Counted from the stretch's first letter, positions 1 to 64,000 are shown. The stretch: 64,000 nucleotides of DNA from an uncultured virus (IMG/VR IMGVR_UViG_3300009376_001605) (IMGVR_UViG_3300009376_001605), one strand, 5' to 3'. Numbers and translations: made by a program. The notes: generated from the sequence alone by a model not told the origin.

Positions 1-764
1 GACGAATTGGTAAACTCAATCTCAGCCTTCGGTAAGAATCTCACTTCATTCTCGTAATCCTCACGGGTAATTATGTCAGCCTGACTGTTATTAGCATAGT
101 CAAATAAGATTCTGCCCCTCGGATCAGTTGGAGTCGGCTTGTTTCGAGGAGGTAAGTATCGATAATTTTCTAGGTGCGATAAGTGCCTATCCTGGTGCAC
201 GCTTTCGGCGTCCCTAGAGATATCAGCAACGGGAAGGCTGCAATAGTCGTCAACGTTTTCTGCCGTTATTCGAAAAGTAACTTCATTCTGAGATATTTTA
301 AAATCCTGATCTTCTAAGAGCGGATCAATTGAAGAGATGGTGCTGAGCTCTTTAAAGTTATTGATTCCCGCATTGAGGATTAGCTTAGTCATGTCCCTAT
401 AGGCAGAACCCGTGATCGCGTTTTTCGAAGCAGAATTAAACTGGACGATCTTTCCATCTATCATGCTGATGGGTGCACCATCTGCTAAAGATGAGGAGAC
501 TCCTGCAACGATCTCTGCAACCACATTTCCGAACAGATTTGTCTCAAGGGTTATAATGTCTCCCGGAGAACTTGACGCTGCTTCTAGCTGAATGATCGCG
601 GATTGATCGATGGTTCCACTGACAGCATCTTTACCGTAGAAGATATCCCTATCAGAAAAGGTGGCAAACTCCACCTTAAACTCTCCACTAGCTAGCTGGC
701 GACGGCCTTCGGCCGTGATCACTGTGTCGACAAAACGCTGTTTACTGTTTAGAATACCTGACAT
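1..764 (-). CDS. Putative virion structural protein, runs off left edge (absent from ORF track)
   Basis: Manual translation from ATG at 764 is open to the edge: MSGILNSKQRFVDTVITAEGRRQLASGEFKVEFATFSD...; N-terminus resembles phage tail/collar fibre N-termini. Confidence 0.75.
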   Translation of the reverse strand, partial: MSGILNSKQRFVDTVITAEGRRQLASGEFKVEFATFSDRDIFYGKDAVSGTIDQSAIIQLEAASSSPGDIITLETNLFGNVVAEIVAGVSSSLADGAPISMIDGKIVQFNSASKNAITGSAYRDMTKLILNAGINNFKELSTISSIDPLLEDQDFKISQNEVTFRITAENVDDYCSLPVADISRDAESVHQDRHLSHLENYRYLPPRNKPTPTDPRGRILFDYANNSQADIITREDYENEVRFLPKAEIEFTNS

Positions 765-812
765 GTGTGTTTCATTAAAAAGAAAGACTGTTCTGGTGTT
801 AAATATGCAAGC

Positions 813-847
813 AAATAAAAAAGGGGCCCGCCGAAGCGGACCCCTTT
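813..847 (-). terminator. Rho-independent terminator
   Basis: Minus strand AAAGGGGTCCGC-TTCG-GCGGGCCCCTTT then TTTATTT: GC stem, cUUCGg loop, U tract, ~45 nt after the 893..3133 stop. Confidence 0.9.
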
Positions 848-892
848 CCCTGATCACAAAGATCAGTATGTCAACTACTCAACCCCTAGGGA

Positions 893-3133
893 TTAACCCT
901 GGGCTTTGGCAGAAACATCAACCTGGAACACGTCACCCACAACCGGAGCTGTGTACAACTTCACATCAAAGCCGACTTTAGAGCCGGAAGTGAATGTATA
1001 TTGTGCGATCGTGTAGTCGTTCGCTGCACCAGAGGCCAACAGTAGACCGTTCTGGTAGACACGAAGCGACTCCGGAAGAAGATTCGTTGAACCTTGACCC
1101 ATGAAGTTTGACCCAAGAACACGAAGGCTACCCGTCATAAGCGAGATACCAATATCCCCCGAGCCGCCGGTTGGAGTCGTATCAGCGAGTCCACTGCCGG
1201 CAGTCACTGTACCATATTGTTCCTTCGCGCTCGCTCCGGATGTCACCACAGCACTGTTGTGAATGTAGTTTGGAAGGATGACGGCCGCTGATCCCGAACT
1301 GACAAAGACACCGGCATTTTGGATGCCGAAGTTGGCGTGGAAGTTGTTTCCGCCGCTGTCAGCGTAAAACGCGGTGCCACCCCCGATTCGAATGTTGACC
1401 TGACCCGAAGCATGAGACGCATTAATAACGACAGCATTGCCATCTGCCTCTTGCCCCTCGATGTTAACCGAGGTAACTGCAGTAATATCAATGTCATCAC
1501 CTGCCGTAGCGCCGGAGGAGGTGATATTAATACCACCGCCCGTAGCGCTGATCGAGACCGCGTCTGCAGCATCCTCAGCTGCGCTAATGTTAACGGAGCT
1601 ATTCGCCACGATGTCCAAATCCTCACCCGCAGCTGCACCAGCAACTGTGAGATCCATACCACCAGCAGAGGTCGTGAGGCTAATAGCATCAGCACCTGTA
1701 CCAGCGGATGTAAGCAAGAGGCTTGCATCATTCGCACCTGTCACTGCGATCGTTAAGTCATCAGCATCACCTGCCGAAGCAAGAGTGATGGTTGAAGCCT
1801 GAACTGCGTCGAGTGCAAATCCACCTGCTGTAGCTGAAAGCGCAATGGCATCCGATGCAGTACCAGCAGTATTGGTCAAGGACCACTTCTCACTGCCAGC
1901 TACACTGTGAGGTGTAAACACCATCTCAACTGCACCGTTCTTACCAAGCTTTAGCGTCTGACCGTCGGCGAGCGACGGAGCAATGACCATTGAACCAGCA
2001 CTAACGTCAAGAGACATAGCGTCGGCACCAGTACCAGCGGATGAAAGCAAGACACTAGAATTGCCACCGCCCGTAGAGGCAATAGTTAAGTCCTTGGCAT
2101 CACTACCGCCAGTAGCGATCGAGAAGTTCATATCATCAGCACCGTCGATGGAGACTGTGCTAGTACCATCAATCGTGATCGCGCCGGACGCGTCCAGATC
2201 GAAAGCAGCAGAATCAACATCAATAGCAACGTCAGCTGCTTTACCGATATTAATGCCGGTTGCACCATCGATGTCGATAGTTGTAGCAGCGTCAATGTCG
2301 ATTGCACCTTGTCGACTGTCCATATCTATTGTGCCGGAATCGTTCTTGAGATTTAATCCCGTTGAACCTGACAATGTCAATGCACCGTTTGTTGTTACGT
2401 TAGACGCGCCGACACCATCAATTGAGAACGTGCTTGTGCCATCAATAGTGATCGCGCCGGTAGCATCAATATCAAGTGCTGCGGAGTTAAGATCAACCAG
2501 TTGACCCGTTCCATCAAGACTGAATGTTCCACCCAGTGACTTAAGCGTTAACGTACTGTCAGCAGCTTCACCGATAGTGATAGTACGCGTACCGTCAGTA
2601 CCAATGTTGATATTTTGGTCGACGTCGTCGGCACCAATGCTGATTGTACCAGCTGAAGAGTCGACTGTAACATTGCCAGATGCGTTTACATCGAACGTTG
2701 TTGAGGCAACGGCGACGCCTGCAGCTGATGTTACATCAACCTTGGAACCTGAAAGACGTAATCCGTCAGTTTGTGACCCGTAGATGAAGTTGGCAGTTGT
2801 GCCGGCACCGAACATAATCGAGCCAGAAACGCCCACAATATCTGTATTTGGGTTATACACCAAGCCCCCATCAGATGAAACACCTGAGCCGTCACTGTTA
2901 CCGAAAGCAATTTGATTTGCTGTGACACCGCCACCAGCGACGGAATCGACGTATGCCTTGGTTGCAGCTTCTAGGTTATCTGCAGGTGCTTGACCCAGAT
3001 AGACACGTGATGCTGACAGGACGAGTCCTGCACCGTTGTCAAAAATGATTCCGTTAGCAGCGCCGTTTGAACCTGTGAAGGCTGCAGCACCTTGGAAATT
3101 TAACTGGCGTCCAGTTAATTTTGTTGTAGCCAT
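893..3133 (-). CDS. Fibre-like virion protein with short beta-strand repeats
   Basis: 746 aa A/G/S/T/D-rich; repeats such as LDIDATGAITIDGTST / FDLDASGAITIDGTST; ATKAYVD fibre motif; AAGGAG RBS. Confidence 0.75.
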   Translation of the reverse strand: MATTKLTGRQLNFQGAAAFTGSNGAANGIIFDNGAGLVLSASRVYLGQAPADNLEAATKAYVDSVAGGGVTANQIAFGNSDGSGVSSDGGLVYNPNTDIVGVSGSIMFGAGTTANFIYGSQTDGLRLSGSKVDVTSAAGVAVASTTFDVNASGNVTVDSSAGTISIGADDVDQNINIGTDGTRTITIGEAADSTLTLKSLGGTFSLDGTGQLVDLNSAALDIDATGAITIDGTSTFSIDGVGASNVTTNGALTLSGSTGLNLKNDSGTIDMDSRQGAIDIDAATTIDIDGATGINIGKAADVAIDVDSAAFDLDASGAITIDGTSTVSIDGADDMNFSIATGGSDAKDLTIASTGGGNSSVLLSSAGTGADAMSLDVSAGSMVIAPSLADGQTLKLGKNGAVEMVFTPHSVAGSEKWSLTNTAGTASDAIALSATAGGFALDAVQASTITLASAGDADDLTIAVTGANDASLLLTSAGTGADAISLTTSAGGMDLTVAGAAAGEDLDIVANSSVNISAAEDAADAVSISATGGGINITSSGATAGDDIDITAVTSVNIEGQEADGNAVVINASHASGQVNIRIGGGTAFYADSGGNNFHANFGIQNAGVFVSSGSAAVILPNYIHNSAVVTSGASAKEQYGTVTAGSGLADTTPTGGSGDIGISLMTGSLRVLGSNFMGQGSTNLLPESLRVYQNGLLLASGAANDYTIAQYTFTSGSKVGFDVKLYTAPVVGDVFQVDVSAKAQG

Positions 3134-3282
3134 TATTTTTCTCCTTATTTAAATGGCTTGCCATCCTTTTTCTGACGCGACACGCAACGTGCGTGTGCAC
3201 CGGTACTTTGGAGGTCTACATTGGTATTAGGATGTCTTGGGAATGGAGTGAGGATCAGGATGTGATTTTTATATTTTTATAT

Positions 3283-3510
3283 TCATATCGATGATGCGAG
3301 CCTCTTGAGTGCCTTCAGCGACTCATGGAAGCTCCGCTCATCCGAGTTTAAATATGCGATCATCATCGATTTTGAGAGATTTTTTTCATCTTTAAAGATA
3401 AAAGTCACGATACCTCGATCGTTCTTTCGAAGGTCTGCCAGGACTAACCCTTTGCTCTTGCAGAAGGCAGCCAGGGCCAAATCAGTTGTCTCAAATATCT
3501 GTCCTGGCAA
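3283..3510 (-). CDS. Small DUF5659-like phage protein
   Basis: FETTDLALAAF...VTFIF pattern; 75 aa, TTG start. Confidence 0.55.
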   Translation of the reverse strand: MPGQIFETTDLALAAFCKSKGLVLADLRKNDRGIVTFIFKDEKNLSKSMMIAYLNSDERSFHESLKALKRLASSI

Positions 3511-3651
3511 AGCATGATCTCCGGTCTTTCGCGCTAACGGTAGTAACTATAGAGAAATATCAAAGATTTTATCTTTAGTGGGTATTAAAATGGGAGAATA
3601 AGCATCAGAAGCCCTGAGATTACCTATGTCATACGTTGCCGGATCTCTTGT

Positions 3652-6600
3652 TTAATTGCTTGGCCTGTAGATTGCTGTGATGACATCATCTGAAAAGGGT
3701 GCAAGCCCACTGTTAAAGTTTATCTCACTTCCAGTCAGGGTGTAGTCGTTAGATGAACCCGAAAGCTGGAGAAGCCCGTTTACAAATAGCATTAGATCTG
3801 TGTTATTGATAACAGCATTACCTAAAGCGAATGTCAGGTTTGATCCGTTCTTTGTCCCGGAAGGTTGTTCTCCGAAAACAATAGCCTGTTGCCATACAGC
3901 TTCTGTTGATGATTTAGCTACCAAGACGGAACCGCTAGAGGGGGCATTTGAGGCACTGATGTGTATTGTAGAAGAATTTGTTGCTAGCGTGCCTACACCC
4001 AAAGATGATGTGAGTGCTCCTTGGACGGTAACCCCTCCGGTAAAGACTGATCCTGTCAGAGTTGCGACTACTGAATCATCTACGTCGACTGTGTAGGTAC
4101 TTCCTGCTCCACCGTCTGTGGTTGATAAGCCTGTACCTGCAGTGAACACGCGTTCGCTGGTTAATGATCCTGTCGCTGAAAGCACGAGGTAAGTAGCCGA
4201 CGCGTCGCCGCCGGAGGTTGAATCAGAATTCAGCTGGGATAGAACAACATCGACAACATCGTAGGGGTTAAGAGAGAAGGCGAACGATATCGATCCGGAG
4301 GAGAACACCGTATAGTCAACCGCAGCGGAGTCAACTTGGGCGCTAGTTCCGGATAGAGTGAGCATTCCGTTAAGGTACACATCAATAAGGTCGGGATCAT
4401 AAACAACCTGAGAGAAGTTTGACTGGGGCGTTGAAAACGGGGAATCAGCTGGATGTGATGCAGTGACAATATACCTCTTCTTGTTTCGCCCTTGTATTAA
4501 AGAGAGGTCAGATGCAACTGTAAGACTATTCGACCCTGTGGTGAGCGTAATCCCGGTTCCCGCCTCAATTAGCTTGTAATTTGAAAGTGATCCAGTAGCT
4601 TCGGTAACTACGTAGTGTGCTGCAGAGTCCCCGGAACCTCCGCCTCCGGCGGTTGATGATATCGTAATCTGGCCGTTTGAGGCTGACAGAATTGTTATAT
4701 TTGAACCCGCTGCTAAGTAAGACGAGCCGTCAGCAAGGCGAGTTAATGAACCACTCAGGCCCATTAGGCCGTGCAGCGAACCTGATACTGCAATATCGCC
4801 TCCAAATACCGATGTACCCTTGGTGGATGTGGCTCGAGACCCCACTGCTCCCGAGACAAAGAATGCGATATCGGCTGCCTGTCTTGGTTGCATGGCTCCA
4901 GCATGCATGGTAGAACCTGAAAGAAAGATTACTTGTCTATTGCCTGCTGAATAGTGACCCCCTAGTCTCAGCATCTCCTCGACAGTAGAGCCATTAAAGA
5001 CGTTGAATATTAAGTCGTTAGTATTGGCACCCTTTACAATAGAAGCTCCGACGACTCCTGCAGCGCCTGCGAAGTCCAAAGTACTGTCTTCAGTTTGGGC
5101 CTCTCTTTGTATTCTGATTCCGGGGCTTGAATCCTTCACATGCAGAGTGGTTGCGGGCGCATTTAATCCGATACCCACACTATCAGAGCTACCTTGAACA
5201 AAAAGCGTGTTATCGTCATTACTCGTCTTGACTTGAAAATCAACATCTCCTCCGTCGCCGATAGTCACGATATCCTGCGTGTGCTCTCGAAGAGTTAATA
5301 ATGTTTCGGTGCCTGCAGCAAACGTTATCTGGTCTGCTTCAAGCCTCATGTAGGTATCGGTATCATTTCTATGATAAATGTACTCACCCACCTCCATATT
5401 TCCGCCCACGGAAAGCTTGTAAGCGGGAGTGCTGGTTCCAATACCAACTTTCCCTTCAGTTGTCACAAACACTTGACTTCCAGCAGCAGCACCCTGGTTT
5501 AATGCCAGAGCTCCAGAAACAGTAAGATCTCCGCCGAATACTGCACTTCCTGTTACAGCTGAGCCCCTAGAACCTATAGATCCGCTGACAAAGAAGAAGA
5601 CATCGTTTCCGATATCACTGGGTGCATCTGGTGCTGCAGGGGAGGATTGCCCACCCACAAAGGCTGTAGATCCTGTGGTAAAGATCGAACGGTTCGTGGT
5701 GCTAGAGAAGAATGTTGGCCCAGAATCTCCTCCACCTCCGCCGCCTGTTGAAGAAATAGTAATCTGGCCGTTTGAGGCTGACGTTATTGTGACGTTGGAG
5801 CCCGCAGCGAGATAAGACGTTCCTCCTGTTAGGCGTGTGAGTGATCCAGATAACCCAGAATTGAATTTAGTGGCTCCTGTGAATGTCGACCCGGATATCG
5901 TCGCGACAACGCTGTCGTGTACACTCAGGGTTACTGTGGATCCTGCGCCGGCGTCAGTGACATTGATGCCTGAGCCCGCTGTCAGCACTCTTTCTGAGCT
6001 TAGGGAGCCCGTTGCGGACATCACGACATAAGATGCTGCTCCGTCTCCTCCACCTCCTCCGCCCCCGATGGAAGCAGATAGATAATCACCAATATAAATG
6101 AATCCCTTGGCGAATGCTGGTATTTTCCCAGAATCATAGTCTTGCAAGAATAAGATTCCATTGTAGTAATCAAAGGTCCAGTCGACTTCATCAAGAAGAG
6201 GAATCTCATCTCCGATCTCGTTTGCATTTCCGGAGTCAGCTTCATAAATCTTAAGAATGTAAGGATTGGGAGATTCTTGCGAGAAGTTGGGAGGAATAAG
6301 CTGGAGCCTTCCGAGAGACTCGTGAACAAGGCTTCCGTCTGTGAAAGGAGATTTTCCCTTCTTGGGGTTACTTGACAGGGCTTCATAATTACCTGTAAGG
6401 AAAAGCTTGTAACCATGCGGACCTGCACTTTGACTTCCGTCGCCGCCGCCTCCTGTCGCAGAATCTGCATCGTACGTAGTCCCTGTAATAACAGCAACAG
6501 TGAAGACAACATACTCTGCAGTGCTTCCGTAGATCTGGTAATCTATTCTCGATCCAGAGGCTGGTACATCTTGCCCAAAGATAGTTTGCGTACCCACCTG

Positions 6601-6714
6601 GATATTTGATCCGATGACTTCTTGCGCATCAGACTTAATATTAGATGTATTCGCACGACCAGATAGCTTTTTAAAAGCGTATTGTACTCCGGTTCTGTCT
6701 GTCTTGCCTGCCAT
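3652..6714 (-). CDS. Tail/head fibre-like protein
   Basis: 1020 aa S/G/T-rich; GKVGIGTSTP and SVGIGLNAP fibre repeats; modules shared with 6723..13601. Confidence 0.8.
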   Translation of the reverse strand: MAGKTDRTGVQYAFKKLSGRANTSNIKSDAQEVIGSNIQVGTQTIFGQDVPASGSRIDYQIYGSTAEYVVFTVAVITGTTYDADSATGGGGDGSQSAGPHGYKLFLTGNYEALSSNPKKGKSPFTDGSLVHESLGRLQLIPPNFSQESPNPYILKIYEADSGNANEIGDEIPLLDEVDWTFDYYNGILFLQDYDSGKIPAFAKGFIYIGDYLSASIGGGGGGGDGAASYVVMSATGSLSSERVLTAGSGINVTDAGAGSTVTLSVHDSVVATISGSTFTGATKFNSGLSGSLTRLTGGTSYLAAGSNVTITSASNGQITISSTGGGGGGDSGPTFFSSTTNRSIFTTGSTAFVGGQSSPAAPDAPSDIGNDVFFFVSGSIGSRGSAVTGSAVFGGDLTVSGALALNQGAAAGSQVFVTTEGKVGIGTSTPAYKLSVGGNMEVGEYIYHRNDTDTYMRLEADQITFAAGTETLLTLREHTQDIVTIGDGGDVDFQVKTSNDDNTLFVQGSSDSVGIGLNAPATTLHVKDSSPGIRIQREAQTEDSTLDFAGAAGVVGASIVKGANTNDLIFNVFNGSTVEEMLRLGGHYSAGNRQVIFLSGSTMHAGAMQPRQAADIAFFVSGAVGSRATSTKGTSVFGGDIAVSGSLHGLMGLSGSLTRLADGSSYLAAGSNITILSASNGQITISSTAGGGGSGDSAAHYVVTEATGSLSNYKLIEAGTGITLTTGSNSLTVASDLSLIQGRNKKRYIVTASHPADSPFSTPQSNFSQVVYDPDLIDVYLNGMLTLSGTSAQVDSAAVDYTVFSSGSISFAFSLNPYDVVDVVLSQLNSDSTSGGDASATYLVLSATGSLTSERVFTAGTGLSTTDGGAGSTYTVDVDDSVVATLTGSVFTGGVTVQGALTSSLGVGTLATNSSTIHISASNAPSSGSVLVAKSSTEAVWQQAIVFGEQPSGTKNGSNLTFALGNAVINNTDLMLFVNGLLQLSGSSNDYTLTGSEINFNSGLAPFSDDVITAIYRPSN

Positions 6715-9700
6715 CTTATATCCTAGGTATACGCAACTTGAATTCGAGTCACAGTCCCTGTAAAGTCTTTATCTGAGACTACTCTTATTATAACATATTG
6801 TGGCGTTGACGCCGTCCCATCAAGGGTTTGCCCATTAAAGGTGCAAAGATTTGAAGCTCCTGACCCATCAACGGTAGCATCCAAGTCTCCACTAAGCCCG
6901 CCATCACCATCAGCTACAGGACCTGCACCTGGTGAGGGCTTTGCTAGATCTAAATAACCTGTCTTGCTCGGTATCTTGACATCACAATGAATGTTTTTAT
7001 TTGCACCTAAGCTTCCTGAGTTCGCCCCTGATCTTCCTACCAGAGTTGCATCTCCGTAAAGGGTTATAGTAATTTGGGGTGTATCAGAAGTAGTATTATT
7101 TTTAAAGTATCTCTCATATTCTCTGTGGCTTATTCCTAACGAGCTATAGTTTGGATTACCCTCTGGGGCCTGTAGAGATCCACCATCATCGGAAGATCTG
7201 TAGTCTCCTCCAAGAACCCCAGAAATCGGTGATATTATCTGATCGTTGTACACAAGCATTCCCGCGTAATGGCCTAGATCAGAACCGTTGTTCATTGAAG
7301 CAGAAGGTTGCCACTCAGCTGAATCTGCAATAACTGAATTTTGTGTGCTGTATGTGCCTGACTTGATCCTGTACTTCTCGCTGGTGAAATACTCGTTATT
7401 ATTTAAATCAGAAGTGTTGGAGCTTGTAAATACTAAGAAGACCCCCTTGGCTAGCCCAGAGCTAGTGATATCGCTCTTTAGCGGATGCTTGACTCTAACA
7501 GTTCCTGTGACAGAGTACGCGGTTGATCCATACGGTCCCGGGAGAGATTCACTTCGGCTGAATGATATCGAGTGCGTGACAAAAATTGGCAAGGTTTCAG
7601 AGTTTGAAACGCCTGTTTCAAGGGATGCAAGAGTAGAATTGTCCCCAGAGTCGATCTGGTTGGTGACGCCCGAACCTGTTATCATAATGCTGTTGATAGT
7701 GAGATTAGTTTCAGTCGGTGTTGTTACAGCTGTTGACAAAGCCGAGTACACGTTCTTGTATCCGTTATCAGACTGATATCTTATTGAAGAAGTGCAATTG
7801 ACAAAGTATGCGATGCCACTTTGATAATACGGACTAGTTCCTCCAAAATTACCCATTGAAGCACTGCTTATACTAAGGGCATTGCTATCATTGTCGTTAA
7901 CCCACTCAACATAAGTTGTTTCTCTATCTGACCCAGTTACTGTGTGGACGACTCTGGCGTAGTTCCATCCATTTCTCTGGTCGCTTGTTCCAACACGATA
8001 TTTTGCAGTTCTGTAAAGTTTAGTGTAATCTTTGACACCGTTGCTAAATTCTGCAGGTGAGAAAGTGCTTACGTTGATAAATCCAGATCCATTACTTCCG
8101 GTTAGAACGGCGGTTCCAGATCCGGGGCTTCCGGTTCCTGTCGATCCTGTAAGGTAAAGTGTGTGGACTGTGCTCCCATTAACTTCAAGCCTAAGGGATC
8201 CTGTCCCTGCCTGATCAAAAGAATTTGCAACATAATTGGGACTATCTGCTGCGACTTGCGGATTGAGATCTCCTTCAAAGATGTTAGTTCCGTCAAAAGT
8301 ACCTAGCCGGAAATTATTACTGCTGGTCGCGACCTGGTAAGTTCCATTAACATCAACAGCAGATGCAAGTCCTGCCGAAGCTGCAACACTGGTATACCCC
8401 GATATTGCCTTTGATGATCCAAATGAAAGCTTGGATGTTACGCCCACTTCCTCTGAGTCGAGCCTTGAAAGCGTGGGTGCTGACTCTGTTGTACCTGTCC
8501 CAGCACCGAATGTTACTTCGATCTCACTTATATTCCCGGTCCAGGCTTCATCAGCCTCCACCCTCATTAGCAAATATTCGTTATTTGCAATTCCCTGTAT
8601 TCCAAAGTTAGCGTTATTGTTAGCATTTAAAGAGCTGTCAAATGATCCATCAAGGCATCCATCATTATCTTCATAGCTCCCAAAACTAAAGGCAGAAGAA
8701 AGATCCATCCACCCTGTAGAGCCAATTGACCCTGACGCCATTTTTAAGAATATTCTCAACCTTGAAGAATTTAGAGATGTTGAAGGGCCTACTATAGTTC
8801 CGCTGCCGCTGACTGCTATCTTTGCGGTATACTGTGTTGATCCAGTCTCATTCTTGAAATGACGATAGAAAGTGCGCTGACCTGAGACACCTGAATAGTT
8901 TGGGTTTCCTGCAGGAGCATACTGGATGCTTCCACCGTCCGCAGTATTTCGGAAATCTCCGCTTAAAAGCGTATTCGTAGGAGAAAGAAGTGACGAAGAA
9001 AAGAATTGCAGACCATCGGTGTGTCCACCGTTACTAGCAGTCATAAATACTTCAGAGTCCCACACATTAGAAGCATTAGTTACAGCTGCCTGATTAGCGT
9101 ATGTACCTGATATTACGCGGTAAGTCTCTTCTTGGAACTTCTCTCTCTGTGAGGTAGAGCTTCCTGAAAGACTGAAGAGCAAGATTCCATCAGTTACTGT
9201 ATTCCCGGCATCTGATAAGTTCGCCTTAAAGGGATGAGTAACATTAACACCCGCTGTTACTGAGCTTGTAAGCATCGTCGTTGATGTGATGCTACCTGCC
9301 CCTGTCAGGTGGAGAACTTTTGTGTGATCTTCGCCGGCGCCAATAGTGGGCTTCGCTTGTGAGGCAATCGAGCAGTTGTGCGTCTCAAAAGAGATTGCTG
9401 TATTATCATAGACGTTTCTGTACGCATTTGAAACCGCGACTTTGTAGCTGACGTTTCCAGAGATGTAGTATTCTACTCCTGAGAGATGGCGGCTCCCCGA
9501 AAGCTGCGGCGTGAGAGAATTGGAAGAAGCAGCTAATGCGTCGGAATTAGAATCATTTACCCACTCAATATAGTTGGTTGTAGACGTGGCCCCATCAGCA
9601 TAATGAATGACCCGTGCATAGTTCCAGCCATTTCGCTGACTATCTGCTGCTATCAAGAATCTTCCGGTTCGGTGCTGGAAGAACGTAAAGTCTGTTCCGT

Positions 9701-12700
9701 CCTCTTTGACAGCCGATCCTGTGATAGATAAGTTGGTAAGCCCAGACCCGTTAGTATTCAAGTAAGTTCCTGATCCGGATCCTGGCGGATCGATTCCTCG
9801 GGTTGTAAGGCCCGTAGTGCCGGATAGACTTGCTGTTGCGATTACGGTTCCATTTAACTCTAAGTGAACATAGCCCTGCTCACCGCTTCCGAAGCTTTGT
9901 GAGACATAATTGAGCGTTGCACCAGAGAACCCAGCGGCGATGTCGTCATTTAAGACACCTGACATGCTTTGGGTAAGATTGTAGGCCGCCGTCCTTATGT
10001 TGTTGCTACTTGTTGCAGCCTGGTACAATCCGTTAACATCTACTGCAGAACCCACGCCAGCAGAAGACCCAACGTTAGTATAGCCGCTTATGGAATTCGA
10101 GCTACCAAAAGATAAGTAAACTGCATCGCCTGTATTGAAAGAGTTGACATCATCCAGGTTAGGTGCTGGGCTTGGTGCCAGCTCTTTAAGCACCTCGTTA
10201 ATCTTATCGATTGCAACGCCCGTGTAGGTCTTGTTAGTAAACGTAGTAAATAAACCGTCTTCATAGGTTCCATCTTCTGGCGTACCAATGGTTCCTGATA
10301 TCACGACTGTGTTACTGCCCTCATCTGTAACAATCGCATTATCAAATGAGATCGTAGTTACACCAGATACAGAAGGATCACCATCGTTCTCTTTTACTGT
10401 TATGGACCCGCCTCCACCCCCAGAGGAAGCGATGGTTACTTGGCCGTTGGAAGAAGAAGTAATAGTTATGTTTGACCCGGCAGCCAAGTAAGATGTCCCG
10501 TCAGTAAGGCGAGTTAGTGATCCTGACATCCCCCTAGGCGCATTGATATTTCCGCTTACTAAAAGATCACCGCCGAAGACTGCTGACCCTGTTATTGCAG
10601 TGCCTTTACTGTCGATGGCTCCACTCACGAAGAAGAAGACATCGCTTCCGACAGTTGTTGCAACGTAAGATGTTCCTAGTTGACCGCCAGCAAAGACCGC
10701 AGATCCCGTGGTGTTGATCTTTCCCGCTGCAGGAGATGTGAAGAAGCTAGTACCGCTTCCACCTCCAGATGAAGCAATTGTGATCTGGCCGTTTGAGGCA
10801 GAGGTTATTGTGACATTGGTACCCGCTACAAGATAGGAGGTTCCATCAGTGAGACGGGTAAGTGATCCCGATATTCCCGTGTCAAAAGAGCCTGTTCCCG
10901 TGACTCGAAGGTTGTCAGATATCTTGACACCGCCGGTGAATGCAGAGCCTGAGATCGTAGCTACTACAGAATCGTCGATATTGAGAGTTACATCACCTGA
11001 ACTGCCTCCTCCCGTGAGGCCAGTGCCGGCAGTTACAGAAGTAATATCGCCAACAGTGCCGTCATTCGTGATTACAATTTGCCCATTGGAAGAAGATGAG
11101 ATCGAGATTCCAGCTCCTGCAGCAAGATAAGAAGTTCCATCTAGGAGGTTTGTTAGAGATCCAGAATAACCAAGGGTTGATCTAATAGATCCCGTAACTC
11201 CTACATTACCTGTAAAGTTTGCTCCGGAGATTGTAGCTACTACAGAGTCATCAATCGCAAGAGTTACATCGCCAGATGAACCCCCGCCAGTTAGTCCTGT
11301 TCCGGCAGTAACAGCGGTGATGTCACCTGCATTCCCTGCGATCGTAACAGAGCCATTTGAGGCAGAAGTGATAGTAATATTGCTTCCAGCTATGAGATAC
11401 GACGAACCATCCGTGAGCCTTGTCAGTGAGCCAGAGAGGCCTGTGTCAAAAGAACCTGTACCTGTAACTCTGAGATTATCAGATATCTTGACACCGCCCG
11501 TAAATGCAGAGCCTGAGAGCGTAGCTACTACGCTGTCATTGATTGCAAGAGTTACTGTGTCACCTGTCGCTGATGTTTTTATCCCGGTACCACCTGCAAT
11601 ATCGATCTTATGAGATGACGCTGTGGCAGTTCCTGAGTCTGTTTCTACCTGCTTCAAGACATTGTCACCTAGGCTGACATTGCCGCCGATGACCGTAAAG
11701 TCTGCAGCTGTAAATGATGCGACGCCCTTGTTAGAAGTAGAGGCATTCTCACCTGAGATTGTTACTGTAGAGCCTGCTGCAGATGTGTCTATGCCTTCGC
11801 CGCCTGCGAAAGTCAACGTATGGCTTGCTCCGTCTGCAGTACCTGAATCTGTAGACGCGGATTTCAAAACCTGCGTCGCTAAATGAAGCTCATTTGATGC
11901 AAATGCGAAATCATCTGTGTTGATACTTTGTGAGATTGTAAGGTTTGCACCTGAGCCACTATCTACTAGGGCAATTCCATTTCCTGCTGTCAGAACCCTT
12001 TCAGCGGTCAATGCTCCATTTGAACTAAGCACAACATACTGGGCATCTGTGGGTGCCCCGCTGGTGGCGGCTGCAGTTAAATCAAACTCTGTCCCCGAAT
12101 CATTTTTAAAGTAGAGCTTACTATCCGAACTCTTTACAAAAACTTTCCCATATCCAGAAGTTGCCCCAGGAGATGAAGCTAACTCGTCAAAAGATATCGC
12201 GCCTTCTATCGTAATCTTCTCATTAGGCGATGAAGTGCCGACACCTAATTGACCAGTGTTGTCGATAGTCACGACCTCTGTGGAACCTGTTAGAAAATTA
12301 ACGAGGTCCCCTGTGCCATCTTGCGTTACTTTTAGAGTTGTCTGCGTATTGTTGGCATTATCATCGTGAATATTAACCAGCGGATTTGATCCCCCTTCGG
12401 CTATATTTCTAGATACTTTTAAACCATAACCAGATGAAATGTCCTGTTCAAGATGAGTTCCATACCCATGAATATAGGCAGCAGGGTTAGAAGTGGATTC
12501 TGCATCAACCTCGAGCGCGTAGTAGCCACCCGTCTCATCACTGTTAACAAAGACCCCGCCTGTATTATCAGAATTAGAAACTTGAACTTCTATTTTTGCA
12601 CCGGGTGATGCAGTCCCAATACCCACCTTTTGGTCGTTAGTTATGGTCAGTGCCAGTGCAGGGTCAGCGCCGTCTGCTGTAGAATTCTTAGTGTAGAACT

Positions 12701-13360
12701 GGAGGTTACCCTGTGAGTAGTTTCCATCCCTGTTATGAATTATCGCGGCGCCAATATTATCAGCTGCAGTGTCTACAACAAATCCGATACCAACACTTTT
12801 GTTAGTTGTCGTGCTACCATGCCTAAGCACAGCCTGATAATCTGTAGGATCGTTAAGATCATTATTGGGATCTACAGCATTTGAGACTTCTAGCTTGGCC
12901 TCGGGAGAAGACGTACCTATCCCTACTAGATCAGATGTAGTTGTCAGGTAAGCACTATTTGAAGACCGTGACCAGACGTTTGAAGATCCCTCGCCGCCTC
13001 CAGAGGATCCAGTCGTAAAAATTGCCTGTATGATGCTTCCAGATGGTGGCGAGGGATTGAAAATTACTTGATTAGACGCCTGGGCATAAGTGTAATCATT
13101 GGCAGATCCAGAAAGCCTCAGTATGCCGTTGACATAAACAGCCATTGCCGCGGCATCATTCGGAGTATTTGTTAGAGCGTACGTCGTCGTGGTGGCGCCG
13201 GAGTCTGTGCTAAGCTCTTCCTTTACCAGAACTTCGCTATCTTGTGCTATTCCCGTAATAGTAACTGACCCGTTGGACGAAGAGCTAATGGTTATATTAG
13301 TTCCCGCTATAAGATAGCTAGTACCATCCGTTAATCTTGTCAAAGATCCACTTAAGCCAA
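4655..13360 (-). repeat. Dispersed ~35-aa coding repeat (GxSGSLTRLxDGxSYLxAGxNxTIxSxSNGxxTI), 7 copies in two genes
   Basis: Copies near 13255-13360, 11335-11440, 11065-11175, 10770-10880, 10425-10530, 5755-5860, 4655-4765 (approximate). Confidence 0.9.
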
Positions 13361-13601
13361 GCTCAGAAAATATGGCTCCGGATGTTACAAGATCCCCGCC
13401 GAAAGTACTGATTCCGAACTTGCTGTTAGACTTGGCATTAATAGACCCGGAAGAGAAAAAGCTTGTATCAGTTCCCGGCAGTTCACCAGAACCGACTCGG
13501 GCCGTAGCGGCACGGAAATCAATGACGCTGATCTTTGTAGCGCCGATCGTTTCGATCTTTCCTGTCTTTGAGTTAACAAAGAATTTGGTAAAATCTGCCA
13601 A
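6723..13601 (-). CDS. Giant fibre-like virion protein with duplicated C-terminal domain
   Basis: 2292 aa; VGIGTSSP repeats, GDITAVTAGTGLTGGGSSGDVTL repeats, five SGSLTRLTDG-type modules. Confidence 0.8.
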   Translation of the reverse strand: MADFTKFFVNSKTGKIETIGATKISVIDFRAATARVGSGELPGTDTSFFSSGSINAKSNSKFGISTFGGDLVTSGAIFSELGLSGSLTRLTDGTSYLIAGTNITISSSSNGSVTITGIAQDSEVLVKEELSTDSGATTTTYALTNTPNDAAAMAVYVNGILRLSGSANDYTYAQASNQVIFNPSPPSGSIIQAIFTTGSSGGGEGSSNVWSRSSNSAYLTTTSDLVGIGTSSPEAKLEVSNAVDPNNDLNDPTDYQAVLRHGSTTTNKSVGIGFVVDTAADNIGAAIIHNRDGNYSQGNLQFYTKNSTADGADPALALTITNDQKVGIGTASPGAKIEVQVSNSDNTGGVFVNSDETGGYYALEVDAESTSNPAAYIHGYGTHLEQDISSGYGLKVSRNIAEGGSNPLVNIHDDNANNTQTTLKVTQDGTGDLVNFLTGSTEVVTIDNTGQLGVGTSSPNEKITIEGAISFDELASSPGATSGYGKVFVKSSDSKLYFKNDSGTEFDLTAAATSGAPTDAQYVVLSSNGALTAERVLTAGNGIALVDSGSGANLTISQSINTDDFAFASNELHLATQVLKSASTDSGTADGASHTLTFAGGEGIDTSAAGSTVTISGENASTSNKGVASFTAADFTVIGGNVSLGDNVLKQVETDSGTATASSHKIDIAGGTGIKTSATGDTVTLAINDSVVATLSGSAFTGGVKISDNLRVTGTGSFDTGLSGSLTRLTDGSSYLIAGSNITITSASNGSVTIAGNAGDITAVTAGTGLTGGGSSGDVTLAIDDSVVATISGANFTGNVGVTGSIRSTLGYSGSLTNLLDGTSYLAAGAGISISSSSNGQIVITNDGTVGDITSVTAGTGLTGGGSSGDVTLNIDDSVVATISGSAFTGGVKISDNLRVTGTGSFDTGISGSLTRLTDGTSYLVAGTNVTITSASNGQITIASSGGGSGTSFFTSPAAGKINTTGSAVFAGGQLGTSYVATTVGSDVFFFVSGAIDSKGTAITGSAVFGGDLLVSGNINAPRGMSGSLTRLTDGTSYLAAGSNITITSSSNGQVTIASSGGGGGSITVKENDGDPSVSGVTTISFDNAIVTDEGSNTVVISGTIGTPEDGTYEDGLFTTFTNKTYTGVAIDKINEVLKELAPSPAPNLDDVNSFNTGDAVYLSFGSSNSISGYTNVGSSAGVGSAVDVNGLYQAATSSNNIRTAAYNLTQSMSGVLNDDIAAGFSGATLNYVSQSFGSGEQGYVHLELNGTVIATASLSGTTGLTTRGIDPPGSGSGTYLNTNGSGLTNLSITGSAVKEDGTDFTFFQHRTGRFLIAADSQRNGWNYARVIHYADGATSTTNYIEWVNDSNSDALAASSNSLTPQLSGSRHLSGVEYYISGNVSYKVAVSNAYRNVYDNTAISFETHNCSIASQAKPTIGAGEDHTKVLHLTGAGSITSTTMLTSSVTAGVNVTHPFKANLSDAGNTVTDGILLFSLSGSSTSQREKFQEETYRVISGTYANQAAVTNASNVWDSEVFMTASNGGHTDGLQFFSSSLLSPTNTLLSGDFRNTADGGSIQYAPAGNPNYSGVSGQRTFYRHFKNETGSTQYTAKIAVSGSGTIVGPSTSLNSSRLRIFLKMASGSIGSTGWMDLSSAFSFGSYEDNDGCLDGSFDSSLNANNNANFGIQGIANNEYLLMRVEADEAWTGNISEIEVTFGAGTGTTESAPTLSRLDSEEVGVTSKLSFGSSKAISGYTSVAASAGLASAVDVNGTYQVATSSNNFRLGTFDGTNIFEGDLNPQVAADSPNYVANSFDQAGTGSLRLEVNGSTVHTLYLTGSTGTGSPGSGTAVLTGSNGSGFINVSTFSPAEFSNGVKDYTKLYRTAKYRVGTSDQRNGWNYARVVHTVTGSDRETTYVEWVNDNDSNALSISSASMGNFGGTSPYYQSGIAYFVNCTSSIRYQSDNGYKNVYSALSTAVTTPTETNLTINSIMITGSGVTNQIDSGDNSTLASLETGVSNSETLPIFVTHSISFSRSESLPGPYGSTAYSVTGTVRVKHPLKSDITSSGLAKGVFLVFTSSNTSDLNNNEYFTSEKYRIKSGTYSTQNSVIADSAEWQPSASMNNGSDLGHYAGMLVYNDQIISPISGVLGGDYRSSDDGGSLQAPEGNPNYSSLGISHREYERYFKNNTTSDTPQITITLYGDATLVGRSGANSGSLGANKNIHCDVKIPSKTGYLDLAKPSPGAGPVADGDGGLSGDLDATVDGSGASNLCTFNGQTLDGTASTPQYVIIRVVSDKDFTGTVTRIQVAYT

Positions 13602-13623
13602 GGATCCCTCAAATCAAGCTATT

Positions 13624-16600
13624 CTAGCTTCCAAACGTGGTTTGTGTGATATCGGAAAGAATACTTCCCTGGTTTAAATCATTAAGCATTGACTCAACTT
13701 GTTTTTCCTCGCCTTGCTGGCCGAAGCTTCCCGATGGGAATAGAGGATTAGAATCAAAGTATGGTCTTTGGGATCTAGCGAAAGGATCAGTGTTGCAACC
13801 TCTTCCCCAGACTCCTCGAAGGTTATTTCTAGTAAGGGCTTTTATGTTTTCAAAATCTGTTTTGGTCAAGGGTAATATTTCAGCGACTTCACCTGTTGCA
13901 GAAACTTTCTTAAATTCTATGGACACAGCAGAAGCTAACTGCCCTGGAATGTCCTTTCTTTCTCCTTCGTTGTCCCTAGGGTTAGGACTTTCCATTTCAA
14001 ACCTATGCTTCTCAAATGCGCTGTACTGCCTTTGCTCAAACATATCCCGAGCTTGTCCGAACCTATCTCTTCGATAAACAGCGGAAGTAAATGTCGGTAG
14101 TGCACTTATGAGCCCGTACTTAAAGCCTCGGATCTCCACATCGTTGCCGATGTGAAAAGAGTTGTTTGTTCCTGTCCCCATATTTTTTACAGCACGAGGA
14201 AGGTTATAATCAATACTGTCTCCAAAGCCAAAGAAGTACTTAAGAAACTGCCTGCTTTGCTCCTGGAGGGCTTCATAAGTAGTAGTGTTCACAAAGTCCA
14301 TAACTGTGTAGACTTGAGTGCTTGAGTCTCCTGAATCTTGAGGTCCTGCGAGGACTGTTAGCATACTAGCGCTTCTTTTGCGAGTTTTTCCGTTGTCGGT
14401 ATTGGTAAAATCTTTTAATACTCTTGCTGCAGACGGTGATTCCACTCTTTCAAGGTTGCTTCCGCCATACCTGTCATCAAAAGGAAATGACCTTGGCCAA
14501 ACTCTGTCTGACTTGGAAACGCTAGAATTGCTATCTGCACTGCCTAGCACATAATATCCCAAGGAGCTGTCAGGCGATATTGTTCCTACTGTGTTATTGA
14601 GCTGTTTCACAAAAGCTTGCTCATTTACCCTGGCAACAGTGTTCGGATCCACGAACAGGGAATCCAAGTAGCGTTCATTCAGATCCACCAAGCGAACGCC
14701 CCTTAAAATAGAACCTGTGGTACCTGCTTGACCCCCGACGACGCTGTGAGGTACTAGGCTTAACCTTCCAGCGCCTACCGTGGGATTTCTAGACTGTATT
14801 CCCTTCACAGCGTAGTCACTGTAAGACCCTGAATAGGTTTGATAATACTCTACGTTAAACTGGTCGAGGCAGTACGGTGTGCTATCTGTAGCAGAACTTT
14901 GAACGTCCTCGTGGATGGCATCCGATGTCAAGTGCTGGTTAAGCCCTTGGTGAAACTCTCTTCCATCGCGGATCATGGAGCCATATAGGACGAGCTTCCC
15001 TTGTCCTGGGTGTATCTGGAGCTTAAACTTGCTAACATCATCCTCAGTTGTATTAGAGTACTCGATCCACTTCTGGTTAGCCCAGTAAAAACTAAGCTTG
15101 TCACCGGGCATGAGAAGATAAGGTGAATCTTGTCGAACTTTATCGTATACCTGGAATCCTAACCCAGAAGTTGCAACATCAAATCTAATTATTTTAAGTG
15201 AGCCTGATAAATTTGCGGCAGCATTCGATCTTGCGAATGATCGCCCAGTAGAAAGAAGACCTCCGTCTATCCCGTTAGTAAGGCCGCTTCGGCCGCCGCC
15301 CTGGTAAGACAAAAACCTATAAAGATCATTACTGTTTCCCGACCACCCTTTTCTGCCTCCGCCGGAAGTGAAAGCTTTATGATACTGGAGTGTTGGCGCA
15401 TATACTGGAGTATTTGCAGACATGCTAAGCACAAATGATCCCGTCGTTCCCCTGTATGAGTTGCCAGAAGGGGAAGGTGATGCAGGAACTTGAATATTCA
15501 GATCTCTTCTCTGCATAGGCTTGGTAACAAAATTTTCACATATTGCAACTACACCATTGGCGACGAGGTCCTTAGGAACAGTAATGCGTCGTTCAGCAAC
15601 TGCTCGCATTTGCTCCATGCTATAGTTGGATGGATTTGTGCTGGGAGTACCTGTTTGGTTTGTCCCACTGTTAAAGTAAGTTGTAGCAAAGGAATTTAAA
15701 AGTCGAGAATTTTGGTGATGATTGAGGATCCCAAAATTGAAATACGTCTTTTCTGCTAGGTTATTTTGTGTCCCTAGGGGAAGAGATCCGCTAAACTCAT
15801 AGGCGATTTTTTCGACCATAAAAGGGTGTCTTATAACAGAGCTTACATCAAAAAGCTGCGAAGAAGTTGCATTAAACTGAGTGGCTGACGGGAAGCCTGC
15901 GTAAGTAGTAGGATATCCGGACTGGAGTCGAATAATATCACTAACTGAATCTAGGCCTGCCCAGGATGTGTTTTGCCCAGGAACATATGCCAGAAGAGAT
16001 CCCGTAGCGACCGCAGGAATAGCGTTAACGTAATCAACCGCACTTCCAGTAATATCACATCCTAACATCTCCCACTGGTTAAGATCGAAATTATAGTACG
16101 AGAAACCAGATCCAATAGGAGACGCCGACGATCCTGTCGACCAAAAGATCTCAGATGTGGTCGTGGGATTAAGGTCAATCTCAATCTTTGTTTTTGACCA
16201 CAAGGGGTTCGTAAAACCTTGCCCCACTATAGAAGGAAGTGTTCCCGTGGCCCAAAATGCATCTCCTGTTGCCGTTTCGTCGGCGGCGTATTGGTTGGCT
16301 TCAACATAAGGAGTGAAATCGTCACCTGGGGTAAATCGAACCCGGGCGTCAGAGACCCCTGGTATCACACTAGTAGCAGAACTAGTTAGCGCTAGATCAG
16401 GTAGTGAATTAGGGGCAACCACCAGAGATCCAGAGTACTGACTTCCCTGTCTAAGTTGCTGCCCTAGGGTTACTTGAGCACTTAGGCCTGAATTTGTGCC
16501 TTGCTTTTGAAACCTTATCGCCGAGGTGTCGTCGAAAGAGGAGGAATAGTGACCTGTCCTGGAATCACCGAGCCGATATGTGGAAGGATAAGATCCTGTA

Positions 16601-17523
16601 GCATTATCGATTGACTGCAGATAGGGGCGCACTGGGAGCGAGGTGATACCAGTAGACCCTACGTAAACACGCTGCTTAGCAACATCTTTTATACCCTTTG
16701 AGGCATTGTAGAGCGCATTGATATCCTCTGCAGAGAGAACCTTTCCTGTCCAAATTGCGGCTTGCATGAACTCCATCGGTTGGTTGTTCATGTTTTCTGC
16801 TATTCTAAGGTCGCCGGCGCCTGCCTCCATAGCAACATAAGTTCCAGTTTCACTGCACGAACCCGAAATAAACCTACCGTCAAAGTAGAACTTACCTCTT
16901 CCGGTTTTGGTAAGTGAATTATTGTATGTGAATGCTATGTGGTGCCAAGTATTCTCAGAAAATAATGCGCCAGGGGACGCCAAGAAGTTAAGAGCGGCAC
17001 TTGCAGAAACGTCAGAAAGAGAACCCGTGAGATCACCATCATGATAAAAGATTTTATATTCATTAGGAGAGAGGCCGGTTCCTAAGCCTTTCTGGACTAG
17101 CCCTACCGTAGAAGATGCGCTCGTTATTTGAACCCAAGTCGATAAGCTGAATGAGCTGTCTGTTGATCCGTCACCGAATGAGAGATCGGCGGCATCTTCC
17201 ACATTTACATAGACAGTAGATGACTTAGGAAATCGAGCCGCGGAATTTACATTAGCTAGATTTAGAGAAGAGAAGGGTGTAGTAAGAGCAGTCTGGTTTT
17301 GACCGCCTCCGCCCGAGCCTCCTGAATCTTGGAATTCCACAGAGTGCCCTACGCCGGAAGCGTCTTCAGCTGTAGTGGGCACAGCGGCTTTTGTAGCTGC
17401 CCGAGCCCATAGAATCAAGTGCTCAGTAGGGTCTCCCGAAGAGAAGTATACGCTACCGCTCACTGACGTGAACTTCTTCTTTAGGTCATACTTTAATAGT
17501 CTTTCTGGTCTCTTCTTAGGCAT
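13624..17523 (-). CDS. Virion protein with N-terminal LamG/concanavalin-like domain
   Basis: SFSLSTWVQ...NTWHHIAFTY...FYFDG...LSAEDINALYN LamG signature; located in structural module. Confidence 0.75.
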   Translation of the reverse strand: MPKKRPERLLKYDLKKKFTSVSGSVYFSSGDPTEHLILWARAATKAAVPTTAEDASGVGHSVEFQDSGGSGGGGQNQTALTTPFSSLNLANVNSAARFPKSSTVYVNVEDAADLSFGDGSTDSSFSLSTWVQITSASSTVGLVQKGLGTGLSPNEYKIFYHDGDLTGSLSDVSASAALNFLASPGALFSENTWHHIAFTYNNSLTKTGRGKFYFDGRFISGSCSETGTYVAMEAGAGDLRIAENMNNQPMEFMQAAIWTGKVLSAEDINALYNASKGIKDVAKQRVYVGSTGITSLPVRPYLQSIDNATGSYPSTYRLGDSRTGHYSSSFDDTSAIRFQKQGTNSGLSAQVTLGQQLRQGSQYSGSLVVAPNSLPDLALTSSATSVIPGVSDARVRFTPGDDFTPYVEANQYAADETATGDAFWATGTLPSIVGQGFTNPLWSKTKIEIDLNPTTTSEIFWSTGSSASPIGSGFSYYNFDLNQWEMLGCDITGSAVDYVNAIPAVATGSLLAYVPGQNTSWAGLDSVSDIIRLQSGYPTTYAGFPSATQFNATSSQLFDVSSVIRHPFMVEKIAYEFSGSLPLGTQNNLAEKTYFNFGILNHHQNSRLLNSFATTYFNSGTNQTGTPSTNPSNYSMEQMRAVAERRITVPKDLVANGVVAICENFVTKPMQRRDLNIQVPASPSPSGNSYRGTTGSFVLSMSANTPVYAPTLQYHKAFTSGGGRKGWSGNSNDLYRFLSYQGGGRSGLTNGIDGGLLSTGRSFARSNAAANLSGSLKIIRFDVATSGLGFQVYDKVRQDSPYLLMPGDKLSFYWANQKWIEYSNTTEDDVSKFKLQIHPGQGKLVLYGSMIRDGREFHQGLNQHLTSDAIHEDVQSSATDSTPYCLDQFNVEYYQTYSGSYSDYAVKGIQSRNPTVGAGRLSLVPHSVVGGQAGTTGSILRGVRLVDLNERYLDSLFVDPNTVARVNEQAFVKQLNNTVGTISPDSSLGYYVLGSADSNSSVSKSDRVWPRSFPFDDRYGGSNLERVESPSAARVLKDFTNTDNGKTRKRSASMLTVLAGPQDSGDSSTQVYTVMDFVNTTTYEALQEQSRQFLKYFFGFGDSIDYNLPRAVKNMGTGTNNSFHIGNDVEIRGFKYGLISALPTFTSAVYRRDRFGQARDMFEQRQYSAFEKHRFEMESPNPRDNEGERKDIPGQLASAVSIEFKKVSATGEVAEILPLTKTDFENIKALTRNNLRGVWGRGCNTDPFARSQRPYFDSNPLFPSGSFGQQGEEKQVESMLNDLNQGSILSDITQTTFGS

Positions 17524-18907
17524 CTCTTCTCAGGCCTCCAAACGCGATGGAGTCCACGTTTAATCCATTGTTTGTAAATATAAATCCTGTTCGTGCGGAT
17601 TTAAAACCGTCTGGGATTAGATCTTCTGTGGATCCTGACACATTGTTAAGCAGCGCAGTCTTAAAGTCAGCATCTAAATTAAGACTGTTTATCTGGGCCT
17701 TTGTAAACATTCTGCTCTCAAAATCTGTCTCATCGAAGGGTACTGGGCCGTAAGTCTCATTAAAGTATAATTTCTCTCCCAGGGCATGTCTTCTATTAGG
17801 AGCAAAAACTGTACCTGATGCTAGAGACATACTGGCAGGATTACCTGTGATTCCAATACCTGCAACTCCAAATCCATCTACGAAAGGAGAATTGCCAAAC
17901 ACAGTCATTGGGATTAAGGGCTTAACCGTGCTTGTACCCTTCATATAGAAAGAATTTCCCTCCATGATATCCGCTTTGATTCCTGTTCGGGTATCAGATC
18001 CTATTGGATCAAGGGATCGAGAGAAAATCTTTGGATCAAATGCTGATCGGACGCTTGATAAAACTTCCGCAGTCCCGTTAAGGATGTTTCCTAGAATATA
18101 TCGCTTATCTGCCTGTATAACTTCATACTCTAGATCGACAAATGATGAAGTTGCTATACTACCCTGAGCAAAAGCAAAAAGCCCTTCGGTTGCACCGATG
18201 TTTTCCATGTTTGGCTTCTCTATGAAGGGCCAAGCAAATTCTGAGAGCGTGGACTGCCCAAAAATATATTTTTCTTCAATGCCTGTATTCTTTGGATCAA
18301 AAGTTGGAAGTGCTGCCTGGGCGCGCTGATTATCTGTTAGTATTGAAACACCTTGACGATAAGGATCAATCTGGGCTGTGAAGCTCCCGGAGCCCCCACC
18401 AATAACGTACTCTTTAGCATGCGGGTTATATTTCTGGTCGCGACCATCCTGACCACCTGAGAAGCTCCCTGTTAGGGGAGACAGGGTCACGTTCAAGCTG
18501 CTTGAGAGAATTATAGTATTTCCAGCCTTACCGACTTCAGCTTGGGTGAGGGTCAATATGGTGGTCGAGGTCCCTGAAGTGATGATTGTTCCATTGTGGC
18601 CTGCTGAAGCTTCGATGCATGTTGTCAGATCATCTCGGGCCTGGGTCGCAGATGTTGCTCGGAACTCTCTTGCTGCAGCGTCGAGTGAAGAAGCGACTGT
18701 ATAGGTCCTGCTTAGCTGGGCAGTATTTACTAATGTTATAGTGGCTCCGATAGACCCTGTCCCGGTAAACGTTAGTGTTGAAGTAGCAGCGACAGGTGGT
18801 ATGCCCCCGTAGAGTCTACGAACAGGAAACTGGGCGCTTGAACCCGTTATCTGGTTCTCTTTTGATGAATTATATTGGAATTTTGATGTATTTTTACCTG
18901 TCTTCAT
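17516..18907 (-). CDS. Putative structural protein
   Basis: 463 aa; ATSTLTFTG...LTLTQAEVGKAGNT...FSGG segment like virion Ig/sheath-insertion domains; overlaps both neighbours. Confidence 0.6.
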   Translation of the reverse strand: MKTGKNTSKFQYNSSKENQITGSSAQFPVRRLYGGIPPVAATSTLTFTGTGSIGATITLVNTAQLSRTYTVASSLDAAAREFRATSATQARDDLTTCIEASAGHNGTIITSGTSTTILTLTQAEVGKAGNTIILSSSLNVTLSPLTGSFSGGQDGRDQKYNPHAKEYVIGGGSGSFTAQIDPYRQGVSILTDNQRAQAALPTFDPKNTGIEEKYIFGQSTLSEFAWPFIEKPNMENIGATEGLFAFAQGSIATSSFVDLEYEVIQADKRYILGNILNGTAEVLSSVRSAFDPKIFSRSLDPIGSDTRTGIKADIMEGNSFYMKGTSTVKPLIPMTVFGNSPFVDGFGVAGIGITGNPASMSLASGTVFAPNRRHALGEKLYFNETYGPVPFDETDFESRMFTKAQINSLNLDADFKTALLNNVSGSTEDLIPDGFKSARTGFIFTNNGLNVDSIAFGGLRRDA

Positions 18908-21900
18908 CAGAACTTGCTCGCTCTTCCTTCAATTAGCTGTAATAGATACTGGCCCTTAAGATCAGTCCTAAAGTCTTCGCCGATATACTGTCCATTATAC
19001 TGGTACTGAACTTTGGCTCGCTCTAGACTGTGAGGCTCTATAACAAAGTTAACACCTAAGAAATTAGAATTTTTTGGAACGAGTTGTTCAAGCATGGTTC
19101 CAACAGATGTATCAAACCACCTAAAGAATTCTAAAAATTGCTTAAAGCTTACTTTTTCCTCTAGCTTGTTAAAGTAATTATCACGCAAAACCTGGAGTTG
19201 GGGATAATCAGCTGAAAACTGTAAATTGGCTCCGCCAAGAGCGTCATCTATCTCGTCAAGCGTTCCAAACATAGTGACAATATCTTCGTTTAACGCAGAC
19301 GTTACTGAGAAATCTATAGAGAACCTTGCGTCATCCTGGGGCTGATCGTTGGGAGGTATCTCATAAAGAGGAGCTTTTGCAGCGCTAAAATCAGTAATAT
19401 TAGAAGAGCTTACAAAGCTTCGCGGTCGAATCTTGTTAGAGTTTTCAAGATCATCAAATGCGGGCGGAAGTGTAGTGAAGTTGACTTTCTCAAAATTAAA
19501 CAGTGTCTTAGAAGCTTCAAAAGCAGATCCTGTGCCATGAATATTGTTTTGCGAGAAGTCTGTCAAGATAATCTGGCCGGAGGAATCTGATGCTGAGATC
19601 GGCTGGTCTATGGAAAGATCCATTCTTAGCCTTTCAAAAGCACCTGTAATCGCTGTGTTGAAATTAAAATTCTTTCTAGGGGCTTCAACGCCTACAGAAG
19701 TTGGATTCCTTACATGTTCTTTCCACTCAGGTTCAGTGAGCGCTTTTGACCAAAATCGGACCTGAGCTACTTCGCCGCTGAAATTTGTTATCTGGGCCTG
19801 ATCATCAATATCTGGCCCGTTTAAGAATAAATTTGCAGATGTATCCAGAGACTGGGATCCGATGACAATAAACGATCCTGAGGTGTTTAGGGATCCTGAT
19901 TTTTGGAAAACTACTTTTGACGCAGTGCCTGTCGGGTCTTCCTTGTAAAAAGAAGCTGTCGTGTAAGACTCAAATATCCTGCCACCTTCTTGCTTGGCAC
20001 ATCTCAAGAAGTACGATGATGAGAGATGAGTTCCTGCCTGGTCGTTTCTTATCCTGCCAAAGGAAAGATTCCATTTTTCACCATCCATCACATCTGGCCC
20101 AGGAAGCGTTATCTCAAGAGGCCTCTTTGCAGCGGCAGTATAGGCATCTGTGGTAGCCCGAAGAAAGAGCTTAACAGAAGGAGACGCGCCGGACATCACT
20201 AGCAAGTTGGCGGCGACACCGTGCTTGGTAGAAGGTGCTGTTGTTCCTGTTATGTGGATTCTGGCCGCTGATTGTGTAAGCGCAAAGCTACCCGATACTG
20301 GGAATCGATATATTCCCTCATAAGACCAAGACCCAGATGTTAACAATCCGTCGGAGAGATCATTGCTTACTCCGTGGTAGCCACCAAAGGTTGTATTTGG
20401 CTGAACAAATGTACCTACGGGCTCAGGAAAACCTACAGACCTTCTCGATCCTGTCAAAAAGTCAGCTATTAACCGAGGAGATGATGTTGTGAATCCTTGC
20501 GCATCGATGGTCTCATTTCGGGTATTGTTCATTGACCCACTAAAGTCTATAGAAGACTGTATGGTTGATCGATTGGTTCTCATCTGAGCGAAGCTAAATT
20601 TTTTAGGGCCGCCGTATTCTTTGATTCTAACTAAGATATCAGGATCCAGGCCAGTAGCTCTCAAAGCTGCTTTGACACTGTGGATCGTACCTTTCGAACT
20701 AATGATATCCTTTATGTTTACAAGGAACCTTCTAAGGATCTGGTTCCTGATAGACTGCAGGCTTTCTGCTATGTTAGTATAGGTTCCCTTTACATTTTCT
20801 CCGTGAAAGTACTGCTCTGCGGTCGCTTTTGTAAGAATAGGTGGCGGTTCAAAACCGTAATGATTCACGAGGAACATAATGAATGAATCTGATAGCCCTT
20901 CATCGCTTGTGTATGCAGGATCTAAGACTTTAGAGAACTGGTCTGTGGATGTTTTAAGCTCGTCAAAAAACTTAGCCCACACAAAAAGCATTGCAGTTAG
21001 AACCTGTGAGCTGCCTAGATCACCAGATCCCGGAATTGAAGATCCGGTGTACGGCAGTATCAGGTCACCGTCTGTAGTGTTCATGGCAAAGTAATTTTTG
21101 CCCTCATCAAAATAGTGTGATGGAACAAGCCTTGTTATAAGGTTTGGATTCGCATTATCATATGTGCTAGCAGATGCCAGCAACTTTTCGTTAAGATCGA
21201 TAACTTTTTCAAATTGTGGGAAAAGCACCGGATTGAATTTTCTTTCTTCAGACGAAAGAGCTGCCGGATAACTTGATGTAACCCTGTTATAAACCGTGTA
21301 GTTAGATACACGAGAATGCAGGGATTTTCCGCTGCTATCTAAGACAATTGAATTATCTCCGAAACTAGATGAGGGCTCATTAAACTTATAGTAAAGACGA
21401 AGCGGATCTGATGCGAATACATTTCTCTCTTGATTGGACTTTAATTGATGCTCAGTTCTTGCTTCTTGAAAAATTCTCACTTCGTCCAAAGAGCCAGAGA
21501 ATGTCCTGCTGGGGGTGAAGTTTGCGCTATCATGCAAGATTCCCTGGTGAATGCTGCCGGTTCCAATAAAGAGAGATGAATTATTGAAGTCTATGGGCCC
21601 GAAAATCGCAGTATTGGAAGAAGTCCCAACAAGCTTAGAATTAAGATATAGCTTTAACCTGCCCTCATCTTTAGATCTGTCGTAAACAGCAGCAATGTGG
21701 CTAAATTCATTTTTAGGGATAGAAGCTGATACTATTAAGTTGGCGGACCCAGATCGTATTGCAAACATCACTTCGGCAGCCGTCGTAGATACGTTAGATT
21801 TCATAGCCATCGTGTAGCCGTTTGTACTACCAGAAACTTTTTGAAAAAGTACTTCATTACCGTTGGCTAGAGGTGCAGGGAAAATCTGAGTTTCTACAGT

Positions 21901-22419
21901 ATAGCTTTTCTCATCCAGGGCGAGCACGCTCTTTCCAGATCGATCTGATGAGAAGTCGACAAAATCTGCACCTGAAAAGTCTTTTACTTCGATGTATGTC
22001 CCAGAATCTGCTGCTCCGGACGTCGATCCGGAGAATACGAGTGCACCTAAATTTGTAGGAAACTGTGAAAGAACGTAATTATCAAAACCCGTAAGGCCGT
22101 TCAAAAACTTTTCTAATTCTTTTCGTGATCCATCGAAAGGATAGTGATTAATAAGACTGTTAAAAGTGACATTGACATTAGCTTGGGCAGAATTAAAAAA
22201 TGTATGATTTTGAAACTTGCTAAAATCAACCGGGATTTGTTGCGTTGATTTTATTCCCGTACTTTCATCGTAAATGAAATAGTCTTCATAAGATATCCCA
22301 GCATCAAGATCGGCCCGGGTAATGAATCTAACTACTCCTGCTCCACCGCCTTCATCCCTCACGACGGAAGGTCTAAAAACGCCTGGGCGCTGGTTTTGTA
22401 ATCTGTCTTTCGAAGACAT
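18907..22419 (-). CDS. Baseplate wedge-like protein with two LamG-like domains
   Basis: FSHIAAVYD...FSGSLDEVRIF and FSGEVAQVRFW; KGTIHSVKAAL resembles tail protein I/gp7 motif; downstream of baseplate J. Confidence 0.7.
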   Translation of the reverse strand: MSSKDRLQNQRPGVFRPSVVRDEGGGAGVVRFITRADLDAGISYEDYFIYDESTGIKSTQQIPVDFSKFQNHTFFNSAQANVNVTFNSLINHYPFDGSRKELEKFLNGLTGFDNYVLSQFPTNLGALVFSGSTSGAADSGTYIEVKDFSGADFVDFSSDRSGKSVLALDEKSYTVETQIFPAPLANGNEVLFQKVSGSTNGYTMAMKSNVSTTAAEVMFAIRSGSANLIVSASIPKNEFSHIAAVYDRSKDEGRLKLYLNSKLVGTSSNTAIFGPIDFNNSSLFIGTGSIHQGILHDSANFTPSRTFSGSLDEVRIFQEARTEHQLKSNQERNVFASDPLRLYYKFNEPSSSFGDNSIVLDSSGKSLHSRVSNYTVYNRVTSSYPAALSSEERKFNPVLFPQFEKVIDLNEKLLASASTYDNANPNLITRLVPSHYFDEGKNYFAMNTTDGDLILPYTGSSIPGSGDLGSSQVLTAMLFVWAKFFDELKTSTDQFSKVLDPAYTSDEGLSDSFIMFLVNHYGFEPPPILTKATAEQYFHGENVKGTYTNIAESLQSIRNQILRRFLVNIKDIISSKGTIHSVKAALRATGLDPDILVRIKEYGGPKKFSFAQMRTNRSTIQSSIDFSGSMNNTRNETIDAQGFTTSSPRLIADFLTGSRRSVGFPEPVGTFVQPNTTFGGYHGVSNDLSDGLLTSGSWSYEGIYRFPVSGSFALTQSAARIHITGTTAPSTKHGVAANLLVMSGASPSVKLFLRATTDAYTAAAKRPLEITLPGPDVMDGEKWNLSFGRIRNDQAGTHLSSSYFLRCAKQEGGRIFESYTTASFYKEDPTGTASKVVFQKSGSLNTSGSFIVIGSQSLDTSANLFLNGPDIDDQAQITNFSGEVAQVRFWSKALTEPEWKEHVRNPTSVGVEAPRKNFNFNTAITGAFERLRMDLSIDQPISASDSSGQIILTDFSQNNIHGTGSAFEASKTLFNFEKVNFTTLPPAFDDLENSNKIRPRSFVSSSNITDFSAAKAPLYEIPPNDQPQDDARFSIDFSVTSALNEDIVTMFGTLDEIDDALGGANLQFSADYPQLQVLRDNYFNKLEEKVSFKQFLEFFRWFDTSVGTMLEQLVPKNSNFLGVNFVIEPHSLERAKVQYQYNGQYIGEDFRTDLKGQYLLQLIEGRASKF

Positions 22420-23969
22420 TAGGGATCTATCCTAAAAGTTCCTCCGACATTTTTGAATATTTGAGTTGAGTTATCTCTCTTTATCTTCACATCAATTGTG
22501 AAAACTCTTCCCATGTCCAGGTCGTCGGTAAAAATATCAAAATACATTCCTTTTGAATCGGTTGACATAAGGGTACCATTATATCCGTCGCCATCATCAA
22601 AAGGAATAACTACATCGTCTGAGTATGTGTCTCTAATTCTATAATAGCACTTGGTTAAAATCATGCTAGATCGATAAAGCGGAAGCTTAAGGGCTTTTAC
22701 TTGTTCGTCTGCATCAAAAGCAACCATTCTTAGCCTAACTTTTTGTCCAGACTTATAAGCTCCCTTAAGATTTGCTATATTCAGGGTGTACCTAACAGGA
22801 TCATTATCAAATGCTGTTGTATCAGAAGCCATAACTTTAAGGCTTCCCGTATGGTAACCTACTGTTTCATCTATAGACTGCCAAAACGTTGTGAATGTTA
22901 CTGATCCGCTGTCCCTTATGAAATCCTCAAGCGTATTGTTATTGTCTACAGAAGAAGAACCAAAGCTATCAATTGCAAATGAAGCTGAGTATACGCCGGT
23001 GGAAAACAAAGTTCCTCCAGGGTAAGAGTGCTGCGATGCCAATACTACTTTCTGGTACGACCCCGTCTGCAATTTTAAATTCATGCAATCGTCGCCTGAG
23101 ATCTGGGTTAGGGCGGCGCCTGATACTACGTTTGCCGCATGCCCTCTTTCAAAATTGTTTAGAAAGATTGATCCTGAGAGGTTAAAAAAGAAGGACTTAT
23201 GATAATCTTGAATAGTATCGTCATATCTAACGTCTAGAGAGGGTTGTTTTCTTGTGTTGCTATTGTGGCGAGATGCAAAGCGCTTAACAAATCTAGATTT
23301 TGTATCTGTCTCTTGCGTTCCTGAAAAGGATATTCTAAATCCAAAATCAGGTATCTGGTTTGCTAATGTAGCAGAAACTACCTTTGTCACATCGACAGAA
23401 AGATCCTCAGTACCATCTAAGAAAGTCTGCTCGCTATACAAGAAAGCGACACCGTCGCCATCGTTTAAGTTACCAGACGATATTATATCCAGATCCGCTG
23501 CACCCAAAAGGCCTTGCTTATTTGCCCCTGTAAGGTGCCAGGTCGTGGGAGATGCATTTGTCACAGATGATGTGATAAAGTTGGCGGCGTCGATGTCTTG
23601 AAACTTTACAACATCTCTTCCTACTCCTTCATCAAATGATCGTGAAAGAGGAAAGACTGCAACCTTGAAATTAGAAGGAAGAGTTTGACCTCCGTACACA
23701 TCGTGAAGCTTTAAGTCACACCTAAAGGAAGTGCTGTCTATGTCAAGTATGCTTCCCGTGAGGGCGCGCAGGGGATTCAAGTCAAATTTTATTAGAATCC
23801 GAGTAAGCTCAATAGGAGTGTCATCACCAGCAATCTTATTCTCATTATAAAGCTTAAAAAGATCTAGAGTAGCTCCTTCGCCTACATTGGAATCAGTTGC
23901 CCTAAAACTATTACGAATAATCTTATTAGTAATGTAAGTGTCTTTAGTAGCCTTTAGTCGTCTATACAT
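22419..23969 (-). CDS. Baseplate-associated structural protein (DNRLRE-like N-terminus)
   Basis: ATKDTYI...TRILIKFDL...FASR...PSLDVRYDD pattern; between baseplate genes. Confidence 0.6.
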   Translation of the reverse strand: MYRRLKATKDTYITNKIIRNSFRATDSNVGEGATLDLFKLYNENKIAGDDTPIELTRILIKFDLNPLRALTGSILDIDSTSFRCDLKLHDVYGGQTLPSNFKVAVFPLSRSFDEGVGRDVVKFQDIDAANFITSSVTNASPTTWHLTGANKQGLLGAADLDIISSGNLNDGDGVAFLYSEQTFLDGTEDLSVDVTKVVSATLANQIPDFGFRISFSGTQETDTKSRFVKRFASRHNSNTRKQPSLDVRYDDTIQDYHKSFFFNLSGSIFLNNFERGHAANVVSGAALTQISGDDCMNLKLQTGSYQKVVLASQHSYPGGTLFSTGVYSASFAIDSFGSSSVDNNNTLEDFIRDSGSVTFTTFWQSIDETVGYHTGSLKVMASDTTAFDNDPVRYTLNIANLKGAYKSGQKVRLRMVAFDADEQVKALKLPLYRSSMILTKCYYRIRDTYSDDVVIPFDDGDGYNGTLMSTDSKGMYFDIFTDDLDMGRVFTIDVKIKRDNSTQIFKNVGGTFRIDP

Positions 23970-23978
23970 CTATGTACC

Positions 23979-25823
23979 TCAAACTATCGCACCTTTAATA
24001 TCTAGGCTAGGAAATTTAACTTCAAAAATTCCTCCCTCAGGAGGAAAGATCAAACCCTTGCGTGTATTAACAGGTATATTGTGGACAACCTGAGAGTAAC
24101 TTCTAGTACCTTCACTGCCCGTCTTATTGACAACCTTTAAATCGACGACAGAAAGAACTCCCGGGGTGTTATAAACTAAATTGATCAAATCAGACTGCCT
24201 TATCGGTTCTCCGATTTGAAAATTTTCAACATTAGTGTAGTTAATAATTTTTCCAATACAAGATCTAAGAACTGCATCAGGACTAAAATTTGGATCAACT
24301 GCTATTTTAAATTCAGCTCCTATATTAACGATCGGTGCATCAAGTATATCAATAGCATCTGATATCAACCTGAACTCGTTTAGGTATGTCACTAAATTTT
24401 TCTTGAGAGCATCAGGAGAAAGCGTAAGCCTTCCGTCGATATCTCTATTGACTATAAAAAGAGAAGTTGCTAGAGGATTCCTGGCGCTGGCAGATACTCC
24501 AGCTCGGAAAACCCTTCCAAATGTTGAAGGCATCGTATAAATTCTAGATAGTAGATCTTGCTTGCTTACGATTCTATTTTGAGAATTTTTTGCAGCGGAG
24601 ATAAGGCTTCTTATCTCCTCAATTGTGAGAGGATCTTCTCCTCCCGATGCCTCGGCATCATTCGTAACAAACAGCGATGCCCTAACTGCTTGGGCTTCGG
24701 CTGCTGTTGGAGATTTTTCAAATACCAGGATAAGTCCGGCAACTGAGCTTATTGATCTTGCAGATACGTTATGCGTCAAGCCTCCTCCGGATCTATATTG
24801 AACTTGCAGGGTTGTATTTCTAGGCGAGAGACCGAGCGTTCTTGTTTTTAAAAGATTGTTTGGGTCTATAGTGAATTTAGAAAATGTCTTCTTTCCAAAA
24901 AGAGGTAGCGCCAATTCAGATGGATCAGGAATAAGATCTCCATCGAGTGTTCCTGGATTTCCAGATCCGAATCGAAGGGTAGTCAATCCCGTGGTTGAAG
25001 ATCCCTCTTTTACAAATCGACGAGGTGCCGACTTGATGGCAATCATGTCATTAACAATTTTATTGTCATCGTCTAAATTAGGAATTGCTGTAAATACAGT
25101 ATCTTGCGTAAGGGCGTCCACTTCATAGTATTCGTTCCCGTCATCATCTCTAACATCTAGTATTTCGCTTACATTGCTATTAGCAAGAACGATCGTTCTA
25201 AAAGGGACATGATCATCCGGAATTGTGAAGTTTTCTGTCGCTCTTTCTCCTGAGACGCAAGTTCCTTTTCGTGATACAAAATAATTCTTAGGAGTCCCAT
25301 CTGAGTTGAACTCGTTTACTTCTACTTCTGCTAAAAATTGATTTAACTCATTTCTTTCTGCAAAGTCTAGGTCTTCTGTTAGTTCAAATGTAATTCCGCT
25401 ATCAGAAGAAACCGTTGTGCCCTTCTTGATCACGGGTAATGAGAATTGTGCCGGCTGGTAAATTGTTCCAACTTTTTGAGAAGAGACCTTTAATGTGAAT
25501 GTTACTTCAGATACAGCGGGTGAGGCTCCTCTAATATCTACACCCGCGTTACGCGCGAGGCGTTCGATATTTTCTCTTTCAACAGCAGTTTCTGGATCAA
25601 GCTCTCTAAATTGGTGATCTAGGTAGAACGCAGTTACGTCTCCGACATATGCTGCCATGTCCAGGAATAAACCGCCAAGTGAGGCTTCTGAAAAGTCTTG
25701 GATCCTATCTGGGAAATACGTCTGGGCATAATCGAGTAGTTGTGAACGAAACTCTCCGAAGTCTTTGTTTAAAAAAGACCTGTTTCTAATCGCAGTCAAC
25801 CTGTTTTTTGTATTTGTCGACAA
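23979..25823 (-). CDS. Baseplate wedge protein, T4 gp6 / baseplate J family
   Basis: DFSEASLGGLFLDMAAYVGD; ASGGEDPLTIEEIR...QNRIVSKQD. Confidence 0.9.
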   Translation of the reverse strand: MSTNTKNRLTAIRNRSFLNKDFGEFRSQLLDYAQTYFPDRIQDFSEASLGGLFLDMAAYVGDVTAFYLDHQFRELDPETAVERENIERLARNAGVDIRGASPAVSEVTFTLKVSSQKVGTIYQPAQFSLPVIKKGTTVSSDSGITFELTEDLDFAERNELNQFLAEVEVNEFNSDGTPKNYFVSRKGTCVSGERATENFTIPDDHVPFRTIVLANSNVSEILDVRDDDGNEYYEVDALTQDTVFTAIPNLDDDNKIVNDMIAIKSAPRRFVKEGSSTTGLTTLRFGSGNPGTLDGDLIPDPSELALPLFGKKTFSKFTIDPNNLLKTRTLGLSPRNTTLQVQYRSGGGLTHNVSARSISSVAGLILVFEKSPTAAEAQAVRASLFVTNDAEASGGEDPLTIEEIRSLISAAKNSQNRIVSKQDLLSRIYTMPSTFGRVFRAGVSASARNPLATSLFIVNRDIDGRLTLSPDALKKNLVTYLNEFRLISDAIDILDAPIVNIGAEFKIAVDPNFSPDAVLRSCIGKIINYTNVENFQIGEPIRQSDLINLVYNTPGVLSVVDLKVVNKTGSEGTRSYSQVVHNIPVNTRKGLIFPPEGGIFEVKFPSLDIKGAIV

Positions 25824-25826
25824 TTA

Positions 25827-26300
25827 TTATCCTCCTGCAGTGAGCAAGACGCTCATCTTTTTACCAGTCACACCTAAGGCAGGTATTCCATACGCCAGGG
25901 TGATTGCTATGGTCGCAAGACTCTTACTTGTTGATCTATTGTCAGTTGCTACCTCAAAAGTCTCCAGATCAATAAAGGGCAAATATTTTCTTGCTGCCAC
26001 CTTAATTCTTCTCATGCACTCAGTTTCAAAAGATGCGCCCGTTAAAGAAAAAAGTATGGGTTGTAAATTTGCACCAAAGTCATATAAACCTAATCTTTCT
26101 CCGTGGTTTGTCAAAATAAGGTTTCTTAAGTTATCCTCAATTTGATCTTGTAATGCGTAGTGCATCTCAAAAATATCTTGCTGCGTAGTACTCAGCCTTA
26201 AGGGAGTAGCAATACCGATAGGTGTAGGTGAAATGTCTGCTTGACGATTTTGATATTCGTCGAGTTTCTCACCCACGTTCTTAAAGCTTATAGCTGCCAT
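25827..26300 (-). CDS. Baseplate wedge subunit, gp25/GPW family
   Basis: NLRNLILTNHGERLGLYDFGANL...KYLPFI; adjacent to gp6; start moved to ATG at 26300. Confidence 0.9.
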   Translation of the reverse strand: MAAISFKNVGEKLDEYQNRQADISPTPIGIATPLRLSTTQQDIFEMHYALQDQIEDNLRNLILTNHGERLGLYDFGANLQPILFSLTGASFETECMRRIKVAARKYLPFIDLETFEVATDNRSTSKSLATIAITLAYGIPALGVTGKKMSVLLTAGG

Positions 26301-26379
26301 TTTGTACACAACCCTGTAGATAACTAACTACTACACTGACTTTATTAATCAGTATTCATGCTCAACAGTTAAATATACT

Positions 26380-27009
26380 CTACATGAGAGTACTGACAAT
26401 TGGACCTGCAGCAGGTGGAGCAGTATTAGCGCCTGCTCCCGTAAAGAGGGTACTCAGAAAAGAAGCGTGAATCACAGTAGCCATCGCATTGATCACATCA
26501 TCCTCCTCACCTCCCGCTATTCCTACAGCAAGAGGCGTAACCAACAGAGGTGGTACAGCCATCACTGCAGCTCCTGCACCTGTGATGGTATTGATGGAAT
26601 TTGCAAACGCAATAAATGAAGCCGCAACGTATGCCACGATCCCGCTCGTGATGGCAGTCATCGCCACATCTTGTGTGTTCATGCTGGTAAGAATAGCTGT
26701 CTGAAGCGCGGGCTTTCCCACTTGGGCAGTTTTCACTTTCAGCTTCGCGCCTGCAGAGGCTGCATCGGGTGGGGCTGGAGGTGCTATCACTATTAACGTC
26801 GAAGGTATGGGAATCATTATCTCGGCATCACTAGCATAGGTGATGATGGCATCTGCGATAAAGCCGGCGATGTCAGATTGACTATTCTTAGCCTCGCTTA
26901 CCTTAACCTCGTTTCCCTGGTCATCTTGTGTAGTTTTCTCTTCTACTTCTCTGCCTTTTGCAAAAGCGTCTTTTAGACCATCTACAAGCTTTTGTTGGTC
27001 GAGCGCCAT
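26380..27009 (-). CDS. Ala/Ile/Pro-rich hypothetical protein between spike and gp25
   Basis: 209 aa ORF abutting the spike gene stop. Confidence 0.6.
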   Translation of the reverse strand: MALDQQKLVDGLKDAFAKGREVEEKTTQDDQGNEVKVSEAKNSQSDIAGFIADAIITYASDAEIMIPIPSTLIVIAPPAPPDAASAGAKLKVKTAQVGKPALQTAILTSMNTQDVAMTAITSGIVAYVAASFIAFANSINTITGAGAAVMAVPPLLVTPLAVGIAGGEEDDVINAMATVIHASFLSTLFTGAGANTAPPAAGPIVSTLM

Positions 27010-28656
27010 CTACTTAGTCTTAGCATTCTTACTGAGAATCGTATCCAGCTGGGCTTTAAAAGCTGATATCTCACTTAGAATTGCAGGGTTTAATATGCCC
27101 GGCCCAACGCCCGTGGCGACAAAATTGGGGGCATTTGCCTCCATAGCACCTAGCAGCTTTCCTAAAAAGACTCTTAGCGCGTTTCCAAGAACTAGGGGTT
27201 CAGTGGCATTATTTCCGATGTAGACCTGTGTACCTTCGCCATTTGCACCCTCTTTACCAGAGCCAATGATCATCGATGGACTGTCGATGACTAATGTTCC
27301 GTCAGGATTGAACTGGATGACACCCTGGTCAATTGAGTGCCCATCTTCGTCTCTCGTACCTTCTTTGATTATGCGGATGCTGCCTGCAGTAGCAACATCA
27401 GTGGATATTGCACCTTCTTCGTCTCTTTCTTGAGCTGCAACTATTCTTATCTCTTTGGCACGTGATATCACGTAAGCAGAACTGTCTACAGGAGCAGAAG
27501 GAAATTCTTCACCTATCTTTGGAAGAAACTTAGGCTCCTCATATCCAAGGTTCTTGTCACCGTCTGTCTTCATAGAAATATAAACTCGAGAAAGATCCTT
27601 AATAAAGCTTATGTCACCCTCGTTTATCTTTTGAGACGGCTCATTATTGGGTTTTGCCCAGGATCTCTTTTCTTTCTCTGTTTCACCTTCACGGGCATTA
27701 GCAACCGTAGTTATTTTTTCTGGATCGAACTTAAAGCTTTCGCCCTCTCTAATCAGGGCTCTTCCGGCGACCATGTCAATAGTGCCTGCTTTTGCATCGA
27801 GGCGTGGTTTTTCAAGAGGAGCCTCAGATTTGTAATTTACGTTGGACTCACCGTTACCAGGATTAGGTCGATCCTCACCTACACAGATCAAAGCATTGTT
27901 AGAACCCTGAATTACTATATCACCAGGGCGCTTGGTAAATTCTGGAACAGGCTCTCTAGTCGTCCTTCTATTAGATTGAGATTCTATGTAGATTCTGTTG
28001 TAATCATTAGTGGCCGGCAAAGTGTAAGTGTTTACCAACCCTGGATTTTCAGGATCATTAGAATAAATACCATTGTGAAACGGCGGGGGTGCCAGCTGGG
28101 CTGGCCGTTTTCCTTTTTGCTGGTTAACATATTCCTGGCTTCGGCTTCGATCGGCGTGAGTGAAATTTATATCGTCTGCATAGTCAGGAGCTACTACTCT
28201 TGACATCCAGTATCCGCTACAAATTAATTCTCCGTCGACTGCAGAATCTCCTTGCGGTACCTCGCTCTTAGTTACACTGAATTGACTTTGTAGCGCTTCA
28301 GAGATAATCCATACGTTTTCTCCTGGTTTTACTGGGAGGGATAAATGCTGGGAAAAAAGAGGATAAAAAAGCTTTGCGCCGCCGGAGGCTGCATTTGTAT
28401 CGTCTAGCAAGATAGCAATCACGGCATTTCTCGGAGCCATCTTGAGCTGCCTTCTAAGAGGACCTGGTAGACTAGTCTTCAAATAGGGAGTAGGAGCATT
28501 TCCGATCTTCTTGAGAAATACATCAAGAAAGTCATTATTTTTGAATTGAGCCGGGTTATCAACAATTTCCAGGACCAATGCCTGCTTGATGACTGTTGAA
28601 TTTTGATTAAGTACGGGGAGGACGTCACCGCCATGTTTTAAATCTTCCATGCTCAT
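27010..28656 (-). CDS. Baseplate hub/spike protein (gp5/GpV-like)
   Basis: LPVKPGENVWII OB-fold-like motif, PGDIVIQGSNNALI, C-terminal VYIGNNATEPLVLGN; upstream of gp25/gp6. Confidence 0.65.
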   Translation of the reverse strand: MSMEDLKHGGDVLPVLNQNSTVIKQALVLEIVDNPAQFKNNDFLDVFLKKIGNAPTPYLKTSLPGPLRRQLKMAPRNAVIAILLDDTNAASGGAKLFYPLFSQHLSLPVKPGENVWIISEALQSQFSVTKSEVPQGDSAVDGELICSGYWMSRVVAPDYADDINFTHADRSRSQEYVNQQKGKRPAQLAPPPFHNGIYSNDPENPGLVNTYTLPATNDYNRIYIESQSNRRTTREPVPEFTKRPGDIVIQGSNNALICVGEDRPNPGNGESNVNYKSEAPLEKPRLDAKAGTIDMVAGRALIREGESFKFDPEKITTVANAREGETEKEKRSWAKPNNEPSQKINEGDISFIKDLSRVYISMKTDGDKNLGYEEPKFLPKIGEEFPSAPVDSSAYVISRAKEIRIVAAQERDEEGAISTDVATAGSIRIIKEGTRDEDGHSIDQGVIQFNPDGTLVIDSPSMIIGSGKEGANGEGTQVYIGNNATEPLVLGNALRVFLGKLLGAMEANAPNFVATGVGPGILNPAILSEISAFKAQLDTILSKNAKTK

Positions 28657-28659
28657 AAT

Positions 28660-28983
28660 TTACTCTGACGGCTTTATTTTTACTGTATCCATCTTGCTGT
28701 ACACGTCGTCTAAGTCAATATCTTCTTCTTCAGCAACGATATCAGATTTTTGCATAAGCTCTGCTAGCTTAACAAGCTGGTCGTTTGACTTTGCCATTCT
28801 TTCTAGGTATTTTGATACTGTAGTTCCGTACAGGATATGTTTTTCCGGGTCGGCTGTTATTTCCTTCCACAGATTGGTAACCAGCATACTAGCTTTCTCC
28901 CTATCCTGGAAGGCATTCTGATATATTTCTGTCCAAATCTCTTCTTTAGATTTTGGATCATTCGAAGAAGATTCTGAACTCAT
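28660..28983 (-). CDS. Hypothetical helical protein
   Basis: 107 aa ORF coupled to the sigma-like gene. Confidence 0.65.
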   Translation of the reverse strand: MSSESSSNDPKSKEEIWTEIYQNAFQDREKASMLVTNLWKEITADPEKHILYGTTVSKYLERMAKSNDQLVKLAELMQKSDIVAEEEDIDLDDVYSKMDTVKIKPSE

Positions 28984-29725
28984 CGTTTTCTTTCAATGCT
29001 CTATATTTTTTCTTAAGGTTGGATATCGTAGTCGTAAGCTGTTTAGGTGATAGTCCGCTCATCTCTCTAAGATAGACAAAAACTGCACGCTTATTTAGAA
29101 ACTCTAGATCATTTGCGTTTTCAAACAGCGTAGTGATTGCGTTGATGCAAGCTTTTTCATTGTCAGTTCTCGCCTCTCCTGTGAGGTGCTTAAGCATACC
29201 AAATATCAGCCTAAGATCATCTTCTTTTACCAGAGATGCTACGGGACTATCGACTACATTTTTTTCTTGGTAAGAGTGCCTTTCTCCCGCAGAAAACATT
29301 CTTTCATCTTCTATACTTACGCTTCTCCTTAAAAAAGCTGTCTTCTGCTTAGACTTAATAATCAAAAAATTCTTTGCAACGACATTAAAATATGAAAACG
29401 CCTTTGTCCCTCTCGATGGATCAAACTTATAAAGCGTCTCATATAGAAAAGTAACGCAGTCATTTTTTAAATCCTCGTAAGATTCATGAAGTGATGTGAA
29501 CTTATGAATGAAGATTAAGTTTTCTGAAAGCTTGTCAAATGCCGGAAGAATAGACTCAGTGTAGATCTTATTTTTTTCTTCATCAGTTTCTGCCGCCTGG
29601 AATTCTTCTATTGCTTTCTGCGTACCTTCATTAAAATACAGCTTTATCTGCTTTTTCTTTTGGGCTACTTTGGGATCTGTATTTTTTCTTCTGCGCTTAC
29701 CTTTGCCTTTTTTGGTAGTTGTCAA
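28958..29725 (-). CDS. Phage sigma factor-like protein (probable late sigma, gp55-like)
   Basis: EDLKNDCVTFLYETLYKFDPSRGTKAFSYFNVVAKN = sigma region 2. Confidence 0.8.
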   Translation of the reverse strand: MTTTKKGKGKRRRKNTDPKVAQKKKQIKLYFNEGTQKAIEEFQAAETDEEKNKIYTESILPAFDKLSENLIFIHKFTSLHESYEDLKNDCVTFLYETLYKFDPSRGTKAFSYFNVVAKNFLIIKSKQKTAFLRRSVSIEDERMFSAGERHSYQEKNVVDSPVASLVKEDDLRLIFGMLKHLTGEARTDNEKACINAITTLFENANDLEFLNKRAVFVYLREMSGLSPKQLTTTISNLKKKYRALKENDEFRIFFE

Positions 29726-29728
29726 ATC

Positions 29729-30010
29729 TCATTCCTCTTCTTGATCGACTTCAACATTAGCCAAGTCGCTTGCGACACTCAGTAAATAGGTGTTGACCAT
29801 GCCAATCTGCCTATGAACTTCTCTAATTTCAGGACTGTCAAAAAAAAGAGGTCGCTCTAATATCTCACTAATTACGCTGTAAGACTCATCTATCTTATCT
29901 AGCGCGATCTCGATCCTGTCTTCAAATTGAAATACAGCTCTTGCAAATCTAACTATAAAAAAGAACTGGATGGCGCATATTATACTTAATGTAATCAGGC
30001 CTATGAACAT
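29729..30010 (-). CDS. Small membrane-anchored protein
   Basis: Hydrophobic N-terminal helix then an acidic coiled segment. Confidence 0.6.
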   Translation of the reverse strand: MFIGLITLSIICAIQFFFIVRFARAVFQFEDRIEIALDKIDESYSVISEILERPLFFDSPEIREVHRQIGMVNTYLLSVASDLANVEVDQEEE

Positions 30011-31167
30011 AGTAGCTTATAAAAATGCTCTTGGTATTTGCCCTGAATCGAATCAAAGCTGTGACTTTCAAGGATTACCTCCTGGTGTGCACGAGCTCTT
30101 TTATCATAAACAGAATAATACTTATAAAGCTTTTCTAACTCCTCAGATGCAGATTTTTCACTTGCTTCTGCCCACTTCATTCCCTTGATAAACAGATTAC
30201 CGTCAACTCTGGAATCGCTAACCTCTACAAGATCGTATTTGATATTCAAATAAGAATCTCTTTTCATGTAATCAGTATGGGCTGACCAGCGTGTGGCGGC
30301 GACAGGAACTCCGCATGCAGCTGATTCTAAGATCGGTAGGCCAAAGCCTTCTCCTCTTGTCATCGTTACAAGGGCTTTAACTTTCGGGTGCTTATAAAGA
30401 TCACGTAGATCGTCATCAGACATATTTCCATGCAAGAGATAAACTTTTGGACTTCCTTTGTGCCCTATAGATTTTAAGAGTGCAGTCAAAACTCCCTGAA
30501 TTTGCTTAAAATCCATGATTGTAGATCGACCTACATTAGACTTTAGAATAATCCCGACATCTTCCTTATCTTTGAAAGTATTGACCAGAACCTTAAGCGT
30601 GTTGAAAATATTTTTTCTATCATCTTGAAAATTCATGGCTGTAAGCTGCCCGAAAACAAGAAAATTGAAGTCGGTGTTAAAGTCAAATTTTTCAAGATCT
30701 GGTTCTTGGGTGAGAACATCCGGGAAAGACTCAGGAATAACAATAATATCCTTGTTTATTCTTCCCGTATTTGTAAAGCATTTCTTGGCATGCTCTGACG
30801 GTACTACTACAGCGTGCATAGAGTTTACTGCGTTTATCCAGCTGGGATGGCACCTATCTGTCTCTATTCCTGCAGTTATTCCCACATTATACTTGGCAAT
30901 ATTTTGCCACTCATTTGGAAGAATCACTTGGAAGGAAACGTCGGCATCTTGAACCTCTCCTCCCGAATATTTGAAAATCTTATTAATTAATCCCTCAAGT
31001 GCATCGCCATTAGTAAACCACGTAGTATCACCCCAGGGCACGCATTGAATTGTCAAGTTGATCTGGTTAGTTTCTGCTAAGCCGATGAGCCAGCGTGCCA
31101 CTTGCCTGCTGTGAACTCCGTATCCACTTTGTGTAAGAACAGGTGCTCTTAAAACAACTTTTCTCAT
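30001..31167 (-). CDS. Glycosyltransferase, GT4/GT-B
   Basis: SGYGVHSR; RGEGFGLPILESAACGVPV. Confidence 0.9.
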   Translation of the reverse strand: MRKVVLRAPVLTQSGYGVHSRQVARWLIGLAETNQINLTIQCVPWGDTTWFTNGDALEGLINKIFKYSGGEVQDADVSFQVILPNEWQNIAKYNVGITAGIETDRCHPSWINAVNSMHAVVVPSEHAKKCFTNTGRINKDIIVIPESFPDVLTQEPDLEKFDFNTDFNFLVFGQLTAMNFQDDRKNIFNTLKVLVNTFKDKEDVGIILKSNVGRSTIMDFKQIQGVLTALLKSIGHKGSPKVYLLHGNMSDDDLRDLYKHPKVKALVTMTRGEGFGLPILESAACGVPVAATRWSAHTDYMKRDSYLNIKYDLVEVSDSRVDGNLFIKGMKWAEASEKSASEELEKLYKYYSVYDKRARAHQEVILESHSFDSIQGKYQEHFYKLLCS

Positions 31168-32429
31168 TTTCCTGACATCTCTTTCATTCTCCAGGGTTTA
31201 TAGATTTTTTCCCTGTCATTTTTCCAGTCTTCGATGAGCTTTGTTAAGCTCTCATCCCACAAATCAACAGTCTTTTCAAGCTTGAATTCTGACAGCACAT
31301 ATTCTCTAGCTTTTTGCCCTAGTTTCTTTCTACCTTCTGGTCCGAGCTCATACATCTTCATAAAAGCCTCAGAAGTACTTTCATTTTTGCAGTAGTCTTC
31401 GTAAATATAGGGGACCATTTGACTCCCCACAAGAGATCTAACATCAGGATCTAGCGCTATTCCGTTCTCAGATCCATCTCTATGATCTACTACCTGCCTT
31501 GTTAGGCCTCCTGTCTTAAGTGCGATTATCGGTTTTCCACACTGCATTGATTCTAGGGTGGTTAACCCAAATCCTTCATTCAGAGCAATATTGACACAGA
31601 AATCAGATATGTTATGAAGGACATTCATTTGATTAAAGTCTATCCTCTGCGCTGATATAGAGACGTTATCTACAATACCAAGTAGCTCCATTGTGCTCTG
31701 TAGATTTGGGCCCTCTTGATCAAAAGGGTCAGTGTGCATGATCAAAGTTGCATTTCTATGACCGTGCTTTTTTTCCAGGTCATCTAAAAACATCTTCCAA
31801 GACATCAAGACATCATTCGGTCTTTTGCGCTTAGCGTTTCGATTAATCCAGATTCCAGTAAAGTGATCTAGTCTATCTTCACCTAAAAGAAGCTTTTTAT
31901 TTGACTTAACCTCCTCGGGTTTCATAGGAAAGTAAATGTCTTCCGGAAGAGCATGAGGTATAAAATTAGTTTTTGTCGGGTGTCTCTGACTAACAAGCTC
32001 ATAAGTCTTGTAGGAGTGGCAGTTAATAAGATCTGTTGACTGGTAGAACACATTATTAAACTCCGGATATGGATCGTTATCCCACACATGCCAATATGCG
32101 ATGGGACAAACCTGATGTATCTCATCTTCCATCTGCCAAATCCAGACAAAAAATCGCGGATCTGTGAAAAGCAGAAGCACATCTGGCTTTTCAACTGCCA
32201 AAAGCTGTCGAATCATGTCTCTGTTGCCGAAACCGTCGACGGGCTTAATTAAGATATCCGGGTGGGGTTGTGCCATGTCATAACTTTCGTGCTTAATGGC
32301 AGCACCGAGTTGCCTGATTGTCCAATCACCCTTTTGGGCTAGCCCAAGCGATAAAAACCTAGATTGACACCCAACACCTGACGTGCTTAATAAGTGATCG
32401 CTCAACAATAGAATTTTCTTCTTTTTCAT
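31164..32429 (-). CDS. Glycosyltransferase, GT4/GT-B
   Basis: NRNAKRKR; NEGFGLTTLESMQCGKPII. Confidence 0.9.
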   Translation of the reverse strand: MKKKKILLLSDHLLSTSGVGCQSRFLSLGLAQKGDWTIRQLGAAIKHESYDMAQPHPDILIKPVDGFGNRDMIRQLLAVEKPDVLLLFTDPRFFVWIWQMEDEIHQVCPIAYWHVWDNDPYPEFNNVFYQSTDLINCHSYKTYELVSQRHPTKTNFIPHALPEDIYFPMKPEEVKSNKKLLLGEDRLDHFTGIWINRNAKRKRPNDVLMSWKMFLDDLEKKHGHRNATLIMHTDPFDQEGPNLQSTMELLGIVDNVSISAQRIDFNQMNVLHNISDFCVNIALNEGFGLTTLESMQCGKPIIALKTGGLTRQVVDHRDGSENGIALDPDVRSLVGSQMVPYIYEDYCKNESTSEAFMKMYELGPEGRKKLGQKAREYVLSEFKLEKTVDLWDESLTKLIEDWKNDREKIYKPWRMKEMSGK

Positions 32430-32483
32430 CTAGTCCTCAGGGTTGCGTATTATCATACACACACTATTAATTTTTATAAAAAA

Positions 32484-33308
32484 TCAAGAACCGCTACAGT
32501 GCTCCGTACCTTTAAACTCACACCATCGGCATGCACTGTAATTTTTTGGAAAGAAGCCCTTGCGCACTGCAGCGAGCATGGATCTTACAACCTTGGTTGC
32601 CTTCTCTAGCTTAGCCTCAGAACCAGAAACTTCAACCAGCTCGCAGCGCTTTCCGTTCTTCCCGTCTCTCTTGAGGAGGACAAAGCCTATCTTTACATCT
32701 TTGGGATTGACATTGTGTTTCTCAGACCAAAAGTGCTTGTAAAGAAGAAGCTGCATTTGGTAATTAAAATCCTGCTTCTTTTGAGGTCTCCATCCCCAGC
32801 CGGCAGTTTTCCAGTCAAGGAGCCATATCTTTGGCTGTCCCTTCTTATTCTTATTGATGATAACTGCATCGATGAAACCCTTGAACTGCATCTCATCATT
32901 CTGGATTGATTCGTAGAGGTCTTCCTCAGCTTGAACACCTTTCCACCCAGGAAAAGTCTCGTCTAAGAAACCAGGGACATCGTCGAGAATGTCAGAGGCT
33001 ATCTGCTTCCACTGCTCACGCTCAGGTGAATACTTACAAAAACCGTTGGCCTTAATATAGGCTGTGATCCCCTCTTGATTCTCATCCCAGTAATCGTCGA
33101 TCTCCTTGAAAGCTAACTCCTTATTCATCTCTCTAGATTCGATATACTCTTCGCAAGAAGCATGAACACCGGTTCCAAAACCAAGATAGGGTGAGGGCTC
33201 AAAAGAACCGAGCTTGTCAATATGTAAAAGTTTATGCCGATACGGGCATTCTTTCCAAGCAAAGAGCTCAGAAAATGAGATATGGGGTTTACCGGTAGGG
33301 AATATCAT
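32484..33308 (-). CDS. PD-(D/E)XK nuclease, Cas4/AddB-like
   Basis: SFSEL..WKECP, FGTGVH, GFIDAV, LDWKT, QLLLY, C-terminal CRWC...C. Confidence 0.85.
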   Translation of the reverse strand: MIFPTGKPHISFSELFAWKECPYRHKLLHIDKLGSFEPSPYLGFGTGVHASCEEYIESREMNKELAFKEIDDYWDENQEGITAYIKANGFCKYSPEREQWKQIASDILDDVPGFLDETFPGWKGVQAEEDLYESIQNDEMQFKGFIDAVIINKNKKGQPKIWLLDWKTAGWGWRPQKKQDFNYQMQLLLYKHFWSEKHNVNPKDVKIGFVLLKRDGKNGKRCELVEVSGSEAKLEKATKVVRSMLAAVRKGFFPKNYSACRWCEFKGTEHCSGS

Positions 33309-33326
33309 ATTCTAATAGTATACCAA

Positions 33327-34208
33327 CTAATAAGAAAGTACAGTATCTTCTAATCGGTGGCTAGGTGACCACCCTAGGATTTGCGTGGCCTTGGAGATAT
33401 CAGCCATAGTCTCGCGGGCTTCACCAGATCGAGAAGGAATGTAAGACTTCTCTCCTCCGACAAGATCTGCTACCTGATTAATGGAGTAGTTTCTACCTGT
33501 ACCAATATTGAAGAGACCATGATGAACTTTGGAGTCTGCAGACATGATGTTAGCTCGAACGACATCTTTAATGTACGTAAAATCTCTTCGCTGTTCACCA
33601 TCTCCTACAATGGTTAGCTTCTCACCTGTTTCTTTCATGCGCTTGAAAAGGCCTACAACAGGGGCGTATTGGCCTTTCAACGGCTCCCTTGGACCATACA
33701 CATTAAAATAGCGTAATGTTATTGTGCTTAAACCGTATAGGTCTGAGAACATCTTGCAGAGCTCTTCACCCTGCTTCTTTGAAAGAGAGTAAGGTGTAAG
33801 ACAGTCAGGTGTCATCTCCTCGTGGTGCGGAGGCTTATTCTTGTGACCATAGCAAGAAGAGCTACTAGAGTAGATTACCTTTTTAACGCCTGCATTTTTA
33901 GCATGATTAAGAACCCGAGATGTTCCGAGAACATTAACATCAAATGCTCCTGAAGGATCGTCGATGGTCGGCTGAATCCTTGATCTTGCTGCAAGATGAA
34001 ACACGACATCCACTCCTTCGTAAAGACTTGACGTGGTATCATCACAGATATCAAGCTTATGATATTCTGCGCCATCGAACTTATAGAAATTATGATTCTC
34101 GTTAGCAGACTCATCATCAATCACGATAACCCTATTGCCCATGGACAGGAGTTCTTCGACTATGTGAGAACCGATAAATCCGCACCCGCCGGTAACCAGA
34201 GCTTTCAT
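33327..34208 (-). CDS. NAD-dependent nucleotide-sugar epimerase/dehydratase
   Basis: TGGCGFIGSH, YSLSK, LRYFNVYGP. Confidence 0.92.
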   Translation of the reverse strand: MKALVTGGCGFIGSHIVEELLSMGNRVIVIDDESANENHNFYKFDGAEYHKLDICDDTTSSLYEGVDVVFHLAARSRIQPTIDDPSGAFDVNVLGTSRVLNHAKNAGVKKVIYSSSSSCYGHKNKPPHHEEMTPDCLTPYSLSKKQGEELCKMFSDLYGLSTITLRYFNVYGPREPLKGQYAPVVGLFKRMKETGEKLTIVGDGEQRRDFTYIKDVVRANIMSADSKVHHGLFNIGTGRNYSINQVADLVGGEKSYIPSRSGEARETMADISKATQILGWSPSHRLEDTVLSY

Positions 34209-35065
34209 TAATCCTCCGACACCGCTCTACCAGACATTGCTTCCCAATCACGATGCTCAGGGGATCTTACCTCAAGATTTTTAGCCCAGACAGCTTGCAA
34301 TACACTGGGATCGATGCCTTTTTCTCTTGCAAGAAACATTAAGGCATTGATATCTTTTGGAAAGCAGTGACCTCCGAAACCGTATGAGCCATCTGGGCCA
34401 GGAGATGAAAAGTGAGACTTCCCTATTCTCGGGTCGTAAAGACCGTATTCTACGACCTTGTCATAATCAACTTTAGACTTCTCGCAAATCTGACGTAGCT
34501 CATTAGAAAAGCTAACTTTGGTGGCAAGAAAGCAGTTAGTAAAGTATTTAACCATCTCGGCAGTATTGGATCCCGTCTTAATGATCGATGCGTTAGGAAA
34601 AGCCTTCGCAAATATTGTCTTCATTTTCGAAGTTCCAGGTCTTGGGCCACCTAAAATAATTCTGGTCTGATTCTTGTAATCGTTGATTGCATTGGCTTCT
34701 GTCAAAAACTCTGGATTAAAAACAACCTGGATGTTTTTTACTACTTTGTTGAGACCTGCTGTAGTGCCTGGCGGAATAGTTGACTTGATCACAGCTACGC
34801 GATTTTCAAGATTATTTGCTCCACAAATCTCATCGATCTCTTTTACAACACCTTCGACTATTCTTGTGTCGCACTCACCTGACTTTCTCATCGGTGTTGG
34901 CAAGCAAACAAAAATAACCTCACAGTCTCGAGCAAGCACTGCAAGGCTCTCGACTGCAAAGTCCTCCGCTTTAAACTTGTCATAAGTGGCAAGATCAAAA
35001 AAATCTCTCATGCCCTCTCGAACAGCAGTTCCTACAAAACCTTGGCCGCAAATACCAATCTTCAT
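34208..35065 (-). CDS. UDP-glucose/GDP-mannose dehydrogenase family, short form
   Basis: GQGFVG, CLPTP, KSTIPPGT, NPEFL, GFGGHCFPKD; only 285 aa. Confidence 0.88.
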   Translation of the reverse strand: MKIGICGQGFVGTAVREGMRDFFDLATYDKFKAEDFAVESLAVLARDCEVIFVCLPTPMRKSGECDTRIVEGVVKEIDEICGANNLENRVAVIKSTIPPGTTAGLNKVVKNIQVVFNPEFLTEANAINDYKNQTRIILGGPRPGTSKMKTIFAKAFPNASIIKTGSNTAEMVKYFTNCFLATKVSFSNELRQICEKSKVDYDKVVEYGLYDPRIGKSHFSSPGPDGSYGFGGHCFPKDINALMFLAREKGIDPSVLQAVWAKNLEVRSPEHRDWEAMSGRAVSED

Positions 35066-35066
35066 A

Positions 35067-36140
35067 TTATTTTCCTAGCTCTGTCAAATCGTCAGTTGTC
35101 AAAAGAGTGTCATCTTTAATGTCTTGCGCTGCAGTAGTACCTAAAATCTTATCAAACATCTTTGGTGATATCCCAGTGCCCGGTCGCTTGCACCCAATAT
35201 TATCAGATGTGAAAACTTCTCCGGCCTTAATGGGCTTTAGAGATACGACGCTTCTTCGAGCATACATTTTGGCGCGCTCTTCACTTTCAGTACATTCTTT
35301 AACTTCAGATGTACCCATCATTACATGTGACAGGTCCATAAGACGAACAATTTCTTTAACTTGGGCTGGATCCACAGAAAGCCAATGGTCGGCGCTTTTA
35401 TCGAGCGTCTTGTCTACAGTGTAGTGTTTTTCGACTACGTTTGCACCGAGCATAAGGCTGAATGCAGGCGTCTCAACAGTCATAGTATGATCTGAAAGTC
35501 CGTATGCATATTTTTCCCCGAACTTTTCCTGAATTGACTTGATCATTGACAGGTTTATTTGATCAGGATCAGTAGGATACTTTAGATTGCAGTGCATAAT
35601 AACAATCTTGTCTGTTCCTGCTTCTTCTAGAACTTCAACTGCTTCTTCTATGTCCTGTAAGCTAGCCGCTCCCGTGGATAGCATTACAATCTTTTTCTTC
35701 GATCCCACATGCTTTAAAAGGGGGTGATTGGTAACATCACATGATGCAATCTTATAAGCATTGATGCCGACTCTATCTAAGTAGTCTGTAGCTTCATCAT
35801 CAAACGGAGTAGACATAAACTCAATGTCATACTCATCGCACATTCTCTTTAGTTCAGCATGCTCAGCTTCCCCGAAAGAATCTAAATGAGAGTAAGAATC
35901 AAATTGTGATCCATCCTCTTCGAGCTCGCCTTCCCAGTCCCAGAATCTAGGCGCATCTTTCGTACAGAGATTTGCTGCCTTATATGACTGGAACTTTATT
36001 GCGTGAGCTCCTGCCATTGCGGCTTCCTTAATAAGGCGCTCACCGAGATCAAGAGACCCTAAGTGATTTACCCCTGCCTCTGCGATGAAAAAAGGTTTCC
36101 CTGATCTTATTTTTTCCCACAGAAAATCTAATTCATTCAT
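35067..36140 (-). CDS. neuB: Nonulosonic acid synthase (NeuB family) with SAF domain
   Basis: IAEAGVNH, IKFQ, STPFD, KIAS, LSTG, GLSDHT, EKHYT, KRPGTGI. Confidence 0.93.
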   Translation of the reverse strand: MNELDFLWEKIRSGKPFFIAEAGVNHLGSLDLGERLIKEAAMAGAHAIKFQSYKAANLCTKDAPRFWDWEGELEEDGSQFDSYSHLDSFGEAEHAELKRMCDEYDIEFMSTPFDDEATDYLDRVGINAYKIASCDVTNHPLLKHVGSKKKIVMLSTGAASLQDIEEAVEVLEEAGTDKIVIMHCNLKYPTDPDQINLSMIKSIQEKFGEKYAYGLSDHTMTVETPAFSLMLGANVVEKHYTVDKTLDKSADHWLSVDPAQVKEIVRLMDLSHVMMGTSEVKECTESEERAKMYARRSVVSLKPIKAGEVFTSDNIGCKRPGTGISPKMFDKILGTTAAQDIKDDTLLTTDDLTELGK

Positions 36141-36149
36141 TGATGTATC

Positions 36150-37019
36150 CTAAACATTATGCACATGTGCTACTGCACCTCCGGAGGCTAAGTGCTTTGC
36201 TGCTATTTTATCAAGAAGATCTGGCGGCACTCCTATGTTTTTGCCACCTCCACCTTCACCGGGAATTGGTTTCCCTGGATGGGCGCCGGCGCACATGATG
36301 ATATCAAATTTTTCATCTTCTCCTAGCATAGCCTCAAAATTCTCAGCCTTCGACATTAAAAGACGAGTGCTAGCATCAGGTAACATATTTTTGATCAGCT
36401 TGTGAGTAAGATCTAAGTTGTTTAATGCGCTTAAGGCGCCGACGGATGTTGCGCATACCATCAGCATTGCAGCAAAATAGTTTGATACTTCGGCGCTTTC
36501 AGGAATTAGAAGATTTTTATCGAAGACTTTGCCTACCTCAAATAGGCCGATATTCTCGCTACTCAATACGGTCCCTAACACTGGTTGCGCCACCTTAGGC
36601 TCGAACAGGCCTCCTAATGATTCCTGGACTCTGGCTATAGTAGTTAGGTCAAACAAATCTATTCCTGTGAATTTTGTGACATTATATTTGCTTAGAATAG
36701 GCCAGTACGCACAGTGACCACACCCGATATCAAGAACTCTAATATCTTTTTTTCCGGCTTTGCTTTCGATAAGCATCTCTCTCAATCTTTTTGAACTCTC
36801 CCACACTGTCTGCCATCTTTTTTCTAAATCTTTGGTCATTGACCAGCGGTTAAAAAGAAAATGACTTTCAATCTCCAGGTCTCTAATTTGATGCATACCG
36901 AGCCGGTAATTTACAGAGCGGTGCTCATGCTTGTCTATAAAAGCATTCATTTGAGCCTGGATGTTCAGAATTTCTTTTCTTGATAGCCCGTGATCCGGGA
37001 GATCTTCTAATTCACTCAT
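36150..37019 (-). CDS. Class I SAM-dependent methyltransferase
   Basis: RVLDIGCG, FTGID, EKFDII. Confidence 0.7.
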   Translation of the reverse strand: MSELEDLPDHGLSRKEILNIQAQMNAFIDKHEHRSVNYRLGMHQIRDLEIESHFLFNRWSMTKDLEKRWQTVWESSKRLREMLIESKAGKKDIRVLDIGCGHCAYWPILSKYNVTKFTGIDLFDLTTIARVQESLGGLFEPKVAQPVLGTVLSSENIGLFEVGKVFDKNLLIPESAEVSNYFAAMLMVCATSVGALSALNNLDLTHKLIKNMLPDASTRLLMSKAENFEAMLGEDEKFDIIMCAGAHPGKPIPGEGGGGKNIGVPPDLLDKIAAKHLASGGAVAHVHNV

Positions 37020-37701
37020 CTTTTAACTCTTCCTGGGACTTAAGCTTTTTATCGATTTCATTCTTTAGCAATTGGCGTTGCTCTGCATGGGATGAAAGGG
37101 AACCTTGTCGCTTACAATACCTGTAATAAGGTAATCTTAATCGGTGACCGTCAAAGTTTTTAATATAGCGTAGAATGAGATCATAGTCTTCTCTGTTTCG
37201 GAGCGTCTCATCGTAAAAACCAACGGCGTCTAGGTACCTTCGCCTAAACATCACTCCAGCGCCGTGATCAAGAAGTTTATCAAGCGTATTAATTTCTTGC
37301 TTGCGACTCAAGTCTTTCTCAACAACAATCTGATCACAATAGACAAAACCGATATCATCGTTCCACTCTAAAACTTCTGACATTGTGTGAAGAAAATTCT
37401 TATTAATAAAATCATCGCCATCAACCCGGACCACATACTTTCCACTGCTAGCAGATATCCCCTTGTTAGATGCCGCAGATACACCGCCATTCTTTTCAGA
37501 CTTGATAGCCGTTACGAGGCCCTGGAATTGTGAGATTACTTCCCATGAACTATCCGTGGAGCAATCATCCACAACAATAACCTCATATTGTTTTTCTGGT
37601 AGCGTCTGGTTGATACAGCTATTGATTGCCCGGCTAATGTATTTTTCGAGGTTATAGCAAGTAATGATTACACTGACGAGGATGCCCGGCTTTTTTTCCA
37701 T
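37012..37701 (-). CDS. Glycosyltransferase, GT2
   Basis: SVIITCYN, VVDDCSTD, VDGDD, EDYD. Confidence 0.92.
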   Translation of the reverse strand: MEKKPGILVSVIITCYNLEKYISRAINSCINQTLPEKQYEVIVVDDCSTDSSWEVISQFQGLVTAIKSEKNGGVSAASNKGISASSGKYVVRVDGDDFINKNFLHTMSEVLEWNDDIGFVYCDQIVVEKDLSRKQEINTLDKLLDHGAGVMFRRRYLDAVGFYDETLRNREDYDLILRYIKNFDGHRLRLPYYRYCKRQGSLSSHAEQRQLLKNEIDKKLKSQEELKDE

Positions 37702-37702
37702 C

Positions 37703-38278
37703 TTATAGCTTTCTCATCATCTTATCCTCAATGACCCTTACGTCATCTATTGTGTGAACATCTATGTAATCAGTTATAACTACACCTTTATACACTGACA
37801 GTGCTTTTTGATTTACGCATCTTCTTAGCATGACATGTACTGCGGCGTCCTCGATTCCTTCCTCATCAACAGTGAAAACTTCCCAAAGATCATGATCTTG
37901 TAGCTTTTTTATGCACTCATCGATCTTCTCAGATGTTATCTGGGGAGAGTTTGCTTGCACTCTTACCAACACATCAAACTCATCTCCCGTTTGTCTCTCG
38001 GACCATTCTAGGGCGTGTGAGAGTACATCTTGTGTCCAGACGTGATCTTCGGATAGCTCGTCAGGTCGATCGATTACTTTTGCACCATATTGAATAGCAA
38101 CTCCTGCAATTTCTTCATCCTCAGTCGAGACGTATATGTTTTGATCATCCAGGTACTGACTTCCTTTGCAAGCTTCGATCGCATAGCTCATGAGGGGCCG
38201 TCCGAGAATAGGATAGATGTTCTTTCTATGAAGGCGCTTGCTTCCTCCTCGAGCTGGAATGACAGTCAATATTCTCAA
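37703..38278 (-). CDS. neuA: Acylneuraminate cytidylyltransferase (NeuA family)
   Basis: IPARGGSKRLHRKN, VSTED, RPDEL, IDVHTIDD. Confidence 0.88.
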   Translation of the reverse strand: MRILTVIPARGGSKRLHRKNIYPILGRPLMSYAIEACKGSQYLDDQNIYVSTEDEEIAGVAIQYGAKVIDRPDELSEDHVWTQDVLSHALEWSERQTGDEFDVLVRVQANSPQITSEKIDECIKKLQDHDLWEVFTVDEEGIEDAAVHVMLRRCVNQKALSVYKGVVITDYIDVHTIDDVRVIEDKMMRKL

Positions 38279-39435
38279 AGCTCTACCACTTTCACAAACT
38301 TATCACCAGACCGCGAGTGACCGGCGGTGGCGATGGATTTGTAATCTGGCTTCAGGGGAACCGAACAAGACCAAGAGTTTCCTTCTTTGTGTACCGCCCC
38401 CTCAATATGCTCGAACTTATTCGACGATGTGAGAGCGAAAATAAAAGCCTTTTTCTGGTAGGGTCGGGAAGAGAAAGAAAAAGCTATTTCTTCTGGGTAT
38501 TGTCTGATATTGACCTCTACTTTCTCAGGCTGGATCTTTGCGATATGCTGCAAGGCAGCTTTGGCATCACAATATGAGAAAGGCACATTAAACTTAGCAG
38601 CAGCTTTCTCGATCATTTGAATCGCCCGATAAGTCTCAGGTCTCATGTCTCGATGGTCGTGACTGAAATACGAGAGAAGTACTGGCTGGTCGAACTGCTT
38701 TGCATAAGAAAATGCTTCATCCACCTGCCACTGCTCTAGTCGGTGCAACCTAGACTCAAGATCCACAGATCGAGCAATCATTCTCTTCATCTTTCCAGGC
38801 TGAGTTAGATCATCTTCACTTGGGTGATAGTATCCCCAGTGCGACGGGGCGCCGAACCAGTTAAAGTCAAAGATGTTCGTAGTAGGAGTAGACCTATGTG
38901 ACACACGATTGGAATAGTCAAGCATAAAGTGATCTTCAAGCCAATGAGAGCACTTGTTGTCTTCGATCGTTCCTCCGGCGCGATAAACCTCAGGAAAGTC
39001 ATTCCTCTCTAAAGCTCTGCGCCCGAGAATCTCATAGTGGATATCAGACTCATCCCAGTCAGGACTCCACTGGTCACCGATCCCTGTTTTTGGAGGTTGA
39101 TGGTAGTGCCAATGGAAAAAATCATGTGAAGTATTTAGCAACTTTATGTTATCATATGTGTCATGAAATTCTTGAACCCTGTTCTTTGGATTAGTCTTAA
39201 AGCCCATAAAGTCCATGATGAACCAGTTATAAACGTATGGATTTCCCTCTGAGTCAATGTGCTTTTCTCTAAACTCTGGGCATGTTATCTCTCGGAGAGA
39301 CGACTTAATGTCGCCCCAGTTATCCATAAACTCTTTAGATCCGTCAGGTCGACGCCTAACATCACCACCGATTGGACCCTCAGTATCAATACAGTGAACG
39401 ACTAATACTTTTCCTGATTCAGAGGAGCCAGCCAT
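38275..39435 (-). CDS. Polysaccharide deacetylase-like metalloenzyme
   Basis: VVHCIDTEG, WHYH, YRAGG, YFSHDH resemble CE4/WalW-like motifs. Confidence 0.5.
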   Translation of the reverse strand: MAGSSESGKVLVVHCIDTEGPIGGDVRRRPDGSKEFMDNWGDIKSSLREITCPEFREKHIDSEGNPYVYNWFIMDFMGFKTNPKNRVQEFHDTYDNIKLLNTSHDFFHWHYHQPPKTGIGDQWSPDWDESDIHYEILGRRALERNDFPEVYRAGGTIEDNKCSHWLEDHFMLDYSNRVSHRSTPTTNIFDFNWFGAPSHWGYYHPSEDDLTQPGKMKRMIARSVDLESRLHRLEQWQVDEAFSYAKQFDQPVLLSYFSHDHRDMRPETYRAIQMIEKAAAKFNVPFSYCDAKAALQHIAKIQPEKVEVNIRQYPEEIAFSFSSRPYQKKAFIFALTSSNKFEHIEGAVHKEGNSWSCSVPLKPDYKSIATAGHSRSGDKFVKVVEL

Positions 39436-40285
39436 ACTTTATCATCCCGCTTTTACTTCCTTTAGAAACATGGAAGTCATACACTTCGCCAATCAAAGAA
39501 AATCTCTTTCTTATGAATTGTAAAAAATCTTGATCAAATTTACATTCAAACTTATCGATCGACATTCTTTCTCTGAGTTTTACTGCTAGCTTTGATTCTT
39601 CCGCGGCTAGTTGATTTAGATAGCTTAAGAGTATTGGAAAACGATTGTGATCAAACTTATAATAGCTTGAGATCTTTGCATTTCCAATGATTGAGGATTC
39701 AAGCACCTTGCAAAAAGAAGAAAATTCTTCCCATGCAGCTTCACAGGCTGCTAAGTAAGATTTTAGTACTTGCTGCAGATTAATAACTTTGAAATTGCTT
39801 CGTAGATTATCTGTCGAAACACGAACAAATTCTTTTCCCGTTATTGATTCTACGTTTTTAATGGATCTGTCTGCAGACTTTAAATAAAGAAGTATTTGGT
39901 GAGGAGAAAGTGATTCAATATCGAGGCTTTCCAAAAGCAATATTCTTTCAGGAAGCCATTCCAGAATTTCTACAATCTTAAAGTGATCGCTATTACTTCT
40001 AACAAGATCAGTTTTTTCCCCTTGAACAAGGTTTAAATTGAAGTTCTCAATCATAGTAATTCTAGACATGCAATCTTTAGGCATGACAATCACATTACCG
40101 CCCATTAGAAACTCTTCTACATCAGAAGAAACAACAGGAAAATCATCCACTACCACGAAGTCAAGATCAGATATTCCGGGATGACTTATCTCACCCGCCA
40201 AGTAGATAGTAAGCTCAGGATTATCACTACAGAATTTTCGAATTACATCCTGGTAATCTTCATATGTTTTTCCCTCAAGTGTCAA
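39419..40285 (-). CDS. Divergent Pol-beta-fold nucleotidyltransferase-like protein
   Basis: IYLAGEISHPGISDLDFVVV; probable TTG start at 40285 (track start 40309). Confidence 0.55.
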   Translation of the reverse strand: MTLEGKTYEDYQDVIRKFCSDNPELTIYLAGEISHPGISDLDFVVVDDFPVVSSDVEEFLMGGNVIVMPKDCMSRITMIENFNLNLVQGEKTDLVRSNSDHFKIVEILEWLPERILLLESLDIESLSPHQILLYLKSADRSIKNVESITGKEFVRVSTDNLRSNFKVINLQQVLKSYLAACEAAWEEFSSFCKVLESSIIGNAKISSYYKFDHNRFPILLSYLNQLAAEESKLAVKLRERMSIDKFECKFDQDFLQFIRKRFSLIGEVYDFHVSKGSKSGMIKYGWLL

Positions 40286-41264
40286 GGCTGCTCTCCAGAA
40301 GCTTAGCAAATTTGGCAGCTCTTGTGAGGTAGTTAATTCCTAGAGCTTTCTTTATCTGTTCGGGTATAACATTGCCGATGTGATAGCTTTTCTTCCACCC
40401 GAATCTTACGGAAGAACAAGCCTCCAAAAACTCAAGATCTTCTTCTGTGAAGTGCCGCCTTATTAACTCATAAGATTCTGACTTTCGGCAATAGTTTCCT
40501 CGAAGGTTTAGCCACAGTGTGGGTAAAAGCATGACAACACACATGAGGTACTTGAGCTGGTACATTGTCTCCGGATCTTTATAGTTCTCTAAGAGATATC
40601 TTCCATTTTTGGCGTGATGTTTTAAGATCCCAGATGTTGCAGCAGAAGACAGCGTCTTTACTATTCCTAGAAATCTAGCTATCTCCTGGGATCTTGAGAC
40701 CGCTTTTTCTATGCTAATAGATTTGTTTCCTAGTAGGCATTTTGAATCTTTAAGTAATTCAACCGGAAGATAAAGATCAGGAAATGACCTTAGCTCTTTT
40801 TCATGTATGAAATGAATTCCGTGGTGCTGGTACGGATCCAGAGACCTCATCATGTGATCAATCTTTTGACAAGTATTGAATGTCTTTACTCTGCTAGGCC
40901 TTGAAAGAGACTCATGCTTCAGGATTCCAATAGAGTCAAAATCACTCCACCCAGGGATCATCCTGAGGTCGGCACAGCTTCCGTGGACCAGAAAGGCTGC
41001 AAAGATTTCGCTCTTAGCTATCTCAGCCTGTATTTGCAAAATGAAATCTATGTCAGGATCTGAATAATCTTTTTGATCAAGTTCGCATAATTCGATTACT
41101 CGAGTTGGACCCGCGATATCCCACGCTTCATACGTCGACTCCAAGTGATCAGCGAACATATCAAATACAAAGCCAGGCTTATCCTTAATGACGCCATCTT
41201 TGTCTTGAAAAACCCAGTTTAAAAGATTATTTGTTGTTACTTGAAGACTGCTTAAGTTTGACAT
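40275..41264 (-). CDS. Pol-beta-fold nucleotidyltransferase-like protein
   Basis: FLVHGSCADLRMIPGWSDFDSIGIL (hGS...DxD). Confidence 0.6.
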   Translation of the reverse strand: MSNLSSLQVTTNNLLNWVFQDKDGVIKDKPGFVFDMFADHLESTYEAWDIAGPTRVIELCELDQKDYSDPDIDFILQIQAEIAKSEIFAAFLVHGSCADLRMIPGWSDFDSIGILKHESLSRPSRVKTFNTCQKIDHMMRSLDPYQHHGIHFIHEKELRSFPDLYLPVELLKDSKCLLGNKSISIEKAVSRSQEIARFLGIVKTLSSAATSGILKHHAKNGRYLLENYKDPETMYQLKYLMCVVMLLPTLWLNLRGNYCRKSESYELIRRHFTEEDLEFLEACSSVRFGWKKSYHIGNVIPEQIKKALGINYLTRAAKFAKLLESSLDT

Positions 41265-42339
41265 GGTCTTCCTCTATTCGATCCATTATTCGGCTTGATG
41301 CACCCTGGTGTTTTCCTGGGAAGTGAGACTGCTGAAAGCTTTTCCAGTCTTTTTTAGAGTGGAGTAATTTCTCAAGCTTTTTAGTGATTAACTCAGAATC
41401 CATCTCATTAGAACTTAAACCATCGCAGTGAATTCCATCGAATATGTCCCCGCTATAGTAAGCCTGATGAATTCTCTGTATGCCGGGGTGATGGATCCTG
41501 TCGGGATGAAGCTGCTTTTGGAAATCGGGCGCAAGCGCCAAATAAGGCGTCTCTAGAAAAGAAAGCTCATTAATCGCTGACGAGCAAAAATGTATCGCGG
41601 CGCTCGAGCTAGAGTACAAGGCGATGTGACTTGATGCATCACTGTCACTTACAACACGGTCAAATCTAACCGAATTCTTGAAGTTGTGACTATATTTTGC
41701 CCTTGATTTCAATATTAGCTCAAATCTATTTTCATCACACCATGATCTCAGCCTAGATAAGATTGACTCTACGCTTTTCCCTAGTCTGTCATGTCTAATG
41801 TATAGACTGTTGTGGGGGGCTAGGAAAGTTATTCTTCTATTCTCCGAGCCATCCTGGGAAAACCTGGACAGAAACTCTAGCCACGGGCTTCCATTAGATT
41901 CCAAGAAAGAATAAGATGACAGATCTTCAATTATCTGTTTAGAGGTATCAGTATTGCATAGCAAGACTGTTTTGCTATTGAAGGGATTTACCTGGTTGTA
42001 GATTTCATTCCAGCAATACTCAAGGCTATAGTTTTTCATCTGGTCATTTTCATATAATCTTTTCCAGCCTTTGTTGAAAAGATTTATTCCAATGACAGCG
42101 TCATATTCTTTTCTTCCAGATGCAAGATTTTGGATAAGCCAGTCTTTATCAGGGTGCTGGATCCACTTAAGGTTTGGAAAATCAGTTATCTTAGGGGTGG
42201 CATTTAAAATCACACCTAAATCGCTTACAGAGAAATTACAAAACAAAGAGCATTCGTGGCCACGGGCGAGGGCTTCATATAAGGCGCCTGCAACTGCTTG
42301 GAATGTTTGCGTCTTATCGATAATGAAAGCTAGTTTCAT
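41227..42339 (-). CDS. GT-B-like protein (nonulosonate- or polyol-phosphate-transferase-like)
   Basis: TFLAPH, ELILKSR, SSAINELSFLETP, C-terminal GASSRIMDRI. Confidence 0.45.
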   Translation of the reverse strand: MKLAFIIDKTQTFQAVAGALYEALARGHECSLFCNFSVSDLGVILNATPKITDFPNLKWIQHPDKDWLIQNLASGRKEYDAVIGINLFNKGWKRLYENDQMKNYSLEYCWNEIYNQVNPFNSKTVLLCNTDTSKQIIEDLSSYSFLESNGSPWLEFLSRFSQDGSENRRITFLAPHNSLYIRHDRLGKSVESILSRLRSWCDENRFELILKSRAKYSHNFKNSVRFDRVVSDSDASSHIALYSSSSAAIHFCSSAINELSFLETPYLALAPDFQKQLHPDRIHHPGIQRIHQAYYSGDIFDGIHCDGLSSNEMDSELITKKLEKLLHSKKDWKSFQQSHFPGKHQGASSRIMDRIEEDHVKLKQSSSNNK

Positions 42340-43112
42340 TTTTTCATCCCTTGAATTGCGCCTAGGCGAAGACCCAGCTCTGTTAGCTGCTCATTTGAAA
42401 CAGGTATCTCTAGGTCCTTGAAAATTTCCTCATAATCTTTTTGATCTACGACATCAACGCTTTCATAAAGGTCATCATTTACTATTGCTACTGGGAATTT
42501 TATGAGATTTCTAAAATACCCGTTTTCCAGGGCTCTTACCATGTATTCATCTTCAGCTTTTCTACCAAGAGTATGGGCGTAGGGCCCTAGCTTCTCATAA
42601 ACATCTTTTTTCATAACGTGGTAGTCTGCATACCCTTTTAAGTGCGACCTGAAGAATTTTTCGCTCTTTTCGTTTTTTGTCATCTTATTGTTTTGTTTTA
42701 AAAATCGATAGCCAGGTTGCGCAAAATGAACAGTGCATCCAGCTGTCTTATCTTTTTCCAGGTGATCAATGCAGGTCTCAAGCCAGTTAGATCGAACAAC
42801 AAACAGGTGATCATCAGGGCAATCTATAAAAATATTTCCAAGAGCTATCTCTCTAGCCTGGATCTTGGCATACCTTAGGCAGCTTGGGTAGTCATTTTTA
42901 GGGTTCAGTACATAAGAGTATTTTTGGCACGGCGGGTCTAGATTCTTAATGTATTCTATGACATTTTTGTCTGTAGACCCATTGTCCACTATGATCATTT
43001 CCAGTTTAGACATGTCATAAGTGGATGATTTAAAAAATGAATCAATGCAGGACTTTAGTCGGTGAGGCCTATTGTAAGATGTTACATGTAAAGTAACCTC
43101 TATGCTAGACAT
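42336..43112 (-). CDS. Glycosyltransferase, GT2
   Basis: TSYNRP, IIVDNGSTD, CPDD. Confidence 0.82.
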   Translation of the reverse strand: MSSIEVTLHVTSYNRPHRLKSCIDSFFKSSTYDMSKLEMIIVDNGSTDKNVIEYIKNLDPPCQKYSYVLNPKNDYPSCLRYAKIQAREIALGNIFIDCPDDHLFVVRSNWLETCIDHLEKDKTAGCTVHFAQPGYRFLKQNNKMTKNEKSEKFFRSHLKGYADYHVMKKDVYEKLGPYAHTLGRKAEDEYMVRALENGYFRNLIKFPVAIVNDDLYESVDVVDQKDYEEIFKDLEIPVSNEQLTELGLRLGAIQGMKK

Positions 43113-43785
43113 TTTCTACCCTTATAATTGCACAACGATCAATAATTTTCTTGTATGTTAAATTTTCTCTAGATTTTAAAAGCTCGCATACTGCCCATGG
43201 ACCCCCATCGATTGCAACATACTGTGGGTCTGGTTGAATATTGTCAGATGCATTATGAAAAATCAGGTAAGATCCTTCTTTGCAATTCTCAAGGCATGCT
43301 TCTGCGTCGGCTAGCGTTTGTGCATAAGTGTGATTTCCATCGATGAAAAAAACATCACATTTTTCAGGAAGAACTTTGGTTTCATTCTCAGATCTTCCTT
43401 TGTGAAGCGTGAAATCTTTGCACCCTAGATTCTGGAGAGCATTTTCAAGCTCTTTGCAAAATGCTACATTGAGAATATTCCACTTATTATAAAGATCATG
43501 TGTCTGCCCTTGCTGGATTTCACTTTGGAGATCTTCGAATAAGTCGACACCGTACATGTGGAATTCATCTTTATTTTCTCTCAGCCACTCATTGATTATC
43601 TTGAAGTTTCCTCCGAAATAAACTCCTATCTCGCAGTAGCGAGGAGAATCAAACTCTCCTAAGCACTCTGTGATGGCATCAACTTCACCCTGTGACAAGT
43701 CTGTTCTGGTTCCGTAGAGCTTCATCCGAAGATCAGTTTCATTCGTAACCCCGTACATTTGATATGCTAGTTGCTGGTTGAACAT
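43105..43785 (-). CDS. SAM-dependent methyltransferase (Methyltransf_24-like)
   Basis: EIGVYFG, GVDLF, FFIDGNHTY. Confidence 0.85.
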   Translation of the reverse strand: MFNQQLAYQMYGVTNETDLRMKLYGTRTDLSQGEVDAITECLGEFDSPRYCEIGVYFGGNFKIINEWLRENKDEFHMYGVDLFEDLQSEIQQGQTHDLYNKWNILNVAFCKELENALQNLGCKDFTLHKGRSENETKVLPEKCDVFFIDGNHTYAQTLADAEACLENCKEGSYLIFHNASDNIQPDPQYVAIDGGPWAVCELLKSRENLTYKKIIDRCAIIRVENV

Positions 43786-43814
43786 TTAAATTTCTCTCTT
43801 TCGATTTGTTTTTT

Positions 43815-44606
43815 CTAAAATTGTTTCACGATAAGATCTGTGTCTATTCCTAGCTCAGAAAATATTCTCTCTAGATGATTCATATCATCACAGTGTAAAA
43901 ATTTACGATTGGGGTCCAGATTGACAGGGGGTAAGGTTCGGTGAGCAATATTATCTTTGTATCTCGAATCTCTTCTTTTAGATGGTAAAACTTCACACTC
44001 GCTCATATCCGAATATATGAATACTTTGTCTTTGGGAACAGCTTTTTGAATTAAGTGCGAAAGTATTCCCTCTGAGCACAGTCCTTGCATTGTTAGCCTA
44101 GAAACATATTCTATCTGGTCATCGTCATTATATAGCCCGGACTCTCTCACGTGCTCTGAATTCAAAATAAAGAAATGATCATCGATATCCCCGTCAGGAA
44201 TTTTCGGATTAGTGCAATCCTTCCAAAATCCCCTGCCAGAAAAAAGCAAGTTGTTTTCCTGCATGTGTCTGACTATCTCTAGTATGGGGGCAGGATCGAG
44301 CGCGAATGCATCTCCGTGCCAATGAATCAAATAGTCAGAATTTTCGGCGGCAGCCGAAACTGATTTTTTGATCGTATCATACTGCCTTAGCCTTAGATCA
44401 TTCTTGCCTCTTACAGGTATATCTAGACCTTCTACGAGTTTGTCAATTTTTAAGCTAGAAAGTTTTTGAAAAGTTTCAGGATCATTGCAAGATACTGCCA
44501 CATAAGGATTCACATCTTTCCAGACATTCTCAAATACATTGAGATTAGTGGCAACAAATGCGCCCTTATTATAAACTGATATTGCGACTCCGAGTTTCAC
44601 ACTCAT
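43815..44606 (-). CDS. Putative GT-A fold glycosyltransferase
   Basis: GVAISVYNK...YLIHWHGDAF; cluster context; start moved to ATG 44606. Confidence 0.45.
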   Translation of the reverse strand: MSVKLGVAISVYNKGAFVATNLNVFENVWKDVNPYVAVSCNDPETFQKLSSLKIDKLVEGLDIPVRGKNDLRLRQYDTIKKSVSAAAENSDYLIHWHGDAFALDPAPILEIVRHMQENNLLFSGRGFWKDCTNPKIPDGDIDDHFFILNSEHVRESGLYNDDDQIEYVSRLTMQGLCSEGILSHLIQKAVPKDKVFIYSDMSECEVLPSKRRDSRYKDNIAHRTLPPVNLDPNRKFLHCDDMNHLERIFSELGIDTDLIVKQF

Positions 44607-44617
44607 GCACACCTCTC

Positions 44618-45679
44618 TTAATTCATAATAGACTCGATCATTTTTCGAAGATGATCTTTGTCATTTCTTTTAATATTGACTGCACTACAAGACGGATAAG
44701 GATTTGAATCTGCAAAGTCATTTACTATTATTCTTCTACAGTGCATAAGCCCCATTATTAATCGATGATATTTTATTCCATTTTGGTCAAGTTGGTGCCT
44801 GGTTGCATCTTCAAATTCATAACCTCTTGAAGTAGTTAAAATTATTTCAACATTCCCAGAATCGTAAAGCTCATTAATAATACTCTTATTAGGGGTGATT
44901 GGTTCTGTCTCTCCCCATCGAGGTTCAAAATATTTGCCTGAGTTTTTTACAAGCACTCCATCTATGTCAAGAAAAATCGTTGCAAATCTTGTTTTATATG
45001 CGTTCCATTCCCTAAGGGTACCCCAGTCTACATAATTTCTAGCCGATGTGCTAACAAATACTCTGCCTTCTAGAATTAGGTAAAAGATTAAATGGGAGAG
45101 ATAGAGATTTTTACTGTCTTTTAAGATTTCATAAGCTGCGATGAAATCTTTGGGATCTTTAAAGGTATAACCTCCGCAGCAAAACTCCGAAGATATGATC
45201 TGTTTTTCTACAATATTTGTTACAAAGCCTTTTTCATTTTTTGAAATGTAGCTTTTGTTTCCTGGGTTTACGCTATCCATGTCATGTAAATTAAAAGTGC
45301 AGACAGAATTTTGATCAACAATGGGAGTATGAAAATAATTGTCAGAATCTTTAATGAAAAATGAGCCTTCTATGTTTTCAGATTTTAGAGCTTGATAAAC
45401 TGTTTCTGGCTGGCTGGAAGTTGGTTCTTCTAGAACTACTAGATTAAGCTTTTCAATCAGCCCCTCTTCTTCAAATGCCTTTTTAATTCCGGCTTCGCAA
45501 TTATATTTCTCAAGATGCTCTTTCAAGACAATCAAGTAGATGTTAGCAAACTTATCTAATTCCAGGCCGCTAATTGCTGATATTACCATTAGCTTACCAT
45601 CTGGCTGGGTGAGCAACCACTTTGGCCTCATATTGGGAAATCTGCTAGACTTTCCTGCTGCTGGTATGATTAGGTCCAT
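44618..45679 (-). CDS. Sugar-phosphate nucleotidyltransferase fused to HAD domain
   Basis: IIPAAGKSSRF...PKW, IVEK, DWGT; C-terminal FLDIDGVL...LTTSR...VND. Confidence 0.85.
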   Translation of the reverse strand: MDLIIPAAGKSSRFPNMRPKWLLTQPDGKLMVISAISGLELDKFANIYLIVLKEHLEKYNCEAGIKKAFEEEGLIEKLNLVVLEEPTSSQPETVYQALKSENIEGSFFIKDSDNYFHTPIVDQNSVCTFNLHDMDSVNPGNKSYISKNEKGFVTNIVEKQIISSEFCCGGYTFKDPKDFIAAYEILKDSKNLYLSHLIFYLILEGRVFVSTSARNYVDWGTLREWNAYKTRFATIFLDIDGVLVKNSGKYFEPRWGETEPITPNKSIINELYDSGNVEIILTTSRGYEFEDATRHQLDQNGIKYHRLIMGLMHCRRIIVNDFADSNPYPSCSAVNIKRNDKDHLRKMIESIMN

Positions 45680-46503
45680 GCTGCCACCATTTCTTTCAAT
45701 TTTGTCGTCACATGATTTTTAACTATCTGGTTTTTGGCATAAGGAAGAATCCTCAAGTGGTTCATGATCTGGAAAGGCTTGTAATACACATCATAAAAGT
45801 CATACTGCTTGAAAAAAGCATGAAGTTTACTGTCTAAATAACTCATTACCATACCATACCTTGTATCATCATGATTTTGGCTACACATTAGCTTAGTCCA
45901 ATTATACACCGTATCTTGTCGAATTTTTACCATGTCTTGCAAAGGTGTCTCATAAAACGTATCAAGAAAGTCGATCAGACATATTTTGTCGCTCTTGCTA
46001 AACAAGATATTTGAAAATGTTAAGTCTCCGTGGCAAGTTCCTGCTGGAATAGGTTTAACTGGAAGAGACTCAAAGTAAGACCTGATCTTATCGAAATCTA
46101 ATTCTGAATGGTTGATTTTCTTTTCAACCGTCAGGAACTTATCGAGAAAGATATCTTTATCGAAAAGAGATTCCGAAGAGGCGCTGATTTCGTGTTCGAT
46201 AAATTTAGTTAGCGTGCCTACAAGGGAATCAAGTTGCTGGACACTGCAATTATCCAGGAAGGTTACTGCGTCATCCCCGTGAAAGAAGCTCATGACAAAG
46301 CTGTCATCTCCGACTTCGACAACATCAGGTACACATATATTTTCTAAAGAAGTCAAATACTTTTTAAACTTCTTCTGCTTTTCAGCTTGGGCCAGCAGGC
46401 GCTGGTCGTAGCCTGGGCCGGCCGATTTTTTTCTTACAAAAGCCTGATCTGCTTTGTTAAAAACCCTGATCTCACATCCTGAATTTCCTTCTATGTTGAA
46501 CAT
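45670..46503 (-). CDS. APH/choline kinase-like phosphotransferase
   Basis: CHGDLTFSNILF...LIDF. Confidence 0.82.
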   Translation of the reverse strand: MFNIEGNSGCEIRVFNKADQAFVRKKSAGPGYDQRLLAQAEKQKKFKKYLTSLENICVPDVVEVGDDSFVMSFFHGDDAVTFLDNCSVQQLDSLVGTLTKFIEHEISASSESLFDKDIFLDKFLTVEKKINHSELDFDKIRSYFESLPVKPIPAGTCHGDLTFSNILFSKSDKICLIDFLDTFYETPLQDMVKIRQDTVYNWTKLMCSQNHDDTRYGMVMSYLDSKLHAFFKQYDFYDVYYKPFQIMNHLRILPYAKNQIVKNHVTTKLKEMVAAWT

Positions 46504-46529
46504 TGCACGGGAAGCACTTTTACAAATGC

Positions 46530-48239
46530 CTATTTGGTTATTTTCAACAAGTTTAAGTAAAGCACATCAATAGAGGTTCCCATGAAGCACCTAATTGCAT
46601 CCTGGGGTGTTTCAACAATAGGTTCGCCCGCAATATTGAAACTAGTATTTAGAAGAACTGGAGTTCCTGTAAGCTTATTAAAGTGAGAAAGCATACTGTG
46701 AAATGGCTGATTCTCCTCTGTTACAGTTTGCATTCTTGCTGTTCCGTCTACGTGAATAACAGCAGGAACTTCTTTCTTGGCTCGATCAGTGCCCTTCGCT
46801 ACAAAAAGCATAAAGTCAGACTCATCGAATTCAAAAAATTCCAATGCATGATCTTTTAAAACTATTGGTGCAAAAGGTCGATAAGCTTCTCTAAACTTAA
46901 CTCTTGCATTGAGCACATCTTTCATTTCTGCTGTACGAGGATCCACAACAATACTTCGATGTCCTAGCGCTCTTGGACCGAACTCCGATCCTTCATTAAA
47001 GATGGCAATAATTTTTTGATCTGCAACTGTTCGTGCAATATCTTCACCGAGCTTGTCGAGATTATCAAACCTCTCAAAAGAAGCGCCAAGTTCATTTGCT
47101 GCTTCCACACAGTCATCTGTCGTGTAGGGATAACCAAAGAAATCGCTTTTTACGCGCTCAGACTTTATGGGTGAAACAAAATTACTGTAGAAAAGTGGGG
47201 CACCAAGACCATGACCTCCGTCATGACAAGCTGGAGGAGCAAATGTTGAAGAGTATATATTGTTTCTTCTTATAAGCCCGTTTAGACAGCTATTAAGAGC
47301 TACCCCTCCTGTGAGGCATAGATTTTCTTCCCCTGTTTCGGAATTAAGTCTTTTAACATAATGAATCCCTGCTTCTTCGACAGAGTTCTGTGCGGATGCT
47401 GCAAGGTCTGCATAAAAATTATCTTCAGCATCTTCAAAATCCCATTTTTTCCTACTTTCTCGCTGAGGTATGTTTGACTGCCTCAGGCCAAAGATGGACG
47501 CGTGGGGCTCTACACCTGAATACTGCATTTTTGTTGTATTCTGATACGTTGACACGTACATGTTTTCATCAGGATTGTGCGTGAGCATTTTTAGCTCTGG
47601 ACGTGGTGATCCATACGGTGCTAATCCCATCACCTTACCTTCACATCCATCAGATCTCTCTCCAAAAATACGATTAGTGGTATTACTGTAAACATGTCCT
47701 AAGCTGTGAGGAACCCGATAGGAAAAAACTCTTTTATATTCGTGATTATCAACATGATAGGCTACTACCACTTCTGGAGGATCGCCGCATCCTGCACCAT
47801 CATATGAAAGAATATCACATGACTCATAACCAGAAAGATTATATGCATATGCAGCATGTGAAAGCTGGTGATTTACAAAAACTATCTTTCCATTAAAGCC
47901 TTGAGACTTGATAAACTTAAGAACCTGGTTATAGTCCGCCTTAAGATTTCTATTTATAACTTCGTCCACACTGTCAACAACATACATTTCAAGATGCTTT
48001 AGACTATTATCCCTAGGAAGCATTGGTATCGTCGCGGCGTCACAGTCAGCAACAGAGAAATCAAATCCTCTAAACAGGTATTCTACCCCTAAAGACATAG
48101 GGTGCTTTATTAAATCTGTATAGTAAGGATAATGCTTAATTCTGTTCAGGCGCTCCTCCTGGACGGCTCGAAGGGGTACCCCGTCTTTCACAAGACCCCA
48201 TCCACTATGATGGAATGAAGGCAATCCTAGTATCAACAT
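46530..48239 (-). CDS. O-carbamoyltransferase (NodU/CmcH family)
   Basis: EERLNRIKH, HQLSHA, EGKVMGLAPYG, GGVALN, EFGPRALGHRS, HVDGTARMQTV, LNTSFN. Confidence 0.95.
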   Translation of the reverse strand: MLILGLPSFHHSGWGLVKDGVPLRAVQEERLNRIKHYPYYTDLIKHPMSLGVEYLFRGFDFSVADCDAATIPMLPRDNSLKHLEMYVVDSVDEVINRNLKADYNQVLKFIKSQGFNGKIVFVNHQLSHAAYAYNLSGYESCDILSYDGAGCGDPPEVVVAYHVDNHEYKRVFSYRVPHSLGHVYSNTTNRIFGERSDGCEGKVMGLAPYGSPRPELKMLTHNPDENMYVSTYQNTTKMQYSGVEPHASIFGLRQSNIPQRESRKKWDFEDAEDNFYADLAASAQNSVEEAGIHYVKRLNSETGEENLCLTGGVALNSCLNGLIRRNNIYSSTFAPPACHDGGHGLGAPLFYSNFVSPIKSERVKSDFFGYPYTTDDCVEAANELGASFERFDNLDKLGEDIARTVADQKIIAIFNEGSEFGPRALGHRSIVVDPRTAEMKDVLNARVKFREAYRPFAPIVLKDHALEFFEFDESDFMLFVAKGTDRAKKEVPAVIHVDGTARMQTVTEENQPFHSMLSHFNKLTGTPVLLNTSFNIAGEPIVETPQDAIRCFMGTSIDVLYLNLLKITK

Positions 48240-48255
48240 ATTTCTTCCTCTTTAT

Positions 48256-49101
48256 TCAATATTTCAATTTTAACATGTCAGGATTTCTATTAAAAAAACC
48301 ATCGTATTCTTTGCGAAGCAAATTCATGAGCCCGTACTTATCATCAAATCCATACTTTCTCTTCATCCACTCCAAGCCTTCCTTCCACATTAGCTCTCTG
48401 TGCTTATTGTGGGAGTCAGTTTTCATGGCAACATAGTTTTGGTCTGTAAGATCATAGTCTTCTTTGTGAGAAGTTTTTGATGTAATTCCAAAAGCCCAGT
48501 CTTTAGCGTAGGCACGCATCTTGAGCTCTGTATCTGCAGCATAACACCTGAAGTTGGTGCCATCGTACAGAAACTCCTCGTATACAGAGGGCTCTCTTCC
48601 ATCTATTAGGTCTTCGATGCACTCTCTCCGAAACATCCAGCATATGTGAGGTATGGGAATGCTCATTGCTTTGGTCGCTTTTTGGTTTTTAAATTTAGTA
48701 ACTCTTTCACCCCAGTTCCATGTTATCGGAGACAGGATGCCTAATCTTGGATTTTCTTCGAATTCTTTTATCAAGATATCGATCACGGGCTCTTCGGCTA
48801 TTTCAGCATCGCCTGTTGCCATCATCACATAGTCATAATTTAGGCCTCGATCTAAAAGCTCTTTCAAGGCATAGTTAAAACCTCGTCCTGTCCTCAAGCC
48901 ATTGATCCTTGCATCTTCCCAATTGGCATGAAATGTCTTATGACTAGTTAGTTTATCATCGTCAGAGCCGCTTTCTACAACGTAGAAGTCTGTTAGATCT
49001 GAATTGTATTTCATGAGATTTTCAGCGAACTTGTTTGTGACTTCAGGTAAGTTTCTCTGGAGTAAGATCGTACAAGACTTTTTCATAATCTTAGGTTCCA
49101 T
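48256..49101 (-). CDS. Putative GT2-like glycosyltransferase
   Basis: YVVESGSD, GFNYAL, ATGDAEI, LGILSP, ADTEL. Confidence 0.6.
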   Translation of the reverse strand: MEPKIMKKSCTILLQRNLPEVTNKFAENLMKYNSDLTDFYVVESGSDDDKLTSHKTFHANWEDARINGLRTGRGFNYALKELLDRGLNYDYVMMATGDAEIAEEPVIDILIKEFEENPRLGILSPITWNWGERVTKFKNQKATKAMSIPIPHICWMFRRECIEDLIDGREPSVYEEFLYDGTNFRCYAADTELKMRAYAKDWAFGITSKTSHKEDYDLTDQNYVAMKTDSHNKHRELMWKEGLEWMKRKYGFDDKYGLMNLLRKEYDGFFNRNPDMLKLKY

Positions 49102-49807
49102 TTCCGGACAAGTACTTATTAAGGTCTTCGGGCGTCCCTAGCCCGTGCATCTTATGGACAAAGTAAGGGATTAAAGTCTTGTTATCCTGAATGAGTTCGT
49201 TGTATACTGGGCATATGTAGAATTCATTGTTGACACGAATATCCTTCTCAATCATTTGTTTGGCATAGCGAACAAAGTCAGAACCTTTCTTGTAGTAGTA
49301 GATGCCACATGTTGCGATGTCGGAAATAGGATTCTTCTCAGCAACTTCTGTAGCAACTCCTCTTGAATTGACCTTGACAAAACTCCACTTTGGATGGACT
49401 GCATTGAAAGTATAAACCATCGCGTGTATAGATGCGAATCTTCTAAGTGTGTTGAAGTTTTCTTTGCTATACTCAATCACTTGATCAGAGTTGGCTATTA
49501 AGAGCTCCTCATCACTATCAATGTACTTCTCAGCTAACAGCGCAGTGCAGGCGGCACCTTCTGTAAGCTCATCTACTATGACAACAGTGCTTCTTCCATT
49601 TGTAATGACATCCAGCAAAGAAGCTATCTCATACTTTTCAAGGTGCTCTTTTCTAACCAGGAAAATGTATTCTGCATCAAAGTCTAGGTTTTCTACGACG
49701 CACTGAATCATCGGCTTGCCATTGACATCAATCAAGGGTTTGGGAAACGTATATCCCTCTTTTTTAAAGCGAGATCCCTCTCCCGCCATTGGAATCAATA
49801 TCTTCAT
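49091..49807 (-). CDS. Sugar-phosphate nucleotidyltransferase
   Basis: IPMAGEGSRF...PKPLI, ANSDQ, VAEK, GIYY, LGTPEDL. Confidence 0.9.
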   Translation of the reverse strand: MKILIPMAGEGSRFKKEGYTFPKPLIDVNGKPMIQCVVENLDFDAEYIFLVRKEHLEKYEIASLLDVITNGRSTVVIVDELTEGAACTALLAEKYIDSDEELLIANSDQVIEYSKENFNTLRRFASIHAMVYTFNAVHPKWSFVKVNSRGVATEVAEKNPISDIATCGIYYYKKGSDFVRYAKQMIEKDIRVNNEFYICPVYNELIQDNKTLIPYFVHKMHGLGTPEDLNKYLSGNGT

Positions 49808-49808
49808 T

Positions 49809-50441
49809 TTATAAGCTTTCTATGTGGGCTTTGACTGCTTCAAAAGTTACTTCTGTTGCATTTGCAACTCTCATGATATGGGCGCCCGATGCCGAGGCAG
49901 CCTGATAACCTTTATCTGAATCTTCTACGATTAGAAATTCTTCAGCCTCAAAGCCAAAATGAGTCATTGCCTTGAGATATCCCTCGGGGTCAGGTTTGGG
50001 ATTTTCTACATCCTCATTAGTCACTATTATTTCAAGACCGGTGCCAAGTTGCCCTGTTGAGTCCAGCATAAGAATAGCTGACCTCTTGATGCTATTTGTA
50101 ACACATCCCATTTTTATATTTTCTGCCTTGAGCATCGAAATAAGCTCCACTTTAGATTCGTCTGGGCCACCCCTTTCAAGAGATTTTCCCTTAATGACAT
50201 CTTCTGTGACATCTTGCTTTTTATTCCACACTGCATCGTGATCACTAGAGCTTAACCTTCCTTGCTCTGTTAGCATGTTAAGCTTGGTCCTAGTAGGAAG
50301 ACCATTAAAGGTAGACTCGTGCTCATCTCTTCCTATCTCTATGCCTGCAACTTCTTGAAGAGCTAAATTCAAGGCTTCGTAGTGCCACTCGCAAGCGTCT
50401 ACTAGAACGCCATCTAAATCAAACAATACGCATTTGATCAT
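49809..50441 (-). CDS. HAD-family phosphatase
   Basis: FDLDGVLVD, VTNS, KPDPEGY, VEDS. Confidence 0.92.
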   Translation of the reverse strand: MIKCVLFDLDGVLVDACEWHYEALNLALQEVAGIEIGRDEHESTFNGLPTRTKLNMLTEQGRLSSSDHDAVWNKKQDVTEDVIKGKSLERGGPDESKVELISMLKAENIKMGCVTNSIKRSAILMLDSTGQLGTGLEIIVTNEDVENPKPDPEGYLKAMTHFGFEAEEFLIVEDSDKGYQAASASGAHIMRVANATEVTFEAVKAHIESL

Positions 50442-50877
50442 TCTGCAACTCCTCTCTAAATTTCAATACCCAATCACTGCAAACGCCATAGCACAACCTT
50501 ACATTATCTGTGATTTTCTCAGGATTAACTGCAATAGATCGTGATGTGTAAGGCTTTCCTGGGTACGTCCAAAGGAATCCGCTTGATGTAAGTGTATAGT
50601 CGTCAGTTTGATGCCAAAAACAGTGGACACCCATTCTGGTCATTAAATCCAGGGCTTCAAGATTTTTGGCATGACACCAAAGAGCAGTATTTCTAAGAAA
50701 AATAGGGTCAATAGGATACTGCGGATTATCATGCCCCAGAAACCAATTTCCATTGATATTCCAGACATCAATCTCTGCTTCGAATCCCATGTCTAATACT
50801 TTACTTACTTGAGATGGATTATTTTCAGTATTAGCGTCGGGCCCCAAAAGATTTCCTCGATGCGAAATAAGGATCAT
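50419..50877 (-). CDS. Small PLC/GDPD-like phosphodiesterase-fold protein
   Basis: ISHRGN...ENN...EIDVW...LGHD; start at 50877 gives ATGA overlap with upstream gene. Confidence 0.65.
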   Translation of the reverse strand: MILISHRGNLLGPDANTENNPSQVSKVLDMGFEAEIDVWNINGNWFLGHDNPQYPIDPIFLRNTALWCHAKNLEALDLMTRMGVHCFWHQTDDYTLTSSGFLWTYPGKPYTSRSIAVNPEKITDNVRLCYGVCSDWVLKFREELQNDQMRIV

Positions 50878-51770
50878 GTTTTCTCCTCTATAATTTTCAA
50901 GACATTTTCCATGCATGTATCCCAATCCTGAGGAACTAAAGGGTGATCTTTGTTAGGAACTGCCTGAATTAGCTTAATCATATCACTAAAACTAGAAAAG
51001 GAATAATCTTCACCTGCGAACTCCACAGCTCCTCCACCACTGGCATGAACAATTGTAGGAAGTCCTGCGGCAATACTTTCAATGATATGGTTTGGCCCAG
51101 GATCAAACCTAGATCCACTAATGTAGATATCATATCTTCCTAGCTCATCCCCCAGATCCTTTCCTGACAAGGGTGGAATTAGCTTGGTATTCTTGAGAGG
51201 CCTAGAATATCTCCCAATGTACGTGAACGTGTATTCATCATTTTCGCCCACCCATGTATCGATTGCATCATAAATATCAGCACCTTTAAGCGGGTTATCA
51301 GACCAGTGGTGTGTAACTAAATTTATCTTGTTGTTCTTAAGTTTTTCGACAGGCCTAAAGTGTGCTGTATTGACACCATTGTAGACCACAGAGTTTTTAG
51401 GGCATTTCCAGCCTTTTGCTTGATGGTAATCTTTCATCCAATTAGATACAAAAATAGTATGATCTGTGATAGTGCTACAAGCCCTTAAAATTTGATCCAT
51501 GTCATTAGTTCCCTTTCGGGCATCACACTCATTTACTCGATGAACTACTCGTACACCTGGGTGGTCATTCTTAAATGCAGATATTTCATTAACTGAAATT
51601 CCTAGATCGCTATAACGAGGATCTTGCATGAAAATAATGTCAATGTCTTCATCAAGCTGGTGTACGATTGAATGACCTTTTCTTTTCATATAATCGCAAA
51701 AAGAGGATACGAATAAGTTGCCCCCTCCCCACGGTCCAATTACTGGTTTGCGATTGATCAGTATCTTCAT
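50874..51770 (-). CDS. Glycosyltransferase, GT4
   Basis: GGG, VVYNGV, KG, DPGPNHIIESIAAGLP. Confidence 0.88.
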   Translation of the reverse strand: MKILINRKPVIGPWGGGNLFVSSFCDYMKRKGHSIVHQLDEDIDIIFMQDPRYSDLGISVNEISAFKNDHPGVRVVHRVNECDARKGTNDMDQILRACSTITDHTIFVSNWMKDYHQAKGWKCPKNSVVYNGVNTAHFRPVEKLKNNKINLVTHHWSDNPLKGADIYDAIDTWVGENDEYTFTYIGRYSRPLKNTKLIPPLSGKDLGDELGRYDIYISGSRFDPGPNHIIESIAAGLPTIVHASGGGAVEFAGEDYSFSSFSDMIKLIQAVPNKDHPLVPQDWDTCMENVLKIIEEKT

Positions 51771-51771
51771 C

Positions 51772-52554
51772 TTATGTCTTAGTTAAAAGAACCTGCCCAT
51801 AATCAATTTGATCATCTGTATATCCCCTGTCATCGAGGAATATTCTTCTATCCTGGATGATCAACTCTTTAGAATCATCCTCAATTTGATCAATAAGATT
51901 TGAGCACTCAATGTCTTTTTGAACTTTCCCAGGAAGATGGTAGTCATCAAAGAGGAGAAGCTTATTATATCGATCTTTGCAAAGCTCCCAGTCTCTTTTT
52001 GTTGCAGCATAAGTGTGGTCTCCATCAATATAGATGAAATCAAATTTTTCTTCAGTAGTAGGAAGATAATCTTGTGATTTACCCTGAATGAACTGCATCA
52101 TTTGGAACCACTCTTGGGGAAAGACATTCGATAATTGATTCAGAAAGTCTTGGTCAAAATTTGGGTCGATAGATGTTATCTTTCCTCCTCCGTTTTCGGA
52201 CATGGCTAAGGCGGCACACATAGTCCCATATCCTCTTCCAAAACCTATCTCCAGAAAAGACTTGATATTGTAGTGCTTAATGAGAGAATAAATTAAAATC
52301 CCGCGTTCATAGTTAGGTCTAAAAAATGCTCCAACTGATTTGTAAAGTTCAGAACCTGGATCCCTCTTTTTCTTAGCAGTCAATTCACCTATCTGATCAA
52401 AATCTCCGAGTCTTAAATCTTCTACAGACAATCCAAGAGACTTAAGTTTTTCATGAATCATCACTTTTTTTATGTTTCCAGTTCTTTCTGGAATAGTCAA
52501 TTCTTGCGCCCCTGTTGTGAGTTTAGAAAAGTCTATGATATGGCTCTGGCTCAT
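51772..52554 (-). CDS. SAM-dependent methyltransferase (Methyltransf_24-like)
   Basis: LEIGFGRG, SID, IYIDGDHTY, FDDY. Confidence 0.88.
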   Translation of the reverse strand: MSQSHIIDFSKLTTGAQELTIPERTGNIKKVMIHEKLKSLGLSVEDLRLGDFDQIGELTAKKKRDPGSELYKSVGAFFRPNYERGILIYSLIKHYNIKSFLEIGFGRGYGTMCAALAMSENGGGKITSIDPNFDQDFLNQLSNVFPQEWFQMMQFIQGKSQDYLPTTEEKFDFIYIDGDHTYAATKRDWELCKDRYNKLLLFDDYHLPGKVQKDIECSNLIDQIEDDSKELIIQDRRIFLDDRGYTDDQIDYGQVLLTKT

Positions 52555-53522
52555 GAGGAACCCCCTAAGAGCTTAATGTCATGACGTACCATTTTTTCCA
52601 CAAGCTCCTTAAATGTTGTTTTAGGCTTCCACCCTAATTTACTCAATGCCTGAGAAGAATCCCCTCTAAGCACGTCGACTTCTGCAGGTCGCATAAACCT
52701 TGGATCCTGCTTAATATAATCTTTCCAGTCGGTAATACCGATACAAGAAAATGCTACATCTAAAAATTCTCTTATAGAGTGGGTCTCTCCAGTGGAGATA
52801 ACAAAGTCCTCTGGGTTGTCTTGCTGCATCATTAACCACATTGCTGCTACATAGTCAGGAGCGTATCCCCAGTCACGCTTAGAATCAAGAGTACCGAGAG
52901 AAATATGATCAGCTAGGCCTAGGTGAATCTTTGCAACGCCATCTGATATCTTTCTAGTTACGAATTCATGGCCGCGGCGCTCTGACTCGTGGTTGAACAG
53001 AATGCCAGAGCATGCAAACATCTCATATGATTCTCGATAATTCTTAGTGATCCAGTGTCCATAAAGCTTGGAAACCCCGTAAGGACTTCGAGGATAAAAA
53101 GGCGTAGTTTCCCTCGCTGGATTCTCTACCATTCTGCCGAACATCTCTGAACTGCTGGCCTGGTAGAATTTAATATTCTTGTCAGTTTCCCTAATTGCCT
53201 CGAGCATTCGTAGGACACCCAGTCCTGTTACATTTGATGTATGCTCAGGTGTATTCCAGCTTTCACCCACAAAAGACTGGGCTCCTAGGTTATAGATTTC
53301 GTTAGGTTTGCAATCTTTTAAAACCCTCATAAGGGAATTTTGATCAGTCAGGTCACCGTTTACAAAGGAAATATTTCCTTCAAGATGCTGGGTATTTGAC
53401 CTGTTTTTAGATGAAGACCTTCTCTCCATGCCGAAAACTTCATAACCCTTATCGAGCAAAAGATCCGCTAAATGACTTCCATCCATCCCGTTAATTCCGG
53501 TAATTAGTGCGCGCTTGTTCAT
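52551..53522 (-). CDS. gmd: GDP-mannose 4,6-dehydratase
   Basis: ITGINGMDGSHLA, YNLGAQSFV, QASSSE, PRSPYGVSK, GILFNHES, RDWG. Confidence 0.95.
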   Translation of the reverse strand: MNKRALITGINGMDGSHLADLLLDKGYEVFGMERRSSSKNRSNTQHLEGNISFVNGDLTDQNSLMRVLKDCKPNEIYNLGAQSFVGESWNTPEHTSNVTGLGVLRMLEAIRETDKNIKFYQASSSEMFGRMVENPARETTPFYPRSPYGVSKLYGHWITKNYRESYEMFACSGILFNHESERRGHEFVTRKISDGVAKIHLGLADHISLGTLDSKRDWGYAPDYVAAMWLMMQQDNPEDFVISTGETHSIREFLDVAFSCIGITDWKDYIKQDPRFMRPAEVDVLRGDSSQALSKLGWKPKTTFKELVEKMVRHDIKLLGGSS

Positions 53523-54436
53523 TTATTAATTCTCTCAAACATTTGCAGATAGTTGTTCTTGTGATTCATAATATTGAATTTTTGAACATTTTTATAATTT
53601 CTCTCAACACTTTCTTGGTGGGGGATCCAAGACTGGCAGGGAATATCCACAATACAGTAGGGATCAAGAACATCAATTGCAATTCCAACATCTCGTGAAA
53701 TTATAGGGGTTTTAGTTGACGCTGCTTCAAGAATAGCTTGGGGGCCTCCTTCATAGCGAGACCCTACAACATAAAGATCACATGCATTATACATGGTCCC
53801 TAGCATTTCTAAAGATGCTTTCTCAATAAAAGTATAGGGTATTTTTTCTGCCTCTAACCGATCAATAACGTATTCCCTTCTCCATCCTCCGAGGAGAACA
53901 TGAATATCTTTCTCATTTTTTAAAATGGATAAATAATCACAGAAAAGATCAGGACCTTTTTCCAGCTTAGGGCTCCGAGTTCCACCCTCAGTATCCCGTT
54001 GAAAAGACCCTACGATGAACTTTTCCTCAGGTAGACCAAGAGACTTCTTGCATTCTTCTCGAGGCATCTCTTTCCAGGATTCTGGATCATACCAATAACA
54101 AGCAATAAAAATAGGTTTGCTCGTCATTTGACTTACCAGATCTGCTGTCTTTCGATTAGGAACATGATAAGCATCAATAAACTGGTCTCTAAAAGCGAAT
54201 TCTTGCTGTTTTTGCTCGCTAAATTTTTCAGGGACGATGTGGTGCACAGTCAAAACTACCTTCTTGGTAGCCAGCAATTGCTGAGGTATGTGGTTCCAGC
54301 ACCAGCCTGCAAGCAACCAGATAACATCTGCTTCTTCTATGTTGTCGGTAGAAATATCTCTAGTATTCCTCTTCCACTCATCAGCTATTCGATCACAAAT
54401 CCAATTTTCTCTTGGTGCCAATACAAAAATCTTCAT
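53519..54436 (-). CDS. Glycosyltransferase, GT4
   Basis: EKGPD, SRYEGGPQAILEA; start 54436 by ATGA overlap. Confidence 0.88.
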   Translation of the reverse strand: MKIFVLAPRENWICDRIADEWKRNTRDISTDNIEEADVIWLLAGWCWNHIPQQLLATKKVVLTVHHIVPEKFSEQKQQEFAFRDQFIDAYHVPNRKTADLVSQMTSKPIFIACYWYDPESWKEMPREECKKSLGLPEEKFIVGSFQRDTEGGTRSPKLEKGPDLFCDYLSILKNEKDIHVLLGGWRREYVIDRLEAEKIPYTFIEKASLEMLGTMYNACDLYVVGSRYEGGPQAILEAASTKTPIISRDVGIAIDVLDPYCIVDIPCQSWIPHQESVERNYKNVQKFNIMNHKNNYLQMFERINK

Positions 54437-55326
54437 AAAACTAGAGTCTCCGCAAATTGAATATATTGATCTGCACAATAATTTACATCTAAATTTGATT
54501 CTATGTTTCCGGTCACGGTTTTAGTAAAATCCAAAGCAGGGGGTGAGTAAAGCTTAAATGGTGAGTAATCCCACGTCATGTCTTGAACTATCGTGGAATC
54601 TAATCCTGCTATCTCACTAGTTCCCCCAGAACTTGCACAAATAATGTGGCACCCAGATGCTCGAGCATCAATAACTACATTTGGACAGTGATCCATTAGT
54701 GCTAAGTGAAGGAAGTATCTTGATCTTTTATAGAGAGAGATAAGCTGGTCCCATTGCAGATTTCCACAAAAGAAAATCCTGTCATGATTAATTTCAAGAT
54801 CTGCATTATCTCCGGCTATTACTAGACAGTCATTCTCAGACGAATGCTCTCGAAAATATCTAATATTTTCAGTTAATCTTTTATGAGGGCGCCAAGAAGA
54901 AGCGCAGCACCACACATTCTCAAAATTATCAATAGTAGCATTTTTTAGCGGCTCTATCGCCTCTATAGCATTAAGATCTGTACCATTGTGAATAACTGTG
55001 CTCACTTCTTTTAGTCCGAAATATTTCTCAGTCAGCATCTTATTAAAATTAGATTGATAGACTACACCATCAGCAGCATCGTATGTTTTCTTGATAGGAT
55101 CATTTAGTTTTTTCCAGTCTTGGTCGGAGTTGAAGTATATTCCGTCCAATCTCTGGATTAGTGGTGCAACTTTTTGTGTTGCCTGAATAAATGATAGCTG
55201 GACGTCTACCTCATCTGTACTATTGATGGTGTGCCCTCTTTTTATTAGCGAGAGTGCTAGCTTTCTTCCAAAGCTATTTGGGCCAGAATTAGAATTGAAA
55301 TCTATGTTATCGAATAGAAATCTCAT
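54433..55326 (-). CDS. Glycosyltransferase, GT4
   Basis: VIHNG, HKR, DHCPNVVIDARASG. Confidence 0.85.
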   Translation of the reverse strand: MRFLFDNIDFNSNSGPNSFGRKLALSLIKRGHTINSTDEVDVQLSFIQATQKVAPLIQRLDGIYFNSDQDWKKLNDPIKKTYDAADGVVYQSNFNKMLTEKYFGLKEVSTVIHNGTDLNAIEAIEPLKNATIDNFENVWCCASSWRPHKRLTENIRYFREHSSENDCLVIAGDNADLEINHDRIFFCGNLQWDQLISLYKRSRYFLHLALMDHCPNVVIDARASGCHIICASSGGTSEIAGLDSTIVQDMTWDYSPFKLYSPPALDFTKTVTGNIESNLDVNYCADQYIQFAETLVL

Positions 55327-56042
55327 TTAACAAACCCTCTTGCCCGAACAAAATTGATTGTTGATATCTGGTCTCTTTCACACCAATTACGTTCTTCCGA
55401 GGGAATTGACGAAGAGTCTATATTGTAGAGGTAGCAGACTTCAGGAACGTAAGTAAACAAATCTGCTACGTACATCAAGGGTAGCATAAGTGCTTGATCA
55501 TATCCTCTCTTAAACCACTCACCTCTTATGTTTTTAAAGTTTCTATCACTTATCTTGCTCAGTAGCGACGCCTTGAATGTTCTTAAATGAGATGATCTCC
55601 AGGGCCAAAAGTAGGGATTAATGTGATGCGGGATTGGTCCTGAGATGTTCATTCCGTTTGTGTCCCAACGATGTGCTGTCCAAACTACTTGACTACCTTT
55701 TTCGTACTCATTTAGAAGGATATCAACTGTTTTAGGGTTACAAAGAGAGTCATCGCCATCAACTACAGCAATAATAATATTTTCATCAAATTGTAGTTTT
55801 CGGGCGTGGTCTACAATATTTCGAAGAGCGTATTTTTTCTCTTCGTTTTTTATGACTGAGACTCTATCGTCATTATTTGTATGTTTTTTTAGACTTTCCC
55901 AAGTATCATCTGTTGAGATATCATCTATTATGATGCACTCCCAGTTTTTATTTTCCTGCTCAGTTAGAGATCCTAATAGCTTGGAAATATTAGTAGAAAT
56001 ATTGTAAGAAGGAACAATAAATACTACTTTTAGTTGATCCAT
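55323..56042 (-). CDS. Glycosyltransferase, GT2
   Basis: IVPSYN, IIDDISTD, VDGDD; start moved to 56042. Confidence 0.88.
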   Translation of the reverse strand: MDQLKVVFIVPSYNISTNISKLLGSLTEQENKNWECIIIDDISTDDTWESLKKHTNNDDRVSVIKNEEKKYALRNIVDHARKLQFDENIIIAVVDGDDSLCNPKTVDILLNEYEKGSQVVWTAHRWDTNGMNISGPIPHHINPYFWPWRSSHLRTFKASLLSKISDRNFKNIRGEWFKRGYDQALMLPLMYVADLFTYVPEVCYLYNIDSSSIPSEERNWCERDQISTINFVRARGFVK

Positions 56043-57982
56043 TTTTTGATCACTTCCGGAAGGTCCTTGCTGCATTCAATGTGCGTAGTTTCATCCTCAC
56101 CATTCCACTTGGTGTGCCATACCCAGCCACCTAACTTTTCTTTCATTAAGGCAGCTCTTTCCACGATCATTTCTTCTGTTACTTCACTCCACGGGGTGTC
56201 AAACATCATATTATTCTCAGAAGTATCTTCTTTCCCCTCGTTATAAAGTGACTTCCAGTGTTTCCCCCAGTAATCTCGGTATGTTCTAATTTTTCGCTCA
56301 AGATCCCACCATGAAAAGTGGTAAACGCATGGGAAAGCATCGAGAACCTGGTTGAACCAATTCTGGTATGCTTCTTTTGCTTGGTAGTTTACGTTAACTT
56401 GCTGTCTAACATTATCCACATCCTGTGTATAGAAATTTCCACACGGGACAATCTGGAAACTATCAGACCTAATGTAGTCACATCCGTCCGAGCCTGGTGC
56501 TGAATATACATGTCCGTTCTCATCGAACTTTCTTAAATTTGCTGGAATTCCGTGAGTAATGTGAGGTTTATTCCTACTTACTCTCCACTTCCAGGGAAAA
56601 ATATCGGCACGGACCTTCTCAGGACCTCCCCAAAACTCTATAACAGGCATTGCTATAAGATCAATATTGTGAGGAAAGTTTCTACATAACCCGATTATCT
56701 TTTCATAATCATTTTCATGAACAACTTCATCACAGTCCATTTGCCAGCAGTATTCGCCTGTGCAAAGAGATCTTGCAAGAGCCTTCTGGAGTCCGTCAAA
56801 TACGGCGAACCGCTCATGATTCCAATCTCTAACTTCTTGATGAATTACAAGCTTTTCTTCCTTTTCAGACCAGGATTTCAGCTCTTCCCAAGTCCCATCC
56901 TTGGATCCTCCATCAACTACTACTACTTCATTACAAAAACCCAACATAGATGTAATGCATTCTTTCCAGGGATAATTTTGCTCGATGCAATCCTTAGTTG
57001 TAGTGTAACCGCTTATTGTTGTTTTAAACTCCATATCGCTCTTAATCCCATTCCAGAATCTATCTCTTGCAGCGTAAAGATATGACTCAGTATCGATCAT
57101 ATCATCAGTTGAAAACCATTCCTCATCTTTATGTTGAACATTGTCATTCAAGACTAGTTCGCAACCCAAAATCTTTGCCTCGATTACAAGTCGGGGACAT
57201 GTATCAGCCCCCTTGGGGAGAAATACCAGGCCTTTACTGCTAGCTAACTTATCTAAACACTCTTCATAAGGAAGGTTCCAGACAACCTCATATTCTAAAT
57301 TGTTATCTTCACAATATTTTTTTGCATCATCTACTCCTTTTATCCAAGAAGCAGATCCCATAACAATCCAGTTATTGCTTTTTTTATCTTTGTGCTTAGT
57401 GCGCAAGGCTTTTGCAGTTAAGAAAAAATCCTCATCAAAAACTGACGATAATACTGTGTTTGGCTTCTTAGACAGAAAGGGAAATCGAGAATGCTGGATT
57501 TCCATCTGCTTTTCAGACATCCACCATATAGATTTTGCACCCTCAAACAATGCAGAGACTATTTTTCCATGAATGTGCTCATGACAGTCGCATTTATTTC
57601 CTTCTATTTCCAGGTGCTTTTCGGGTGATCGATACCTGCAGAACTTATAATCATATTCTAAGATCGCATATCTCATATTAGCAACAATAGACGGGATCAG
57701 CTTGTAGTCCATCGCCGAGAAGTTACCAAATATCCAGAACTTGTCGTGACCCTGGGAAAGAGTATCCAAATTCACGTCTTTGGAGTGAAGCTTATAGACA
57801 GTAAAGGGAGATGATTGGATTAAAGCTTCGGAAGTAAGTTCCGCACCTCCAACGTAATCTTCAACAAACATATCTGAAACAAAAACTACTTTAGCTTCAG
57901 CGGGGATTTTTATCTGGGGTTTTGTATCAAAAAGGCTGGTATTGAACATAGCAGACTGTACACTCCTGGTCGTTTTATTCAT
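56030..57982 (-). CDS. Two-domain glycosyltransferase (GT-B-like + GT2)
   Basis: N-half KG...DTCPRLVIEAKILG; C-half VVVDGGSKDGT, MDCDE; true start may be 57949. Confidence 0.85.
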   Translation of the reverse strand: MNKTTRSVQSAMFNTSLFDTKPQIKIPAEAKVVFVSDMFVEDYVGGAELTSEALIQSSPFTVYKLHSKDVNLDTLSQGHDKFWIFGNFSAMDYKLIPSIVANMRYAILEYDYKFCRYRSPEKHLEIEGNKCDCHEHIHGKIVSALFEGAKSIWWMSEKQMEIQHSRFPFLSKKPNTVLSSVFDEDFFLTAKALRTKHKDKKSNNWIVMGSASWIKGVDDAKKYCEDNNLEYEVVWNLPYEECLDKLASSKGLVFLPKGADTCPRLVIEAKILGCELVLNDNVQHKDEEWFSTDDMIDTESYLYAARDRFWNGIKSDMEFKTTISGYTTTKDCIEQNYPWKECITSMLGFCNEVVVVDGGSKDGTWEELKSWSEKEEKLVIHQEVRDWNHERFAVFDGLQKALARSLCTGEYCWQMDCDEVVHENDYEKIIGLCRNFPHNIDLIAMPVIEFWGGPEKVRADIFPWKWRVSRNKPHITHGIPANLRKFDENGHVYSAPGSDGCDYIRSDSFQIVPCGNFYTQDVDNVRQQVNVNYQAKEAYQNWFNQVLDAFPCVYHFSWWDLERKIRTYRDYWGKHWKSLYNEGKEDTSENNMMFDTPWSEVTEEMIVERAALMKEKLGGWVWHTKWNGEDETTHIECSKDLPEVIKKWIN

Positions 57983-58003
57983 TATAACGTGCAGGAGATT
58001 AAA

Positions 58004-59317
58004 TTATAGGATTTCAGCGCCTAAGCTTGCCAGCTCTGATCTTTCACCCTTTAAGAGCGTTACATGTGCAGAAATATCATATTCTTTAAATTTTTCCACC
58101 GTGTAACTTAAGCCGTTTGATGTGGCATCCAGGTATGTATTATCGATTTGATCAACATCACCTGTCAATATTATCTTTGTGTTTTCACCTACCCGGGTGA
58201 TGATTGTCTTAAGCTCATGAGTTGTTAGATTTTGTGCTTCATCAATTATTATAATCGCGTCGGAGATCGATCTTCCTCTGATGTAAGTTATGGCTTCAAT
58301 CTCTATCTTTCCGCTTTCAATGTACATGTCCAGCGTGTCTTTATCGTCTCCGAAAAGATACCGGAGATTGTCCCTTATTGGTGCAATCCAGGGTGCCATC
58401 TTATCGTAGATATCTCCTGGGAGATATCCGATATCTTTGCCCACAGCCTGGACGGGGCGGGAGATAACCACCTTTTTATACTTACCGTCTTTAGAGAATG
58501 CTTGCTCTAGTGCTGCAGATGCTGCAAGCAACGTTTTCCCAGTTCCGGCTTTTCCTACCAACGTAATGAGCTTAATATTGTCATCGAAAAGTATATCAAA
58601 TGAAAATTTCTGCTCCTTGTTTCTAGGAATTAAGCCCCAGGAGCTTTTTATTTCTGGAATAAGTCTGAGCGTATTAGATTTCTTAATATGTCGAACGATT
58701 GCTGAGCCCTGACCGGTACTTTCATCTTTCATTACTATGAATTCGTTTGCGTAAAGTTCTTCACCAATGATTTCTTCAGGGACAGGTATCTCTCGATCTG
58801 TATAGACTTTGTCAATCAAGGATTGCGGCGCACTTAGCCTCCTTACCCCTGTGTAAAGCCCTTCTGATTTGTCGATTATCTTGTGCTTATTGAAATCTTC
58901 ACATGTGATTCCCAGGGCATCACATTTCACTCTTACGTTTATGTCCTTTGTTACAAGTATTACTTTTTCTTCTCGAGTATCTTGGAGGCATTTTGTCATC
59001 GCAAGAATTACGTTATCTACAGAGCTTTTATCTAAGTCTGCTGGGAAAGGACATGTAATCTGTTCGCTTCCCAGGATAGTAAGCGTTCCGCCGCTATCCA
59101 GCTCGATCCCTTCGCTTAAGGATCCTTTCTCTCTAAACTTATCGAGAAGCCTAACTGATTTTCGCGCATTTTTTCCTACTTCGTCAGGTCTGCGCTTATG
59201 ATCATCTAATTCTTCTAAAACAATTAGAGGAATGATTATATTATTATCATCAAAGGACAGCAGACATTCTGCATCATAGAGAAGAACGTTAGTATCAAGA
59301 ATAAATGTCTTTTTCAC
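58004..59317 (-). CDS. phoH: PIN domain-PhoH ATPase
   Basis: LDTNVLL PIN motif; GKAGTGKT, IGYLPG, RGRS, DEAQN, GDVDQID. Confidence 0.95.
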   Translation of the reverse strand: MKKTFILDTNVLLYDAECLLSFDDNNIIIPLIVLEELDDHKRRPDEVGKNARKSVRLLDKFREKGSLSEGIELDSGGTLTILGSEQITCPFPADLDKSSVDNVILAMTKCLQDTREEKVILVTKDINVRVKCDALGITCEDFNKHKIIDKSEGLYTGVRRLSAPQSLIDKVYTDREIPVPEEIIGEELYANEFIVMKDESTGQGSAIVRHIKKSNTLRLIPEIKSSWGLIPRNKEQKFSFDILFDDNIKLITLVGKAGTGKTLLAASAALEQAFSKDGKYKKVVISRPVQAVGKDIGYLPGDIYDKMAPWIAPIRDNLRYLFGDDKDTLDMYIESGKIEIEAITYIRGRSISDAIIIIDEAQNLTTHELKTIITRVGENTKIILTGDVDQIDNTYLDATSNGLSYTVEKFKEYDISAHVTLLKGERSELASLGAEIL

Positions 59318-59344
59318 AATGTCTCCGTCTCTCGAGTTAAATTT

Positions 59345-59587
59345 ATGAGTATTTTTTTAAAGCAAACATGTTTTGATGCGCACTCTGATAAAAACATGCC
59401 ATGTCGCAAAAAAGAGTGTAAAAATTGGATCGACTGCAAAAAAGACTTTAATTGTGTTTTGATAAGTGCCAAAGAAGGTCCTAAGACATTGCAGGAAATT
59501 GGGGAAGTGTTTGACTTGACACGAATGAGAATCTGCCAAATAGAGAAAAGTATTCTGGGCAAGCTTAAGTCTTCCCTTCCTGATTAA
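59345..59587 (+). CDS. Stand-alone sigma-70 region 4 HTH protein with Cys-rich N-terminus
   Basis: KTLQEIGEVFDLTRMRICQIEKSILGKL matches region 4.2; only credible plus-strand gene in the window. Confidence 0.8.
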   Translation: MSIFLKQTCFDAHSDKNMPCRKKECKNWIDCKKDFNCVLISAKEGPKTLQEIGEVFDLTRMRICQIEKSILGKLKSSLPD

Positions 59588-59619
59588 GTATCTTTCTTTC
59601 TATTTATTTTGATAAACAA

Positions 59620-59941
59620 TGGTGGAGCCGGCGGGAATCGAACCCGCGTCCGCAACCATCAATTGTAGGGATTCATTTACAAGTTTAGCTGGTTTTTGGC
59701 TCCAGCAAGCTCATCTCAAAAAAATGCTTACTTTTAAAAGGAGTAAGTCGAACCTTATCTCAAGCAACTTTCTGTTTATTGGCTGTTGCCGCCTCACACA
59801 TCTACTGGTTTTTAAGCAGCGATTGCGTATATATCAAAATCGTCGTTTGCGATTATTATTTTGTGCCTTTTTACCTGGCCGGGCACCTCCAGGACTTGCA
59901 TCACCTTCAACATCCGACCACGTCGATACCGTGTCGGCCCC
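59620..59941 (-). ncRNA. ssrA: tmRNA, one-piece, tag peptide ANDDFDIYAIAA
   Basis: 5' GGGGCCGACACGGTATCGAC; 3' T-arm GCGGGTTCGATTCCCGC then CGGCTCCACCA; G3-U pair in acceptor stem; tag frame 59850..59812 ends ATC GCT GCT TAA. Confidence 0.95.
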
Positions 59942-59955
59942 ATCAAAGTTTAAAT

Positions 59956-60138
59956 TTAGTCTTTGCCTTCTTCTAGCGAAGTCTTGACTAAGTCTGCTGC
60001 TGCGTTCTTCAAGAGACGCAATCCTTTTCGTGCACGAGTTCCTGCACTTTTGTTTCCTCGGGCATTCTTGTGAATATCCAGCTCCAAGCTCTCTATCAGA
60101 ACTTTCAATTCTTCCCACTTATCTATGACTTTGCTCAT
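59956..60138 (-). CDS. Histone H1-like protein, Hc1 family (short form)
   Basis: GNKSAGTRARK signature in a 60-aa helical protein. Confidence 0.8.
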   Translation of the reverse strand: MSKVIDKWEELKVLIESLELDIHKNARGNKSAGTRARKGLRLLKNAAADLVKTSLEEGKD

Positions 60139-60159
60139 TTCCTACTTCCTTTCGCGTAG

Positions 60160-60870
60160 CTATTGATCTAATGAAACAGAACGATCATATTCATTACGTA
60201 TGGCATCGTTTAACTTTCCAATGTACCCGGTGTTTCGCAGAGTTTTAAAAATTAAATTTTCCTCAGCAAATTCGCCTTTTCTCTCAAGACCTGCTTTTCT
60301 CATTTTCATAATCTTGTCTTTGGCAATATCCAGGGCTTTTCTTTTTTCTTCTAATTCTACTACATGGTCTATTCTATCCATAATATCTTGTGATTTTTTA
60401 AGGACATACTCCTCGTCGATCTCAGGATTGGTTCTCTGGGGGACGACAAGCCACTTGTTTCTTAAAACAGAGAAAACCCCTGTAGAATGGTGGGGCTCCT
60501 TAGAATCTTGTGCGTAGAGTTCAACGTCGTGATCCTTAATCTTTATATCATGTGCATCATTCCATAATCGACGCTTAGCATTGAAAAGATCTTGAATGAG
60601 TTCTCCGGTTTCCCCCATTGAAGAGAAATCAAAAAGTATGTGGAGATCCAGATCGCTTTGGTCTGTATAATTGTAGTTTGCCATAGATCCTGTGAGCGTG
60701 ATATCAGTAAATGTCATCTTAGGATCAATCGACTCAAGAAAGTCATACGCGATTCTAAGAAGCGCTTTTCTTATCTCAGGTTTGAGTTCTACTTTGAATT
60801 CACCGCACGAAGGATCATCGCAGACCGTGTCCCAGATATTCCTGTTAAGCAATCTATTCACTCTTGTCAT
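60160..60870 (-). CDS. Pol-beta superfamily nucleotidyltransferase
   Basis: ITLTGSMANYNYTDQSDLDLH...VELY. Confidence 0.8.
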   Translation of the reverse strand: MTRVNRLLNRNIWDTVCDDPSCGEFKVELKPEIRKALLRIAYDFLESIDPKMTFTDITLTGSMANYNYTDQSDLDLHILFDFSSMGETGELIQDLFNAKRRLWNDAHDIKIKDHDVELYAQDSKEPHHSTGVFSVLRNKWLVVPQRTNPEIDEEYVLKKSQDIMDRIDHVVELEEKRKALDIAKDKIMKMRKAGLERKGEFAEENLIFKTLRNTGYIGKLNDAIRNEYDRSVSLDQ

Positions 60871-60913
60871 TTGAGAGCCCTCATCGAAGAGTAAATATTG
60901 AAATGTATGTATT

Positions 60914-61171
60914 TTAGCTATCTAGAATAATCTTTGAGGTAGATTTAACACCCTCGACTGTTTCACCTTGGGACATCTTATAGATGCCTCTATATCCTGT
61001 TAGAAGCTCTCTATTCTCAAGCTCAAGAGCCAGGAGGCCAATTATCTGATTTATCTGGGATTGACTTACGCCATGCCTAAGAATTTCTAGGACTATCTCT
61101 CGAGACATAGACATTTCTTTTACCCATTTATCAGTATCATTTTCACCGTATTTCTTTATTTCACTCATCAC
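60914..61171 (-). CDS. Hypothetical protein
   Basis: 85 aa ORF with AGGAG RBS, overlaps upstream gene. Confidence 0.6.
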   Translation of the reverse strand: MMSEIKKYGENDTDKWVKEMSMSREIVLEILRHGVSQSQINQIIGLLALELENRELLTGYRGIYKMSQGETVEGVKSTSKIILDS

Positions 61172-61637
61172 TATCTCCTAAAAAGCTTTGACTTGATGAC
61201 GAAGATATCCTATACTGGTCTTCATCTACAAATACCAGAAACTTTGCAAAAGTATCATCCTCATTTTCCTCGTAGGAAACTCTTACTTTTTCTCCCCACC
61301 TTTTTTCATCTAATATAAACTGTGCATGCTCCCATGCAGGAAGATCACAGCTATAGGATTCTAGAATTTCAACTAGGCGAGGTGGTAATCCGAACTTAAT
61401 GTCTTTAATTTCAATGATAGACTTTGTTTCATCTTTTCCTGACGCAATCTCACTTTTGCAAACATCTACAACTTTGTGAATGACGCCGCAGTTTGGACAC
61501 TGTGCCAGCTTTTCAACTACCTTATCGTTTTCAAGAATAGAAAAAACTGTAAACTTATGAAAAACAGGGTCTGGCTTGCCTCTGTACTGGGGCAGAATAC
61601 AGTGGCATTGAATTAAATGCTTCTCAGCACTTTTCAT
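61161..61637 (-). CDS. Putative zinc-ribbon protein
   Basis: CHC...CPNCG..H....C. Confidence 0.6.
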   Translation of the reverse strand: MKSAEKHLIQCHCILPQYRGKPDPVFHKFTVFSILENDKVVEKLAQCPNCGVIHKVVDVCKSEIASGKDETKSIIEIKDIKFGLPPRLVEILESYSCDLPAWEHAQFILDEKRWGEKVRVSYEENEDDTFAKFLVFVDEDQYRISSSSSQSFLGDSDE

Positions 61638-61641
61638 TAAA

Positions 61642-61863
61642 CTACTTGCTATGGCGTCTAAGAGCGTTAATTAGCAAGTCAGATTTCTCAATGAAAGCCT
61701 GATCTACTGAATCATTAGCAAGCTTACAAATTCCAGGAAGCTTTTCCTTGTCGATAGTCAGCATATTATTGTTGATTGCTGTATTGAAATTTCTTTCAAT
61801 CTGTGCTTTTACCTCTTCGATAATTGCTTTTACGCTGTAAGTTACATCATTTTGCAAACTCAT
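61642..61863 (-). CDS. Hypothetical protein
   Basis: 73 aa ORF with AAGGAG RBS. Confidence 0.6.
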   Translation of the reverse strand: MSLQNDVTYSVKAIIEEVKAQIERNFNTAINNNMLTIDKEKLPGICKLANDSVDQAFIEKSDLLINALRRHSK

Positions 61864-61874
61864 TTTTTCTCTCC

Positions 61875-63200
61875 TTAGTCATCTAAAACGATCGCAGTGT
61901 CGATAGAAGATAACTGCTTAAATAATTCATATCCATATTTGCATCCAATGTAAATTGAAGATGCTATCTGTCGTCCGCTACCTGGTATAATGCTTGATTC
62001 CGGAATATCGATTATCCCAAATCTAGTAATCGCATTGGCACATCTAAGTGCAGTATCAATTTTCTCAATTTGACTAAATTTTTCCTGTGACGTTTTTTCA
62101 GGCAGATTTATTTTAACCTGGTTGGATGTAAGCGAGGTTATTCTTCTTTTAAGGTAGTCATCTTTTAAATCACTCTCACCGAGCTGCTCTCTTATCTTTT
62201 CTGCCCTTGTGTTAGCAGAATTCTTGGATATAGAGCTTTTGATGCTTATCTTATTCTCAGTTATTACGACCTCTTCATTTGTGCTATCTAGGTGCTCGGG
62301 AGAAAATGAAGTAGATATTGTACCTGTCTGGAATCCGTAGAAGCATGATCCTGATGCGGCTGACATGTCGAAAATATCATTTATGGCTTCTTCTTCTTGG
62401 CTGGGCTTACAAAGCATTACATTAAATGTTCCGCGGGCGTTGTTCGCTATAATAGTTGAGACAACTTCAGGAGAGTATCCGAGACAGATAATGACTGCAT
62501 TACCTTTTCTTTCTGCTAATGAAGAAAGTATTACATCTATTTCGGAAACTTTTTCTATAAAGCCTTCTATGCACAAGACAGAAACATCTTTTTTTGCCCA
62601 CATGAAGTCTGACTGTAAAAGAAGGTTAGGGTCTGGTTCTATTTCAAAGATATAGCTGGCATTAGATTCTATAATGGGATTAGGAATATTGCTATGCTCA
62701 AAAGATAACTTTCCTGACATTCCTGATAATTTTAGAGACTCCAAAACAAGAGAAGATGTTGTTTTGTCAAAATTTATTTTTAGGTAATCCTCTAAGGTTC
62801 TCAAAGTTGGCCTAGACATTTTTTCCTGAATGGCATCAAATATGTCATCTACATCTTTTCTTATAGATTTTTCTTTATCTTTGATACCCATGCTGCTTAG
62901 ATTATCAGATTTCCTGGTTAGGTCTATAAGCATTTTAATCATAGTAGAAGATGACATTGCAGATGTTTTTTCACATTTTAAGACGTGATTAATCACGATC
63001 TGCTTGAAAATATTTTCAGTTCTGTTTGCAGGTGAATAAGAAAGCAAAGAAAGAAGAATGCTTCCAGAAGTTCTTGGGGAATTAGACATTAAAAATGCAA
63101 CCTTTGAGTTGCGCTCTTGAATACGAGTAAGAGCTTCAAGGTTTTTTAAGAACTGTCTTGATTCCTTCTTTAGATTTTTTCTCTCTACTCGGGATCTCAT
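61875..63200 (-). CDS. Divergent GroEL/Cpn60-like protein
   Basis: VLCIEGFIEKVSEI...VIICLGYSPEVVSTIIANNARG and LKRRITSLT...IEKIDTALR align by eye to GroEL apical/intermediate regions; no GDGTT. Confidence 0.7.
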   Translation of the reverse strand: MRSRVERKNLKKESRQFLKNLEALTRIQERNSKVAFLMSNSPRTSGSILLSLLSYSPANRTENIFKQIVINHVLKCEKTSAMSSSTMIKMLIDLTRKSDNLSSMGIKDKEKSIRKDVDDIFDAIQEKMSRPTLRTLEDYLKINFDKTTSSLVLESLKLSGMSGKLSFEHSNIPNPIIESNASYIFEIEPDPNLLLQSDFMWAKKDVSVLCIEGFIEKVSEIDVILSSLAERKGNAVIICLGYSPEVVSTIIANNARGTFNVMLCKPSQEEEAINDIFDMSAASGSCFYGFQTGTISTSFSPEHLDSTNEEVVITENKISIKSSISKNSANTRAEKIREQLGESDLKDDYLKRRITSLTSNQVKINLPEKTSQEKFSQIEKIDTALRCANAITRFGIIDIPESSIIPGSGRQIASSIYIGCKYGYELFKQLSSIDTAIVLDD

Positions 63201-63214
63201 TTTTCCACGCGGGT

Positions 63215-64000
63215 TTAACCATCTCTCCAGAGATTATTGGCCGCAAATTTAATTACTTCTTCTGCAGAATCTTCATTGTAGCCGTAGTCTTCGATAAGCG
63301 TAGACACCATATCACCGTATTTCTTTTGCTGTTTATTATCGCGGGATTTTGACTTTGTAACAATTCTGGACATATCTTTTACAGATGACATCAGTTTATT
63401 CTCAATGGCTTCCTTGAGAGGGCCATAAGCTTTCCAGTCAATCTTCTTTTTAGCGCGAAGAAGAGTAAACATGTAAGTAGTAACATCAGATCTAAATCCG
63501 TCTCTAGCAGAGCCTGTAATGCCAATATTTTCCTCGATGGATTTCATGAAGTTTTCATCTGGCTCCATCTCTTCACGTGTCACCTTATCTTTTACTCTTG
63601 ACTTATTAACATAAGCCTCGGCATGATCAAGGTAGTTATCAAAAAGGGCCTCTGCTTGTTCTTCGTAAGCACTTACAAAAGCCTTGGTAATCTCCTTCTC
63701 CAAGATCCTTAAGTATTCTTCATGAAGATCTTTTTGAAGGTATTGGAGATAGCGCTCTCTAGCTTCCTCATCGATAATCTGTTCTTTGACTTGCTTGATA
63801 AGGGAATCTCTAACTGAAATTGGGGTAACCATATTTCTATCAGAATCAGAAAGCGCTGAATCGATCGCTTTGGTGATGAAGCGTGTTGAGATACCGGTCA
63901 TACCTTCATCGCGGGATTCCTCACGAAGATCTTTGATGTCGACCTTCTTGACTCTTCCCTTTTCGATGATGTCCTCCCCGTTATAAATCTTCATCTTAAC
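63215..64000 (-). CDS. prkA: PrkA/YeaG-family AAA+ protein kinase, C-terminal part (5' truncated)
   Basis: EGMTGISTRF, LFDNYLDHAEAY, EPDENFMKSIEENIGI, YGYNEDSA; frame open to window edge. Confidence 0.88.
   Translation of the reverse strand, partial: VKMKIYNGEDIIEKGRVKKVDIKDLREESRDEGMTGISTRFITKAIDSALSDSDRNMVTPISVRDSLIKQVKEQIIDEEARERYLQYLQKDLHEEYLRILEKEITKAFVSAYEEQAEALFDNYLDHAEAYVNKSRVKDKVTREEMEPDENFMKSIEENIGITGSARDGFRSDVTTYMFTLLRAKKKIDWKAYGPLKEAIENKLMSSVKDMSRIVTKSKSRDNKQQKKYGDMVSTLIEDYGYNEDSAEEVIKFAANNLWRDG

What the first reader, a model, noticed from the sequence alone, without database searches (positions are those of the whole stretch)
893..23969. [S/T]-G-S tripeptide enriched in virion proteins: possible glycosylation sequon
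Manual counts of SGS/TGS: about 13 in the 1170-aa baseplate protein, about 14 in the 1299-aa LamG protein, 5 in the 516-aa and 5 in the 463-aa proteins, and many more in the fibres, usually after a hydrophobic residue (FSGS, VSGS, LTGS, ITGS), with SAS/SSS variants. They occur in unrelated globular contexts, not only in repeats. gp6, gp25 and the spike have almost none, and the enzymes at 30-64 kb only a handful. Inference: convergent selection for a short modification site on exposed virion surfaces, matching the adjacent GT cluster.
Basis: partly seen in the sequence, partly recalled or inferred. Interest (0 to 1): 0.8.

Follow-up and report, generated by a model that had tools for sequence, protein, structure and literature searches.

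The report
Ser/Thr-Gly-Ser tag on phage tail proteins
The outward-facing tail, baseplate and fibre proteins of this large uncultured aquatic phage and its whole clade carry the tripeptide Ser/Thr-Gly-Ser four to six times too often, probably as the attachment signal for sugars added by the phage's own conserved pair of sugar-transferases, though no chemistry shows this yet.

Summary
The seven distal virion proteins hold 94 [ST]GS against 24 expected (0 of 500 shuffles reach it), and the permutations GSS and SSG are flat. Inner baseplate proteins, enzymes and T4 tail proteins show little or no excess.

The excess is clade-wide. In 143 related viral contigs, some of them counted in two sets, it begins right after gp6 (O/E 1.7-9.6). 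Pooled, SGS and TGS are the two most enriched tripeptides, and only S or T is tolerated at position 1.

What travels with the motif is not the variable 25-kb sugar cassette but a core block, nuclease-GT1a-GT1b, which is among only 26 genes shared with Flavobacterium phage immuto and Microcystis phage Mel-JY01. One nested relative, jumbo phage LR756508, keeps GT1a and a sugar cassette but lacks GT1b, and it lacks the excess.

A pure beta-turn explanation fits poorly: the five modelled sites sit in five different structural contexts.

No chemistry exists, burial could not be measured, and the association rests on one gain and one loss.

This scan reached the same reading earlier on at least ten other genomes of the clade.

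The parts
22419..23969 (-). 516-aa outer baseplate protein directly after gp6, built of several beta-sandwich domains. It has 5 [ST]GS sites, at residues 71, 265, 302, 354 and 374.
   Evidence: 5 sites vs 0.64 expected. AF2 model pLDDT 82, pTM 0.82. Fold matches are Ig/FN3/CBM-like multidomain adhesins. 33 orthologs carry 2-9 sites each.
18907..22419 (-). 1170-aa LamG-containing large baseplate protein (gp7-like position), with 13 sites.
   Evidence: 13 vs 1.8 expected, 0 of 2000 shuffles reach it. Laminin_G_3 E 1.2e-19. 20 orthologs carry 6-17 sites. SGS at residues 695-697 is kept in 19 of 20.
17516..18907 (-). 463-aa virion protein of no known family, with 5 sites.
   Evidence: 5 vs 0.96 expected. 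No Pfam or PHROG hit.
13624..17523 (-). 1299-aa LamG-containing virion protein, with 14 sites.
   Evidence: 14 vs 2.9 expected. Laminin_G_3 E 1.7e-10.
6723..13601 (-). 2292-aa fibre-like protein, with 32 sites. Some lie in a repeated ...SGSLTRLTDG[TS]SYL... unit; many lie outside it.
   Evidence: 32 vs 10.5 expected. Contexts are listed.
3652..6714 (-). 1020-aa fibre-like protein, with 18 sites.
   Evidence: 18 vs 4.4 expected. No match among 50,697 phage records.
893..3133 (-). 746-aa fibre-like protein, with 7 sites (the weakest excess of the seven).
   Evidence: 7 vs 2.5 expected; 29 of 2000 shuffles reach it.
23979..26309 (-). gp6-like (614 aa) and gp25-like (160 aa) inner baseplate wedge proteins. 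They serve as an internal negative control and mark where the excess starts.
   Evidence: PHROG baseplate wedge and Pfam GPW_gp25 hits. 1 and 0 sites vs 0.55 and 0.08 expected.
31164..32429 (-). GT1a, a 421-aa GT4-type (Pfam Glycos_transf_1) glycosyltransferase. It is the first of the conserved pair, and its stop overlaps the GT1b start by 4 bases.
   Evidence: PF00534 E 3.6e-10. Orthologs are found in immuto, Mel-JY01 (split into 2 ORFs) and LR756508. E-x7-E is kept in 16 of 16 aligned orthologs. The best solved relative is chlorovirus GT B736L, 3oy2, E 1e-9.
30001..31167 (-). GT1b, a 388-aa GT4-type glycosyltransferase. It is the second of the pair and is the gene whose presence or absence tracks the motif.
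   Evidence: PF00534 E 6.4e-8. Orthologs are found in immuto and Mel-JY01 and in G001, G002, G015 and G017. It is absent from LR756508 by six-frame protein and profile searches and by hmmsearch at E<=10. E-x7-E is kept in 17 of 17.
32484..33308 (-). PD-(D/E)XK nuclease, a conserved neighbour of the GT pair. Its role in this system is unknown.
   Evidence: PF12705 E 5.4e-24. Syntenic orthologs in immuto, Mel-JY01 and LR756508 and in 11-12 subclade loci.
33327..57982 (-). Variable sugar-synthesis cassette with no multi-spanning membrane protein. It holds an epimerase, an NDP-sugar dehydrogenase, a NeuB-type nonulosonate synthase, a CMP-transferase, GDP-mannose 4,6-dehydratase, a NodU-type carbamoyltransferase, methyltransferases, HAD phosphatases and further GT1/GT2 genes.
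   Evidence: Pfam and NCBIfam hits. No Wzx/Wzy/priming-GT-like hydrophobic profile. Only the epimerase has a BLAST hit in immuto and none of the cassette has one in Mel-JY01.

Best explanation
[ST]-G-S, preferably flanked by hydrophobic residues with no Pro, Glu or Lys at +1, is a recognition tag placed on the outward-facing parts of the virion: outer baseplate, fibres, sheath insertions and the capsid extension. The most likely reader is the phage's own soluble GT4-type pair GT1a/GT1b, with GT1b as the specificity-bearing member.

Proposed mechanism:
- One of the pair O-glycosylates a hydroxyl of the tag in the cytoplasm, before or during assembly.
- The lineage-variable cassette upstream supplies and adds the outer sugars. 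In this phage these would be a CMP-nonulosonic acid, a GDP-6-deoxyhexose, and methyl and carbamoyl groups.
- The result is a glycan-coated particle.

Shown here: the ordered motif and its specificity, its restriction to outer virion proteins, its clade-wide conservation, the core status and synteny of the GT pair, and the joint absence of GT1b and the motif in one nested lineage.

Inferred: that any sugar is attached, which residue carries it, which GT acts first, and what the coat does.
For: 1. Strength and order of the signal.
- 94 vs 24 expected in the window.
- Pooled over 197 proteins lying after gp6 in 49 related loci: SGS 529 vs 95 and TGS 343 vs 65, the top two of all tripeptides with an expectation of at least 20.
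- At position 1 only S (5.6x) and T (5.3x) are enriched; A is 1.0, N 1.0 and D 0.9.
- At position 3 S is 5.6x, T 2.0x and N 1.4x. In the middle G is 5.6x, A 3.3x and S 2.0x.
- The equivalence of S and T with exclusion of Asn and Asp is what a hydroxyl acceptor predicts, not what turn propensity predicts.

2. Location.
- Proteins before and including gp6 in the same loci are flat: SGS 27 vs 37, TGS 31 vs 30.
- Capsid protein sites (residues 160, 202, 209, 357) all lie before the HK97 core. All six sheath-2 sites lie at 291-636, outside the conserved C-terminal core.
- The immuto sheath has 7 vs 1.3 but its tape measure 0 vs 1.1.

3. Not a generic tail-protein habit. T4 gp7-12, wac and gp34-37 hold 7 vs 8.4.

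4. No single structural context. The 5 modelled sites are post-helix, strand start, a 2-residue hairpin turn, a helix-strand junction and mid-strand.

5. Selection. An aligned ortholog keeps the tag in 43-48% of pairs, against 12-13% for random tripeptides staying identical. Replacements are mostly SGT, SGA, SAS, SSS or TSS.

6. The GT pair is core.
- Only 26 G000 ORFs have BLAST hits in both Mel-JY01 and immuto. They are virion and replication genes plus PhoH, the nuclease, GT1a and GT1b.
- The hosts lie in two phyla, so a conserved acceptor is more likely phage-made than host-made.
- The pair lies 4-8 kb upstream of gp6 in all 12 of 12 informative subclade contigs. GT1a is beside GT1b in 72 of 77 GT1b-seeded loci.

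7. Natural contrast. LR756508 is nested in the clade on the gp6 tree. It keeps nuclease-GT1a and a large cassette but has no GT1b and no excess: genome 110 vs 79.9, virion-like set 25 vs 16.9, both sheaths 0. At the two best-kept tag columns of the big baseplate protein (15 of 18 and 12 of 18 relatives) it reads N-G-D and K-A-V.

8. DNA is an unlikely target. The digested DNA of immuto 2-6A shows dA, dC, dT and one 7-deazaguanine derivative only (PMC10516641, passages read). ThyA-type genes are not clade-wide.

9. The cassette has no flippase, polymerase or priming-GT-like membrane protein.
Against: - No chemical evidence exists that any virion protein of this clade is glycosylated. I found none in the papers searched.
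- The co-occurrence is phylogenetically one gain and one loss, so it could be coincidence. LR756508 is also a jumbo phage whose tail proteins may have changed for other reasons.
- LR756508 keeps a rich sugar cassette without the motif, so the cassette does not need the motif.
- Lineage-private sites occur only at the chance rate (O/E 1.0 and 0.78). Ongoing gain is therefore not evident within the two conserved families.
- The best-conserved site of the 516-aa protein is mid-strand in the model and might be poorly accessible on a folded protein. Solvent exposure could not be computed.
- Most characterised GT4 enzymes act on sugars, lipids or small molecules (the names of the solved relatives). 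Neither GT shows a recognisable protein-binding domain.
- The non-virion ORFs of the window show a slight excess too (10 vs 5.3).
Confidence: 0.5

Rival explanations
1. The tag is a purely structural habit of this clade's beta-rich outer tail domains. It would be a tight turn or bulge with Gly and small polar neighbours, inherited with the folds and unrelated to the glycosyltransferases.
For: - Hydrophobic residues flank the tag on both sides.
- One modelled site is a textbook 2-residue hairpin turn (T302-G-S).
- Most of the surplus sits at inherited positions, and private sites are at the chance rate.
- The proteins are beta-sandwich rich.
Against: - The 5 modelled sites fall in 5 different secondary-structure contexts, including mid-strand and helix ends.
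- The classical turn formers are not enriched in the same frame: NGS 1.0, DGS 0.9, SGN 1.4, SGD 0.7.
- Non-homologous proteins all show the excess (fibres, LamG proteins, sheath insertions, capsid extension), while T4 tail proteins do not.
- In LR756508 a kept tag column retains the Gly but swaps both hydroxyl residues, giving N-G-D.
Confidence: 0.2
2. The tag is read by something other than a glycosyltransferase. Candidates are another modification of Ser/Thr (for example phosphorylation), or a phage assembly chaperone or protease that recognises a short hydrophobic-flanked peptide.
For: - S/T equivalence at position 1 fits any hydroxyl-directed enzyme.
- The window encodes a PrkA-type protein (63215-63994) and an APH-type kinase fold (45670-46503).
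- Pro and charged residues are depleted next to the tag, as in many enzyme recognition sites.
Against: - Neither kinase-like gene is among the 26 ORFs shared with both isolates. No other modifying enzyme is in that core, which does hold GT1a and GT1b.
- The loss of GT1b coincides with the loss of the motif.
Confidence: 0.12
3. The GT pair and cassette act on something else, such as the host envelope, a small molecule or phage DNA. The tag's co-occurrence with GT1b would then be a coincidence of shared ancestry.
For: - Large phage sugar-gene clusters are usually read as remodelling of the host surface (PMC12801897, passages) or as DNA glycosylation (PMC12619734, passages).
- A nuclease sits beside the pair.
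- The association rests on one gain and one loss.
Against: - There is no flippase, polymerase or priming GT in the cassette.
- A pair conserved between phages of a cyanobacterium and of a Flavobacterium is hard to reconcile with a host-specific acceptor.
- Immuto DNA shows no glycosylated nucleoside.
- This rival leaves the motif itself unexplained.
Confidence: 0.15

Closest known systems
Virion O-glycosylation of mycobacteriophages by phage-encoded glycosyltransferases (Freeman et al. 2023, Cell Host Microbe). The paper is not held; I know it from the passage in PMC12619734 and from recall.
   Same: Phage-encoded soluble glycosyltransferases are proposed to decorate the phage's own exposed virion proteins in the cytoplasm.
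   Different: There the glycans sit on C-terminal ends of the capsid and tail-tube subunits (passage). Here the candidate sites are internal tripeptides scattered through baseplate, fibre and sheath proteins. A defined short motif is proposed here, the phages are T4-like aquatic myoviruses, and nothing is shown chemically.
GtfA/GtfB two-protein O-GlcNAc transferase of serine-rich-repeat adhesins in streptococci and staphylococci (recalled, not from a call)
   Same: - A GT4-family enzyme with an adjacent GT-B paralogue glycosylates Ser/Thr of a secreted or surface protein in the cytoplasm.
- Further variable glycosyltransferases then extend the glycan.
- The acceptor is rich in S-x-S patterns.
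   Different: - Both phage GTs keep the E-x7-E motif, whereas GtfB is recalled as non-catalytic.
- Neither phage GT has GtfA/GtfB among its solved relatives by sequence search, done with single sequences at E<=0.01, the GT1b profile at E<=0.01 and the GT1a profile at E<=0.0001.
- The acceptors here are isolated tripeptides in folded domains, not long low-complexity repeats.
- Heterodimer formation could not be tested.
Maf-type flagellin nonulosonic-acid O-glycosylation (PMC11339370, passages read)
   Same: Ser/Thr on surface-exposed parts of an assembled filament protein are glycosylated in the cytoplasm. The modified residues lie near hydrophobic residues. A NeuB/CMP-transferase pathway is present in this window.
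   Different: No conserved sequon is known for Maf enzymes, whereas here the motif is sharp. No Maf-family hit appeared in the Pfam scan of the 35 ORFs at 30-64 kb. The nonulosonate genes belong to the variable cassette, not to the core.
Chlorovirus and giant-virus self-encoded capsid or fibril glycosylation; solved chlorovirus GT B736L (PDB 3oy2)
   Same: The virus carries its own soluble glycosylation machinery and sugar-nucleotide pathways. B736L is the best solved relative of the GT1a profile (E 1e-9).
   Different: These are eukaryotic viruses. Their glycan attachment, as recalled, is mostly N-linked at atypical sites. The target of B736L is not established as far as I recall.

Membership tests
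GT4-type glycosyltransferases (Pfam Glycos_transf_1, GT-B fold) | Match to PF00534 above the curated cut-off | tested here: met
   GT1a scores 40.1 bits and GT1b 32.8 bits, against a cut-off of 26.4.
GT4-type glycosyltransferases (Pfam Glycos_transf_1, GT-B fold) | Conserved E-x7-E motif in the C-terminal domain (the meaning of the motif is recalled) | tested here: met
   GT1a: E285 is invariant in 16 of 16 and the consensus reads NEGFGLPTLEAM. GT1b: E273 is invariant, E281 is kept in at least 90% of 17, and the consensus reads GEGFGLPILEAA.
Phage virion O-glycosylation (mycobacteriophage type) | Phage-encoded glycosyltransferases conserved with the virion genes | tested here: met
   GT1a and GT1b are among the 26 ORFs shared with both isolates. 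The pair is syntenic in 12 of 12 informative contigs.
Phage virion O-glycosylation (mycobacteriophage type) | Glycans chemically detected on virion proteins | not testable with these tools
   There are no proteomic data for this clade in the papers searched.
Phage virion O-glycosylation (mycobacteriophage type) | Sites at the C-terminal ends of capsid and tail-tube subunits | tested here: not met
   The candidate sites are internal and lie in baseplate, fibre, sheath-insertion and capsid N-terminal-extension regions.
Glycosylation sequon (a short motif that directs a glycosyltransferase) | Ordered motif enriched in the candidate substrates over composition, permutations and non-substrates | tested here: met
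.
Glycosylation sequon (a short motif that directs a glycosyltransferase) | Occupancy by a glycan, and loss on mutation of the motif | not testable with these tools
   This needs mass spectrometry and mutagenesis.
Glycosylation sequon (a short motif that directs a glycosyltransferase) | Surface exposure of the sites | tested here: inconclusive
   The model gives only secondary structure. Of the five sites, 4 are at loop, turn or strand-end positions and 1 is mid-strand. No coordinates were available.
GtfA/GtfB-type two-protein O-glycosyltransferase | Adjacent pair of GT-B genes, translationally linked | tested here: met
   The two genes overlap by 4 bases at window 31164-31167. They are adjacent in 72 of 77 loci.
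GtfA/GtfB-type two-protein O-glycosyltransferase | One partner non-catalytic; stable heterodimer | tested here: not met
   Both keep E-x7-E.
Maf flagellin glycosyltransferases | A Maf-family protein | tested here: not met
   No Maf-family hit among the 35 ORFs scanned against Pfam at E<=0.001. Four adjacent ORFs (38275-42339) remain without any family.
Beta-turn structural motif (x-G-[polar]-x) | One shared secondary-structure context, and interchangeability with other turn formers | tested here: not met
   There are five different contexts. NGS, DGS, SGN and SGD are at 0.7-1.4x while SGS and TGS are at 5.3-5.6x.

The most novel reading that the evidence does not exclude
[ST]-G-S is a true cytoplasmic O-glycosylation sequon read by a phage GT4 enzyme (GT1b). 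If so, a large and globally distributed clade of aquatic T4-like phages, infecting at least Bacteroidota and Cyanobacteria, coats its tails, fibres and sheath with self-made, lineage-variable glycans that include nonulosonic acids. It would be the first sharply defined short sequon for a soluble protein O-glycosyltransferase of bacteria or their viruses, and a ready tool for glyco-engineering.
Probability: 0.45. Interest if true: 0.85.

Novelty: new variant of a known kind. Interest (0 to 1): 0.7.

Why it matters
Phage particles are usually treated as bare protein. Self-glycosylation of virions by phage enzymes is so far documented chemically only for mycobacteriophages, as far as my searches and recall go.

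If this reading holds:
- Hundreds of environmental phage genomes carry a simple, countable signature of a sugar coat. At least 588 IMG/VR stretches encode a GT1b relative.
- The large 'LPS-like' gene islands of aquatic phages would have a different explanation from host-surface remodelling.
- The open question of what directs bacterial-type O-glycosyltransferases to their sites becomes directly testable, because two cultured members (Flavobacterium phage immuto and Microcystis phage Mel-JY01) and one natural GT1b-less relative exist.

If the reading fails, the motif remains an unusually sharp, unexplained signature of outer virion proteins.

Tried and rejected
- DNA-level cause. Rejected: 73 different 9-mers encode the 94 sites, and X-G-S is flat for every X other than S and T.
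- Low-complexity patches. Rejected by local shuffles. A dipeptide-based (Markov-1) expectation still leaves a 2-fold excess, 529 vs 266 and 343 vs 177.
- Generic tail-fibre property. Rejected with T4.
- DNA similarity and protein searches among 50,697 phage records. The structural region and the 1020-aa fibre have no match. gp6 finds 8 records and GT1b 5 records, and every full-length match (6 of the 8 gp6 records, all 5 GT1b records) is a member of the clade; the other two gp6 records are one distant Bacillus phage listed twice. No independent lineage carrying the GT pair could therefore be tested.
- Hydroxymethylase companion for DNA glycosylation. ThyA-type genes are present in 2 of 4 genomes only.
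- PHROG and Pfam annotation of the seven proteins. Nothing beyond LamG and weak sub-threshold hits.
- Fold search of the 516-aa model. Only generic Ig-like multidomain matches with low TM scores.
- Second structure prediction (1170-aa protein, alignment A3).
- Complex prediction of GT1a with GT1b.
- The Freeman et al. paper could not be read because it is not held.
- The careful tree search did not finish, so the quick tree was used.
- Literature. No paper with 'Mel-JY01'. No listed paper linking Ser-Gly-Ser to bacterial or phage O-glycosylation: the 12 listed of 1,906 have 0 occurrences of the term.

Full report
**What the window is.** The window is the reverse strand of bases 30028-94027 of a 235,681-base IMG/VR virus record, estimated about 70% complete. 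All genes run on the window's minus strand. In transcription order the window holds:
- a PrkA-type gene and a PIN-PhoH gene;
- a roughly 25-kb block of sugar-nucleotide and glycosyltransferase genes (57982 down to 33327);
- a PD-(D/E)XK nuclease and two Glycos_transf_1 genes (32429-30001);
- an inner baseplate module ending in gp25-like and gp6-like genes (26309-23979);
- seven large proteins (23969-893), two of which have LamG domains.

The rest of the record holds terminase, portal, a capsid protein with a 366-residue N-terminal extension, two sheath paralogues and further fibres.

**Checking the observation.**
- Against whole-protein shuffles the seven proteins hold 94 [ST]GS against 24.0 ± 4.8, and 0 of 500 shuffles reach 94.
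- Shuffling only within blocks of 10, 20 or 40 residues gives means of 26-29 and a maximum of 46.
- The order of the letters matters: SGS 52 vs 13.3 and TGS 42 vs 10.5, but GSS 17 vs 13.3 and SSG 16 vs 13.3.
- The 94 sites are written with 73 different 9-base words.
- The six inner baseplate proteins hold 1 vs 1.26. The 35 ORFs at 30-64 kb hold 10 vs 5.3, a slight excess.
- Over the whole record, 233 ORFs hold 160 vs 66.9. The surplus outside the window lies in the capsid protein (4 vs 1.0), sheath 2 (6 vs 1.4), a head-tail adaptor-like protein (3 vs 0.4), a fibre (6 vs 1.9) and two proteins of unknown family (3 vs 0.7, 5 vs 1.0).
- Three large proteins just beyond the window (992, 1546 and 680 aa) hold none.
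- All four capsid sites lie before the HK97 core, and all six sheath-2 sites lie outside the conserved C-terminal core.

**Is it a general property of tail proteins?** No. T4 gp7-gp12, wac and gp34-gp37 hold 7 vs 8.4.

**Is it a property of the clade?** Yes.
- gp6 finds Microcystis phage Mel-JY01, Flavobacterium phage immuto and the uncultured jumbo phage LR756508 at 32-34% identity.
- Of the 80 viral contigs found with a gp6 alignment, I examined 74. The six dropped have gp6 cut at a contig end. Fifty have at least 800 residues after gp6, and all 50 show O/E 2.9-8.8 there, while the proteins before and including gp6 are near 1.
- A second set seeded from the jumbo phage's gp6 gave 45 such loci with 883 vs 150.9 after gp6 and 61 vs 66.6 before.
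- A third set seeded from GT1b gave 48 loci with 568 vs 97.0 after and 100 vs 127.9 before, O/E 1.7-9.6. Several of its contigs repeat those of the first set.
- In the two cultured phages the excess is confined to a few proteins. Mel-JY01 has 13 proteins with three or more sites (112 vs 30.7), and all the others together hold 28 vs 25.1. Immuto has 15 such proteins (96 vs 23.0), and the others hold 21 vs 23.7. Choosing proteins by site count biases the split somewhat.
- In immuto the sheath holds 7 vs 1.3 and the tape measure 0 vs 1.1.

**Anatomy of the motif.** The figures below come from 197 proteins (113,194 residues) lying after gp6 in 49 loci.
- SGS (529 vs 95) and TGS (343 vs 65) are the two most enriched of all tripeptides with an expectation of at least 20.
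- Position 1 accepts only S (5.6x) or T (5.3x). A, N and D are at 0.9-1.0.
- Position 3 is S (5.6x); T is 2.0x after S and 1.3x after T.
- The middle residue is G (5.6x), then A (3.3x), then S (2.0x).
- Flanks are hydrophobic at -2, -1 and +1. Asp, Glu, Lys and Arg are depleted there, and Pro is nearly excluded at +1 (0.1x).

**Evolution of the sites.**
- Among 33 orthologs of the 516-aa protein (mean pairwise identity 43%) the sites occupy 31 alignment columns, with the five best-occupied columns kept in 25, 22, 20, 19 and 15 sequences.
- Among 20 orthologs of the 1170-aa protein they occupy 54 columns, with 19, 17, 15, 15, 14 and 14 at the top and 26 singletons.
- An aligned partner keeps the tag in 43-48% of pairs, against 12-13% for a random tripeptide staying identical.
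- Where a site is lost, it is mostly replaced by SGT, SGA, SAS, SSS or TSS.
- Sites private to fewer than 10% of sequences occur only at the chance rate (O/E 1.0 and 0.78).
- The surplus is therefore inherited and maintained rather than continually created within these two families. The fast-changing fibre proteins have few or no homologues in other loci, yet they carry the excess too.

**Structure.**
- The AlphaFold2 model of the 516-aa protein (32-sequence alignment; pLDDT 82, pTM 0.82) is a chain of beta-sandwich domains.
- Its five sites lie in five different contexts: just after a helix (T71), at a strand start (S265), in a two-residue hairpin turn (T302-G-S304), at a helix-to-strand junction (S354) and in the middle of strand 371-380 (T374, the best-conserved site).
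- Coordinates are not given to me, so burial could not be measured.

**The candidate writer.**
- The only glycosyltransferases shared with immuto and Mel-JY01 are the two next to the baseplate module. GT1a (421 aa) and GT1b (388 aa) are 30-33% identical to their orthologs. They are preceded in all three phages by the same PD-(D/E)XK nuclease, although in the two isolates the block lies far from the baseplate genes.
- Of the sugar cassette only an epimerase is shared, and only with immuto.
- Only 26 ORFs of the record have BLAST hits in both isolates. These are virion and replication genes plus PhoH, the nuclease, GT1a and GT1b.
- The pair lies 4-8 kb upstream of gp6 in 12 of 12 informative contigs of the window's subclade.
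- Both enzymes keep the E-x7-E signature.
- The cassette has no multi-spanning membrane protein, so no flippase, polymerase or priming transferase.
- Published nucleoside analysis of immuto 2-6A DNA shows dA, dC, dT and a formylated 7-deazaguanine only, with no glycosylated base (PMC10516641, passages read).
- A soluble, clade-conserved transferase pair in phages of two bacterial phyla points to a phage-made acceptor.

**A natural contrast.**
- The jumbo phage LR756508 (484 kb) groups with four contigs that all show the excess (SH-aLRT 90). That group lies inside a starred 18-row set that also holds the window's subclade. This is the quick tree; the careful search did not finish, and the root is on a very long T4 branch.
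- LR756508 keeps the nuclease-GT1a block and a large cassette with GT29, GT25, GT10, sulfotransferases and methyltransferases.
- It has no GT1b by six-frame protein search, by profile search, or by hmmsearch at E ≤ 10.
- It also has no excess: 110 vs 79.9 over 474 ORFs, 25 vs 16.9 in 20 virion-like proteins, and 0 in both sheath genes.
- Its ortholog of the large baseplate protein has 2 sites where 18 relatives have 4-16. At the two best-kept tag columns it reads N-G-D and K-A-V.
- Conversely, Mel-JY01 has GT1a split into two ORFs, an intact GT1b and a strong excess.
- This singles out GT1b, but it is one loss event.

**Reading.**
- I put about 0.9 on the motif being a selected sequence feature of outer virion proteins.
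- I put about 0.5 on it being the acceptor tag of the GT1a/GT1b pair, with the variable cassette supplying outer sugars.
- The main rivals are a structural habit (0.2), an unrelated role of the transferases (0.15) and another reader of the tag (0.12).
- The closest known systems are mycobacteriophage virion glycosylation, the GtfA/GtfB system of serine-rich adhesins, and Maf-type flagellin glycosylation. For Maf enzymes no sequon is known, but hydrophobic neighbours are noted (PMC11339370).
- The 'moraphage' lineage described from aquatic metagenomes has four putative glycosyltransferase families in its core (PMC12619734, abstract and passages). It may overlap this clade; I could not check this.
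- This scan had already reached the same reading on at least ten other genomes. I saw those notes only after my own analysis.

Noticed in passing
window 32484-33308 (-): The PD-(D/E)XK nuclease beside the GT pair carries 2 [ST]GS against 0.1 expected. Both are kept in three close relatives (L006, L008, L009). It is the only non-virion protein of the window with more than chance.
   Followed up: no
window 38275-42339 (-): Four consecutive ORFs (386, 296, 329 and 370 aa) in the middle of the sugar cassette have no significant Pfam or NCBIfam family; the only hit is one far-sub-threshold NCBIfam match to a Leptospira O-antigen family (E 4e-4). They are Ser-rich (8.5-12.4%) and lie next to the NeuB/CMP-transferase genes, so they are candidates for novel transferases.
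   Followed up: partly
L096 5442-6933 (Mel-JY01 record 83441-84932): The GT1a ortholog of Mel-JY01 is annotated as two ORFs (190 + 302 aa) split near residue 150 of GT1a. This could be a frameshift, a sequencing error or a genuinely split enzyme.
   Followed up: partly
L215 1432-16042 (LR756508 record about 305-320 kb): The jumbo phage's cassette after GT1a holds a GT29 sialyltransferase-like gene, two GT25 genes, a GT10 fucosyltransferase-like gene and two sulfotransferases. This is an animal-glycan-like set that is unusual for a phage.
   Followed up: no
G000:C1:128960-135232 (L003 15161-18292 and L004 129-3233): There are two tandem tail-sheath paralogues of 1043 and 1034 aa, each with long insertions before the conserved C-terminal core. 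LR756508 also has two genes of 824 aa at 202-208 kb, but only the second matched the window's sheath proteins.
   Followed up: no
G000:C1:94238-103920 (L002 211-9893): Three large ORFs (992, 1546 and 680 aa) directly after the fibre genes have no family, no [ST]GS and almost no [ST][AS]S. This is a sharp contrast with their neighbours, and their role is unknown.
   Followed up: partly
window 6723-13601 and 3652-6714 (-): A repeated unit ...G[LI]SGSLTRLTDG[TS]SYL... recurs in both fibre-like proteins. The first 125-137 residues of the 2292-aa protein are also found in locus L018.
   Followed up: no
window 58004-59317 (-): A PIN-PhoH fusion (437 aa). Its PhoH part is one of the 26 ORFs shared with both isolates.
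   Followed up: no
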